A stretch of 64,000 nt of DNA from Glaucostegus cemiculus (Eukaryota). Under the pieces are notes generated by a model. The model saw only the letters and a list, made by a program, of their open reading frames with translations, made no database searches and had not been told where the DNA came from. The position numbers were made by a program, and so were the translations under genes. Each line of letters begins with the position of its first letter. Position 1 is the stretch's first letter. Positions 1 through 64,000 of this stretch are shown here, in pieces. The stretch covers positions 1,054,001 through 1,118,000 of the forward strand of contig CDPCPM010000436.1 in the NCBI GenBank assembly GCA_976551045.1, read 5' to 3'.

Positions 1-998
1 TCCAACAATTCCCATTACAGTCGCCGTCCTTCCCCACGGCTGGAGAAATCCCCACCCCGGAACGGTGGTCCTGCCTCTGCACTGTAGGAGGGCTGGATCT
101 GTCTCAGCTCTGCACTGGAGTCAATTCAGCCCCTCGAATGAACCCTGCTGTTTAATTTCATGATCTATTTACTCGTGCTCCACACCGGGATGCGTTCACT
201 TTTGATCCGCCTCAGTCCAGTCAGCAGAAGTAAAGTTCGTGCGACATTCCGGCAGATTTAACACAGTGAGCCTCGGTCCGATTCCAGGGAATCTGTGGCG
301 CCACCCGTCATTGTTGTCGTAGAAAAGGAAGGAAAGCCGCGGATTCTTTCTAAATAAAAGCTCCACCGAGGAGAAATGCGAAGCAGGGGCGGGCTGGACG
401 GGGAGTGCGGCTCCGGTTACCGTAAGTTCCAGATATCATCCGGGTTTGAACGGGTCGATTCCGCTTCTCAACCGATCATCCTCCCGCTCTATTTGTCCAC
501 ATTTCCAGTTCGGTCACTGGGCAGGGAGCCTTGGATATCCACAGGGGCCTGCGGAACTCGGAACCTCACAACACGCCTTTCTGTCAGCCAACAGTTTACG
601 TGTACTGTTCCGAAATTCAGTGTCGACGAATTCAGGATTCGGGGAGTTACTGAGGCCGAGCAACGAGAACTAAGCGTAGGGAGCTGGGTCTGGATTTGGG
701 AGTTTTGGGGTAATCTTCACTGGGAGTTGGTGAGGTCCTAGAGGACGGTGGGTTCAAGAAAGAGACCTGGGCGATGCCAATAATCTGGGCAACTCGTCAT
801 GAACTAGTTCATACTCAACGGGCCGAATGGCCGCATTCTATGCCCCACATTTCATTCATACTCTGTATTGTCGGTGGTTTGTGATAATGTCTGTGGCGGT
901 TCCTTTCTCCGGAGTTCGGCTAGGTGTGTGGCGCTTCTGACGGATTCCATCAACTGATGAGGTTTCTCTTCAACCTCCGACGCCGCTCTCACACACAG

Positions 999-1327
999 GT
1001 AGCGTGTCCCGGAAGCCCTGGGTTCTCCTGCTCCCTCCCTCACAGGACCAAACCGGCTCGGGCTCGGCCACTCTGTCCTGCCTGGTGAGCGGCTTTAAGC
1101 CGGGCTTGGTGGCGCTGCTCTCGAGCGTGGATGGAGTGGAGACGGAGAGCGGGGTGACGACAAGCCCCGTGTCCCTGGACACCGACCAGACCTACAGGCT
1201 GAGCAGTTAACTGCGGGTCCCCGCCACTGCCTGGAACAAGGGCTCGAGCTACTCCATCAGTGTGAATCACAGCTCGCTGAGCTCGCCTCTGCGCAACACC
1301 ATCTCTTCGTCCGGCTGTGCTCAGTGA
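999..1327 (+). pseudogene. Ig light-chain constant exon, sigma-2/sigma-cart (type I/NS5-like), pseudogene copy 1
   Basis: Acceptor cacag|GT at 998/999. Reads GSVSRKPWVLLLPPSQ..SATLSCLVSGFKPG..TYRLSS*LRVPATAWNKGSSYSISVNHSSLSSPLRNTISSSGCAQ*, which matches my recollection of shark type I L-chain C. Lesions: TAA at 1208-1210, core Trp->Ser, second Cys->Ile. AATAAA at 1630-1635. Confidence 0.9.
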
Positions 1328-4300
1328 CGCCGCGCCAGTTGGCAGCACACGCGGATTCTTCGCTCCTGTTTAATGCAGTGAAACCCTCACTGGGTCTATG
1401 CAGAGCTTTGTGCAATGTAATCTTGGTTTGTCCGCTTCTAGGAACAAAAACGGAATGTTTAATGATTTCAAAAATTAGCGCGATGACTATCCGCCTTTTG
1501 AGCCATGTAATTCTCTGTCGAATTGTCCCCACTGTCCTGTGTCTGAACTTCCGCTGTGTGTAGAATAGGGAGACATCCTCCTGTAGACGGTAACCATGTT
1601 GTGTTGGGATCTTGTGTAACACAGCTCCTAATAAAGTGGAAATTCAGCGGTTTACGGTGGTCTATTTTTACTCAGCTGTCCACGGTACATAGAGGGGATT
1701 GGCAGCGAATAACATGGCGCCGAGGGTCACCTCACGCAGAATTACAGTCACATCAACTCAAACCCCTCATTCCGCCCCACCCGATCGATGCCGATCTCTA
1801 TGTCCTCCACCGGCCTCTTCCTTCTCGTCTCACCTCCCACCGTCATCGATTCTTCGTTTCCTCCACATGTCCACCCTGTTCCCCTCTGTAAATAGGCCTA
1901 ACCCCGATCCTTGCCCCAACCCTTCCCTGTGGGAGGGAAATACACTTTCTCCCTGCTCTTGACCAATCTCTGAATTCCCACTTTGGGAGTGTTGCACTGT
2001 GAGGGTCCTTCCCCTTGACTTGGCCCTTCCCTCCATCTGATGTTATAGATCCTCTCAGTCCGTCCACACAATACTTCCCGGGCACCAAACGGCCCCCATC
2101 AACCCTACCGATCATTATATTCTCGGGGACACACGACATTAATTTCTGTAACTTCTGATTATCGAAAACTGGCAGCTGCTCCCATCCGGGTCAAAGTACC
2201 TGCTCTCCTTCCTGTCTGCTCCTCCGGGGACACGGTGTACGGTTCCCTGTTTAGAAATCCTGGGAGTGAAGCATTTAAAGGTTGGGGGAGAGGAACATGA
2301 TAACGTAACACAGGGAAGCCGGAATAGACCATTCGGCCCCTTTGCACGCACTCTACCATTCTATATCATCACGGTGAATCTCTCACTCAGTGCCGACTTC
2401 CTGCACGAAGTCCTTATCCACTGATTCCTTTCCCATCTCAACATGTCTCAGTCTCTTGGAACTCTCCGCCTGTCAATGTTAATTCACTTTTTGGGCGTCA
2501 CCTGGATTTGTCACAGAGATGGAGTGGCTGAACCGTGAAACAAATGTTAGCTGACTGCAGTGCCCTGTGTGGCCCTTTTAAAGGGACAGCCTGTCTGATC
2601 AACAGGATGGGGTTTAGACAGGGTGTTACTGATAACACAGACTGCGGCTGGCAGCTCCATGCACTCTCATGTAGGATCTCACACTAAATATTATTGGGAA
2701 AGTGGAAGCGCGTGAATTGGAGGAATTAATTGGGGTTGGTCTGAAGGTGAGAGGTGGAGGGGAATAAATATAGGGAACGGCGGGATGAGTAAAGTGGTGT
2801 TCCCCAGAGATCTAGTTTGAACCTTATATCCCAACAATGCCCACAGATGATGAAATGGAGAAATGCACATCCAAGTGTAGAAACGGTTAACTGGTTAAGG
2901 GATGAGTTTCGGAGCAGTAGGAGGTTCCAACCAGAGGTGCAGAGTTTGAGGACAGGTTGATGTTTACTAACTTAAATTCACTGTGGAGGTCCGCGGTATA
3001 GCAGCGGTATCTGTCCAGTGCCGCTGTAATATTCTGGAAAAGGATCGTGGATTCCGGTCGTCGATGAAGTCGTTTGGACGACATTTGGGAGGGGAGTGGG
3101 TGGTGAAATGTTGGTGGTGCGGGGCTGAGCCTACTGTTTCTTTGACCATTAATTCCCACATTTATCACGGGCTCCCTCCACAATGTGTGGGCCTTCTGGG
3201 GTAGAGAGCGCACCGTCTGCGGCATCAGAAACAAAACAGACCATAAAATCAGAATGAACGCACATTCGGGGGACATTCCTCCCTCTGCTGGTTCCCTGCA
3301 ATCATAATTTATTTCACGTATCTTACCAATTTCCGAACAATACAAATGCATTTGTAAAAAAGTAAAAACGGAAAAATGAATGAAATTGTATTAAATATTT
3401 TAAAGCACTAATAATTCTGAATGTTTTAAATATCTTTGACAATTCTGCGGTTTTCCAATGCGTTTGAAAGCACTATAAAAGAAAAATCAATTAAATTAAA
3501 TACCTTAACGAACTGAGAACCCATAACAATTTTTTAAAGAAAATTTCAACTTCCATATAACTGCATTGACGTAAATCGTTAGAGTTATCAAGATTGGCGA
3601 TGGTTACATGTGATTTCCTATATTACTACTCTGTGTAATATGATTGGAATCACCGAACTGAAGCTCGGCTACATTTCCAGTCACTCTCATCACGTGGGCA
3701 GTGCACATCTTCCCAGCAATTTAAAATTCTGACGATTTCATAAAACAATTGTCCACCATTTATTCAACGTCCGTCTGTCAGTGCCTTGGTTGAAGGACCG
3801 AGTGACTTTCACCAGATTTACTGATATGCAAAGTCCGTTGAGTTTGCAGTTGGCCTTCCTGGGCCGCTTTTGTAGGGTAACAGGTTATTAGTACCTACAC
3901 CTGGTGTTGTTGCTGAATTACTCATACCTGGTGGTCCGTGTCATACAACGAATGTATTGTGGGTGCCTGTGGCTCTCACTGATCTGGCAAAAAGCGATAG
4001 CAGTGAAGATGCCCGTACCTTAAATGTGCACTTGTTCTGCGTTAGCGATCATATTTGTCCAATCAGCTTCTGGCTGATTCCCAAATTTCGAACACGGAAT
4101 TACTCCTTCTGTATGATCCAATATTTGCAATAAACGGATATATGTCCGGAGTACTGGGAACGTTTGTCAACATGTCAAATTGTTGCACAGCTCTCTGCTG
4201 AAGTGTAATAAGAAGAGAGAAGAGGTTGCGAAAAGGAAAGGTCAGGTAATTTCATCAAGTGTTTGCACTTGGTCAACACAGGGATTAGACGCCTTTGATC

Positions 4301-5179
4301 GGCGTCAGGAAGCCCATTACCTGACGACGTTGCTCCACAGTCCCGGTCAAGTGTGGGGTATCTGCCCCGCCACCACTTAACTTTCTTTCCAAGACTGTGG
4401 CCTGGGAGAGTATTCCCAATATTCCCATCCGCCGCACATCGTGCCGGGAATCCGACCCTTCATATTAATACAAGTCACCTGTCAATGTCGTCGTAGAAAA
4501 TGAAGATTTAGTGCAGATTAAACAAAGATACGTTAATGGGAAATGCTGGTAAGAGAGTGGAGCGGGAAGAGACCAGTTAGTGCAGTTTCGCTCTGTTTTT
4601 TCCATCATCTCCTGTTCCGTCACTGGGCAGAGTGTCTTAGATATCCACAGAGCACATGGATATCCACAGAGCCTTTCCCACCTCTGAATGTCACAAACCG
4701 ACTTTGCACCGGTCAACAGTTTAAAGTGAAATGTTCGCAAATTCACGGACGGAGGAGTTCGAGACTTCGGGAGTTACTGAGGCAGCGCAGGGAACTGGTC
4801 TCAAAACGGACGAATAACTGGGCAGCACTGAGTCCAGGGAACTGGGGAATGCATTGGCCGAGTGTTATGGTAAGCTTCACATAGGGCTGGACGGATCTAG
4901 AATTCTCTGCCAAAGAAAACATTTAATTGCACGCGGTGACCGCACAGGACGTCGGACCAAAAGCCAGGAGGTAGAGTTAGTTTGGACGGTTATTGTTGAT
5001 CAACAGAATTGGCGCTTCCTGCACCACGTTTCACCCAACTGTCTCAATAATCGGTGGTTTGTGATAATGTCCGTGGAGGAGTTCCTTTCTCCGGAGTGCG
5101 GGTCAATGTGTGGTGCTGCTGACGGATTCCTCCAACTGATGATGTTTCCTCCCCCCTCCGCGCCCTCTCTCAAACAGAG

Positions 5180-5508
5180 GTAGCGAGTCCAGGAATCCTT
5201 CGGTTCTCCTGCTCCCTCCCTCACCGGACGAAACCGGCTCGGGCTCGGCCACTCTGTCCTACCTGGTAAGCGGCTTTATGCCGGACTTGGTCGCGCTGCG
5301 CTGGAGCGTGGATGGCGTAGAAAGAGAGAGCGGGGTGACGACAGGCGCAGTGTTCCCGGACACTGACCAGACCTACAGGCTGAGCAGTTACCTGCGGGTC
5401 CCCGCCGCTGCCTGGGACAAGGGCTCGAGCTCCTTCTGCAGCGTGACCCACAGCTCGCTGAGCTCGCCTCTGCGCAACACCATCTCTTCGTCCGCCTGTA
5501 CGCAGTGA
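5180..5508 (+). pseudogene. Ig light-chain constant exon, sigma-2/sigma-cart, copy 2 (open frame but first Cys->Tyr, no V-J upstream)
   Basis: Reads GSESRNPSVLLLPPSPDETGSGSATLSYLVSGFMPDLVALRWSVDG..SSYLRVPAAAWDKGSSSFCSVTHSSLSSPLRNTISSSACTQ*. B-strand TGC->TAC. Acceptor altered (caaacagag|gt). AATAAA at 5628-5633. Confidence 0.88.
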
Positions 5509-8500
5509 GGCCACGCCAGTCGACAGCACACGCGGATTCTTCGCTCCTGTTAAATGCAGTGAAACCCTCAATGGATCTGTGCTGCGGCTTTGTGCAATGT
5601 GATTGTGTGGTGTTATCCGCTTCTGGGAATAAACGGAATATTTAATCATTTCAAAAATGAGCGCGATGACTGTCCACCTTTTGCGCCATGTAATTCTCTG
5701 TAGAATTGTCCCTACTGTCCTGTGTGTGGTTTACAGTGATGCTTCTTTACTCAGCTGTTCAGTGTACTTTGAGAGGATTGGAGGCGAATAATGTGACGCC
5801 CAGGAGCCGCTTGCCACAGAATTACTGTCACATCAGCTCAAACGTCTCATTCCGCCCCTCATGACCAACGCCGATCTCTGAGTCCTGTTCCGGCCTCCTC
5901 CTCCTTTTCTCACCTCCCGCCATCACCGGGATCCCCTATTTTTTGTTTCCTCCACGTATTTTATACTGTTTCCCCTTTTAAACACCCACCCCCGATCTTC
6001 GCTTCAAACCCACCCTGTGGGAGGGAGATCCACATTCTAATCTCTCTGACTTTCCCGTTGGGAGGGTCCTGTTCTGGGCACACAAGCTCAGGGACTGGAA
6101 TATTTAAGAGGTTGGGAGAGGAACCTAATAACATAACACAGGGAAGTCGGAATAGACCATTCGGACCCATTGCGCCCTCTCCACTATTCTATATATTTAT
6201 GGTGAATCTTTCACCTCAGTGCAAACTTCCTGCACTAACTCCTTATCCAATGATTCACGTCAGATGCTAACATATCTCAGTCGCTCGGAACTCCTCACCA
6301 GTCAATGTTAATTCATTTTGGGGACGTGACCTGGATTTGTTACGTGAGATAGAGTGGCTGAACCGTGAAACAAATATGCGCGGACTGCAGGGCGCGTGTG
6401 GCTCTGTTAAGGGCAGATCCTGTCTGCTAAACAGGGCGACAGGGGTGATCGAGCGCGTTAATGATAAGACAGACTGTGGGTCGAGGCTACACCCTTTCCA
6501 GACAATTATATGAATTTTCACACAAAAGATTATTGGGCGAAGTTTGATCGTGTGAATTGGAGGAATTCCTTGGAGTTCACTGAAAGGCGGGAGCTGGAGA
6601 GACGCAGGGATATGTGTATAAGGAACCTCGGGATGCGTAAAGTGGTGCTTCCCAGAGATCTTGTTTGTCCTTTATATCTCACTAAGCCTGCCGATAAAGG
6701 AATAGATAGGAGTAACTCCAAGTTTTAAAAACGGCCAAATGTCGGGACTTGTTTCTGAGCAGAGGGCGTTTCCAGCCAGAGATGCTGAGTTTGCGATCGG
6801 CTTGATATTGGTCAAGTGTGCATCACTGTAGAGGACTGAGCGTTATCCCGGTTGGATCCAGTCCCGCTGTTATATTCCAGAGCAGAACCGCAGATTCCGG
6901 TCGCTGATGAAATCGTTTGGACGTTAGTTTGGTGGGGAGGGCGATGGTGAAATGTTAGTGATGTGGGGCTACGTCAGGTGTTTCTTTGACTATTAAGTCC
7001 CATATTAATCACTCGGGACTTGATTCATTTCACAAAGTGTGAGCCATCTGGGGTAGAGAGAGCATCGCCTGCGGCATCAGAAACAAACCAAACCGTAAAA
7101 TGAGAATGAAGCGAACAATCGGTATATTCCGCCCTCTGCTGGTGATCTAAGGTATTGCTATCATAATTTTTTGAAAGTATCTGAACAACTTCCGATCAAT
7201 CCAAATGCGTCTGAAAAATTAAAAAGGCAACAGTAAATGAAATTGTATTTAATATTTCAAAGCACTAATATTTCTGCGTGTTTAAAGTATATTTGACACT
7301 TCCGGGGGTTTGCAATGCGTTTGAAAACATTAAAAATCAATTAAATTAAATTACAAAACAGAGACATAACACAAAATACAATAACGCAGTTCAAAGAAAA
7401 TTTCGACGTCCATATAACTACGTGCACTTAAAATGTTAGAGTTATCAAGATTGGGAAGGTTTAGACGTGATTTCCTAAATTACTACCCTGTGCAATATTA
7501 TTGGAATCACGGAACTGAAGTCCGTCTGCATTTCCAGTCACTCACATCACGTGGGCGGCGCACATTTTCCCAGCAAGGGCTTTTCTGACTATTTCATAAA
7601 ACAAGTGCCCGGCATTCATTCAATGCCCGTCTGTCAGCATCTTGGTTCAAGCAACCGAGTGGACGTTCACCAGATTTACTGAAGATGCAAAGTCAGGTGA
7701 TTTTGTAGTTACAACCTGTTGGCCTCCCTGGGGCGCATTTGTGGGGCAACGGGTTATTAGTACCTACACCAGGCAATGAATGTATTGTGGGTGCCTGTGC
7801 CGCTCATTGATCTGGCAAAAAAGCAAAAGGCATGAACATGCCCGTGCCTTGAATGTGCTTTTGTTCCGCATTAGCGATCATGTTTGTCCAATCAGCGTCC
7901 AGCTGATTCCCATATTTCGAACACTGATTTGTTCCTTCTGTATCAGCTTTAGCTTCTGTATTCAGCTTTTGGATCAGAACGAATCAGCATCTGGTTCAGC
8001 TGGGGAAAGTAATTCCTACTTTTCGAGCACATAATCGTCCCATCAGCATGATCTCATGTTTGCAATAACAGGTTTATGTCCGTAGTACTGAGGACGTTTC
8101 TCAAAATGACAACTCGTTGCACAACGCTCTGCCAAAAGGTAAAAGAAGGATTTGAAGGGTAGAGAAAAGGTCCGGTGCTCCAAGTTCCACTCGTGAACAA
8201 ACGGTGGCAGTAGAGAGTCGACACGCCAGCCTGTAAGGAACACGGCAGCCATAAGACATTGGAGCAGAATTCAGCCCATTTGATCGTGGCTGTTTCATTT
8301 TCCTTCTCAACTCCATTCCCTTGCCTTCTCCCCGTAACCTTTGACGCCCTTACTAATCAGGAAACTATCAACGAATTAAATATACCGAGTAACTTGGCCT
8401 TCACAGACGTCTGTGGCAATGGCAGCTCTAATCATTTACTATGGTGAAGATTGAGGATTCGCTGTCAGCTCTGCTCTCTGGGGAGAATCCCTGGGTGCTA

Positions 8501-9177
8501 TCCTGGAGTGGTGCTGGGATTACTCAGACCGACCTGGGTGGACGACGTCTTGGTTGAAAAAAGATCCAGCAATGCCGTATATAAATAGCACCCTCCATTT
8601 CACCAATATCTGCCCACACCCATCACCGTCCCCCCCCCCCCCGCCCTACCCGATATCGCTACCCTCCACGATTTTTGCTGACTTCAGTACATGGGTGATT
8701 CGGTGGGGGGCGGCTGGGGGTATATTCGGCAGCACAGCAGTTCAAATGAGACAAACAGGAAGCCGCCCAGTCCAGTTACAGAACTACAGGTTGGCAATTC
8801 GTTGTTTATGCCCTGTAACTATGAACCGGACACATTTATGACCTCAAGTGCTTAAACAAAGTTACAGCACTGGGAATTGAACCCCTAGAGCCAGGAACAT
8901 GAGCAGGTCGTTCAGCCCATGGAGGCGGTTACTCGGGAACGGTAGGGGAGGAGGAGGAAATTCAGCCACTGGACCCCGTTACAGCGGAAATGAAAGAAAC
9001 ATTCAGTCCATCAAATGTGACGGACTGGAAGCAGCGAATCCCCTTCGATATCCAGGAACATTGCGGAGAACAGGAGGAGATTTTCCATTCAATCGCATCC
9101 AGACTGATCCGCACTAAAGTCCTTATACATGCCCAAGGTCCATCCCCACTCACAGCCTCAGTGACTAATCAAATTTC

Positions 9178-9330
9178 ACCACAAGATCACAAGGTCACAA
9201 GACAAAGGAGCAGAAGTGGACCATTCACCCCATCGAGTCTGCTCCATGGGCGAATCTAAACTATTCCTATCTAGCCCCTATTTCGGGCTTTTTCCACGTA
9301 TCGATTGATACTTTCACTAATTATATACCT
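9178..9330 (-). mobile_element. Short 3' end of a CR1 LINE (same family as the 53.6-58.1 kb element)
   Basis: cacaagatcacaaggtcacaagacaaaggagcagaagt tail matches 53651-53700. Confidence 0.7.
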
Positions 9331-9559
9331 ATCAAATGTGGCCAGGTGTGATAAAACCGTCTGACAGGGAAAAAATATCTAGTGAATGAGGAGAAGGAAG
9401 TCAATTCACCTTGACGGAGGCCACTGTACACGGGGCTCGTGAAGCAGCACGGCGGGAGTGGTGATCATCAGCGATGTGCGGCAAGGATCAGCCCTGGGCC
9501 CTCACACATTGACTGATCTTAATGACTGAGTTTGAAGGATCATTCAGTGAGGCCATATG

Positions 9560-11690
9560 GACAGAACTTGGAAACAATAAGGGGAGGGTCATTCCAATGG
9601 GATTGTATTATCGACCCCCAATAGTCATCGCAAAATTGATGCGTGGATACGTAGAGAGGTTGCAGCTAGTTGTGAACATAATAGGATAGTATTAGTGGAA
9701 GATTTTAACTTCCCTAATATAGATTGAGGCAACTACCGTGTAAGACGTTTGGACGGAGTGAAATTTGCGAAATGTGCCGAGAAAGCTCCGTTTATCAATA
9801 ATAGAGAGACCAATATGTGGAGGCGGTGCGATTCTAGTCCTCCTCCAGTGACCATGATTCTATTTAGTTATGGAGAATAACAAGACCAGTTCACAGGTTG
9901 TGGTTCTGAACTGGGGCAGATGAAATTTTGAAGCCATTGGGCGGTATCTTGCGGCAGTTGATTGGGTTGGGAGGGATAGGTTGGGTGAGATTGTTTGCAG
10001 GGAAACGAGCGTCTGCCAATCGGATGCCTTTAAAAGTGTGACGTCAGGAGTTCAGGGGCCGCATGTTCCTGTCAGGGTGAAGGGCAAGGCTGGCAGGTTT
10101 TGGGAACCCTGGTTGAAGAGAGATATTAAGGTGAATCTCTTAATTACAATAAGTGTAGGTGTGCATAAGAGAGAAGTTAGAAGGGTAAAAGAGGATATGT
10201 GAGGGACCTGGCAGACGAGGTGAGGTAAAATCGCTAGGTATATTAATAGTAAAAGGCTGGCTATGGAGAGAATAGATCCCCTTACAGATCACCATTGGCG
10301 ACTATGTGTGGAACCAAAGGAAATGGGAGAGATTTTCACTGAATATTTCTCTTCATTCTTCACTGTGGAGAAAACGATGGAAGGGAAAGAAATGGGAAAA
10401 TAAGAGGCGATGCCTTGGACCACATACAGATTACCAGAGAGGAGGTACTGGAAGCCTTAAAGTGCAATAATGTGGATAAATCCCCAGGGCCGGTCCTGGT
10501 GCATTCTTAGATCTTGTGGGAACCTGGAGAAGACATTACAGAGGCCCTTGCAGAGATTTTTACTTCATCTCTGACCACGGTTCTGGAGGACTGGAGCGTG
10601 GCTAATTTGTGGCACAGGTTACAAAGGGTATTAAAAAAAAGCCATGGAAGTTACAGACCAGTGGATCTGACATCGGCGGTGGGTAAATATCTGAAGGAGA
10701 TTCTGAGTGACCGAACATTTAGAGATACAGTAAGCATGATTTGTGCGTGAGAAGTCGTGTCTGACTAATCTCTTTGAGTTCTTTGAGGAGATAACCAACA
10801 GGGTAGAGGAAGGAAGCCCAGTGGACGTTGTGTATATGGACTTTAGCAAGGCATTTGACGAGTTCCTTCATCGCAGGCCAGTCTGGAAGGTCAGATCGCA
10901 CGGGATCCACGGCGAGACAGTGGATTGCATTCATAATTGCATCAGTGTTAGGAAGCAGAGGGCGATGGTGGACGGTTGTTTTATTTTGGATTGGAGGAAG
11001 GGAACTGCCGAGGGTTCGGGTGGAACCCTGCATCAGGACAGGTTTGTAACATCTCCATGTTTGCTGATGATACCTTGGTTTGTCAGCACGATGCAGAAAG
11101 ATCGCTGTACACGGGCGGGGAAAGGATGGAACAAATAAAATGCGGGAAAACGTGAGGTCATCTACTTGTGCTGAAAAATGGCAGGAAATATAGTCGACAA
11201 TTCGGGTACCGTTTAATAACGAGAGATTGATACCAAGGGACCTGGGTGTCTTTAGGTAGATCACAGAACGTTAACATCTAAATAAATCAAACAGCTGATG
11301 AAACAAGTAATTTTTTTGTGCTTTATTGCAAGAGCATTTGTGCATCCGGGAAAAAAAAAACCATTTAACTGCATTTATGAAGAGCCCGAGAGAGTTCAAT
11401 TGGAATGTAGTCCTTCAATCTCATCTTCCACATAGTGAGAGGACATGCAGTTTATGGGGGGAATGGGTGAAAGTTAACATAATTTATTCCCAGGAGCAGG
11501 TTTCCCATCTAACGAGAGATTAAGCACTCTGAACCTCTCACCTCCAGCGTTAGAAGGGATGAAACGTAATCCCACTGAGGCAAAGCTTTGATGACATGGA
11601 CTCAGTGGTGATCATTCCCCTGGCCGGGGTGCCGAGGACCCAGTCTCGGAATATCCAGTCTGTCAATGCGGGCTGGAATGAGGAGAAGCT
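9560..11690 (+). mobile_element. Decayed CR1 LINE ORF2 fragments
   Basis: SCLTNLFEFFEEIT..VDVVYMDFSKAFD and YRPVDLTSAVGK motifs with many stops and frameshifts. Confidence 0.85.
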
Positions 11691-11699
11691 GAGCCGCGT

Positions 11700-12200
11700 C
11701 CATCCAGGACGTGGATAACATCATTTGCATATCTTCATTTCATTAATCCATGAAGTTTCTTGTGAGTGGCCTGCACTGAATGTTGACGGCGGAGGAATCA
11801 GCAATGGAGGTGTCAGTGAATATCACGGGATGGTGGCCAGACTCCTTCCTGTTGAAAGCCTGGCACATGTGTGGTGTGAATGTTATTTGCCTTCTCCCAG
11901 CCTTGCCTGGGTGTTGTTCAGATCTTGTCTCACACGACATTATTTGCGCAGATAGAAACTGCAGAGAACACAGGGCAATGGTCAGTTCACATCCCGAGTT
12001 CTGATCTAATGACTGGAGGAATGTGATTGGTGACACAATTAGAAGCGGTTGGGCCCCGGCCACTGTCCTGAGGAACTTGGCAGTGATGTCCTGGGTCTGC
12101 AATGATTGGCCTTCGACAATAATCGCCCTTTGCCCAAGGACTGACTCCAGTTTCCGAGGTTTGACGCGGACCCACTATCCTGCTACCTTGGAGAAACGAT
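11700..12200 (-). mobile_element. Decayed L2/CR1-superfamily LINE RT fragment (different family)
   Basis: QDITA..., ITFTPHMCQAFNRKESGHHPVIF..IADSSAVNI resembles an elasmobranch LINE RT C-terminus. A related piece lies at about 52540-52800. Confidence 0.6.
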
Positions 12201-13097
12201 CATCAGCCGACTGGGGAATATATACTTCAAGGACTGGCATGCTCCAGGAGTGATTTTCTGAATCCCGATTCTGAGCCGGTGCATTGATGAGGCAGCTCTG
12301 GGGACGGTAGAGATAGGTTGAGGGGATTTAACAGACTTGATGCGGGGAAGCCTTGGTATCATTGTCTGTAATTTGTCTGTAATTTAATGAGGGACAGATA
12401 AATGGACTAACTTTCTTTGGAAACCTGCTTTACTGAGACACTAAATGGTCAGAGCCGGATTCTAAACTGTGACTTGCCAAAGATGAATGGAGAACATTGA
12501 AAACGCAACTTAGCCATTGAAGAACGAAAAATATAACCAAACGCAAGAGGACAGGCTTGTCAGGGGATGTAAATTGAATGCACGAGATTGTTACGGAGTC
12601 CTGCAACATAGAAACAGGCCCTTCGGCCCTCATTATCCAGTACCCATCTACACTTGGTCTGTCACCCTCCCTGCTTTGCAGACTTAAGTCCTTGTCTTGA
12701 TGCTACATTGTTTGATAAAGAATGGTCAGCACGTGAGGTTGAATTGATTCGCTGTGTTTGGGATATTTCGAGCAGATACCCGTTACCTTGGACTTACTAT
12801 GGGAACTTGGAGATTGCTTAAGAGGTGGGGCAACTTGACAGTTAACATCTTGGAGACCTGTGCCCATAGACAAGACCTGTGCCAGAGGATCAATGTGGCT
12901 GTCAGGTGCCCCCTCACCTGCTCTTCCTCAGCTCCATTGTTGACCTGCAGGATTCACATTGGAGGTGGGTTAGAACAAAGAGCCAGACCATGAAATCCCA
13001 AAGAGTAAAACAGGCTGCACTCACACAATTGCTTCAAATGCTGAAACACCTGTCACAGGAGCAGTATCAGTATATGGCATCAAACAACATTAGATGT

Positions 13098-13365
13098 CAG
13101 GACAGAGAGAGACAGACGGAAGGACACTGACAGAGAGATGGGCAGAGAAAGCGAGAGAGGGACAGAGAGTGAGTGAGAGACAGACAGAGGGACAGAGAAA
13201 GAGAGAGGGAGGGATGGAGAGACAGAAAGTCAGAGAGAAACAAACAGACAGACAGAAAGATGGGCAGAGAGAAAGAGCGAGAGGGAGAGAGGGAGAGATG
13301 ACAGAATGAGAGAGAGAGAGAGAGAGATAGACAGACAGAAAGAGAGGGAGAGAAGTGTAGGGAGG
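13098..13365. repeat. (GA/GACA)n compound microsatellite
   Basis: Visible directly in the sequence. Confidence 0.95.
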
Positions 13366-14109
13366 GAATTCCAGAGCTGGGGGCCCAAGCAGGTGAAGGC
13401 ATAGCCACATGTGGTACCATGATGGAATGTGACGATGTTGCCCTCGCACGGAAGCGTCCTCCCACACTGTAGTTGCCACTGCTCATGTCACGTTGCCTTT
13501 CCATTCTCTTCCGCTACATGTTTCTGCTCCCCTATCCTTCAGTGCCTGGTCGCCACTCTCGGCACTGCCCACATTGGGAAAAGCCTCTGGAATATCTTTT
13601 CTCGGGCCTATTTTGTTTGCACTCTCTCACAAGGAGAAACGATTTCTCTGCTTGTCTCCCCTGCGCACTTTGTGATTTGAACCATCTCCAGCCAATCTTC
13701 CCTACATCCGCTGTGGTTCAGGGAAAAGCGCACCCAACAGCCCACCTGTTCCTGCAGGTCTTCTCGCCACCTCCCCAACATGCATGTCACATGCATGGAC
13801 ACTGACAGAGGCCTGCATGTCCAGGGTACCTGTCGCCTTCCCTTCTTTCTACCCCATGTGTTCACAAACAACCTCCCTTTGAAGTTTGGTCACTGCTGTA
13901 ATGTGGCAAAAGCAGCAGCCGCACTGCGCACAGTAAGATCCCACAATGGCAATGCCAGCATCGGCTTCAGTGACGCTGATTGGCGGAGCAGTGTTGGGAA
14001 GTGGTGGGAGAGGATGACTTGCCCCTTTCCCCGTTATTACCGGAGACCTCTTATTTACATAAGCTGGGGGGAGCGGTCTTGCTTCAGGTCTCAGCTGGAA
14101 GGTAGCGCC

Positions 14110-14520
14110 GCCGACAGCGAGGCATCTCCTTCGGCCGTGTCCTCGACTTCCTCAGTGAGGCGCTCCCGCAGGACTGCATCCTCACCGTCTGACTACGAAG
14201 CTCCCTCAGCACTGCCTCCTGAACACTCTGATAGTGGAGCGCTCCCTCAGTACTATCCCTCTGACATTGACGCGCTCCCTCAAATCCCTCTGTACGGCAA
14301 TCCCTCAGGACTGCCTCACCGTCTGACTGCGGTTCTCTCTCAGTAATATCCCTCTGACTGCGGCGCTCCCTCAGTAATATCCCTCTGACAGTGCGGCGCT
14401 CCTTCAGGCCTGCCTGAATCGTCTGTGTGACGCTCCCTCGGTAATACCGCTCTGATTGTGCGGCGCTCCCTCAGTAATATACCTCTGCAGCGCTCCGTCA
14501 GGACAGCCTTCTGACACTGC
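14110..14520. repeat. Degenerate 31-33 bp minisatellite (ctgacagtgcggcgctccctcagtaatatccct)
   Basis: More than 8 imperfect units, clearest at 14340-14480. Confidence 0.85.
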
Positions 14521-15561
14521 AGAGCTCTGCACGCGCTAGCAATGTTTCTGATGTTAGTGTCCCAGCGACTACGTGTGTTATATCTGAATATTTCAATGCC
14601 ATTCACTGTATTGCCTACAGCTCACCACGGGCTGAGTTCATGGCTGGCAAGTCCAATAGTTACTGCCTGTCCCCGACTTACGGGGACCGAGCGGCCTTCC
14701 TTCCGGCTAATTTCAGAGGGCATTTCAGCGCCAGCAGTCCCTCTGGGTCAGGAGTGACAAACAGAACGACGATGGCAGATTCACTCCCGATCCACAGGTC
14801 AACCAGCTGGGATTTATTCCAGGTCGATTCCCGAGTTTCATGGATACCATTTTTTTAATGTTCAGATTTATTTAATTCACCCAATTTAAATTCCGCACTT
14901 GGCGTTTTGGGATTCGAACTCGTGTCTCCGGGACACCATCTGGGCCTGGGGGCTATCAGTGCAGCAGTGGAATATCTCTGGTCACAGATCACCGACTCGG
15001 CTTCATCAAATCATCTGGATGATCCCACAGATCGTATGCTCCCAAGGGACGGCTGTCGGTTCCGACCTCCGAGGTAACTGGTCTTGCTCCCTCTGAGAGA
15101 CATCAGCTATCCTCCGCCCCCGCCACGCCCCCGCTGACAGACGTCAACAACCCCTCCCCTCATACCTCCTGACGTTTCTCACAACAAGATCTTCATCTCC
15201 TCCTCCAGCGGGCCAAAGTTTGAAAGTAGCAGATGCCAAAGGCGAAGTCCTGACTGAATATATTAAATATACTTTGGGAGTCGTTTCGCAATGAAACAGG
15301 ACACGCTGTACTCCCACAATCGGTGTCTTTCTCCTGTAGACAGTTGCAGCCCGTTCGCGGTTAGACTTTTCCATTTAGTTGCACACTTCAGTGTTGCGGT
15401 TTGGAAAGGGTTCAGTGGAGACTCACCAGTCTGTAGAACGGGGAGTCGCCCCCTCCTATTCCGGACTTATCTTCCCGCCGGGGTCCCGACGTTTCATCCT
15501 GCCTGCGGAGACTGTCTTTCCGGATCAAAGTGGACAATACCTTCGCTCGCCGAACTCTCTC

Positions 15562-15746
15562 NNNNNNNNNNNNNNNNNNNNNNNNNNNNNNNNNNNNNNN
15601 NNNNNNNNNNNNNNNNNNNNNNNNNNNNNNNNNNNNNNNNNNNNNNNNNNNNNNNNNNNNNNNNNNNNNNNNNNNNNNNNNNNNNNNNNNNNNNNNNNNN
15701 NNNNNNNNNNNNNNNNNNNNNNNNNNNNNNNNNNNNNNNNNNNNNN
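15562..15746. other. Assembly gap (185 N)
   Basis: Run of n. Confidence 1.
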
Positions 15747-16179
15747 GCCTTCTGGAAGCGGGCTGATTGGAGAAAAGGCAAAGACGGGTCCCCTTGTTTT
15801 CCGAGAGGCAGCCAGAGGAGGAAGTTGCCGTTTAAAGGGGTAGGGTCCGCCCTCCTCCAGCCCAGCGGCTGCACGCTGGTGGATAATCTCTCGCTGCCCA
15901 ATGGGACACCGAGCACCCCGTTCAAAATCCGGTGGCCAACACCGTAAGGTGTCTCTCCACTCTGTAGAAATCCCAGCCCTATTTAAAGGCACGGCGTCGT
16001 CAGCCCGAAAAACTCCCCTTCCCATTTAAAGGGGCAGTGTTCACTCCCAGCCCACCTCACACACCCGAATTAAACTAAATATCTTCTGCAGGATGTCCCG
16101 TCGCTAATTAAACAGACGACGAACCAGCACCAATCCCCAGCAATCTGGCCACCAAGACAGTGAAGAGAGATTCGGAGCA

Positions 16180-17610
16180 ACACATGAGATGCTGGAGGGA
16201 CTCAGCGGGTCAGGCAGCATCTGCGGAGGGAGATGGGCAGTCGACTTTTCGCGTGACACCGCTCATCTGTGTCTCCAGCTGAAGAGAGATTTCCCCAGAA
16301 TATACAGCCCCCAGCGTTTCCCGCACTAACATCACGGAGGCTTCTGGTGAAGAAGCAGGAGTTGTTTTCAGAGGCAGAGTCCCAGTAACCAGGGATTCAA
16401 AAGAAGTGGCACAGGAAAGAGCAGGAGTGAAGGGCGGAGCTTTGTGCAGGAGGCCTTTGTGATCGGAACCGAAGGCTGTGGAAACACGTTCAATAAGTGG
16501 AACATAGAACAGTACAGCACAGGAACAGGCCCTTCGGCCCACAATATCTGTGACGAACGAGAAGCCGAATTAAACTGAATATCTTCTGCCTGCAGACGAC
16601 CCATATCCAAAGTCAAAGTCAAAAGTTGAGTTTATTGTCAGATGCACATGTGTGCACAGGTGCAATGAAAAACTTACTTGCAGCAGCATCACAGGCACAG
16701 AGCATCATATAAGCAGCATTTGTAAGAAAAAACATAAATTAAACATAACTTATACATTACTTTTACAAGAAAAACAATGAGGACAAAAAAGTCCATTTTA
16801 CTTCAGAGTGATCAGAGTGGTTATAGTGTTGTTAAACGGTAGTGGTTAGGGTTTTGCCGGTCGGTTCAAGTGCAGAATGGTTGAAGGGAAGTAGCTGTTT
16901 CTAAACCGGTAGTGTGGGACTTCAGGTTTCTGGACCTCCTACTCTATAGTAGCTGTGAGAAGGTGGCACGGCCCGGATGGTGGGTGCCTTTGATGGTGGA
17001 TGTTGCCTCCGGAACCTCCCCCGTCCCCATTGATGATACAAAGATCATCGCCAGAATCTCAGCAGTCTCCTCCCTCCACTCCCACAGTAGCTTGGGGTAC
17101 ATCTCATCCAGTCCGGGTAACTTAACCAACTTGACGCTTTCTAAAAGCTCCAGCACATCCTCCTTCATAACATCTACATGCTCAAACCTCTCAGTCTGCT
17201 GCAAGTCATCACTACGATCACCGAGATCCTTTTCCATAGTGAATACTGAAGTATTCATTAAGTACCTCTGTTATTTCCTCCGGATCCATACGCACTTTCC
17301 TGCTGTTATATTTGATAGGTCATGTTCTTTCTCATCTTACCCTCTTGCTCTTCATTCACATACCTGTAGAATGCCTTGGGGTTTTCCTTAATCCTGCTCG
17401 CCAAGGCCTTCTCATGGCTCCTTCCGGCTCTCCTTATTTCCTTCTTAAGCTCCTTCCTGTTAGCCTTACAATCTTCCAGATCTCGAACCCTTCATCTGGA
17501 CACGTCGACTGTCCATTTCCCTCCACAGATGCTGCCTGACCCGCTGAGTTCCTGCAGCGCTTTGTTTTTTGTTTGTTCCAGATTCCAGCATCTGCAGTCT
17601 CCTGTACTCC
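16180..17610. repeat. Two inverted copies of an elasmobranch interspersed repeat (about 16180-16265 and 17480-17605) flanking other repeat fragments
   Basis: gatgctggagggactcagcgggtcaggcagcatctg is the reverse complement of cagatgctgcctgacccgctgagttcctgcagc. Confidence 0.7.
17010..17480 (-). mobile_element. CR1 ORF2 internal fragment
   Basis: SVFTMEKD..LPGLDEMYPKLLWEWREE..IFVSSMGTGEVPE. Confidence 0.85.
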
Positions 17611-18018
17611 AGATCAGAGGTCAACATTTCAGGCCCGGTGCACACGGATCCCTTCCCAATCCGAGGTCGAGAGGAGAGGCTTCAGCCGGAGTGAGAGTCC
17701 AGAGTCCCCGTTTACTCTCATGCTTCAATGCAACGAATGAGAAAAGGGTTCGCCACCTATGTTTGTAAAACAGATGGACGCGGCAAGAATAGTTCAATGG
17801 GCAATGTAACTCTGATTGGAGAGTGGTGAATGGAGGCCATGAGACTTCACGCCACCGTAATGTGGTCATGTGATTGTTTCTAAATTGTACTTTATTTCAC
17901 TGCCACACTCGGTAACAATAACAGCAAAAAGAGAATTAAATTGAGTCCTTTTCCGTATATAGGGCAAGTTGGGCGGGATTTGTCAATGTGATGTCTCATT
18001 AAAACACTGTCCTCAGAG

Positions 18019-18095
18019 GTGTGTGTGTGTGTGTGTGTGCGCGCGTGCCCTTGTATGTATGTACGTTTGTGTGTGTGCGTTTATGTGTGTATGTG
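18019..18095. repeat. (TG)n microsatellite
   Basis: Visible directly in the sequence. Confidence 0.9.
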
Positions 18096-18679
18096 TCTAA
18101 ATCAGTGCAACAAAAACAGCCAAAAACAGATTTGTTTTATTATTGTCACGTGGACAGAGGTACAGTGAAAAATTTTGTTCTGTATGCCATCCACACAGCT
18201 CATTTCATCACATCAGTGCATTAAAGCATCTGACCCTGTTTGATCACCGGCTGCATCCTCCATACCAGCTTCCTCCCGCTAACCTCGTCAACATGATATG
18301 TCACCCCTTCCTCCTTAATCTGATAATCCAGCTTCTCTTTAACTTAAGTTTCTCCACAATTGCCCAGACCGAATGACCAGTGAAAGAGAGGCGCACTGCC
18401 GTCTACAGGCGCAATATAATAATGAAGCCCTCCTGCCCATTCCCAGTCATTAAGTCACTCCATGGTCACTCTACTGAAGAAGAGAAGACAATTCCTTCCC
18501 GTTCTTGGAGCCAATATCGATCCATCACTACTGGTCACCATCACATCACCGGTTTGTGGGAACTTGCTGTGTGGTCGGTGCCTATTCAATGTCACAACAT
18601 TGAATCCCCGCTTGGTATCCCGGGTTTGGATACTGTTGGAAGGGTTGGGGGAACCGACCTATCAGAGAAGCCGCAGTGA

Positions 18680-20370
18680 TTAGGCCTCTGGCACTGAGCC
18701 TGGTTGTGTGGCGCAGAAGGGAAGGGGGAGAAGGGGAGAGAGGTGGTGATAGGGGGTTCCATAGTCGGTGGGCAGACGGAGGAGATTCTGTGGAGATGAA
18801 AGAGACTCCAGGATGGTATGTTGCCTCCTGAGTTCCACAGCTAGGGACGTCTCGGATCGGGTCCACAGCATTCTGAAGGGGGAAGGCGAATAACCAGAGG
18901 TCATGGTACATATTGGTACCAAGAGTTCACCGGAGCCGGATGGGATATACCAGACCTTATTACGGGAAGCGAGGAAAAAGATTGCTGCGCCTTTTGAAAG
19001 GATATTTGCGTCCTTACTCCCCAAAGGAGTAGTGTCAGAAGATTGGAGGGTGGCAAATGTTGTTCCTTTGTTCAAGAAAAGGAGCAGGGATAACCCTGGG
19101 GATTACAGACCAGTGAATCGTACTTCAGTGGTGGCCAATTACTGAAGAAGATTCTTAGACACAGTACTTATAGGCATTTGGAGAAGCATAGGCTGATTAG
19201 GGACAGTCAGCATGGATTTGCTGGGGGCAGGTCGTGAGTCACGAGTCTGACTGAATTCTCTGAAGATGTGACAATGCACATTGACGAAGGTAGAGCAGTA
19301 GATGTGGTGTACATGGATTTTAGTAAGGCGTTTGATAAGGTTCCCCATGAAAAGCTGATTCAGAAAGTCAGGAGGCATGGGATCCAGGGAAACTTGGCTG
19401 TGTAGATTTAGAAATGGCTCACCCATAGAAGACAGAGGGTGGTGGTAGCTGGAGTGTATTCTGCCTGAAAGTCAGTGACCAGTGGTGTTCCGCAGGGATC
19501 TGTTCTGGGAACCCTGCTCTTTGTGACTTTTTTTATAAATGACTTGGATGAGGATGTGGAAGGGTGTGTTAGTAAGTTTGCATTTGTTGTGGATAGCGTA
19601 GAAGGTTGCTGTAGGTTACAACAGGACATTGATAGGATGCAGAGCTGAGTTGAGAAATGGCAGATGGAGTTCAGCCCGGATAAGTGTGAAGTGATACACT
19701 TTGAAAAATCGAATTTGAAGGCAGAATACAATGTTAATGGCAGGACTCTTAGCAGTGTGGAGGAACAGAGGGATCTTGGGGTCCAGGTCCATAGATCTCT
19801 CAAAGTTGCTGCACAGGTTGATAGAATAGTTAAGAAGGTGTATGGATTGTTGACCTTCATTAGTTGTGGTATTGAGTTCAAGAGCCGCCAGATAATGTTG
19901 CAGCTCTATAAAACTCTGCTTAAACCACACTTGGAGTATTGTGTTTAGTTTTGGTCGCCTCATTATATGAAGAATAGAGAGGGTGTAGAGAAGATTTACC
20001 AGGATCATGCCTGGATTGGAGAGTATGTCTTATGAAGATAGGTTCAGTGAGCTAGGACTTTTCTCTCTGGAGCGAAGGAGGAGGAAAGGTTACTTGATGG
20101 AGGTGTATAAGAGGCATAGATCCAGTGGACAGTCAGAGACTTTTTCCCAAGGCAAAAATGGCTCACACAAGGGGGCATAATTTTAAGGTGATCTGAGGAA
20201 GCTATAAGGGGGATGTCAGAAGCAATTTATTTTACGCAGGGAGTGGTGGGTGCGTGGAACATGATGGAGGTGTGGGTCTGTTCTTATTGAAACACACAAA
20301 TCGGGACCAGCTTTGTGGGCACTGTGGTCAGAATGGACTCATTGGGCCGAAGGGCTGTATTGCTCTATGA
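18680..20370 (+). mobile_element. CR1 LINE, internally deleted (ORF1 esterase fragment joined to ORF2 RT and 3' end)
   Basis: RDSRMVCCL..VMVHIGT, then PDGIY..EDWRVANVVPLFKK..YRPV..DFSKAFDKVP..SGVPQGSVLG..DKCEVIHF..HLEYCV. Confidence 0.92.
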
Positions 20371-20639
20371 CTCTGTGACCTCCGCTGTTCGCCCCAACTG
20401 TTCCCTGCAGGAAAAGGATCGTAGTCTCACAGTTTTCTGGGAATGGCTTCAACTGACTTTCCTGCTTTATCCAATGCCCTTCAGTGATGACGTCCAGTTC
20501 AGGTGTACACTTCTCCTCCCCCACTCTCAACACAACCATCCCCACCTGGAAAAATCTTCTCCACGCCCACTCTATTGAAAGCTTTCACAATTTTAAAAAA
20601 TACCCCCATCAGGTCGCCCTCACTGCCCTCACTTATATA

Positions 20640-21530
20640 GAACATAGAACACTACAGTTGTGCCGACAGTTTATCCTGCTCTAAGATCGATCTAACCCTT
20701 CCCTCCCACATAGCTCCTATTTTTCTATCATTCATGTGTCTATCTAAGAGCCTCCTAAATGTCCCTAATGTATGTGGTTGCCATAGAGAGGATGCAGAGG
20801 AGATTTACAAGGATGCTGCCTGGATTGGGGAGCATGACTTATGAAAACAGATTGAATGGACTCAGCCTTTTTTCCTTGCAGCGATGGAGGATGAGGGGGG
20901 ACCTGATAGAGGTGTATATGATGAGAAACATTGATCATGTGGATAGTCAGAGGCTTTTTCCCAGGGTCGAAATGGCTGCCGCAAGACGACACAGGTTTAA
21001 GGTGCTGGGGAGTAAGTATAGAGGAGATGTTAGGGGTAACTTTGTTTTACTCAGAAAGTGGTGAGTGCGTGGAATGGGCTGCCGGCAACGGTGGTGGAGG
21101 CGGATACAATGTCTATTAAGACACTTCTGGATAAGCACACGGAGCTTAGAAAAATAGAGGGCTATGTAAGCCTAGCAATTTCTAAGGTAGGGACATGTTC
21201 AGCACAGCTTTGTGGGGCCAAGGGCCTGAATTGAACTGTAGGTTTTCTGTGTTTCTATGTTTCTATGTATCTGCCCTCACAACCTCTGCGGCAGTACGTT
21301 CCACGCACCCACCCCTCTCTGTGTAACAAACTTATCCCTGACATCACCCTTATACCTCCCTCCAATCTACTTAAAATTATGTCCCCTCGTGTTAGCCATT
21401 GTCGCCCTGGGAAAAAGTGTCTGACTGTCTACTCGATCTATGCGTCTTATCATCTTGTACACCTCTATCAGTTCACCTCTCATCCTCCTTCTCACCAAAC
21501 GGAAAAGCCCCAGCTCGCGCAAACTCTGGA
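20640..21530. mobile_element. Nested CR1 3'-end fragments on both strands
   Basis: ERMQRRFTRMLPGL..MRGDLIEVY (+, 20770-21260), with minus-strand tails at about 20640-20770 and 21270-21530. Confidence 0.85.
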
Positions 21531-21713
21531 TAAACTTTTCTGGCCGGATTTGTCTTTCCCGATAAATCTAACCATAGACCTCTCGTCTTCACACCCAAGA
21601 GTTGAACACAGCGCAGAGGACTCCAAGTGTGATCTGACCGACGCGAGTAGACGTGCACTTTAAAAAAATGTATATCTGCAATCTGTGTTCCATCTGTGTG
21701 TATCGGGCCGTGC

Positions 21714-21736
21714 GTAAACAGGAAACCCACAGCGCG
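21714..21736 (+). promoter_or_regulatory. Gene A promoter block GTAAACAGGAAACCCACAGCGCG (FOX/ETS/RUNX-like)
   Basis: 179 bp upstream of the ATG. 21/23 identical to the block upstream of gene B. Confidence 0.65.
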
Positions 21737-21892
21737 CCTCTATCTGTTTCCAGTACAACTGAACATTTATTAAGAAACATTGCGTGTGATTTTCGTAAGT
21801 TGCAATGCATCTTATCTCTCCTTCGCACCGACCTCACAAACCAATGACACGCGTCAGCGATTAACTGCCAGTGTTTAATCCGCTCACGAACA

Positions 21893-21935
21893 ATGAGCTG
21901 CTTCGCGGTCTTCGCTCTCTCCCACTTATTGCAAG
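21893..21935 (+). CDS. Gene A exon 1, leader MSCFAVFALSHLLQ
   Basis: 43-nt hydrophobic exon with G|gtgagt donor. Same length as the gene B leader. Confidence 0.82.
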
Positions 21936-24900
21936 GTGAGTGACCTGCAGTCGCTTGATGGCGCGGAGAAGAGTTTGGGCAACTGGTTCAGTGGGGAATT
22001 TGTAGAGAATCAGAGAACAATGGATGACACAAGAGGGAAGAGTGAGAATCTGTTCTTACCCCGCAGGGAATGCAGCGCCCGGAGGGACTTTTAACGGAGC
22101 TTTAAGAAGGGGATTTGGGTTAGAGCAGTGGGTAGTGCAACTAATTGGACGGACTGAGCCGTCTCGCCTCCTTCTGTGTTATAAGGTCTTAATTTGTAAA
22201 ATAAAAAAGCAAACTATTCACGTGGCTCGGGGCTGAAGTCTCGCCACGTTACCCGCGAACGCGATTGATACGAATCCTCCCTAAATAATGTCAAATAACC
22301 GTGGCGTGAAAGCCGGACCGGCTGCTGGGAACGGGGAAGGTGTTCGGACGGAGCATTAGCAAATCCTGCTGTGGTCTTCAGCCCACGACAACCCCTGAAC
22401 GAGAGTGAGACACAGAGTCTAGATGAAGTTGTGGACCATACCATAGTCCCAATGTCACACGGATTCAGAGTTGCTCACAGTTGTGGGACCAGGTCAAAGT
22501 GCATTAAATAGGGGTCGGTAACGCGCCGGCGGAGAAGTGTAACGCATTCTTTCAATTGCGCCCAAGAGGTTGGGTTTTCCGATATTCACCAGGATATCAT
22601 CTTCAATACGATGGCGCTGTCCTGTCCGTAATCTGTTGTAAAACGTTTCTCTCCTTCTCAGTTTCTGTGTCTCAGGCAGCCTTGTTCCAGTTTCCGTCGG
22701 TTCAGACCGTTCCTGCCGGGAGTCGGGTAACCCTGAATTGCCACCGGGACGACGCTGCTCTTGCTTTTATAAACTGGTATAAACAGGGCGATCGAGGGCA
22801 CCTGCAGTTCGTTTACAGAATGAGCAGATTCGCGGGCCCGGAGGGAAGGTTCTCGGGAATTGTAGACGAAAAATCGGCCAACTACATGCTGGTGATTGAG
22901 AATTTCCAGCGAAATGATTCCGGGATCTACTTCTGTGCAGATCAGCTCTACAGTGAGTTCGGCAATGGATCCAAACTGGTGGTCACAGGTAACGGTCACA
23001 GCAAGTGCTTCCATTTCTGCGGGCGCTGGGACCCAAGCTTTTCGTTATAGGTCGAATGTAGGAGGTGTGATTAGTACGTTCGCAGACTAGACGAGCATTT
23101 GTGGTGCTGTTGGTAGTGAGGAGAGTAGATGCTTTCAGCTACATAGCGACGAGTTGATGAAATGGGCAGAGCAATGGCAGGTGAAAGTGAATCCTGAAAG
23201 TTAATCGAGGCGATGTGTTTTGGGAGCTCAGGAACAGACATAATGAACGGCAGGACCCTAGGAACTACTGAGGAACCTTGGAGACAAGGTGGTGAAGACA
23301 TACCGAATACTTGGCTCCATTAGCCGGGGCATGGAATCTAAGATCAAGGAGGTTATGGTAAAACTGTACAACATGTTAATCAGGGCACAGCTGGAACAGT
23401 GTGTGTAATTCGGGTCGTTACTCTGTAGCAAGGACATGATTGCACTGGAGAGGGTGCAGAGGAGATTCACCTCCTCTGCACTCTCGAATTCCCGAATAGT
23501 ACACGGATTATTTTAGCGTGAAAGGCTCAGTATGGAGGGATTATTGAGATGCGTTTAAGAGAGCTTTTTAACACAAGGCACACTACTGAACCTCGTCTTA
23601 GGTAATGAAACTGGTCCAGTGGAGGGAGTATCAGTGTGGGAGCAGTTTTGGAATAGTGACTGTAGCTCCAGATAACTCAAGTGGTTATGGAGAAAAGTAT
23701 GGACCAGAAATAAAGTCTTAAATTGGAGTAAAGCCAAGTTCATTAACATTGAACAGGACCTAGCTCAGGCTGCTTTGGAGCATCTGCTTGCAGCAAGTCT
23801 GTATCTGTACGGTAAGAAGAAACAGCAAGTCTTCAAGGCCAACTTGTTCCTATCATGGTAAGGGAACCCTGGATGTCGAAGGTTTTTGATGGTTAGATTA
23901 AAAACAAGGAAACATATGGCAGGTTAAGGGATCTAAAGACGAGCAAAACCCTTCAGGAGTATGTTGGGAGGTGCTTAAAAGGCAGATTAGGAAGGGGTCG
24001 CAAAATATCACTGGCACACAGATTAAGGTTAATCCGAAGGCTTCCTATAAGTATATTAAAGGCGAAAGAAGAGCAAGGGAAATAGTAGAGTCCGTTAGGA
24101 ACAAGAACAATCTGCGTATGGAGCCATAAGGTATTGGTGAAGTTCTAAATCAATACATTTCATCAGTAGATACAGAGCAATCGGACTTTGTATTTGGATG
24201 ATTCGGTGAAGGAAAATTCCAGTGCAAATCTTAACAAATATAGAGAAGGTTCTCCATGCCTTAGCGGTCTTAAATATAGATAAATCCACGGATCTATTCC
24301 GGGCTGTCGTGTGAGGCAAGGTGTGAGGCTGCTGAGGCTTGACCGAGATCTTAAAAATCCTCGCTGTTCACATGTGAGGTGACTGGGGGACAGAAAACGC
24401 AGGAGCAGGGAACAGCCTGGTAATTGCAGACGGATGAGTTTAACATCAGTAGCAGGGAAGTTACTGGAGAAACTCAGGGGGACAGGATTAGTGATCACTT
24501 TGAATGACAGGGTCTATTCAGAGATAGCTAACGCGGCCGTGTCAAGGGCTGATCCTGTGTGAGTAATCTGATTGACATTTTTGAAGAGGTAGCCAAGTGC
24601 ATCAGTGGGGGCAGAGCAGTGGATCTGTTTTACATGGACTTCAGTCAGGCCTCTGACAAGATCCCACATGGAATACTGGTCCAAAAGGAGAGTGCCCACG
24701 AGGTCAGGGTCAAATGAAATATGGCAAATGATCCAAAATTGGTCTGGCAATAGGAGACTGAGTGTGATGGTAGAGGGCTGGATGCCGGTTACTAGTGGTG
24801 TTCTACAGGGATCGGTGCTTGGACTTTTGCTATTTGCAACATACCTGGATAATTTTGATTTGGATATAGGAGGCATGTTCAGTAAATTCGCGGATAACAC

Positions 24901-27900
24901 AAAGATTTACGGAATTGTTGATAGTGTGGATAGTGTGAATGGTGTAGATAGTGTGGATAGTGTGGATAGTGTGGAGGGTGGTCTTTGGCTTCAGGGGGAT
25001 AGTGAAGTGTTGGCGAAACGGGCTAAGAAGTTTAATCCAGATAAATGTGAGGTAATACATTTTGTGAGCACTGGTGAGGCTAGAACGTAATAAGTGGTAG
25101 GGTCTTGGGGAGTACTGAAGAACAGAGGGACCTTGGAGTACAAATCCAGTGATACTTGCAGCGCAGGTAGATAACGTGATCAGGAATGCATATAGATACT
25201 GGTAGAATGAATCGAACAGAAATGTAGGGAGGTTATTCTCCAACTTTATATTATGAGGTGTATAAATAGGGTAAACTGCAGGAAACCCTTCCCCATATCA
25301 GAGGAAGAAAAAAAAGGGGACATAGATTTTGGGTGAAGGGGAAGGGATTCAGAGGATCTGAAGGGGACTTTTTCAATGAAAGTGGTGGGTGCCTGGTTTG
25401 CGCTGCCCAAGAGAATGGTTGCAGAGGGGCCGCTGACAGCATTTAAGAAGTGCACAGATGTCCACTTGAATCATTTAGGCAGAGAAGGGTCTGAGCCACA
25501 TGCTGGGACATTGGAGTAATGTAGATGGGTGCCGACTGGTCGGTGTGGATGTGTCTGCTTCCCTGCTGTAAGTCGCTGTGACTCTAAGACCATGATTCTG
25601 CCTGGGTTAGAGCGTTTCGTTTACGAGCAGCGTTTCTATAGGTTGGGTTTGTTTTGCTTGGGGTGAAGAAGGTGAGTGTTGATCTGATAAAGGTGTAGAA
25701 ATTTATAAGACAGTGAAAAACCTTCAGTACAGGGTTTACAACCAGAGGGGTTAGGTTAAAGGGGTGGGAGATTTTGAGGAGGCTTGAGGAAGGTTTTTTC
25801 TGTCAGAGGGTGTTTGGGACCTCACTGCCTGGAAGGGGGGGGCGAAGGTGGGGGGTGGGGGACGAGGCAAATATACTCATGCCATAGAGATTACAAGGAG
25901 GGTGTTGGAAAATGAGATTAGTATAGATTGGCACTTGACTGCCAGCATGGAGAAAGTGAGCCGAAGATCTTGTTTTAGAAACTGCAATTAAAGACGGCCA
26001 ATCCAATCCAATTCATACAGCGCTGTTGTATTTTCCTCCTTCAGCGGATCCGCCGACGATATTCCTGTTTGCACCGCCAGTGGATGAAGTTCCCCAGATG
26101 GAACTGGTGCCGTTGATGTGCTTGGTGAGAGGAGCCTCTTCCGAGTCCTTGCTCATCCGCTGGAATGTGTCGGGAAACGTCAGCGAAGGCGTCGTCGATC
26201 CCCCGACATTTGATCCGGACGGGAGTTACACCGTTAGAAGCCGCTTCCATATCTCGGCGGAAACTTGGCGCAGCGGCGCTGTCTGCACTTGCGCCGCTGG
26301 AGGTCTGGTCAGTGACCGTGTCGCCGTTCAGAAAGGTATCGTAGAAACCGATGATTCCCATCAGCTTTATGATAGTGCCCTTTCGGCCCTTTGCGCTCAT
26401 GCTGAGCGATAAAGAGCTACCAAGCTTAACCCGACTTTCACAGTTTCTCTGACCCTGCAGGTCAGGGCTCTTCAGGAGCACCCAAGTATTGTGTAAATGT
26501 GGTCAGAGTTTCTGCCTCCACCGCTCCTCTCTCAGGGTGAAAACCTTTCTCTCATCTCCTCCCTCATCACTCGGCAATTATCGGGAGGCGTGTAGCTCCC
26601 GATATACTCCTCCCGATAAGTCTTCCAACAGCCTTCGGATTCCTCACAACTTGCTGACCCACTTATTTTTGTATCATCAGCAAATCTGGTCACAAGACAC
26701 GTGTTCCTCCATTCAACTCATCAATAAACATCAGAAATAGTTCAGGCCCGAAAGTGACCCATTCGTCCGGACTCTCCGGTTTCTGCTGGTTAATTACTCC
26801 CCTTTCCAGACCAATATATCACCCCAATCCCGTGGGATCTTGCAATCTTCCTGTGGTACATTGAATGTTTTCTGAACCATCCTATTTGTTCTGACCTCAA
26901 ACGTCAGCAAAATATCAAACACAAACCGTGTAACTGGTGTAGCTCGCCTGTTTCTTTCTATAAGACGCTTGAATGGACCTCTCATACGATAAAGATGAAC
27001 TCTTGACCTCTCAGTCTACCTCGTGGTGGCTCTTGCATCTTATTGTCTCCCTGCACTGCACCTTCCCTGTAACTGTAACACTTTGTTCTGCATATTTCCC
27101 TTTTGTACTATCTCGGTGCAGTTATGTATGGAATAATCTGTCTGGATGAGACGCAAACAAACGCTTTCCACTATATTTCGGTGCATCTGACAATAATAAG
27201 CTAATTACCAATTGTCGTAAACTTCCATAATTTATTGTATTAAACGCTTAACAACTCAGCGTTTCGTAAAACCCCAGGCACGAGGATTGTAAAGGAAATT
27301 TTATTGACCATTCCGATCATTTTCTGTGACACCCCCTCACACACTGACAATCCCCAATGTCGGGCCTGTTATCGTCCATTTCAGGTCTCGAGACCTCCTC
27401 CTTCAGATTCCTTTCCCTTTATATCCCTCCATCTTATTCACTCGGACATCAGACCCCCTTTGATTCTTTATGGTCACTTAGTTACCAGCAAGCCTTTGGG
27501 GTCTGTGAGGCGGTGGGAACAGCTAGTGGAAGACCACGTGATCACGGGGAATACCTGCACACTTCACATAGACGGCATGCAAGGTCGGGATCTAACCCGG
27601 GTCCTTGGAGCCACATGAGCTAGGTCACAATAGTATTGGCCAGCATATTTGATATAGAGCGACACGCAGCGAATGTCATTGCCCAACACCCAAATTATAA
27701 TCAGAGCCCACCGTCCCCAATCTTGGAGGTAGTCGCGTTGTATTGAACAAAAAATCCCTGGGAAGGGCTCGTTAACCTTTTCAGCATTACCCGACTGTCA
27801 GAACAGAATAGAAAGTAGAAAGTGGAAAAAGGCCACGAGTAGCCTAAGTACCAGTAGGGGCTGGTTGGGCCGAATAGCCGAGTCGGGAACCATTTGGACA

Positions 27901-29967
27901 GGTAATTTGTTTAGAACAAAAGGCAGAGTTTTCAGAACGAGAAGTGATATTGGGAAGGATTTCCAGAGCTCTGGCGAAGCTCGGTGAAACTGGAGGTGCA
28001 CAGTTCTTGACATCAACAACTTGCATTTATGTGTAAGCTGTTGGGCAGCTGGGCCACACTGGCCAGCGAATGGCAGGATGAGACCGATGGTAAATTTCTT
28101 TCAATGGAAATTTGTTTCTTTGTCCTTCAGACGACCTGCAGCGCACGGTCTGTCATATAATTTTCTTCAGTCTGGTGCCGACCCTCCTGCTCCTTATTCT
28201 GGGAACAACCGCTGTGGCCATCACTAAGGGCAGGAAGGAACGCCACCCAGGTAATGCGCCGGCCTTAAACTAATCGTGAAATGAAGCTCTCGCCAACTGG
28301 CGAATTCCCCTTTGAAGAGAAATTCACTTTTAAAATCTCCTTCAAGCAGGTAATCCAGAAACAGTAGGCACAAGCATTAACTCCCGGAGAAAGAATCTAG
28401 AACATGACGTAAGTATGAATAATCCGGGAAATCTGTCGTCATTCAAAAAGCCAAGGGCTATTCCGGTTGGGGCATAGTGAGGGGGGGGGGCGGGGTGGAA
28501 TAAGGAAGGATGAATGGCCTCCTTCTTGTTCAATTAGAAATGTGGCTGGAATCACGTGACTCATGATATTGATGAGAATCTTCCTTGCAGTAAATTAGAT
28601 ATCAGAATTTAATTTAACTGTTGGATACAATTTAAAGCGATTCACACTCAAGGGATTGCATTGTGCAGGATTCAAAGTCCTACAATAAACTATAGGAACG
28701 ACAAGAGACAGAATGTAACACGGAAGCTGAGTCCCACGCGATCTTCGGGAGAGCTTTAACTGAGGAGAGGACTGAGCCCAACCGCAGCAAACACGCCACG
28801 CTTGGTGTTAGGTCGAAATCAGGGGGTGACGGGAGGTCGCAGCTGAGGAATGCAGAGATATTAGAAAGTTGTGGAGCTGGGGAATAGTATAGAGAATTAG
28901 AGTGGGCAGGAAATGGAGGAGCTTATAGCGGCAGGGAAGGAGTTGGGAACTAGAAGGGAGTAACAGTTCGGCAAGGGTACAGAGGCTGGAGTGGGTTCCA
29001 CATATAGAAGGGTGTAAGGGCTGGAGGGGTTTACACAGATATGGAAGGGCAGCGAAGCCTGAAGAGGTGAGATGGGGAGAGATAAAGGGATTTGTGGAGA
29101 TACAAAGAGATCCGAAGGCTAGAGTATTCTATAGAGATATAAGGTCACAATCTCGGAGTTTCTTGAATATGGGTGCTGAAGAACCTTGCAGAGATAGGGA
29201 AAGGTGTTGGGGCCGGAGGGGGCTACACAGATGGGGAGGTGTAGGAGCTGGAGGAGTGTGTTACAGAGACGGGGAGGGATGTAAGGGCCGAAGGAGGTTA
29301 CACAGTTGAGGAGGGGTGTATAGAAAGGAGGGGCTTTCAAAATTAAGGAGGCGTGTAGGGGCCAGAGGGGGCTACTGAGATAGGGAAGGGGTAGGGGGCT
29401 GGAAGATTTTGCGGCGATAGGGAGGGTGTGGGGCTGGAGGGGTTACATAGATGGGAAATGTTTGGGGCTGGATGGGTTAATGAGATAGGGAAAGAGGAAG
29501 GGGCCGGAAGGCGTTGCAGGGATGGGGAGAACGTGGGAGCTGGCGTGGTTATAAGGATAGGGAGAGGTTTAGTCTCAGTTTATAGGGACACGAAGGGGTG
29601 TAGGGCTGGAAGATATTTCAGAGGCCGTAAGGTCTGCAGGGGCTGTAGGATGTTACTGAGGAATTGGCGCGTAGGGTTGTGTGAGACTGTAGAGTGCGGA
29701 GGCTGAAGAATGTCACCGTGATCGGGAGGGGACCACAGGGAGAGGGTCAGGGTCGGTTGTTGGTTGCAATCAGTGAGAGTGAAGCGGAATGAGACTCTTT
29801 CCCCGATAACGTCGTGTTCCTTTGACCTGGGATGAACGCGTTACGAAGGTCCCCTTTGTTGCCACCTGGTCCAATCTGACGGCGAGGGATGGTTTAGTGG
29901 GGATTTTAACCGTTCTCTTGTCGTTGGCTCACAGACCTACGCTCAGCTGGCGTTTGATAACAGCTGA
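21893..29967 (+). CDS. Gene A: non-rearranging VJ-C1-TM receptor with ITIM-like tail (290 aa). Exons 21893-21935, 22662-22988, 26045-26335, 28131-28250, 28350-28408, 29935-29967
   Basis: All introns GT-AG with matching phases (1,1,1,1,0). 873 nt in frame with no internal stop. AATAAA at 30146-30151. Confidence 0.85.
22662..22988 (+). CDS. Gene A exon 2, V-set domain with germline-fused J motif
   Basis: VTLNC..INWYKQ..RFSG..YMLVIENFQRNDSGIYFCADQLYSEFGNGSKLVVT. Splice sites ctcag| and |gtaac. Confidence 0.95.
23040..25900 (+). mobile_element. Stacked decayed CR1 fragments in the gene A V-C intron
   Basis: VTSGVLQGSVLG..FSKFADNTKI..NPDKCEVIHF. Includes a (gatagtgtg)n expansion at about 24920-24973. 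Confidence 0.88.
26045..26335 (+). CDS. Gene A exon 3, C1-set domain
   Basis: ADPPTIFLFAPP..VPLMCLVRG..LIRWNVSG..DGSYTVRSRFHISAETWRSGAVCTC. Phase-1 splice sites. Confidence 0.93.
26950..27210 (+). mobile_element. LINE-type 3' tail repeat (second copy at about 47330-47680)
   Basis: Shared cagtctacctcgt..ttgtct..ctgc..tgacaataataa sequence between the two loci. Confidence 0.6.
27480..27625 (-). mobile_element. tRNA-derived SINE (HE1/V-SINE-like) head, decayed
   Basis: ccacgtgatcacggggaatacctgcacacttcacatagac..ggtcgggatctaacccgggtcc is typical of a reversed SINE head. Confidence 0.55.
28131..28250 (+). CDS. Gene A exon 4, transmembrane
   Basis: DDLQRTVCHIIFFSLVPTLLLLILGTTAVAITKGRKERHP. Splice sites ttcag| and |gtaat. 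No charged residue in the TM core. Confidence 0.88.
28350..28408 (+). CDS. Gene A exon 5, cytoplasmic
   Basis: GNPETVGTSINSRRKNLEHD|gtaagt. 59 nt, the same size and phase as gene B exon 5. Confidence 0.75.
28850..29710 (+). repeat. Purine/G-rich degenerate minisatellite (gggctggaggaggttacagagatagggaagggtgta-like)
   Basis: Repeated gggctgga..acagagatagggaa units with strong strand bias. Confidence 0.8.
29935..29967 (+). CDS. Gene A exon 6, TYAQLAFDNS* (ITIM-like)
   Basis: Acceptor cacag|ACC TAC. The YxxLxF pattern is shared with genes B and C. PolyA signal lies 180 bp downstream. Confidence 0.72.
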   Translation, partial: TYAQLAFDNS

Positions 29968-30189
29968 TATGGAAAGGCAGCGCGAAGGAACCTTCAGAAC
30001 TCTCCATCCAAAGCCTCGCCCAGAGCTTCCTCTGTAACAGACCATGTGCGGTGGTACTGAGGACCTGTGATTAATCTGCAGCTCCCTGTTTGATTGTATG
30101 CTGTTTGTTGCAATTACACCACAGCTTTGTCATAATTACTGCTTCAATAAATTCTTATGTGACATGAAATATCGAATCTATTCTTTGTT

Positions 30190-30700
30190 CTCTAAAAACC
30201 GAGATGGCGGCGAGTCGTTTCTCTCTCATTGTGGGACAGTTGGTCGCACATTCACCGCTAGGGCCAGAGATCCTGAATTCTCACTCCAGGCCCTGAGACG
30301 TTCCCAATGGAAATACAGAAGGACCCCCTCCCACCCCCTCTGACGGACTGAGGGAGGGGCACCACTAAGGCAGCGCCGTGCTTCCGAGGGGATAGGATTG
30401 AGTCAGGTTGAGTCAGGTTGAAACGTGCTGCAGAATTAACTGGATTTGGACTGATCCGAGGGATTGTATTTGACACCAGAAGGTGTGAAAATTGACCTTC
30501 AGTGATGAAGGAGTGAATCAGCCCCAGTTTCAGGGAGGGGCCGAGCGCGCTGACGGCTGGAAGCCGCCCGGCCGGTGACCGGAGCTCCTGGTGTCAAACG
30601 CACGGAGTCGCCCCACTCTTATTGGAGGCGGGTTCCGGGATCCGTGCGCAGGCGCAGCACCGGCTGGCCGAGAATCCCAACAACCTTGGCGCTTGATGTG
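30190..30700. promoter_or_regulatory. CpG-rich promoter-like segment (YY1-like, CCAAT, GC box, NRF1-like)
   Basis: gagatggcggc at about 30200, attgg at 30621, ggaggcggg at 30624, TGCGCAGGCGCA at 30645-30656. Confidence 0.4.
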
Positions 30701-33099
30701 GGAAATGCTTTACTGATGCTGAGGCCTTGTGTTGAGCGCTGCCTGCGATGGTCAGTTATTGACGGACTGGTTCTGTTACCCGCCAAGTGGTTCACACTAA
30801 TGAGTCGGAGGCATGGCCCAAACACAGTCGTGAATTTACAGCCAGTTAGTTAAACACACCCGCCGATTCGTTCACACACACACAAACTTCTCTCTCGTTT
30901 GCCTTACCCAGCCTGGACTTTCAACAGACTCAGATAGGGGTTCAGCAATGATAGTGGACAAGGCTCGATGGGCCGAATGGGCTGCTCAGGTTCTTGTCGT
31001 GATAATTAATCCCGATGAGAGATAAGACTCAGATCCTGATAATGTCTAGAAAGTACTGGTTTCTCGAGGAATCTTGAAACCCATTGAGTAGAAGTGATTT
31101 ATGGCTATTTCCATCGAGGTATTGAAGGTGATTGAAGGAGGTGCTAGGGTGCAGAACTTCCTGTGGTGGGGAGAGAAGGAGTCCAGAACAAGGGGCAAGA
31201 ATTTCCAATCGGAGTCAGGAGGTTGAAGGATGATGTCAGGACGCACTTAGTGACGCAATGGGTGGGAAGAAAGCTGGTCTTTTCTCTCCCCTTTCTCCTC
31301 CAATAAAACGTTGTCGGTGTTGGGTGGAGTCAACAGGAAATCCAGTGCAGACGTTGTTGGGTGTTTGTTGTGTCTGGGTATTAAGGAATATGGGATCAGA
31401 GCGGGTAAATAGACGGTACCCACGATGTAAGTGAATAGCGAACAGGGACTGAATTGCCTCTCACTCTCCTCTCGGATTTTTTTTATATTCTGGGAGTTGG
31501 GGAGAGTGGGCGCAAGCTGGGGTTTGACGAGCGCTCGGCAGTTGTACCATTCAATGTGGGTCGCAAGAGAGCGGTGCAGAGCCCTACTGGCATTTCCGGT
31601 TGCTGCATTCTGTGCAGGCATCCTACAAAACACCGGATGTCAGCGGCAAACAAAGAATCTTAAAATTGTAAATGTGAAGTGGCAGTTAAACATTAACAGA
31701 GTGCATTCAGAACATAGGCTATGGAGACTGAAGATAACATGCAAATAAATCCTTACAGAACTACCATCTAGGCTAGTTTTTTTTCCTGGATTGGCTGATT
31801 TCCCACATTTGCCATAACAATTGGACCACAAACTTTCACACTGCACAGAAACATTGCAACGGAACGAGGACTTTCCGCTCTCTTATTCAACGTTAAATTA
31901 GATGGCGGCTGATATTGGGGGAGGGCGCGGATGTAGGAAGGAGTGTCGGGATGAAGGAAGTTACAGATACAGGGAGGGTTGAGCTGGGGAGGATTTCAGT
32001 GGGAGGAGGACCGGAGGAGACCCCAGAAACTGTAGCAGGGAAATGTCGGGGAGAAGGTGGGTGAAGGGGTAGACGTGCGTAAGGTACCTCATGAAGAAAT
32101 CTTAGCACAATGCTAAGATTTATTAGAAAAATTAAATTCGAGAGGTTCGACTGTCGTTCAGCAAGGTCAGAACTGGAGAGAGGCGAACATCTTGTGAGAT
32201 AGAGCGCTCACTTCAGTGTTTACGTTACCTGTTCCTCCTCCTTGTTGGTCTTAAGCGACCAGTGTGGAATGAGCCGGCACACTAGCCCGGGACTGCGGGT
32301 GCACGGGAGCGAATGCATGGCCTCATTCTGAGTTGTTAGGCTCTGATTTTATTTTCTGACGTAGAACCTTCCACCTGAAACCCTAGATTTTCACATGTGC
32401 CGTCTGACCAGTCGTGTTTGCACAATTTTCGGTTTTTAAATGATATTTCCAGAAACTAGATTTTTCAAATCTATAGTTCCATTGTTCCATTGAAGTTATG
32501 AATTGGGTATGCGCTGCGGGGGTTATTTTACATTATGCGTCACGGAACAAACGTTAACCTAACGCTGGTTCCACGTCTCTGATCTAAAAGTGTTGCAGGG
32601 GGCTGAACAATTGAGAAATTCAACAGAGAAAAACAACAAGAGACATTCCTCTTCGTCACAGATCGGATGGAATGTCGGGATGAGAGAAGTGGAATCGGTC
32701 GATGCACTACCCCTGACCACTGTTACTTTCATTTTTTTAATCGCAAGATCCTGTACTTTGAATGGAGTTAAAAAGGAACACAGTAAACATCTAATGCGCA
32801 TCACAGTTTCTCTCTGCTGACTTTACGTAATTTGTAAAACATATTTGGACATAATTTTGAGCACTCGATTTGACCAAGTTACGGCCGTTTGATTTTGCAT
32901 GGTGCCAGGCCGCGATATAACACAATTGATCTGGATTGTGTGTGAATATTTGACTACTCGGATGACGAGCGGTACTTGGATCACAGTAAGTATCAATTTA
33001 AAAGCTGTATCCCGCCTCTATAGACTGTAAACCCATCGGCGTTGCGTTAGGGTGAAGAAAAAGAGTGAAAGTTCAATGCGCGTGTTCTACATGTCATCG

Positions 33100-34535
33100 C
33101 GGGGGAGAAACAGAAATGCTCTTGGAAACGACGGCGAACCACAAGTCTGGAGTGAATGATGAAAAGATCATTAGCACAAAGAAATGTTGTTGATGAGATT
33201 GACAAGGACGAAGGTGTTAAATATCCGGGATTTGTTAATTTGTTTCTGAGGATTTTGAAAAAGGTGGCTCCGGATGTAGTGAATGTAATTGTCATCTTCA
33301 TAAACGCTATAAACATTAGGACGTTTCTCACAGATTGAAAGATAGTAAATGTAACCCCATCATTGAAGAAAGCAGAGAAAAAAAAATAAACGTAGACTCA
33401 TTAGCCGAATATCAATGGCAGGGAAAATCTACTATGAAGGAACATAACGACTGGAATGGACAACGTCATTATGGATTTGTCAAAGAGAAATATGTTTGGC
33501 AAATCTATTAGTGTATTTGGATCTTGCAACTCTCAGTAGAGGTAAAGGCGAACCAGTTGCTGTGTTTGGACTTTCTGAAACCATTTGGGAAATACCACAC
33601 GAGGTTATTGAATTTAATGTGATATATTGGCTTGGGCTCAAGATTTGGTAACGGAAATAAACAGATCATTTTAAATTTAGTGTGAAAACATATATAGGTA
33701 CAATTAGATACAGTTTCTCAGATATGTTCAGGAAAGGTTCCTTAATCAATATATTGAGGTACCAACGAGAGAGAGCGTAATACTGGATCTCCTCTTAGGT
33801 AATGACAGAGCAGGTGACAGAACTGTGTATAGGTGAACCTCTTGGATCCAGTGATTATGATTCAATTAGTTTCAAGATAATCGTGGAGAAGGGTGGGACT
33901 GGTCCTAAGGGTGAGATTCTAAATTGGAATAAGGCTAAATTTGATGACATCAGAAAGGATCTGGTAGGCATGGATTGGGATAGGCTGTTTTCCGGTCGAG
34001 ATGCTTGGTAAGTGCGAGACTTTCAAACGTGAGATATTGAGAAGACAGAATCTGTATGTTTCTGTTAGAATACAGGTTTCAAAGAATATCGAAGCACTGG
34101 TAAAGAAAAGAAGGGTGGCACATATCAAGTATAGGCAGTTAGGATCAAATGAGGCACTTGAGGAGTATAAGAAATGAAAGATAATAGTTAAATAAGACAC
34201 CAGGAAGGCTAAATGAGGATAAGTTGCTCTGGCAGACAAGGTGAAAGAGAATCCCGAGGGGTTATATAGCTACATTAAGTGAAAAATGGTAGCAAGGTAC
34301 AAACTTGGTCCTCTTGAAGATCAGCGTGGTCATCCATATATGGAACCGAAAAAGATAGGAGAGATCTTAAATGATTTTTTTTTGCATTCTATTTACTCTC
34401 GAAACAGGCACAGACTATAGGACTGAGCTACATGAGTAGTGAGGTCACAGACCGTATCTGGATTACGGAAGAGGAGGTGCTGGTTGTCTTAAGGCAAATG
34501 AAGGTGGATAAATCTCACAGAGCCTGACAAGATTG
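33100..34535 (+). mobile_element. Two decayed CR1 ORF2 fragments
   Basis: EPLGSSDYDSISFKII..LNWNKAKFDDIR, plus RT-like remnants at 33150-33680. Confidence 0.82.
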
Positions 34536-34740
34536 CAGTTACAAGCTAAGTGCAGTGCAGGGAGACAAATAAAGTGCAGGGGCCACACGGCTGAGAGAAG
34601 CAGTAGAAAGGGACTCGACACCACCTGTTTCTTGCCCACGGTTTAAGCAGCCTGGTCCGCTCAGCGCTTTCCACCCGTGTTCAGTGCCATCTATCACAGA
34701 TCGCCCTTTGCAGTTAGACGCACTCACTCCTGTTTAAGGT

Positions 34741-34850
34741 GTAAACAGGAAGCCCGCAGCGCGAATCGGCAGGGCGCGGGACTTTCCAAAGAGCTATCTT
34801 TATACGCGGGGCCTAATTTCGGCAGCTGCCCTGCATTTCACTTCTCTTCA
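34741..34850 (+). promoter_or_regulatory. Gene B promoter: GTAAACAGGAAGCCCGCAGCGCG, perfect NF-kB site GGGACTTTCC (34778-34787), IRF/ETS-like tttcacttc
   Basis: Motifs read directly, about 60-164 bp upstream of the ATG at 34905. Confidence 0.65.
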
Positions 34851-35373
34851 GAGCCCACCGATATCCGGGCAACATTTCAGTGCACAATTCCAGCCACAGC
34901 GACCATGAGCTTCTTAACGGCCTGTGTCCTGATTCACCTCTTCCCAGGTTAGTCTTTACCTGCTTCAAATTCGGGGCGCAATTCTGGCGCCAGATCATTG
35001 AAGTGATAAGTTTAGGGGAAGAAGGTACCAGGTGAATTCATCCCGTGACAAACAGAGCATACCTTGTTCCAAAATTACCGGAACTTCGGATGGGTCCTTA
35101 CAAGGACCCTTTCTGGTGCCCATAAAACATCTCACGTCCACTTTTGGAAGGAGGACAGAGGATTTACCCGGATTCCGCGGCTCTCAGTTATCCATGGATC
35201 AAGATCATTAAAATATTACCCAAATGATTATTGCATTCCTGATTTTTTTCAGGATCTTTCTCTGCTAATATTGAAGGCTGCATATTCTATCGCAGTGACT
35301 TCAATTTACCATTCAGTGGCTACAAAGATCACCTCTATTAACTGTCTCTGTTTGAATCAGTTTGTCTGTCTGA

Positions 35374-35377
<4 letters not shown>

Positions 35378-35417
<40 letters not shown>

Positions 35418-35455
35418 ATCTATGCTATCTATCTACCTACCTATCTATCTGTCTG
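35378..35455. repeat. (TC)n/(TCTA)n microsatellite
   Basis: Visible directly in the sequence. Confidence 0.9.
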
Positions 35456-37434
35456 CCTGCCTCTCCATCTATCTTTATCTTTCTCCCATTCTTGCTTCAA
35501 TTAAATCTTGAAGATTTATGTCCCAATGGACATCAGGAATCCTAATCATTTACTGACAGGATGGTGCATCGAGCGGCAGAGCCCGCTCTATATTTTTCTT
35601 ATAATAGATTTGCTGGACTTTCACCCGAACAAACTTTCTAATGAATTCCTTCCCTTCGCAGTTGTTGGCCCCCAGGACGTTTACCCCGCGACTCCGTCGG
35701 CTCAGGACCGTTCCGTTGGAAGTACCTTTAAGGTGCATTGCCACACGGGCTGGTTACCAAGTGGAAAGATTTTCTGGTACAAACGGCAGCACCGAGAGCA
35801 TTTGCAGTAACTTCACTCTGTGATGGAGTAGAACCCTCCCGTCGGAAGACTATCGGGGCAAGTTAACGATGAATCCAGTATTTATTCCCTGATTGTTAAT
35901 GATGTCCAGAGAAATGATTCGGGGTGGTATTACTGTTCAGCCAAAGAATTTAGCGGATTGCCCTTCGTGTCCGGAAACGGCTCCAAACTGATCATTGCAG
36001 GTTAGCATCAGGTTAATTACATTCATTTGCTCACAAATTCCCGAATATATACTGAACTGTAATTGCACTACCGACTCCCATTCCCGCCAGGGTCTCCGCA
36101 CGTTTGTCTCTTAACTCCGGCTGCGGGTGGAATCCGTGGGATGAAAGCGGTTCGGTTGATGTGTTTGGCGCAAAACGCGGCCGCCGATTCCCAGTCCATA
36201 CGTTGAGAAGGTTCGGGACGGGATGTCGAAGGACGGACGTATTCCTGAACAATCGGCTGTGACGGGACGCAAAGTGTCAGGAGTCAGTTCGACGTCCAGG
36301 AGGAAGGAACACTATGAGCCCAAAGTAGACTGATAGACTATGATAAGATTATTAAAAGTTGAATAGCAGGGGAAAATAAAGCGTTGGTGGACCGGTATTC
36401 TTAGGATTAACGATAGGTGCAATGCTGCTTTCCAGAGTTAGCTGAACCCTTGAAATCAATACTTGATCATAATCTGAATGTGGACAGAGTTGTGTAATGG
36501 ACTGAATTTGTGCTAATATTCCGGGCACCAGCGATTTCTCCCGTGCCTTACAATTGGATGGTTTCATTGATCAGCGCTCCCATACTTTCAGTGCGACGTT
36601 GTGTTTCTCCTGTCATGTCTATCTGTCTATATAATTTATACATCTCTCTATCTGCCCGAATGTTTCTCCCTCTCCCTCTGTCTTCGATAGATATTTAATT
36701 CTTTCGGAATTATTTATCATTTATATTCGGGATCTGGGCGACACTATAATCTGCCACCAATCTTCTCCCCTGGGCAATCTTCTTGTGAATATGTTGGTAG
36801 AACCTGAAACTATGGGATAGAGATTATTAAACATATAAAAATGAATGGATCTTTTCTTGCAGATGATTCGCCGCAACAGGTTTGCTTTTCCCTGCTTTAT
36901 GTGGGTTTTCCGGTGGTGATTATCCTTCTGGCGACCGTAATGGTCGCCGTGGGAAGAAGATTCAGAAACGGGCAGTCAGGCACCGAGGTCATTCTTACTT
37001 CCCAAGACTCTTTGTTGTGTGTTGTTGTCTGTTTCTGGGTCAGTTCAGAGCGACATTTAAAGCCAACGTTTAGTTTAAATCTCTTTCCATCTCAGGCAGC
37101 AAGAACGGCGCTGTGCCCTTTGCAAACGTGAGACCTCGGGCAGCAGGAAATGAAGTAGAAATATTTTAGTCTTTATTTTTTTAGTTTTTGTTTACTTAAA
37201 ACAGAACCGTACGCTGCAGGAAACTTGCAAATGCTTCGGTCCACGATGTTGTGCCGAACCAATTAACCTAGTGGTTAAACGCCTACCAACTAGTCCCTTG
37301 TGCCTACGCGTCCACATCCCTCCATTCTGTGCATATTCACGCGCCTATCTGTTTATTTTAAGAATCGATTAAACGTTCCGAATGAGATGGTGCAAATCTT
37401 TCCTCTGCGTCTGGGCATTCGAAGTTAGTGATTG

Positions 37435-38500
37435 CAAATATAGTCCCAGAGCTATACAGCGCAGAAACAGGCTCTTCGGCCCAACTCGTCCATGCCGACC
37501 AAGATGCCATCCTGAACTAGTCCCATTTGCCTGCATTTGGCCAATGATCCTGGAAACCTTTCATATTAATGTTCCTGTCCAAGTATCGTTTGAACGTTGT
37601 AACTGTACTCGCCTCTACCACTTCATCTGGCAGCTCGCTCCATACGCCCACCCCAGCCCCCATTGAAAAAATACCCCTGACATCCCCATGGAATCTCTCT
37701 CCTCTGACCTTAAACCTGTGGCCTAGTGTTTTACACTTCCTGTCCTGGGAAAAAGGCGCGGCAGTCCACTATCTATGCCAATCACAATGCTATAAACCTC
37801 CGTAAGACCACCCCTCAGTCACATGAGCTCCAGGGAAGACAATTCCAGCAGATTCGGTGTCTCCATACAAATGAAGTCCTAACAGTCCCGATTATATTCT
37901 TGCGGACCATTTCTACACTCTCTCCAGCTTAATCACATCATTTTCATGGTATGTGACGAGAACTGCACACAATATTTCACGTACAGTCTCACCAACGTCT
38001 TGTACAGCTGTAACATGACGTCGTAACTATGGCATTCACCACCTTGTTTCCTTGTGTCGTCACTTTCAGAGAACTATGTATTTGCAGGGCCGTGTCATTT
38101 AATATGTATATTCTATCGTGGTTTAAGTTCCCAAATGCGTAATTTTACTCGTCTGAGTTAAACTTCATCCACCATTCCTTGGCCTTTGCCTATTTTCCCA
38201 GTTGATTTAGATCGTGTTGAAATCTCAGACTACCTTCTTCACTGTCCACCACACCACCAATCTTGGTGTCATTCGCAACCTTACGAATCCTGCCAGCTAC
38301 ATTAATATCTAAATCGTCGATATATATGACAGACCACAGTAGATCCAACACCGGTGGCAGCGGCACACCGCTGGTCACAGGCCTCCGGTCTGAACAAGAG
38401 ACATCCACTACCACCCTCTGACACCTTCCACCAAGAAAATTATGTAGCCAGTTGACCAGCTCACTGGATCACCTACGATTTCACCTTCCAGATAGTCCAT
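37435..38500 (-). mobile_element. CR1 3' portion
   Basis: RPVTSGVP..IYIDDLD..KVANDTKIGGVVDSEE plus a 3' UTR. Confidence 0.85.
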
Positions 38501-38944
38501 CATGCAATAACTGCAGAATGATATTTCACGACAGGCATGGAGGGTTAAACGACGAGGACACTTGTTGAATAGCTTTGCAGAAAGTTTAAAGACCATTTTA
38601 ATTGAGCAGCTTTAAATTCATAATAAAAATGACCGAGTGGCTGGAGTGAAACCATTTCCTCTGGCGGTCTAAATGCAGAGTAACATCGGAGTCCGGCCCG
38701 CCGGCGCGAAGACAAACAATATGTCCTTACACAAAGGGTGGGGGACGTCTTCAACCCTGACTACCAACAAGTTGAGGTTGGAGTCTGTTAGTAATATTAA
38801 AGCTGAGGACAATCGGTTGGTTTATTTTTCAATCAATGTAAAATACTGCAGATGTTGGAAATCTGAAATAAAAGCAACAGATTCTGGGAATCCACAGCAG
38901 GCCAGCGAGTACGGAGGGAGACTGTAACAGGGTTAAAGTTTCTA

Positions 38945-40100
38945 GGAGATACGAACATGCAAATCGGGAGTAGGAGTCGGCCACTCGGCCCGCTGGAGCC
39001 TGCTCCGTCACTAAACAATTTCATGGCTGATCGGATTGCAACGTCAGCTCCACCTCACGCTTAACTTTTACCCCTTGCTTAACAAGAACCTCTCTACTCA
39101 AAGGCTCCGCTTCCGGCTTTGAGGAAGAGAGTTCCAAAGACAGAGAAATTCTCCTCATCTCTGACTTAAACGTGCGATTTATGTTGTTTAACAGTGAATC
39201 CTCGTTCTCCATTCTCCCACAAGAAGAAGCATCAGCTTCACCTCTAACTTGTCAAGAACACTCAGGATCTTGTTATATAAATCAGGTCTTCCTTCATTTA
39301 TCTAAACTGCAAAGGATACACCCTAGCCTGTCCCAACCTTCTTAAGAGAATACACTCATTCCAGGTATTTGTCTCTTTACCCCGTTAACGCTTGCTGCGG
39401 ATGTGATCTCCGCAATGCCTCTTCTAACAGAAACGTAACCTCCCATCTTTTACCTTCTATTCCCAGCGCACTTTGTCACTTTTACACTTCCTACCCGGTG
39501 GTGCTGTCTCGTTCTCGGTTATTCCGTTATTGTCACTTTACTATTTTTGCACTGAGATTGCACCACTGCCTTTGTTTTACGCTAATCGTTGTATGTATTG
39601 TTGCATTTACTTTTTGTATATTTGATGCGAACAGGGAATTTCATTGCACCCTGGTGTGTGCGATAATAAACTCATCCAGTCTAATATCACTTGAGATTCC
39701 CCAAATATTTGCAGTATTTATGTACTAACACCATACAACCATGCACCAGCGCATGCAGATCCAATTGTACCCCAGAGTTCCGCAATCTCTCACCATTTAC
39801 CTCATCAGCTTCTTTGTTATATTTTCTGCCTAAATGGTCATTTTCACTTTTTCCCACAATACAGTCCATTTGCTAGTGATTTACCCATCTGTTTAATACA
39901 CCTATATCCCTTTTAGCCTTCTAATGTCCCCTTCACAAGTTAATTTTGCACCCATCTTTATGTCGTAAATTACGGTGAATTTGTCCGTCATTTATATCAA
40001 TTGTAAAATGTTGAGGTTCCAAGACCAATTCCCGTGACACTGCAGGTTTTACATTTTGCGAATCAGAAGAAGACCAATTTCTTCCCACTGTCAACCAGCA
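38945..40100 (-). mobile_element. Decayed CR1 3' fragments with an interrupting insert
   Basis: 3' tail near 38950 and NGERLRNSGVQLDL remnants. Confidence 0.65.
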
Positions 40101-42887
40101 GGGTACTCGCTGAACAAAATCTGAGTCTCGTACCTACCGACTCCTTCACTATTCGGTCTTTGATTCTCATTGCACAGTAACAGGTTTAGTCTCCGATTGG
40201 CTGCAGAATGCGCTATTCTGCGACACTATGCTGAAAACACTTTCCGAACTCTTGATCCAAACTCAAGTTTCCTCAACTTCAGTAATTCCTCTCCCATGCA
40301 CTATGACCACCATGTCCCATATTTTCCCTGCTTCCTGACTTGAGTCACCGAAACGCATCCTGAGGACTCCTTCTGAAATCTATTAACCAGTTAAGCGAAT
40401 GCTCATGACGTAATTTGACCAGAGTCAGTGTTATCTAAATGCTCAGAATTTAGTAGTATTGTGGAAGGTTGATGGGACGAATGGCTTCCTTCTGTCCCCA
40501 CGATCCCCTGACGATTCTTTCGGTTTTCTCTCGCAGTCAATTTATGATAATCTGACATTTAATCTGGGCCCGACGGAGAGACGGCAAGCGGAAGCGAGGA
40601 TGCCTGCACAGTAGAAGGTTTGCAATCGGGAAATGCTGTCAGTGATAAATCCAGCCACACGTTGCTGACTGTCTGCGGCTTCCCGGTAACGGTGGCGACA
40701 ATCTGCTACAGATGAGATGTATGTCCTTCTTGGTGCCTACGAACATACGTCAGCTTCCTTAGGGTAAGCAAATTCAAAGGCACCCAGAAAAGAAATTACC
40801 AACCCTGATAATTGAACCAGCTACTGGGGAGCCTCGACTCGTGACATCTCTAAAGCAATTTCTCCTAATTGTTGGAAACCACACCCCAAAGGGAATAACT
40901 AATCCCTTTTTACAGCCGTGGGTTATTACGTTCTGCTCTTTTTTCCTGATTTATCACTTCCTGGAGATGAAGTTACGATTTACTTAAACTGATACTCCTA
41001 ATTTCCCTTTATATTTCTGTAGGGAAATTGGGCTTGATACAATTCAAGAATATTAACAATGCATCAGTTGCAACATACAATTAAAGAGATTTAAAAACTG
41101 GAGCGTTGAGTATTTTCGATTCCAAATGTTGCATGGTTGATCCAGCTGCAATTGAGCAAAAGCTCAGGACACATTTACAGCTCAAAGTTATTTGGTTAGA
41201 AGTCGGAAAAGTGATTAACTGGCTAGATCTGAATCTGACCATGTTCAATGTGCACCGGTAGTTGATATCCTGTAAACCCCGTGTTCCCAGAACCGCGTTC
41301 ACACTGTTCAAACAGAAGGCCTTCTTTTATGGAAAAGGTCCCTTAAATCCCGTGAAGAATTGAACAGACTGATATTGTCGCTGAAAGTTTTAGCGCAGGG
41401 TGTTCAGACCGGCCATGTGCAATGGATAATGGAAACTTAAAGACTGAGTTAATCAGATCCTTACTATGTTCAAAAGGAGTTGAGGTGAATTGACGAAGAG
41501 AACGATGAGATGACGAGGTGGTGGGGAGTCCAGAACGAGGAGTGGAGAGGGTGGTGGGTGAGGTGTAGGCGAGAGGGAGATAATAGTGGGGCGAGGTGAT
41601 GGAAGCCGTTTGAAACCACCACATTTAATGGACCACACTGAGGCGAGTTTGTGGGTATTTCGTCTTCTTGGAGTCAAATACTTACAGAATGACATCGCAA
41701 TTGGCAAGAAACACAAAGAACCCAGTCCGATTATCCGTCAGGCGACACGCTGCTTTAGATCTAAATCTGTTTGCCAGAGACTTATGCTAAGCGTGGGATG
41801 ATCACTAGATCATCTATTCCCCAAACTCTTCGCGACGTTGTTTCCCTTGAGCCGACGCTCCAACTGGTGGCGGTGGGCAGTCTGGACCAGTATCAGGTGA
41901 GCACCAGAAGGGGAAGGTATGGGGAAGTCCATAGGGGTGAGGCAGCTTTACTAAGATGACATGGTTACACCATGAGCGTGAGGAGGCCATTCGGACTGCT
42001 CCATCGATCTCCCGCATTCTTTAATATCCATTGATAATAAACATTACTCAGCAGCAGATTTTAAAGTGCCGACTATACCAACATTAATTGCTGTTTGTAC
42101 TAGAGTGTTCTACATTTCTCCTAGTCTGCGAGAACAAAGAATTCCCAAACTTCATTCCTGAAACCCTGGCTCTGCCTCTTGTAGATCCAGACCTACGTTT
42201 ACCGCCATCAGCTTCTTTCTAACTGCCCTCTCACTTCTCTTTGACATATTGAATATCAATTAAAGCCCTCGTTACCCTCCTAACTGAAGTGTTATTCAGG
42301 ATGTTAAAGGGAACCGAAGGGGCTCATGGAAATTTTAAGACCAGTTTGAGGGAAGTTCCTGTTAAATTAACCAAGATATTATTATGGGAACACTCTGCAC
42401 TCCCTCCAAGGCCAATGACTCCTTGGTAAGGTACGCCCCAGAAGCACTACAAACGCTCCAGGGGTTGGCCAGCCAGCGGTTTCTACATCTGTAGCCTAAC
42501 TTGTAACCCCTGGTAGAAATGACCCTGAAGTTGAACATTCATTAATGCAATACCGCCTTCTTTTAATATATTACAAAATATTTAATTTATACAAAGGAAA
42601 CATCAAAATGTTACTACTAAAGGAAGCTCGGAAATCAAACGGAAAGATTCAAAGAATTGCGCAAACTATGCAAAAAGTCTCTGGCCTTCGCTTAAGGCTT
42701 GGAGCATGCCTAACTCGTGTTATTAGTATCAGTCCCACACGGATTTGTTTCATTTACATAATAAAGGACCCGTACAGATCCTGTTAATCCCGGAGTGTCA
42801 CGTGGTGATTCGTTCAGCGGGATTCAGTGTGACCACAGGTTCGATCCATTTGTTCATCATCCACCGAGGTAGAAACCAACCAGTTTC

Positions 42888-42944
42888 TCATCTGCGGGCA
42901 GAGGAGGAAGCCGCGAATTCGAGAGAGGCGTAAAGGATCGGCGC
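42888..42944 (-). CDS. Gene C exon 6, APILYASLEFAASSSARR* (canonical ITIM ILYASL)
   Basis: Acceptor ttccctcag|GCG. Fits IxYxxL. Confidence 0.8.
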   Translation of the reverse strand, partial: APILYASLEFAASSSARR

Positions 42945-45900
42945 CTGAGGGAATGAACATCAAACACTGGCAATTAAAGATATCGCACTCCACACCCTCC
43001 CATTCTTCAACAGATTCACTACTGTGCTGACCTTCCACTGCGAGTCACCTCCTTAAAATACTCCAGCAGATTAGTCAAATAGGGCTTTCGTTTCAGAAAT
43101 CCATGCTGACTCCGTTCAGGTTCTTTATTCTTTAATATCCAATCCCAAACATTAAACTTGTGAATATTACAACGGGGATCATTGAGCGTACGTACCTGAG
43201 TCGCAGTGCTTTGTTCTTGCCTTCTCTCCGTTTGACGACGGTTCCCTGCGTATTAGCAGTTAAGAGCATGAATTGAAAATATTATTTGGTCTGACTAATT
43301 TATAATTAGTTACAGAGATGTCCGAGATGCTTCAAAAGTCAGCAATCGCACATATGAAAGTAGTCTCCAATATACCAGTAGTCGGTCTACGCCAATACTT
43401 TCCAATTATTTCACATACACCAATGCCCCTCAGGTGCGTTATTACTTCCTTCTCTATTGCCCAATATGCCATTGGCCCCCAACATGACAATAGTTCCCTA
43501 ATACACGAACGATCTTGCCATGAACCCCGATAGATCAATGAAAGCGTAATACTCCAAGGCTTCCCAAGATCCTAATGTCTAAATCGACCGGGAATTCTTC
43601 CGCGCACACTGGATGGGTTCTTGAAACAGTATGTGGAAAGTCCATCTGGAGCAGAGAACATTCTGGACTTGGTTTTGGGAAATGTGCCAAGACCTGATCA
43701 TGGATGAACATTTTGGGAATAGTGACCAACACTCATTATGTTTTAAGATAGTTGAGAGTAAGAATAAATTCGTATCTTGCTGGAAGTTACTAAATTGGGG
43801 GAGGGCAAATTAAGACAGGATAAGACAGGAGCTAAAAGGGTGTTGATTGGTAGCAGCTGCTGTCTGACAAGTCCACGTCTGAGATGAGAGAGTTGTTTAA
43901 TGACAAGCTGATCAGAGGTCCGGATGGGCATGCTCCATTAAGGACTAAGGACAAGGATGGTGAGTTAAGGGAACCTTGGATGACCTGAGAGCTCTTAAAT
44001 TTAGCCAGAAAGAAAATGGAATCATACGTAAGGTTCAAGGAGCTGGCCCTTAAAGACAGCAGGGGAGTGCTCAAGTTGGCAACTGGAAAGGCCAAAAGGG
44101 GTCATGAAATGTCCTCAGCGAGCAGGATCAAGGGTAATCCCAAGACATTTTAAACATTCTGCGATAAAGAGGATAACTCAGGAGAGGGTAGGGATAAATC
44201 AAGGACAAAGGAGAGTGTTTGTGCTTGCAGTCAGAGAACGCGGCTGAGGTACTAAATGAGTATTTTGTGTCCGTATTTACCGAGGAAAAGAATTTGGACG
44301 ATGGTGAAGGCATACTAATGTGCTGGGACAATTTGAGATTAAGGAGAACGTAATGCTGGGTCTTTTGAAAATCATTGAGATCGACAAGTCCCAAGGGCCT
44401 ACAACATATATCCCAGAATATTGAAGGAAGCAAGCCAGGAGATTACTGGAGCTATGTCAAAGATCTTCCTGTTCTCACTAGCAACGGGAGAGGTTCCAGA
44501 AGACCGGAGAGTAGCCACTGTTGAGCTTTTGTTCAAGACGCGAAATAGGGATAATCCAAGTAACTATCGGCCAGTGAGCCTCACGTCAGTGGTAGGGAAG
44601 CTGTTGGAGAGGATATTGAACGATAGTATTTATGTACATTTGAAAAGGCACGGCCTGCTTCGGGACAGTGAGCATGGCTTTGGGTGGGCCAAGTCATGCT
44701 TTACAAACTTCATTCGAATTTTTGGAAAGGTGACACAGGAGTCTGATGAGGGTAAGGCAGTAGACGGTAGCTACATGGACTTTAGGTAAGGAATTTGGGA
44801 AGGTCCCTCACGATAGGTTGATTTAGAAAATAAAGATACATGGGATCCCGGGTGAATTGCAAGTTTGGATTCAGATCTGGCTTGCCATCTAAGACAGTGA
44901 GTGGGGTGGAGGGGTGTTATTCTGGCTGGAGGTCCGTGCCCAGTGGTGTTCCACAAGGATCGGTGCAGGGACCTCTGTTGTTTAGGATATATATCAATGA
45001 TTTAGATGAAAACGTAGATGGGCGAATTAACAAGTTTGCAGATGACACCAAGATCGGTGGAGTTGTGGACAACGTAAAGGACTATCAAACAATACAGCAA
45101 GATATAGATCTGTTACAGATATGGCAGACAATTTATTCCAGGCAAATGGAAGGTCAAATGAAAGGAAAAAGTACACAGTTAATAGTCGGCCCCGTAAAAG
45201 TAATGAGGTACAGAGGGATCTTGGAGTCTAGGTCCATAGTTTACTGTTCTATGGTTCTATGGTTTACTGAAAGTGGCTACACAAGTGGATAAGATGGTAA
45301 AGCAGGCGTATGGCATGTTTGCCTTCATTGGAAGGGGTGTTGATTCTGAGTAGTAAAGTTATACTGTAGCTATATACAACTTATATATAACATACATGGA
45401 GTATTCTGTGCAGTTCTGGTCGCCCCTTATAAGAAAGATGTTAAGACAGTGGAAAGGGTGCACAAGAGATTTACCAGGATACTGGCAAGATTGGAGGGTA
45501 TGAACTATAAGGAGAGCTTGGACAAACTTGGTTGTTCTCCTTAGAGCACCGGAGGCCGGGGGGAGACCTGGCAAAGTATTTTTTTTTAATTGTAAGAGGT
45601 ATTGATAGGGAAGACAGTCAGAGTCTTTTCCCCAGGGTAGAAATTTCAAACACCAAAGGACATGTTTTTAAGGTTAGGGGCAGGATGTTTAAGAAGACGC
45701 AAGGGTCATGTTTTGTAAGCAGAGAGCGGTGGGTGCCTGGAATGGGTTACCAAGGGTAGTAACGGAAGCAGGCAGTTTGGTGGAGTTTAAGAGGCTTTCA
45801 CGTAGACACATGAATATAAAGGGAATAGAGGAATAAGGATGATACACAGGAGAAGGTCATGAAGCATACATTGTCATCAAGATCGGCGCAACATCCGGGC

Positions 45901-48900
45901 CGAATGGCCTGTCCAATACTATACTGTTAGATCTTCCTACTACACCCGCCCTACTCGACCCATTAATTTTTGAGCCAGGGTTGCTCTGATCGCCCAAATA
46001 TTATTTTACGCACAGAGGTGGAAAACACGTTTGCTGGAACTTCAGACATCGCACCCCTCATTTCCCAGCGCTCCCTGGCTTCAACTGATTTCACCCAACT
46101 CCCCGCCCAAACTCTTTCCAGCATCCTCCATTCTGAACCATTGACAGTAATTAGGCCTCTAGACCGGGATAGGGGACGTCGATATCTGTTGATGGCTATT
46201 AGGAGAGGTCTGGGAAAGACGAACCCTCACCTGATCCACGGATTATGCAGATCGAAACGGAAATGAGGATAAGCAGGAACACCAGGATCCCAGAGGCGAA
46301 CAGTGTTGCAGGAGGACACCAGTCTGTAGAAACAGAATTGTTGTTCGGTAAAATTATACATTAAAGGAACTTCTTGTTCAGAAGTTTGATTTGGTTGAAC
46401 CATCGAACCATAGAACCATAGAACAATAAAGCACAAAACAGGCCCTTCTGCCCACCAAGTTGTGCCATCCTTCAAACGTCTCACAATCAAACTCTTTCCT
46501 CCCACATAGCCTACTATTCCACATTCTTCCATGCGCCTATCCAACAATCTCTTGAACTTGTCCAACGTATCTGCCTCTACTACCAACCAAGGCAGCGCAT
46601 TCCATGCGCCAACCACTCTCTGGGTGAAAAACATCTCTCTGACATCTCCCCTAAACTTTCCACCCAATATCTTAAAGCCATGCCCTCTCGTCTTGAGCAT
46701 CTGCGCTCTGGGAAAGAGGCGCTGGCTGTCATGTCTGGTTGTAATGTGAAGAATTTTAAAAATATATCCTAATCCTAAAGAGCTAAAAGAAGTAAATAAA
46801 CACAAGTTTGCCAAGAGTAAATGTCAGTCAAGATTTCAATGTCCTCTTCACAAATACCAAATGACCCATCCACATTGTGACACTATTCAAGCAACAGCCT
46901 GACATTGTCGTGTCGATACAATAAATCCTACAGGTAAACTTCCAAACTTCCAATTCAATCCCCAGCTTGTCCTCTCCCACCGTCATGGACATGGTGGCGT
47001 AGGGCTACATAGGTTGTACCACGGCACACATGAGTAATGCAAATTGATTCTGGACCCGATTGTATCGGGTTAAATATGGATATGTGAACCTCCTTATTAC
47101 CATCTATCGCATTTCCCCAGTTAAAGAAGCAACGTGTTCCCACATGCAAGGGACGCACACTGTAATCTCAGTGGGAAGTCGAATCGCCATCCCCAGGGAT
47201 GTCCTGGTGGTATGACCTTAGATGGGTCCCGAGGAACATAACTGCCAAACTATCTTTGGAACATTTACTGAATAAACTACCAGAAAGGATAAATCTCTTT
47301 ATCACCAATCTACCTAAAGCAGACACGTTTATTCATAATAACACTGGTACGATTCCGTCTTCTCCACCCTCCCATCGGGAAGATACAAAAGCCTCCACCC
47401 TCCCATCGGAGACAGATTCTATCCCGCTGTTATAAGACTAATACATGGTCCCTTAGTACGACAAAATGGACTATTGATCTCACAGTCTACCTCGTTATGG
47501 CCTTGCGCCTGATTGTCTGCCTGCTCTGAACAGTCTCTGCAACTCTAACACTTTACTCTCCAATCTGCATTGTTTTCCCTTATACTACGTGTTGCAATGA
47601 AATTACCTGTGTGGATGGCATACAAAACAAAATCTTTCACTGTACCTCGGTACATGTGACAATAATAAACCAATTTACCAAGTGATTCTTGTACGGTGCT
47701 GTGCGAGGTCAGATGAAGGACACAGTCAATCGTGTTGTGTGGCAGTGAAATCGTGCTGAATGGGATACTCAGGATGAACCTGGCATCTCCGGAGTATCCA
47801 CGAAGTTCTCTATAGCATCGGCAGGAAGAGAGGTGTACATCACCACAATCAGTAACTTCACTTTCTGGGATGTCTCTCATCGTACCATTAGTGTTAAGTC
47901 AAGGATTGGACTTTCGTCAATGAGGAGTACAGAAAGGCATGCCGGGAGCACCGCCAGGGAGAGCTAAACATTAGGTACTAACACATGAGCGCAACAGCGA
48001 AAGCAGCATGCATTAGACAGAGATAAGCGAGCTCACAGCCAACAGATCAGATCCAACTCTGCAGTTATATTAACATCCCATCGTGAATGGCGGTGGGCAG
48101 ATAAATTATCAAATGAAGTAGAGGCTCCAAAAGTATCTTCATCCTCAGCCATAGCAGAATGCAGCATTGAGAGCTAAAGGCATGGCTGAGGTGTTCGCGG
48201 TCATGTTCTGACAAGCAGATTGCCCATTTAGTGTTCCTGCCATTCCCATCACAACAAAAGCAAACTTGCAGCCAAATTATTGAGCCCATGTGATATGAAT
48301 AACCGGCGGAGTCCCCTGGATATTGCAAAGGCGTTGGGGCCAGTGAACATCTGAGATGCAGAACTGAAGACCTGGACTTCATCTCTAACCAAACTGCTCC
48401 AGTACAGTCGCAACACTGGCACTTCCCGACAATGTGACCTCTGTCCAGGTATGAAATGTAAAATAAAAGCAGGCCTCTGCTCCCACTCTGTGCCAGATCC
48501 CGACAGCCCCCAATCGTCTGATCTTTGAAAACGTTATCTCCCTCTACTTTAAACACTTTAATGAGCTGCTCTCCACAACTCTCTGGGGCAGAGAATTCCG
48601 GATATTTACCACCGGTTACCAAAAGGAGCGTCTATGTAACTCAGTTTTAAATAACTGGTGCTTATTTTGAAACTCGGAGCCCTTGTTCGAGACTCTCCCA
48701 TCAGTGAAAGCGTTTTGAAATCTCATGTTTCAGTAAAAATCAGCTCTTATTCTTCGAAGCTTCTAAGAATACAGAACCAACCTGTTTACCCTCTCCTGAT
48801 AGGACAATCCCCTCACTCTAGGGTGAATCTCTTTTGGGCTATCTAGAATTTCTTTCAGTATTTGCATTGCCATTCAACAAGGAGAAGAACATGGAGAACC

Positions 48901-51900
48901 GGTGTTCAGTGCACTAATATCCACAGTGAGATCAGCGTGTACTAACATGCCAGTGCATTTCGAGATCAAGAAGGATGTAGTGTTGTGTCCGATGGTGAAT
49001 TAATGTGAGTAAGTCCCCAGTAGCTCATCGGACTTATCCCAGAGAGGGAAGAAAGATTTATGGGGTCATGATGCATATCTTTCTATGCTCTCTAGTCCCA
49101 GGCGAGGTCCTGGAGGACTAGAGAATAGCCAAAGTGTTTCTTTGAAAGAAATAAGGAGGTGTTGCACGTTGGGAGGCCAAATGTAGGGTAAAATGTACAG
49201 TTAATGGCAGAGCTCTTAACAGCATTATATACAGAGGGATCTTGGGATCTTAGCTCCCTGAAAATGGCAACACAGGTAGAGTGCTAATGAGGGCGGATGG
49301 CATGCTAGCCTTCTTTTGTTGGGTAGAATGAGTACAAGAGTCAACAGGTCATGTTTCAGCTGTATAAAGCTTCAGTTGGGCCGCACGGTGTACTCTGTGC
49401 AATTCTGATCTCCCCGTCAAAGGAAGAATGGGGCGGCTTTGGAGTGGGTTCAGAAGAGGTTTACCAGGATGTAGTCTGGATAGATGGTATTGTCTACAAG
49501 GAGACGTTGGACTGCTTCCTCTGGAGTATCTGAAGCTGAAGGAACACTGGATAGAAGTTTATAAAAATGCGAGAGTCATACATTGAATAGTCATTTAGAA
49601 TCTATTCCCCGGGTAGAAATCTTTAATATTACACTGCATGGAATTAAGATGGAAGAAGAAAGTTTGAAGCAGATGGGCGGGGCAGGTTGTTTTTTACACA
49701 GTGAGTGCTAGATGCTTGGAATGTGCTGCCAGGAGTGGTGGTGGAGGCATTTGCAATACTGGCATTTTTAAAAAAAAAAGATTAGACAGGAATATGAATC
49801 TGCAGAGAATGGAGGGATATGGATTAGTGCAGAAGTGATTAGTTTGCCATCATGGTCGGCACAGACATCTTGGGCCGAAGAGACTGTTCCCGACCTGTAC
49901 TGTTCTATGTTCTATCTCCAACGCTACTATATCCTTTCCTAGGTAAGGGGACAAAAACTTCCTTCCATCAGCATGAAGTATCCCTCATAATTATCACCAC
50001 AAACACCACAAAAAACTCTTACCCTCCTCCAGGGGTGCCTGTGACAGCAGTGTGAAGCAGGTACAAGATACATCACTCAACAGAAACCTAATCTGTTTAG
50101 GTTACTCGGACAATAATTCCCAGTGCCACCAGAAAAGTCACGATGAAGGGAAGGCTATATATTTCCAAGTTTCACACCATTCTAACTTGGAAACACATCG
50201 CCTTCCCATCATCGTCGCTGTGTTTAATTCCTGGAAGTCCCTCCCGACAGCACTGTGGGAGCATCTTCATCACAGCGACTGCAGCGGTCTAAGAAGGAGT
50301 TTCACCCTCAACTTATCAAAGGGCAATTAGGGGTGGGCAACAAACGTTGGTCTTGTTAGAGATAAGCAGGTCCCCAAAATAAATTAATGCAAATTAACAC
50401 TGACTGTGGCCTCAGTAAACCAGCAACTCTTCCAACGGACACCACAAATGAGTGTCAGTCTTTTCTGTGCAAAACCTTGTTTTACCTTGATGTGTTTCTG
50501 TGATGGGACGGGACACGCTCTTTGTCCTCGTCTTGCCCGCACCCCCAAACTGTGCGATGCAGGTACAGACACCGCCACTCCTCCAGGTTTCCGGCGGGAC
50601 CAGCACTTGATTTCTGACGCTGTAGCTCCGGTCCGGGTCACGTGTACCGGGACCGCTCCGTCCTCCTGTAATCTCTCCCGAAATATTCCAGTAAATGACA
50701 ATCTGGGCGGAAGAAAGGCCGCTGACTTGACACACCAAGGGAAACGACCCGTTCGTCTCAGACGGCGGGACAAACACCAGAAGACCAGTCCGGTTGGTGG
50801 AGCTGTCTGGGCAGAGATTTGGACACCGTTAACCACAGCTTCACCTGGATTACATGGCTGTAAATTACCCGACCGTCACCTTCTCTTACCTCCAACCAGA
50901 AGCGTGGGTCCCTTCACAAGCGGTGAATAGCTATTCCAGTCGGCACAGTAGTAGGAACCCGAATCCTCCAGCTGGACGTCCCGGATTTCCAGTACCGACC
51001 TGTAATCGCCGAGGCCTTTTTTGTACGTAGCCCGACAGCCGGTCTGTTGACAGTCTCTGGTCGCGATCGGTACCGGGGGTTCCTCCGCACGCTGTTTGTA
51101 CCATAGAGCAGTGCTCGGGACCAGCAGTATGTACGCCAGTTCACAGGACAGTTCAACCGTCTGACCGACATCCGCAGTCACTGCACCCGGACCCGCAGAA
51201 AAAGGCTCGGGTTCTGTAACTGGAAACATCATCAGTACATTAAAATTGTCCATTAAGAGAACTGAAACACTTTGCCCGCAGTTTAAGAAATGCGTGTCAT
51301 TTTAGGTTGCTTTTATTGCCTAAGGTGTCTTTTCAACAGCTACTGGAAGACCAGAAGATACATCCACGTTAGCCTGGTCAAATTCGCAAAACCTTTCTCT
51401 GATTCATTTACAGGATGTATGTGTCGATGGCAAGACTGGTTTGCTCATCCATCCATAGTTGACTTTACACTGAGACGTTTGCTGGCATATTTCCACCAGG
51501 ACTCGCCAAACATTCTGCTGTGAATCTGGAGTTGCTTATTGGACGGAGAGGTTTAGTGAGCCGATGTCCTACCCCAAACGAAAATGAGCGAGATCAAGCA
51601 GTTTTATTTTTAACATAAATGAGCTTCTCGTTTTGTACTCTAGATTTAATTAATTAACTTATTTTTATTTCACCAGTTGCTTGGGAGTGTGGACGCGGAG
51701 AGATGGGGTGAGGGACGCGTGAGTAACTTACTCCGGATCATTGGCCTGAGCTCCTGATTTTATAACATCCTCACGGGTAACAGACCTGCGCAGTGCTTTC
51801 TCCCAGTATTTGCGGCCGATGCAGTCTAACCGTACCCACAACCCGGACTCACTCACCGCAAAACTGGAACATCAGGATGGCAATGACCAATGATAAAGCT

Positions 51901-51911
51901 TCTGTCAACAT
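42888..51911 (-). CDS. Gene C: non-rearranging VJ-C1-TM-ITIM receptor (301 aa). Exons 51911-51857, 51219-50890, 50806-50486, 46323-46231, 43245-43196, 42944-42888
   Basis: All introns GT-AG with phases 1,1,1,1,0. 906 nt in frame with no internal stop. Confidence 0.87.
43196..43245 (-). CDS. Gene C exon 5, cytoplasmic GNRRQTERRQEQSTATQ
   Basis: ctaatacgcag| acceptor and CAG|gtacgt donor, phase 1 to 0. Confidence 0.75.
43600..45930 (+). mobile_element. Decayed CR1 ORF2 and 3' end in a gene C intron
   Basis: NYRPVSLTSVVGKLLE; SGVPQGSVQGPLLF..YINDLD..KFADDTKIGG. Confidence 0.92.
46231..46323 (-). CDS. Gene C exon 4, transmembrane DWCPPATLFASGILVFLLILISVSICIIRGS
   Basis: tttctacag| acceptor and G|gtgagg donor. 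Uncharged hydrophobic span. Confidence 0.85.
46395..46735 (-). mobile_element. CR1 3' end
   Basis: SQRLFPRA..TRGHGFKI..FFTQRVVGAWNALP with an (accataga)n tail. Confidence 0.88.
48900..49915 (+). mobile_element. Decayed CR1 fragments
   Basis: GEVLED..., QLYKASVGPH, 3' UTR ending ctgttctatgttcta. Confidence 0.75.
50486..50806 (-). CDS. Gene C exon 3, C1-set domain
   Basis: LLVFVPP..FPLVCQVSG..IVIYWNISG..DRSYSVRNQVLVPPETWRSGGVCTCIAQF. Confidence 0.93.
50890..51219 (-). CDS. Gene C exon 2, V domain with fused J-like G strand
   Basis: GQTVELSC..LWYKQR..SVLEIRDVQLEDSGSYYCADWNSYSPLVKGPTLLVG|gtaag. Confidence 0.95.
51857..51911 (-). CDS. Gene C exon 1, leader MLTEALSLVIAILMFQFC
   Basis: Hydrophobic 55-nt exon with G|gtgagt donor. 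Confidence 0.82.
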
Positions 51912-53650
51912 CTGGACCCTGGTCGGCTGGCGCTGCGCTCACTCCCAGCGGTTGGAGTGTGTGGCGAGTGTCCACAGTTCAGCCGCGGCTGTGTACAGCC
52001 TCTCAGCTGCCGTGGCCTCTACTCATTGCTGAGGTTCCGGGGCCGGACCGCTCCAACCATCCTGTCCCTTGTGCGGGTTGCACCTGGTGACGGTGTCAGT
52101 GCGTCACAGGGTCAAAGGGCTAATGGAAAGATTTACTGGAGGATTGTTCAGATCATGGTTGGGCATGTCTTTTCGGAATGTAGAGAAGGGTACAACTGGC
52201 CAAACCAGGATTCATTTCCTCTTGCCTAAATCGTTCGCAGAAGTTGGCGTTGAGTCGACTGTCTGCATGCAGTACAGTCCTTCTGATGAAGGCACTCCGT
52301 GCGGCAGAGGAAGAAGTTCCAGGGTTTAGAACCAGTGGCTTTGAAGGAACAGAAATCTATTTCCAAGTCGGGGTCATTCACGACTTGGAGAGCAACCTGC
52401 AGGTGGCGGTGTTCCCGTGCCTGCTGCCCGTTGAATTTCTTGGCTAGGGTCTGGGGGAGCATTTGGCGTGATCTGGTCGAGCAACTGCAGTGCATTTGGC
52501 AAAACTACTTTGTACTGGATGACACTGAGCTTGTGTTGTCAACACTGCACTGACACAAGTAAAGAGTATTCCATCGAAATCGTGACCTTTGACTTGCAGA
52601 TGGTGGAAATGGTTTGTGCCTCTTGAAGTGTTACTTGCTCTGGTATTCCCAGCCTCTGGCCCGTTCTTGCAGCCACCATATTCACATAGCGTCAGGAGTT
52701 TCTGATCAATGATGACTGCATGGTGTTGATTTTGGGGGTTTCAGCGAAGAGCCATGAAATATCAAGTCCATCTTGTTGTGGATGATCAGTGCCCTGAGCT
52801 TTTGTACCTCCAGTGTTAACTTTCTCTTTACTGTTTCAGACCAGATCGTTGTTTACATTCCGATTCCCGGTAAACAGGACGTAACAGAGGACACTGTAAC
52901 TGAGGTTAATTTCCACAGAACTACTCACTGTTCAATTGAACCCACTCTGGGCGCTGCAGTGCGTTCCAGCGCGCCGTTCGACGTGAAATCTAATGGGTTG
53001 ACCTTTGGGCAGTCGCGCCCAAACCACGAAAACAGGAAACCCACACAGATCTCCAGTTCGTTCACTTTTTCCACTCAAGCGATAATCGTGATGAGATACT
53101 TGGTCATCGATTGTTGCACTTGTTTACGGGTCTTTGAAGTGTCTGAATGCGGGAAAAGCGAAATAGATGCAAGTCTCCGAACGTGAGCGAAGCTGTCTGT
53201 GAGTTTAACCCCAGCAGTCCACCGGCCATCTCCCTGCTGCCAGCTCGCCCTGCCCTCTCTAAATCATAGGCTGACCCGTTTCCTTGTCACTGAAAGTCAA
53301 ATCCCTCGCCAGCACAGATTCAGTCATTTGCAACATGGTTATTTCAGCCCAAAACCAGAAATTACATTGTGAATTGAAACGTCAACCTTTTTCACTTTTC
53401 TCTCCTCTTTCCCGTTCTACCAAGCTGACCGCCACTGCTAAGGGATACTGCAAACAAAAAAACCAACAATGCGGACGATCCGTTCGTCCCCTATCCTCTC
53501 TGTTGTTCATTCTACTCTGTAGTAACTTCCTCTCACGTCTCGCCATCTCACCCCACCTCTACCTACTTCCGTTCTTTTCCCTGTCGTGAGACCATCTATT
53601 TTCACCTTAAATCCATCGCTGTTGTTCACCACCTCAAGCGAGCTACGCAT

Positions 53651-56600
53651 TCACAAGATCACAAGATCACAAGACAAGGGAGCAGAAGTAGGCCATTCAG
53701 CCCTTCGAGTCTGCTCCATGAGAAGAAGAGAAAAGATAACATATCTATCCCTAATTTCCAGCCTTATCCCCATATCCCTTGATACCTTGATTAATTAGGT
53801 ACCTATCCAACTCCCCTTTAAATGCCCCCACTGACTGAGCCTCTACAGCTGTATGTGGCAGAGAATTCCACAATTCCACCACCCTCTGACTAAAGTAATT
53901 TCTCCTCATCTCTGTTTTAAACTGGTTCCCTCTGATTCTAAGTCTGTGCCCTCTAGTCTTGGACTCATCCACCAAGGGAAACAGCCTATCCATATCTACT
54001 CTATCCATTCCTTTCAACATTCTAAACACTTCTATGAGGTCCCCCCTCATTCTTCTGTACTCCAATGAGTACAGTCCAAGTGCCGATAAACGTTCATCAT
54101 AGGTAAGCCCTTTCATACCAGGAATCATCCTTGTAAACCTCCTCTGAACCCTCTCCAACATCAGCACATCCCTTCTAAGGTATGGGGCCCAAAACTGCAC
54201 ACAGTATTCCAAATGAGGACGTACCAGTGCTCCATAGAGCCTCATCATCCCTTCCCTACTTCTATACACTATACCTCGCGAAATGAACGCCAACATAGCG
54301 TTCGCTTTCTTTATCGCCGATCCGACCTGGTGGTTGACTTTTAGGGTGTCCTGCACGAGTACCCCCAAGTCCCTTTGTACTTCCGTACTTCCAATTTCCT
54401 CCCCATCTAGATAATAATCTGCCCGTTCATTTCTTTAGCCAAAGTGTACTACAGCACATTTGTCAACATTGAATTTCATCTGCCATTTCTTTGCCCATTC
54501 ACCTAACCTATCCACGTCTCTCTGCAGCCTTCCTGCCTCTTCTATACTCCCTGCTCCACCGCCAATCTTGGTGTCATCCGCAAACTTAGCGGCAAAACCA
54601 TTTACTCCATCATCCAAATCATTAATATATAAGGTGAAAAGTAGCAGGCCCAACACCGACCCTTGCAGGACACCACTAGTAACCGGTCTCCATCTAGAAC
54701 AGGGTCCTCTTATTCCTACACGTTGTTTTCTGCCTACCAGCCAATGCTTGACCCATTTTAATATCCTTCCTGTAATTCCATGCGTACTCATCTTATTGAT
54801 CAACCTCTGATGCGGCACCTTGTCGAAGGCCTTTTGAAAGTCTAAATACACAACGTCCACTGCCTCTCCCTTATCCACTCTACCTGAGATTTCCTCAAAA
54901 AACTACAATAGGTTGGTCAGGCAAGATCTTCCCTTTACAAAACCATGCTGGCTTGGACCTATGCTGTGTTGAATCACCAGGTATTCCGTAACATCATCCT
55001 TGAGGATCGATTCCAGTATCTTTCCCACTACTGACGTCAAACTAATTGGTCTGTAATTACCTTTATGCTGCCTCCCACCTTTCTTATACAGTGGAACTAC
55101 GTTCGCTACTCTCCAGTCCTCCGGAACCATGCCGGAGATCATTGACTCCTGGAAAATAATCACTAATGCCTCAACAATCTCTTAAACCACCTCCTTCAGA
55201 AACCGAGGGTGCACCTCATCCGGTCCTGGTGACTTATCGGTCTTTAATCCACCTAGCTTCCTGAGCACTTTCTCCCTAGTAATCTCAACGGTACTCAGTT
55301 CAATCCCCTGGAACCCCTGTCTATCTGGTATATTTCTGGTATCCTCCACAGTGAAGATCGATGCAAAATACTTATTTAGTTCCTCTGCCATCTCTGTATC
55401 TTCTATTATAATCTCTCCCACACCATTTTCAATTGGTCCTATATCAACCCGTGTCTCTCTTTTACACCACATATATTAAAAAAAACTTTTAGTATCTGTG
55501 TGACTGTTATCTGCCAATTTCCTTTCGTAATTCATCTTTTCTTTCCTAATGACCTTCTTAGCTTCTTTCTGCAGGATTTTAAATGTTTCCCAATCCTCAG
55601 TTTCCCCACTTATTTTTGCTACCTTGTAGAACCTCCCTTTTGCTCTTATCTTAGCCTTAACCTCACTTGTTACCCACATATGTGCCTTTTTTCCATTCAG
55701 AACTTTCTTTTTTCTTGGAATATACCTATCCTGCACCTTCCTTATTTCTTGTAAAAACTTTATCCATTTCTGCTCCACCGTCTCACCTGCTAACTTACTC
55801 TTCCAATCGATTTGAGACAGTTCCTCTCTCATACTGCTGTAGTTTCCCTTGTTCCATTGCCATATATGTGCACCAGTTATGAGCCTCTCCTTTTCAAATT
55901 TGACTCCAAACTCAATCATATTGTGATCACTGGTTCCTAATGGTTCCATTACTTATAGCTCCCTAATCAGCTCTGGTTCATTGCACAGTACCCAGTCCAA
56001 AATGGCTGATCCCCTGGTGGGTTCATCTACAAGTTGCTCCAAAAAGCCATCCTGTAGACATTCTACAAACTCAGTTTCCTGCGATCCACCTCCTCGCTGA
56101 TTTTCCCAATCTACCTTCAGGTTGAAGTCCCCCATAATTATCTTCACTTTGCCCTTTTGACGCGCCTTTTCTCTTTCTAACTGTATCTTATAGTCCTCCT
56201 CCCGGCTGCTGTTCGGGGGTCTATATATAACTGCAATTTGCGTCCTTTTACCCTTGCTATTTCTTAGCTCCACCCATAAGGATTCCACTTCTTCCACCCC
56301 TATGTCCTTCCTTTCTATCGATTTTATATTATTACTGACCATTAGGGCTACACCAACCCCTCTGCCTACCCTCCTATCCTTCCTATACACCGTATAGCCT
56401 TGGATGTTCAGTTCCCAATCACATCCGTCAGTAAGCCATGATTCGGTGATTGCCACGATATCATATTTTTTTAACTTGTAGCTGTGCCCCGAGGTGATCA
56501 ACCTTGTTCCTAATGCTACGTGCATTAAAATACAGTCCTTTTAGAATAGCATCAACTACAGATATTGATGAACTTCTACTGATCTCTAAATTATCCTTAC

Positions 56601-58150
56601 CTTCCACCCGCCTGTCCTTCTTACCATCTTCACTACACGTCGACTTGTTCCCGTATACCTTCTCATTTAAGCTAAGCTGGTTTCCTTCGTCTTGCCTGAT
56701 TAGTTTATCCAACTTTTTACTATTATGGCCTCTACTCTGCTTCTCCTTCCTCAGAGCCACTCTGTCTGTTAGATCTGCCTGTAACCTCTACATCCTCTGA
56801 CCTGCCCTCCTGGTTCCCATCCCCATCGCCAACTGGTTTAATCGCTCATGAACCAACCAAGCATACCGTGCTGCAAGGATATCTGCCCCCCTCTGGTTGG
56901 GGTGTAACCCGTCCTCTCTGTACAAGTCCCACCTTCCCCAGAAGACGTCCCAGTTATCCAATAATCTAAAACCTTCTACCCTGCACCAGTTTCGCAGCCA
57001 CGTATTTAATTGCCACCTTGCCCTGTTCCTACCTTTCCTATCACGTGGCACCAGTAGTGATCCTGAGATTTCTACCCTTGAGGTCCTGGTCTTCAGCTTT
57101 CTGCCTAGCTCCATAAACTCCCTTTGCAGAACCTCATCCCTCTTTCTACCTATGTCATTGGTACCAACATGAACCATGACTTCTGGCTGCTCTCCCTCCC
57201 GCTCGAGAATCCTGTGAACCCGATCAGTAATATCATGGACCCTGGCACCTGGGAGGCAACATACCATCCGGGATTCATGTTCACTTCCACAGAATCTCCT
57301 ATCTGTTTCCCTGACTATCGAGTCCCCTATCACCACTGCATTTATCTTCCCCTTTTTCCCCATCTAAGCAGTAATACTGGTCCTCGTGCCAGTGACCTGG
57401 GTACTAGTGCTTGGTCCCTGCAGGCTATCTCCCTCCACAGTTTCCAAAGTTAAAAACCTGTTATTGAGTGGAACAGCCTCTGGGGTTCTCTGCACTGTCT
57501 GCCTATTCGTTTCCCCGTTCATTTTCCCTCCCCTGACAGTCACCCAGCTATCTACTACCTGGCCCCCTGAAGTATCTACTCTAAGTGGGGTGACTGTCTC
57601 CTGATGTGCCGCATCAACATAACTCTCTCCCTCCCTGATGCTCTACAGTGTCTGAAGCCGTGACTCCAGCTCATCAAATTTGAGCCGAAGTTCCTCCAGC
57701 CTCACACACTTACTGCAGAAGTGGTCAACGTGAACCTCAACGGGGTCCACGTCCTCCCACATCAAGCAGCTGCAGCACTGCACCATACCCTCCATCTTTA
57801 GTTCCCCTTAAACCTGGTTTGTCCAACTATGTAACTTCAACAGGTAAGCCTTACCGTTACTTACCAGTAACTCCCCTGCCTCGCCCCTTCAAGCCGAAGC
57901 CCATTGAGCCAAACCCGAACACTCTGCTCCCCCCTCACTCCGCTGCCCGCTCCAGAAGCTGGTTGCTTTTTAAGCTGCCCGCGTGGCGCCTGCGCAGTGC
58001 GGCCCTCACTCGACCCCTTAGAGCTTATATAACCCTACTAAAAATAACTTCTAAATACTATCTAACACTAATATCTTACACCCTTGTTAAAAATCTTACT
58101 CTACACTTACACTTTAATAAAAAAAAATAGAGAAAAATACTTAGCAGTTT
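53651..58150 (-). mobile_element. Near full-length CR1 LINE with ORF1 (zinc finger, leucine zipper, SGNH esterase) and ORF2 (APE endonuclease + RT), lightly disrupted
   Basis: ORF1 from 57795: MEGMVQCCSC..CSKC..L-zipper; GDSIVR..CCLPGA..HVGTND..DGLHPN. ORF2: YFNARSIRNK, AITESWL, MGDFN, SDHNMI, YRPISLTS, DFQKAFDKVP, KFADDTK. (tcacaaga)n 3' tail. Confidence 0.97.
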
Positions 58151-60439
58151 CTGAAGTCCTCCGAAGTTCCCCGAGGTCAGAGCATTCTTCCCGCACTCAT
58201 AGATTTAAATATTTCCCAGTTTCCACTGTAGATTTATGAGGGATTATCTTGATGACCGGCCGGCCCCCACTCCTCCTTGTTTCCTCCACAAGTTGATTCT
58301 ATACCATTATACCATTTCATAACTTTATTGCCTTCCTCTTTGTCCAAATTTCTTGCCAGGTATAATCTCTGAGTTCTGGTATCGTTCTTGTAAAACTTTT
58401 CTTTGTATATTTTCCTAGTCTTTCATATTGTCCAGACCAGAACAGTGCAGAGCGCTCGAGGGCCAATACAAATATATCTCATTTTCTTGATCGTTACTTA
58501 TATGTTTTCTTTATGTGGATGATTGGGACAGTGGTGTGGGTCGTCTCAGGAGGAGAGACCTTGGGATGAGAACATTATCATAAGTAGATCCCTTCGCTCT
58601 GTAGAAGCTCACAATTTCATAGGTGTTTCTAATTTTCTCAAACTGCACCTTACCGCGGCTCTACGTGGACTGAAGTCCATTTGCCATTACTTACTTGATG
58701 ATTGTTCTTATCATTCTCAGCCATTTTCGGTATTAACAACGTGAGCTGGTTTCGTGCTGACGACAAATTCCATGGATCCATTCTGAAAATGTGGACAGCG
58801 ATGTAAAGAACCGGACTCGCACCTTTCCTGACCTGGAGACATCCAGGGGCGGGGGGGGGGGAGTTTATTTGTTGATGCATTTCCTGAGATGTGCCAGTCA
58901 ATGGCAAAGTCAGAAAGCGTTTCCCATCTCTAACTGCCCTTGAGAAGATTGGGATATACTGTCGCAGTCTATCTGCTGAATGCATTTCCTTGGCGCTGCT
59001 GGGAAGACCCGGCCCCTATGCTTCCAAATGAGGATGGAGAGGGAATGGAATGGAAACCTGCAGGTGGCGACGCCAAGTGTCTGCTGCCCTTCCCATTCCG
59101 GAGCGTAGTCATGGGATACTTTCGGAAGAGACCAGGTTAACGATTCATTCAGGAAACGACACCCTGGCCAACACACCACACCCTAGTAGTTCGTTAGTTT
59201 CGAGCTCTTGAAGTAGGGGAGGATTGGCTTGAACCTGCTGAAGAATTACCTACTAACGGTTCAATACATCAATCGCGGTCCATTCAGTTATGCCTGGTTG
59301 TTCTCCTGTTCCACCAACAGCACCCCGCCCCCGCCCCCGCCACCCCCGACATACACAGCTCACTATTGAAGATTTGGACCAAATTTAGCAGCAGGTAAAT
59401 TCTTTGGTCACGATTGAGATGACATCGGAAACTACACGGTAGCATCGTCCAATAGGATGGGAGAGAATTGGACGATTTGTCCACCCGCTGTCTGAGCGGA
59501 GACCCAGAGCGTTAAGTACACACCGACATAAGATACAGGAGCAGGAGCGGAGACATTCATCTTCTCAGCCTAATCGTGATTCATCAGGCCCATATTCTAA
59601 CTCATGCACCACATTCCAACCGTTTCCTCTTTTCCCTTGATCTCTTTAATGCACATCATCCTATGGATCTCACCTTTGAATCCGACCAATGACCAACACC
59701 CTTCGCAGGGAGAGAAGATTATATATTCATCGCCCCTGCCTTAAAGACTTCTTTTCCTAAATAGCCTGTCCCTTATCCCAGCTTTGGACTCCTTAGGCAG
59801 AAGAAACATCCTCCCGAATCCACACCGTCAAGCGCCTTGATATCGAAAGCTAACCCAAAGAAAGCAGGGAAGGTTGGTCATTGTAAACAGTTTCAGAGAC
59901 AGAGATAGAGATAGAAGTGAGTGTGTGGGGGGTGGGGGGGGGAGAGAGGTGGTGAGGAAAGCGGCGGTGTCGAGGAAAGTAGCACCGATGCCAGGACAGC
60001 TCCATGTAACCGAGAGCCAGTTCTGGGGTTCACTGTGTGTGTTTGGGGTCGAACTGCCCTGCCTCTTCCTCAATCAATCCCTTCATCCCTCGTGTCAACC
60101 CAGTGAACCTTCTCTTCACTACCTCCAATAGGAACACGTCCTGTCTTACACATAAAGACCAAAATCACAGGCAGTGCTCCAGCTGTTGTCTAACGAGCGG
60201 TCTGCGGCTTGCACAGAGTAGTTTTTGCAACAAAGAGCAACATTCCATTCACCTCTTTGATTACTGGCTGTATCCTGCTAACACTCTTCCTGCTAACATT
60301 CCTTCTTCATATTTTCTCACATTACATTCCGTCTTTTGCATTTGTTTAACTCATCGATAACTGTTTAGTGCTTTTGCTAATCCAGCTGACTTCGTTTCAC
60401 CGGTAAATCTGACGCATATCACACAGCCCCGTCATCCAA

Positions 60440-62250
60440 GACACATAATGAGGGTCCAGTATATTCTGACGCGAAAGAAGGACAAGGCTGACAGGATTGG
60501 GGGACTTTGGTTGACGACGGATATTGAGGCTGTTGTCAGGAAAGAGTTGGAGGCGTATGTCAAGTATAGGAATCTGTGATCAAGCGGATCCCTTTGATTA
60601 GTATAAATTATGTAGATGAAAATCAGGACGGCAAAAAAGAGGACATGAAATAGCCCTGGCATTCATAAGAAAATCATAAGAGATTCTATAAGTAAGGATC
60701 AACGCGGCCATTTATCTGTGGAGCCATGGGAGACGGGCGAGGTCTTAAATCGATATGTCTTATCTATATTTACGGTGGAGAGGGTACTGAAAGCCGGGTA
60801 TTTAAGACGAATGAATTGTGATGTCTTGGACACATCCATATTACATAAGAAGGTGCTGGTGGTCTGAAATCCAATGACATCGGATAAATCTCCGGGGCCT
60901 GACCAAGTGTATCCTGGGATCTGGTGGGAAGCCAGCAAATACATTGAATGGGCCCTGGCAGAGACATTTGCATCACTTTTATCTACGGGTGAGGTACCGG
61001 AAGACTAGAGGGTGGCAAATGTTATGCTTTTATCTTAAAGGGGCTGCAGGGAATATCCAGGGAACTACAGGCCGGTGACCTAACATCAGTGGTTGCAAAG
61101 TTACTGGAGGGTTTTCTGAGGAACAGGATTTACCAACGTTTGGAAAGGCAAGGAATGATTAAGGATGAACATCGTGGATTTGTGAGAGGGAAGTCGTGTC
61201 GCACATTTGAAGCGGTGACAGAGGATTGACGAGGCCAGGTCGGTGGACGTTTTCTACATGAACCTAAGCGACGATTGGCAAGGTCCCTGGTGGTAGGCTG
61301 GTCCGGAAGATTTTATCACATGGAATCCGGGATGAGCTAGCCAATTGAATACAAAATTGTCTTGGTGGAAGAAGTGGTAGAGGAAGGATTTTTTTTTACT
61401 GATTTGAGGTTTGTGTCAGCCAGAGTGCTAAAGGGATCCCTGCTGTGTTCACTGTTGTTTGTCATCCATATGAACGATTTTGATGAGAATGTAGTTGGCA
61501 TGTTTGGTAAGTTTGTAAATGAGAACAAAATTGGTGATGCAGTGGACAGTGTAGAGGGTGTTCTGTAATGACAACAGGATCCGGAGAAGTGGACCAAAGA
61601 ATGGTAGATGGTAGTTAACTCGGACAGTGTTTCAGTTTGCTTAGTTAAACCAGAGCAGGACTTACACAGTAAATCGTAAGGCTCTGGAGAATGTTGGAGA
61701 ATAGAGAGAACAAGAGGGGAAAGGAACATAGTTTCCTGAAAATTGACACACAGGTAGGCATGGTAGTGAAGAAGGCATTTGGCATACTTACCTTCATCGG
61801 ACGGTGCATTGAATACAGGTGTTGTGACGTCATGTTAGAGCTGTACAAGTCCTTTGTGAGAGCAGACCTGGAGTGTTGTCGTCCAACCAGAGTAAGGATG
61901 TCATTAAGCTGGAAGGGTGTCGAAAAGGTTCACGAGGAGAGTATGAGTTATCAGAAGACGCTGGACAGGTTGGTCTTCTTCCCACGTAGTACAGAAGGCT
62001 GAGCGGTGACCTTACATTGGTATATAAAATCATGAGGGGCACAGATGAGTTGAAAGGTCACAGTCTTGTTCCTCGGTTCGAAGTAATATATTTAAGATTA
62101 GAATTAATGTATTTAAAAGACATCTAAACAGGTTCATGATAGTTAAGCTTGAGGGAAATATGTACCAATTGCAGGCAAATTAGACAAGCTCAGGTAGACA
62201 GCTTGGTCGTCATGGACGTGTTGGACCGGAAGGCTGTATAACTCTATCAA
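60440..62250 (+). mobile_element. Decayed CR1 ORF2 and 3' end
   Basis: KSPGPDQVYP, NYRPV, VVKKAFGILTFIGR..LYKSFVR remnants. Confidence 0.88.
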
Positions 62251-62269
62251 CGGGAAAACAATATATGAA

Positions 62270-63870
62270 GTCATGGAATAATTGTTTGCTGGGAGAAAGA
62301 GCATGTCCCTAAAGATTTGAATGACTGGGAATGTCTAGAAGTGCATCAGAAATTGTGCTCATTCAAAATAACTTAAGGAAACCACTTCCAAATCTTTCCA
62401 TTTATAAAGTAAGTCCATACTATCTTGTTAACTCAAATGTTTTAAGCATTTCAGTTATTTGGAACTGTTCATAAATGACGAATACGTGAAAATAAATGTG
62501 TTTAAGAGTCATAGAGTTATACAGCACGGAAACAGACTCTTCGGACCAACAGGTCCATGCAGACGAAAATGCCCATCTACTCTCACCCCATTTATCAGCG
62601 TTTGGCCCATATCCCTCCAAACATTTCCAATTCATGGACCTATCGAAATTCCTTTTTAAAGTCTTTGTGCTTTTAGTTCATAAATTTATTTCCCTTTTAA
62701 GTTTTAAATGTTTTCGAATGCATTCGAATGCCACAGAAATTTCAAAGATATTGAAAAATATTTAGTATGTTAATAGCTACATCTGACCAGCTGTGGGCGT
62801 GTTGTACCCGAATTCACTTCATTCTCATTCTTCGGGCGCAGTTTGTTTCGGCTGTCCCAACGATGCCCTGCACACCCCAGATCACTCACTCGTTGTGGAG
62901 GTTGAACATAGATCGTGATTTCCACGGGAGTCGGTGGTAACAGGATCCAGGCGCAAACCTACACCACCCTTCCTCCTCTCCAACTACTGTCAGAATTTAA
63001 CGGCATTGTGTGCAATGAGCTTTGGAAAAAGAAATCTCACAAGAGTTGTCCATGTCCGTATTCTGCACTTTCTGAGAGAAAATGTAAAACAGGAATGGAT
63101 CCTTTCCAGATTTACAGTGAAGTACACGTGTCAAATAACAAACCATTCACTAACTCCTCGTCTCTGCTTGGAACGTCCTGCTCTTCCTGTGCACGTCCTT
63201 GCTTCCTCGACCATTTGAAAACTTGCATTTACAGCTCTCTGTCCATTCATCCGTGGGATTGGTGAAAACTATGGTACATACAAGAACCCTGGGGAGCACC
63301 ACTCTTGACATTCCCCGTTCGATGCATTTGCTCCACCCCCTTCAGCTCTTATATTTCTATCAATATACAGCTCAAATTAGACTCCCTCTAATAGCACACC
63401 CTCCCATTTTACCCATTGTTATTCGGGGGAAAAAAATACTGAATTTGTTTTGAGTAGAGATAACTATCGTCCACAGACACCCGCAAGTCTGCCTGACTAG
63501 TGATACCATCAATAAATGCCCCTGTGTTCATGAAAGAGATCTACCTCTTACAGAGCCATGCAGGCCCTGCGATCAGCTCATAGTTACGTCAGAGTGTAGC
63601 CGCTCTATACTTAGGGTCAAATACAAGAAACTTCCCTACATGTGGAGACCCTCCCACTGAGATGCGGAAGCTTGATACGCTTTTGGATATTAATGGGATC
63701 AATGAATAAGAGTTAACGCACAACGCGCCGGATGGTCTACTCCAACCTTTGTGTGTTATGTTATTATGTTCCTCTCCCCACGACCTTTTAAATATTCCAG
63801 TGCCGGAGCTTCCGTACACTGAACCGGACAATGTGTCTCAGGAGGAACAGATTGGAAAGTGAGCAGATAC
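62270..63870 (-). repeat. Diverged inverted paralog of the IgL C 3' flank (about 2230-3720 and 6060-7580)
   Basis: Ordered matches on the minus strand: actggaatatttaaag..ggagaggaacataataacataaca (63750-63810 vs 6090-6140), tatctttgaaatttctgtggcattcgaatgc (about 62720-62750 vs 3430-3465), and acattcccagtca (about 62325 vs 3671). Confidence 0.7.
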
Positions 63871-64000
63871 AGTAACTTCGCGCGGATGAGACCAGCTTTG
63901 TGAAGTTCAATAATTGAATGTCTTTCCCTCCTGCCCACCTCCCGGAATGCACAGTGTTTATTAGATTAGGTTGGACAGAGGTCTTTTGGGACCTTGGAAC

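What the first reader, a model, noticed from the sequence alone, without database searches (positions are those of the whole stretch)
999..63870. Receptor cluster appears embedded within an IgL sigma-2 locus
Seen: sigma-2 C exons lie 16 kb upstream of gene A. At the opposite end, 62.3-63.9 kb is an inverted, diverged copy of the C-exon 3' flank. Inference: another light-chain cluster on the minus strand should have its C exon about 0.4-1 kb past the window end, so the receptor genes would be bracketed by convergent IgL clusters. Tight linkage of non-rearranging VJ-C1 receptors to a rearranging-receptor locus is what a common-ancestor model would predict.
Basis: partly seen in the sequence, partly recalled or inferred. 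Interest (0 to 1): 0.75.

Follow-up and report, generated by a model that had tools for sequence, protein, structure and literature searches.

The report
Ray light-chain and receptor mirror array
In this ray genome, genes for antibody-shaped receptors that never reshuffle (likely a two-chain inhibitory receptor) alternate with pre-joined antibody light-chain genes in a mirrored block repeated six times, and the two gene types likely have been neighbours since before sharks and rays split; the extra light-chain gene predicted just past the window is not there.

Summary
The C exons are sigma-2 (86% to the Pristis protein a paper uses as its sigma-2 reference), and 62.66-63.90 kb is a real inverted 58% copy of their 3' flank, found only on this contig. 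But no C exon lies past the window: the next is 76 kb away, and all six copies of this flank lack one. It is an orphan relic in the spacer of a palindrome. The window is one arm of a ~165 kb mirrored unit [IgL IgL A> B> <C | C> <B <A IgL IgL] repeated six times over 1 Mb, holding 25 sigma-2 C exons and 37 VJ-C1-TM receptor copies. The sigma-2 genes are germline-joined here, so this locus does not rearrange. Receptors and sigma-2 share a sequence record in 9 of 11 sharks and rays; in sawfish their accessions are consecutive. The receptors are a jawed-vertebrate-wide family (PRARP-like, recalled), form their own clade, and lie among human 1q21-22-type genes. Linkage is old and was not found in the library searched, but does not show common ancestry: sigma-2 also sits beside IgH elsewhere.

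The parts
998..1327 (+). IgL sigma-2 C exon 1, pseudogene (in-frame stop, second Cys lost); its joined VJ exon, with 3 stops, lies just left of the window (contig 1053635-1053979)
2174..4114 (+). 3' flank of C exon 1 (74% to the flank of C exon 2)
5179..5508 (+). IgL sigma-2 C exon 2, open frame but first Cys replaced by Tyr and no V upstream
6066..7943 (+). 3' flank of C exon 2
21893..29967 (+). Gene A, intact: leader 21893-21935, VJ 22662-22988, C1 26045-26335, TM 28131-28250, tail 28350-28408 and 29935-29967; all AG/GT; tail YxxL motif (DTYAQL)
34905..40620 (+). Gene B, pseudogene copy: leader 34905-34947, VJ 35662-36000 (2 stops), C1 from 36091 (2 stops, truncated), TM 36863-36979; tail pieces near 37.1 and 40.55 kb (3' end approximate)
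42888..51911 (-). Gene C, intact: leader 51911-51857, VJ 51219-50890, C1 50806-50486, TM 46323-46231, tail about 43245-43196 and 42944-42888; canonical ITIM (ILYASL)
   Evidence: the first tail exon read by eye from the output, where my bounds were one base off
18927..62054 (.). Part of the window mirrored in the next arm (contig 1127.6-1191 kb), about 78% identical
62659..63897 (-). Orphan inverted relic of a sigma-2 3' flank (58%), in the unmirrored spacer; present in all 6 units at 90-96%, never with a C exon

Best explanation
The window is one arm of a mirrored ~165 kb unit, repeated six times, in which germline-joined sigma-2 light-chain genes alternate with a trio of non-rearranging VJ-C1-TM receptor genes whose A and C chains likely pair into an inhibitory receptor; the 62.7-63.9 kb block is likely the leftover flank of a light-chain cluster deleted before the amplification. 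SHOWN: the map, the copy counts, the absence of a C exon beside any orphan flank, joined VJ exons, intact genes A and C with tail tyrosine motifs, homologues from chimaera to birds. INFERRED history: (1) receptors and sigma-2 were neighbours in the shark-ray ancestor, among 1q21-22-type genes; (2) an old inverted sigma-2 cluster beyond gene C lost its coding exons (flank 58%); (3) the IgL-A-B-C block was duplicated head to head (arms 76-78%); (4) the mirrored unit was copied in tandem (87-95%). INFERRED function: A and C form a TCR/Fab-like heterodimer signalling through ITIM-type tails; their copies stay open and vary mostly in the V loops, while most B and many IgL copies decay, so selection on A and C probably drives the array and IgL partly rides along. 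On origin I favour, modestly (about 55 to 35), a sigma-2 cluster settling beside an older receptor pair over the two being tandem descendants of one pre-RAG gene at this spot.
For: Map of contig 124-1382 kb: six units, A 13 copies, B 12, C 12, sigma-2 C 25, sigma-2 V 17. Forward arms cover 46-60 kb of the window at 87-95%, reverse arms 35-38 kb at 76-78%. Orphan flank in 6 of 6 units, next C exon 64-76 kb away, no remnants. No RSS-like site between 185 and 1308 kb, whereas TCR/IgH-type V exons fetched from other contigs show heptamer-nonamer tails by eye; all skate type I genes are joined (PMC2192082 abstract). V and C1 exons without stops: A 12 of 13, C 12 of 12, B 1 of 12; 9 of 25 IgL C exons have an open full VJ and both Cys. 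Pooled dN/dS: C1 exons 0.37 and 0.21, V frameworks 0.51 and 0.30, V loops 1.4 and 1.14. Same record for receptors and sigma-2 in 9 of 11 species with both lengths on record; consecutive accessions in Pristis (XP_051901910/911), near ones in Hypanus (XP_059837141/146/157). Receptor C1 domains form one clade (100/99), sigma-2 C groups with other light chains. Fold of stingray C-type with A-type ectodomains: score 0.64, best of 3 controls 0.23; mark reached by 51 of 78 solved and 2 of 108 mismatched pairs (eukaryotes 39 of 65 and 2 of 126); runs agree in at least 81% of contacts, partner pLDDT at least 79. Second address of sigma-2: beside psmb5 in great white (Table S1), flanking IgH in gar.
Against: Linkage in other species rests on identical record lengths and accession numbers, not coordinates; 4 of the 9 are whole chromosomes of 170-252 Mb; Amblyraja and Narcine differ (their sigma-2 proteins lie on ~1.9 Mb scaffolds). 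The complex resembles solved Fab/TCR pairs, so the pass may be from memory; homodimers were not folded. Gene A's motif is not a canonical ITIM (Asp at -2). dN/dS values are pooled over related copies, loop bounds were set by eye, no significance test. AU tests do not reject receptors plus sigma-2 as one clade (V p 0.35; C p 0.25; all IgL p 0.42), and no TCR C domain was in the C tree. I cannot check that the great white 'sigmaprime' label is right. A deleted C exon is inferred from its flank alone.
Confidence: 0.75

Rival explanations
1. Ancestral linkage: receptors and sigma-2 are tandem descendants of one pre-RAG VJ-C1 gene, and this 1q21-22-type block is a surviving paralogue of the original antigen-receptor complex.
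For: Linkage spans sharks and rays; the family is as old as jawed vertebrates; same leader/VJ/C1 exon plan; AU tests allow receptors as sister to light chains; linked horn shark clusters look split: 7 of 9 RefSeq models lack an in-frame J.
Against: Best trees give no special tie to sigma-2; sigma-2 also lies by IgH/PSMB5; the published complex in stingray is on chr 26 with LOC13238 numbers, not the record that holds these genes; no data for bony vertebrates or chimaera.
Confidence: 0.3
2. One reading: an intact minus-strand sigma-2 cluster has its C exon 0.4-1 kb past the window.
For: The flank homology and its orientation are real.
Against: No C, UTR, intron or V remnant in this or the other five spacers; next C exon 75.8 kb away.
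Confidence: 0.02
3. The receptors are sigma-2 genes that were joined in the germ line and captured TM and tail exons.
For: Germline joining is common here, and another family in this genome does nest with sigma-2 V (99/95).
Against: Receptor V and C1 fall outside sigma-2; C1 identity to sigma-2 about 32%, no higher than to other Ig C exons; orthologues in birds and sturgeons, which are not listed with sigma-2.
Confidence: 0.05
4. The matching blocks are independent insertions of a repeat, or the array is an assembly artefact.
For: One short piece of the left flank is dispersed; palindromic arrays are hard to assemble.
Against: 23 of 23 matches of the right block lie on this contig; units differ by 4-13% and carry their own lesions; stingrays and mantas also hold many copies.
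Confidence: 0.05

Closest known systems
PRARP pair (Fu et al. 2019, J Immunol 202:1992; title seen in a reference list; content recalled)
   Same: Two types of non-rearranging VJ-C1-TM genes with tail tyrosine motifs; homologues of both types found in bird or turtle, amphibian, lungfish, coelacanth, sturgeon/paddlefish.
   Different: Here in elasmobranchs, with a third gene (B, from the A type), 12-13 copies each, interleaved with sigma-2. Not compared with the chicken sequences themselves.
IgL sigma-2 (sigma-cart, NS5, type I), germline-joined as in skate (PMC2192082 abstract)
   Same: VJ-C clusters, joined, many copies; C 78-86% to named members.
   Different: Arranged in a mirrored unit with receptor genes; 16 of 25 C exons broken or without an open V; every copy found in this genome lies on one contig.
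UrIg / UrIg2 and the antigen receptor complex (PMC12227049)
   Same: Non-rearranging VJ-C1 gene linked to antigen-receptor genes; same type of argument.
   Different: UrIg2 is a multi-C homodimer linked to IgH/TCR-alpha-delta/PSMB5; here one C1, ITIM-type tail, a separate clade, another contig (UrIg2 on C1037) and other neighbours.

Membership tests
IgL sigma-2 | C exon closest to named sigma-2/type I chains | tested here: met
   86% to XP_051901911 ('Prpe IgLS2'), 78% to skate type I; clade 100/99
IgL sigma-2 | V groups with sigma-2 V | tested here: met
   97/91 (V taken from the array at contig 1250 kb; no IgL V lies in the window)
IgL sigma-2 | V-J-C minicluster | tested here: met
   17 V exons, most about 1 kb before a C exon; 8 or more C exons lack an adjacent V
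Rearranging antigen-receptor locus | Split V and J with RSS | tested here: not met
   13 of 17 V exons read through J in one piece, 2 shift frame at the joint, 2 are truncated; no RSS-like hit in the array
PRARP (features recalled) | Single exon with V and J-like segment, no RSS | tested here: met
PRARP (features recalled) | V-C1-TM-tail with ITIM/ITSM | tested here: met
   Pfam V-set and C1-set; gene C ILYASL canonical, gene A DTYAQL non-canonical
PRARP (features recalled) | Own clade with orthologues in bony fish, amphibians, reptiles, birds | tested here: met
   C1 clade 100/99; V clade 87/93, not starred
PRARP (features recalled) | Orthology to the chicken PRARP1/2 sequences | not testable with these tools
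   Paper not held; no record carried the name
PRARP (features recalled) | Homo- or heterodimer at the cell surface of lymphocytes | tested here: inconclusive
   Model supports A-C pairing, possibly by likeness to Fab/TCR; expression untested
UrIg/UrIg2 | Three or more C1 domains; groups with UrIg | tested here: not met
   One C1; separate clade

The most novel reading that the evidence does not exclude
This is a second surviving antigen-receptor complex: a two-chain, TCR-shaped but unshuffled inhibitory receptor has sat beside a light-chain locus since the first jawed vertebrates and is the closest living model of the pre-RAG VJ-C1 heterodimer; rays have turned it into a mirrored array that offers about 12 x 12 germline chain pairs with diversified loops, a combinatorial repertoire without recombination.
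Probability: 0.2. Interest if true: 0.8.

Novelty: new variant of a known kind. Interest (0 to 1): 0.55.

Why it matters
Non-rearranging VJ genes linked to Ig or TCR loci are the main genomic evidence for where adaptive receptors came from. This adds a locus with both partners, conserved across sharks and rays and outside the published complex, and it makes the question testable with existing assemblies (is the link present in chimaera, coelacanth, bichir, turtle?). It also gives a multi-copy, loop-diversified inhibitory receptor family in rays that databases label 'uncharacterized' or as Ig chains. It matters less if sigma-2 simply moved in.

Tried and rejected
C exon past the window: blastn and four nhmmer profiles, none. 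Rfam on the window: 0 matches. Expression: no RNA holder listed, so no reads were laid. TCR-alpha C family search rang nowhere, controls included, so the C tree has no TCR. PDB search with the C exon could not tell isotype. ESM Atlas gave only generic V+C1 clusters. Literature: searches returned no paper describing this linkage; the term PRARP with immune terms occurred only in PMC10751288, whose supplement has no prarp, smg5 or tdrkh; the Table S1 search found none of the receptor LOC numbers tried. Fu 2019, Ohta 2019, the UrIg paper and Saha 2014 are not held, so absence from print is not established; their text and supplements may bear on it. Flank annotation covered the 300 longest of 851 candidate frames; contig bases 1-124000 were not fetched (genome searches gave no copy there).
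Full report
1. Observation. The window is contig C436:1054001-1118000 of a 2.85 Gb genome; its genes are closest to sawfish and other rays. Two light-chain C exons lie at 998-1327 and 5179-5508. The second is 86% identical to Pristis XP_051901911, the accession PMC12227049 uses as sigma-2, and 78% to skate type I; type I, NS5, sigma-cart and sigma-2 are one isotype. Both window copies are broken. The block 62659-63897 aligns inverted to both 3' flanks at 58% over 1.2-1.3 kb, E about 1e-39, score 107 against at most 17 in 100 shuffles, and 23 of 23 genome matches are on this contig. One 120-base piece of the left flank is dispersed.

2. The prediction. I fetched contig bases 124001-1381866. The bases where the C exon should be hold a GT microsatellite and unrelated sequence. 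The next C exon is 75.8 kb on. Profiles for C, UTR, intron and V find nothing in any of six equivalent spacers.

3. What is there. From 249 to 1252 kb the order A> B> <C, orphan flank, C> <B <A, then two minus and two plus sigma-2 C exons repeats six times, ending in three intact plus clusters; the first unit has no IgL on its left and the last reverse arm has an extra partial A and a second C-less flank. Counts: A 13, B 12, C 12, sigma-2 C 25, sigma-2 V 17. Forward arms match the window at 87-95%, reverse arms at 76-78%; the mirror ends at window 62054, so the orphan flank lies in the unmirrored spacer. Falling identity gives the inferred order: old inverted cluster (58%), head-to-head duplication, tandem amplification.

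4. The genes. A and C are intact six-exon genes (leader, VJ, C1, TM, two tail exons) with AG/GT sites, a Cys near the membrane and a tail tyrosine motif; B is broken here. V and C1 are free of stops in 12 of 13 A, 12 of 12 C and 1 of 12 B copies; 9 of 25 IgL C exons have an open VJ and both Cys. Pooled dN/dS is 0.2-0.5 in C1 and V frameworks and 1.1-1.4 in V loops (11-12 copies each; copies with stops or split over two fetched stretches left out; no significance test). The sigma-2 V exons are joined to J and a scan found no RSS in the array, as in skate (PMC2192082, abstract). A stingray C-type and A-type ectodomain fold together with score 0.64 against 0.23 for the best of 3 controls (mark reached by 51 of 78 solved and 2 of 108 mismatched pairs; contacts agree at least 81%; partner pLDDT at least 79); Fab and TCR pairs are solved, so this may show likeness only.

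5. Other species. Receptor and sigma-2 proteins carry the same record length in Pristis (9.4 Mb), Stegostoma (9.7), Rhincodon (10.8), Hemiscyllium (11.7), Heterodontus (22.1), Hypanus, Hemitrygon and two Mobula (170-252 Mb), and differ in Amblyraja and Narcine: 9 of 11. Species with only one side on record were not counted. Accessions are consecutive in Pristis and close in Hypanus, Stegostoma, Rhincodon and Mobula; accession order is only a proxy for position. In Heterodontus 7 of 9 RefSeq sigma-2 models lack an in-frame J, as split genes would. A profile search reached V-C1 relatives; ten looked up were from hawk, two turtles, caecilian, lungfish, coelacanth, elephant shark, sawshark, paddlefish and sturgeon.

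6. Neighbourhood. Left: EST1-domain, relaxin-3-receptor-like and HlyIII-domain genes; right: KH, LINGO-like and Sema genes. I read these as TMEM79, SMG5, RXFP4-like, PAQR6, TDRKH, LINGO4 and SEMA4, a human 1q21-22 set; names and human position are recalled. The published complex (IgH, TCR-alpha-delta, UrIg2, PSMB5) is elsewhere: stingray chr 26; UrIg2 here is on contig C1037.

7. Does linkage mean common ancestry? Receptor C1 domains are one clade (100/99) apart from Ig, UrIg and MHC II; sigma-2 C groups with other light chains; receptor V domains group together (87/93) outside sigma-2, lambda, sigma, TCR and IgH V (labels of the unnamed comparison exons recalled from motifs, except UrIg2 V). 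Sisterhood with sigma-2 or all IgL is not rejected (p-AU 0.35, 0.25, 0.42). Sigma-2 also lies about 350 kb from psmb5 in great white and flanks IgH in gar. So the receptors are not recycled sigma-2 genes, the link predates the shark-ray split, and its deeper age is open; I lean to secondary arrival.

8. Literature seen. PMC12227049: abstract, passages, section 6, first part of the discussion and of the reference list, first of two parts of Table S1, supplement searches. PMC10751288: passages, section 12, supplement search. PMC2192082: abstract. PMC4279169 and PMC5985310: passages. Fu 2019 and Ohta 2019: titles only; what I say of PRARP is recalled. Nine searches found no description of this linkage, but the most likely papers are not held. 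Two earlier notes of this scan on shark windows reach the same reading; they are leads, not support.

9. Verdict. New variant of a known kind; interest 0.55.

Noticed in passing
G000:C157:2.3-3.9 Mb (L148-L150, L158): An array of another light-chain type (sigma by recalled motifs); 3 of 3 V exons looked at are joined to J in the germ line.
   Followed up: partly
G000:C506 and C67 (L153, L154): Joined VJ exons of a multi-V family nest with sigma-2 V (99/95); one sits in an open frame of 1872 codons.
   Followed up: partly
window 50890-51219 (-): Gene C V domain has an extra Cys pair; one of them is invariant in 26 of 26 C-type sequences from sharks to turtles. A and C both end the C1 core with CxC.
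   Followed up: no
L006:2155-4633 and L007:2497-5956: A second C-less sigma-2 flank (85% to window 1757-4247) and an extra A copy lacking its TM exon in the last reverse arm.
   Followed up: partly
L003:9441-10000 and L004:1-762: The only one of 12 gene B copies with open V and C1 exons.
   Followed up: no
L018:8564-8911 (-) and its five sister copies: The minus-strand sigma-2 V lineage has Asp in place of Tyr after the core Trp in every copy, with open frames.
   Followed up: no
window 53754-56540 (-): A LINE-type retrotransposon copy with long open stretches of endonuclease and reverse transcriptase (type read from motifs).
   Followed up: no
G000:C50:1.63-2.88 Mb: About 40 lambda-type light-chain C exons, mostly plus on the left and minus on the right.
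   Followed up: no

What the first reader, a model, noticed from the sequence alone, without database searches (positions are those of the whole stretch)
28131..46323. Two subtypes, tail-to-tail, each with a juxtamembrane Cys: possible disulfide-linked heterodimer
Seen: A and B form one subtype (43-nt leader, QRNDSG, GNGSKL, DD..VC TM exon, 59-nt exon 5). C is a distinct subtype on the opposite strand, convergent with them. All carry a Cys just before the TM (TVC, QVC, DWC). Known: TCR chains and CD8 dimerise through a membrane-proximal Cys, and the J diglycine bulge supports V-V pairing. Inference: A and C could form an invariant TCR-like inhibitory heterodimer.
Basis: inference. Interest (0 to 1): 0.7.

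Follow-up and report, generated by a model that had tools for sequence, protein, structure and literature searches.

The report
Ray's non-rearranging two-chain receptor array
A ray-like fish genome carries twelve copies of a three-gene block for antibody-shaped surface receptors that need no DNA rearrangement; two of the chain types are predicted to pair like the two chains of a T-cell receptor into varied, probably inhibitory receptors, while the middle gene in this window is broken.

Summary
A, B and C are single-exon VJ–C1–transmembrane genes of a ray. A (290 aa) and C (301 aa) are open; B is a pseudogene with four stops. A and B are two old lineages (40% identical), not one subtype, and C lacks the J diglycine. 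The A-B-C block occurs 12 times on one contig, between germline-joined light-chain genes, and the copies differ mostly in CDR-like loops, so the receptor is not invariant. An A/C heterodimer is supported, not shown: stingray orthologs scored 0.80 against a best control of 0.08 in a Fab-like model with both stalk cysteines in the interface, but Fab/TCR likeness can give such a pass and homodimers were not modelled. Against strict covalent pairing, 3 of 10 open A copies lack the Cys. Relatives run from sharks to birds; the family is probably PRARP (chicken; paper not held, homo/heterodimers recalled). The scan noted this family before in other genomes. No expression data.

The parts
21893..21935 (+). 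Gene A exon 1, leader (43 nt)
   Evidence: matches sawfish ortholog P0001 N-terminus
22662..22988 (+). Gene A exon 2, single-exon VJ domain with FGNG J-like strand
   Evidence: Pfam V-set 54.7 bits; AG/GT sites
26045..26335 (+). Gene A exon 3, C1-set domain
   Evidence: Pfam C1-set 31.6 bits, cut-off 21
28131..28250 (+). Gene A exon 4, short stalk with Cys (28151-28153) and uncharged TM helix
28350..28408 (+). Gene A exon 5, cytoplasmic (59 nt)
   Evidence: same frame as P0001 tail
29935..29967 (+). Gene A exon 6, tyrosine motif (D)TYAQL and stop
   Evidence: orthologs read DTYAQL/DIYAQL/EIYAQL
34905..40614 (+). Gene B, pseudogene: leader 34905-34947, VJ 35662-36000 (stops 35808, 35829), truncated C1 from 36091 (stops 36204, 36246), TM from 36863 (Cys 36883-36885), exon 5 37096-37154, last exon 40537-40614
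   Evidence: lineage of Mobula P0028 and skate P0039
51857..51911 (-). Gene C exon 1, leader (55 nt)
   Evidence: orthologs P0017, P0023
50890..51219 (-). Gene C exon 2, single-exon VJ domain; J-like strand LVKGPTL lacks the first Gly; extra Cys pair in the C'-D region
   Evidence: Pfam V-set 36.5 bits
50486..50806 (-). Gene C exon 3, C1-set domain
   Evidence: Pfam C1-set 27.5 bits
46231..46323 (-). Gene C exon 4, stalk Cys (46318-46316) and uncharged TM helix
43196..43245 (-). Gene C exon 5, cytoplasmic (50 nt)
42888..42944 (-). Gene C exon 6, canonical ITIM ILYASL and stop
   Evidence: same motif in P0017, P0023, P0111
5143..5505 (+). Light-chain-type C exon (first Cys replaced by Tyr), part of the IgL genes that lie between the triads
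   Evidence: Pfam C1-set 64.5 bits; 26 matches on the contig

Best explanation
A and C encode germline, never-rearranged VJ-C1 membrane chains that likely pair side by side like a Fab or T-cell receptor, are predicted to be locked by their stalk cysteines, and would act as a multi-copy, probably inhibitory receptor family rather than one invariant receptor. Shown: gene structures, open frames, Cys, motifs, 12 triads, loop-biased differences among copies, wide conservation. Predicted: V-V contact through the C, C', F, G strands and C1-C1 contact through the A, B, D, E strands. Inferred: the disulfide; signalling by phosphatase recruitment to the ITIM of C (with the A tyrosine as a second, non-canonical site); no adaptor coupling because the TM helices of the window's A and C carry no charged residue; B-type chains, where intact, may replace A as partner of C. 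The family is probably the elasmobranch form of PRARP.
For: Complex model of stingray orthologs (69% identical to window A and C): score 0.80 versus best control 0.08; the mark was reached by 51 of 78 solved complexes and 2 of 108 mismatched pairs (eukaryotes: 39 of 65 solved pairs without a like complex, 2 of 126 unrelated pairs); runs agree in at least 85% of contacts, partner pLDDT at least 81; Cys228 and Cys234 are both among the confident interface residues. V position 44 is Leu/Met/Ile in 16 of 16 shark and ray A/B-clade database rows and Pro in 5 of 7 C-clade database rows, the heavy/light-type asymmetry of Fv interfaces (textbook knowledge). Stalk Cys in 31 of 31 relatives with a TM and 12 of 12 own C copies. 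A-type and C-type genes have neighbouring RefSeq numbers in Hypanus (LOC132399641/642) and Narcine (XP_069792498/500) and share a contig in Mobula. C1 is the most conserved part among copies (dN/dS 0.34 in A, 0.21 in C). Variable sites: 18 of 28 loop versus 17 of 74 framework codons in A, 20 of 36 versus 17 of 72 in C.
Against: Fabs and TCRs are solved in thousands and are the nearest structures, so the model pass may come from likeness; the tool says a pass does not tell which family member binds, and A/A, C/C, B/C and A/IgL were not modelled. The model used stingray orthologs, not the window's proteins. 3 of 10 open A copies (one duplicated lineage) have Trp for the Cys. C lacks the GxG bulge in 12 of 12 copies. 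Linkage and 1:1 copy number follow from block duplication alone. A's motif has Asp at Y-2, outside the ITIM consensus; 3 of 12 C copies stop before the ITIM. Loop pN/pS is only 1.25 (A) and 0.91 (C), copies are related, and I drew the loop limits after seeing the variability plot. No expression or co-expression data.
Confidence: 0.55

Rival explanations
1. A, B and C are separate receptors that work as disulfide-linked homodimers or monomers; they sit together only because they arose by old tandem duplication and were copied as a block.
For: Each chain has its own Cys and its own tyrosine motif; other non-rearranging VJ-C1 proteins of sharks (UrIg, UrIg2) are disulfide-linked homodimers with non-Fv V pairing (PMC12227049); C lacks GxG; A lost the Cys in one lineage while its C neighbours kept it.
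Against: A/C model passes with a full Fab-like interface; complementary Leu/Pro44; linkage of both types kept in several species.
Confidence: 0.25
2. Pairing is promiscuous: homo- and heterodimers (A/A, C/C, A/C, B/C) and monomers coexist, with the Cys stabilising whichever forms.
For: I recall that recombinant chicken PRARP chains gave monomers, homodimers and heterodimers (recalled from the abstract of Fu et al. 2019; paper not held). One open B copy remains and B is intact in Mobula and skate.
Against: Rests on recall and on bird proteins whose C1 is degenerate; interface asymmetry at position 44 suggests a preferred hetero pair.
Confidence: 0.15
3. The array is mostly passenger DNA amplified with the neighbouring germline-joined light-chain genes, and most copies are decaying.
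For: 11 of 12 B copies broken, 3 of 13 A copies broken or partial, 3 of 12 C copies truncated; IgL genes lie in the same repeat unit.
Against: 10 of 13 A and 9 of 12 C copies keep full frames and splice sites although the two arms are only about 78% identical in DNA; C1 dN/dS 0.21-0.34.
Confidence: 0.05

Closest known systems
[quoted passage not shown] 2019, PMID 30770416). Only the title and two mentions were seen; the rest is recalled.
   Same: Non-rearranging VJ-joined IgSF genes as a pair; recalled: V-C1 layout outside birds, ITIM/ITSM-like tails, disulfide-linked homo- or heterodimers, orthologs in bony fish, amphibians, reptiles, birds. Relatives found here have that spread.
   Different: Three lineages instead of two, amplified to 12 triads with loop-biased differences and interleaved with light-chain genes; no sequence labelled PRARP was found, so identity is not tested directly.
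UrIg / UrIg2 (PMC12227049, parts 1-4 of 8 read)
   Same: Elasmobranch non-rearranging single-exon VJ followed by C1 domains, split leader, disulfide-linked dimers.
   Different: UrIg has three C1 domains and is secreted, UrIg2 nine or more; both are homodimers and map to the MHC or the IgH/TCR complex. A and C have one C1, a TM and tyrosine motifs.
T-cell receptor chains / Ig Fab
   Same: V-C1-stalk Cys-TM layout; predicted V-V and C1-C1 interface; nearest solved structures are antibody chains at about 20-24% identity.
   Different: No V/J split and no RSS in the array; no charged TM residue for CD3; long tails with tyrosine motifs.
CD8, SIRP, NITR, NKp30 (joined-VJ receptors named in PMC11599192)
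   Same: Joined VJ domain; CD8 dimerises through a stalk Cys; SIRP and NITR carry ITIMs (own knowledge).
   Different: CD8 and NKp30 have no C1; SIRP-alpha has two C1 domains; NITR has an I-set second domain (own knowledge).

Membership tests
PRARP | Single-exon VJ-joined V domain, no rearrangement | tested here: met
   no RSS match inside the array in the fetched DNA
PRARP | V-C1-TM layout outside birds (recalled) | tested here: met
   Pfam V-set and C1-set above cut-off for A and C
PRARP | Canonical J-like FGxG segment (recalled) | tested here: inconclusive
   met in A (9 of 10 open copies) and B; not met in C (0 of 12)
PRARP | Cytoplasmic ITIM/ITSM-like motif (recalled) | tested here: met
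   C ILYASL canonical in form; A DTYAQL non-canonical; shark relatives TLYAHL, turtle TEYAAV
PRARP | Sequence orthology to chicken PRARP1/2 | not testable with these tools
   no hit named PRARP and no Gallus row among the 120 listed; bird relatives (ostrich, pelican, crane, owl) exist and group with the turtle proteins
PRARP | Shared synteny with the chicken locus | tested here: inconclusive
   flanks hold NCU-G1 (GLMP), a CCT subunit, an LRR-Ig and a Sema gene, human 1q21-22-type neighbours by recall; the paper's own synteny could not be read; PMC10751288 speaks of PRARP among 'VJ genes in the MHC'
PRARP | Disulfide-linked homo/heterodimer on cells, lymphocyte expression (recalled) | not testable with these tools
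   only a structure model; needs bench work
T-cell receptor chain | V(D)J segments with RSS | tested here: not met
   VJ in one exon; RSS scan
T-cell receptor chain | Charged TM residues for CD3 and short tail | tested here: not met
   no K/R/D/E in the TM core of window A or C; 30-40 aa tails with Tyr motifs
UrIg/UrIg2 | Three or more C1 domains after VJ | tested here: not met
   one C1 exon per gene
CD8 | V domain on a long stalk without C1 | tested here: not met
   C1 exon present

The most novel reading that the evidence does not exclude
Rays keep a living, RAG-independent two-chain receptor repertoire: A (or B) and C chains with a heavy/light-type V interface mix between copies (6 distinct Cys-bearing A V domains by 8 ITIM-bearing C V domains here, up to about 48 binding sites), and the system is co-amplified with germline-joined sigma-2 light-chain genes, a working model of the heterodimeric receptor that existed before the RAG transposon split the V exon.
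Probability: 0.2. Interest if true: 0.8.

Novelty: new variant of a known kind. Interest (0 to 1): 0.5.

Why it matters
The search for the gene that the RAG transposon invaded has centred on homodimeric relics such as UrIg/UrIg2. A non-rearranging pair with a Fab-like hetero-interface would show that two-chain V-V recognition can exist without rearrangement. The ray array gives many natural variants (Cys-less A, ITIM-less C, one intact B) with which pairing rules and ligands can be tested directly. Databases label these genes as antibody or TCR chains, which confuses repertoire annotation in sharks and rays.

Tried and rejected
RNA evidence: no RNA holder listed for window 26045-29967; no evidence either way. 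Papers not held: Fu 2019, Ohta 2019, UrIg 2023; their supplements were not seen either and may bear on whether shark or ray PRARP genes are already described. Paper searches for a description of this array found nothing specific. Aph-1 as a synteny marker, suggested by a mislabelled lizard hit: it lies on other contigs. ESM Atlas gave only generic V/C1 clusters. No look-alike windows among earlier notes by place. Rejected: TCR, CD8 and UrIg membership; rearranging gene (no RSS); assembly artefact (triads differ: about 78% between arms, 88-99% within; the closest pair at 99.3% could still be a haplotype copy); positive selection (not shown, pN/pS near 1 in loops); A and B as one subtype. Arg at the centre of the C1 E strand in both A and C gave no charge argument for hetero over homo pairing.
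Full report
Gene anatomy. Reading the window gives three six-exon genes: leader, one exon for a joined VJ domain, one C1 exon, a stalk/TM exon and two cytoplasmic exons. A (+, 21893-29967) is open for 290 aa, C (-, 51911-42888) for 301 aa, with AG/GT sites and matching phases. Pfam places V-set and C1-set domains in both above the curated cut-offs. Database gene models of a sawfish and stingrays reproduce these exon joins. B (+, 34905-40614) has two stops in V, two in C1 and lacks the 3' half of C1: a pseudogene. The nearest named relative is from Pristis pectinata (81% over V), so the genome is of a ray.

Check of the observation. The 43-nt leaders, QRNDSG, GNGSKL, DD....VC, 59-nt exon 5, opposite strand of C and the three Cys are as described. 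Three points fail. A and B are only 40% identical when A is compared with the one open B copy, and the tree puts B with Mobula, skate and shark proteins in a supported clade (99/94) apart from A (50 rows, midpoint root, drawn only for grouping). C has no diglycine (12 of 12 copies LVKG). And the locus is not a lone trio.

The array. Genome searches and exon mapping on 860,815 fetched bases of the 1,381,866-base contig show 12 full A-B-C triads in six inverted pairs plus a partial thirteenth A, between about 248 and 1,185 kb. The two arms are about 78% identical, same-arm copies 88-99%. A: 10 of 13 open; 7 of these 10 keep the stalk Cys, 3 have Trp. C: 12 of 12 keep the Cys; 9 reach the ITIM, 3 stop just before it, and these are the same three triads whose A lacks the Cys, one event copied twice. 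Four C copies have lost the first V acceptor but keep an in-frame one 6 nt on. B: 1 of 12 reads open in all exons. Among copies V is 73-100% (A) and 78-100% (C) identical; dN/dS is 0.78 and 0.52 in V against 0.34 and 0.21 in C1. Variable sites are enriched in CDR-like loops (18 of 28 against 17 of 74; 20 of 36 against 17 of 72), with loop limits drawn by me after seeing the data and no proof of positive selection. 'Invariant' therefore fails.

Neighbours. A light-chain-type C exon matches 26 times on this contig, between the triads and right of them; 7 V exons found in the fetched DNA are VJ-joined types, 5 of them open through J, and the RSS scan gave one loose match outside the array. PMC12227049 lists XP_051901911 as Pristis IgL sigma-2, the number next to the Pristis A ortholog XP_051901910; from this I infer the isotype and a shared linkage. 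A review passage says sigma-2 genes can be joined or split by species (PMC4279169). Of 126 flank ORF pieces scanned (chosen from 1,615 candidates), 9 had Pfam hits, among them Cpn60_TCP1, NCU-G1, an LRR-Ig protein and Sema; that these correspond to human 1q21-22 is recalled.

Relatives. Searches gave 14 of 162 candidates for the A V domain and 3 of 94 for C, all elasmobranch; the profile search and look-ups of 20 of its hits added sharks, lungfish, coelacanth, sturgeon, bichir, caecilian and turtle; a turtle-based profile gave 130 hits, 120 listed, from turtles, crocodilians, lizards, birds and two sharks, none named PRARP and none mammalian. C groups with a lungfish protein (94/83, below the starred level). 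The stalk Cys and a terminal tyrosine motif are kept across the family.

Do A and C pair? One complex job was run on the ectodomains of the neighbouring Hypanus A- and C-type proteins, each 69% identical to the window's chain. Score 0.80, best of three controls 0.08; the mark was reached by 51 of 78 solved complexes and 2 of 108 mismatched pairs, on eukaryotes by 39 of 65 and 2 of 126; runs agree in at least 85% of contacts, partner pLDDT at least 81. The interface is Fab-like in both V and C1, and both stalk Cys are in it. Since antibody chains are the nearest solved structures (single-chain model of C mean pLDDT 69.9), the pass may come from likeness, and it cannot rank A/C above homodimers. 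Sequence support is the Leu/Met/Ile (A, B) versus Pro (C) at V position 44, whose meaning for Fv pairing is textbook knowledge. Against: the Cys-less A lineage, no GxG in C, linkage explained by block duplication, and homodimeric UrIg/UrIg2 as a precedent for non-Fv pairing (PMC12227049).

Mechanism, most likely. A- (or B-) and C-type chains assemble through C1-C1 and V-V faces (predicted), are joined by the stalk disulfide (inferred), bind an unknown ligand with two germline V domains, and signal through the ITIM of C by phosphatase recruitment (inferred from motif and from uncharged TM helices). Copy number supplies limited diversity; whether chains mix between triads is untested.

Relation to what is known. 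The layout and species range fit PRARP (Fu et al. 2019), of which I saw only the title and two mentions (PMC10751288 passages; PMC11599192 passage); the homo/heterodimer result is recalled. Membership could not be tested by sequence. Searches of the held library found no description of this ray array, but the two key J Immunol papers are not held. Earlier AI notes of this scan describe the same family, and the light-chain linkage, in other cartilaginous fish; they came after my reading was formed and are not independent evidence.

Verdict. Real genes, observation partly confirmed, heterodimer plausible (0.55) but unshown, not invariant, probably a multi-copy ray variant of a known but little-studied family. 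Interest 0.5.

Noticed in passing
G000:C436 triads at 309-342 kb, 640-673 kb and 965-1,000 kb: In the same three triads A has Trp for the stalk Cys and C stops just before its ITIM: a possible non-covalent or decoy pair, or a decaying lineage; one event copied twice.
   Followed up: partly
G000:C436:1141735-1148762 (-): The only B copy of 12 whose exons all read open; tail motif STYASL.
   Followed up: partly
window 1016-1318 and 5143-5505; 26 matches on C436: Light-chain C exons, several broken (the first has a stop, the second lacks its first Cys); nearby V exons on the contig are VJ-joined, probably sigma-2. No V exon was found for the two window copies.
   Followed up: partly
G000:C436 C copies at 454, 615, 790, 937 kb: First acceptor of the V exon reads AT instead of AG; an in-frame AG lies 6 nt downstream.
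   Followed up: partly
G000:C436 C copy at 937 kb: Arg inside the TM helix and a changed motif (ILYPSL); its neighbour A is a pseudogene. Could be drift or a step towards an activating form.
   Followed up: no
window 26045-26335 and 50486-50806: Both C1 domains carry a second Cys two residues before the canonical F-strand Cys, kept in most relatives; probably buried.
   Followed up: no
database proteins P0120, P0130, P0132, P0140, P0145, P0148, P0166: A separate clade of VJ-C1-TM proteins (two named ones are lungfish) next to a coelacanth protein; some lack the stalk Cys.
   Followed up: no
window 24593-25087, 38193-38468, 43600-45800: Broken reverse-transcriptase-like (CR1-type by recall) pieces in introns and between genes; not scanned against a family library.
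   Followed up: no
window 15562-15746: 185 N.
   Followed up: no
L091:9268-9999, L109:695-1519: A rhodopsin-family GPCR piece and an apolipoprotein-like repeat left of the array.
   Followed up: no
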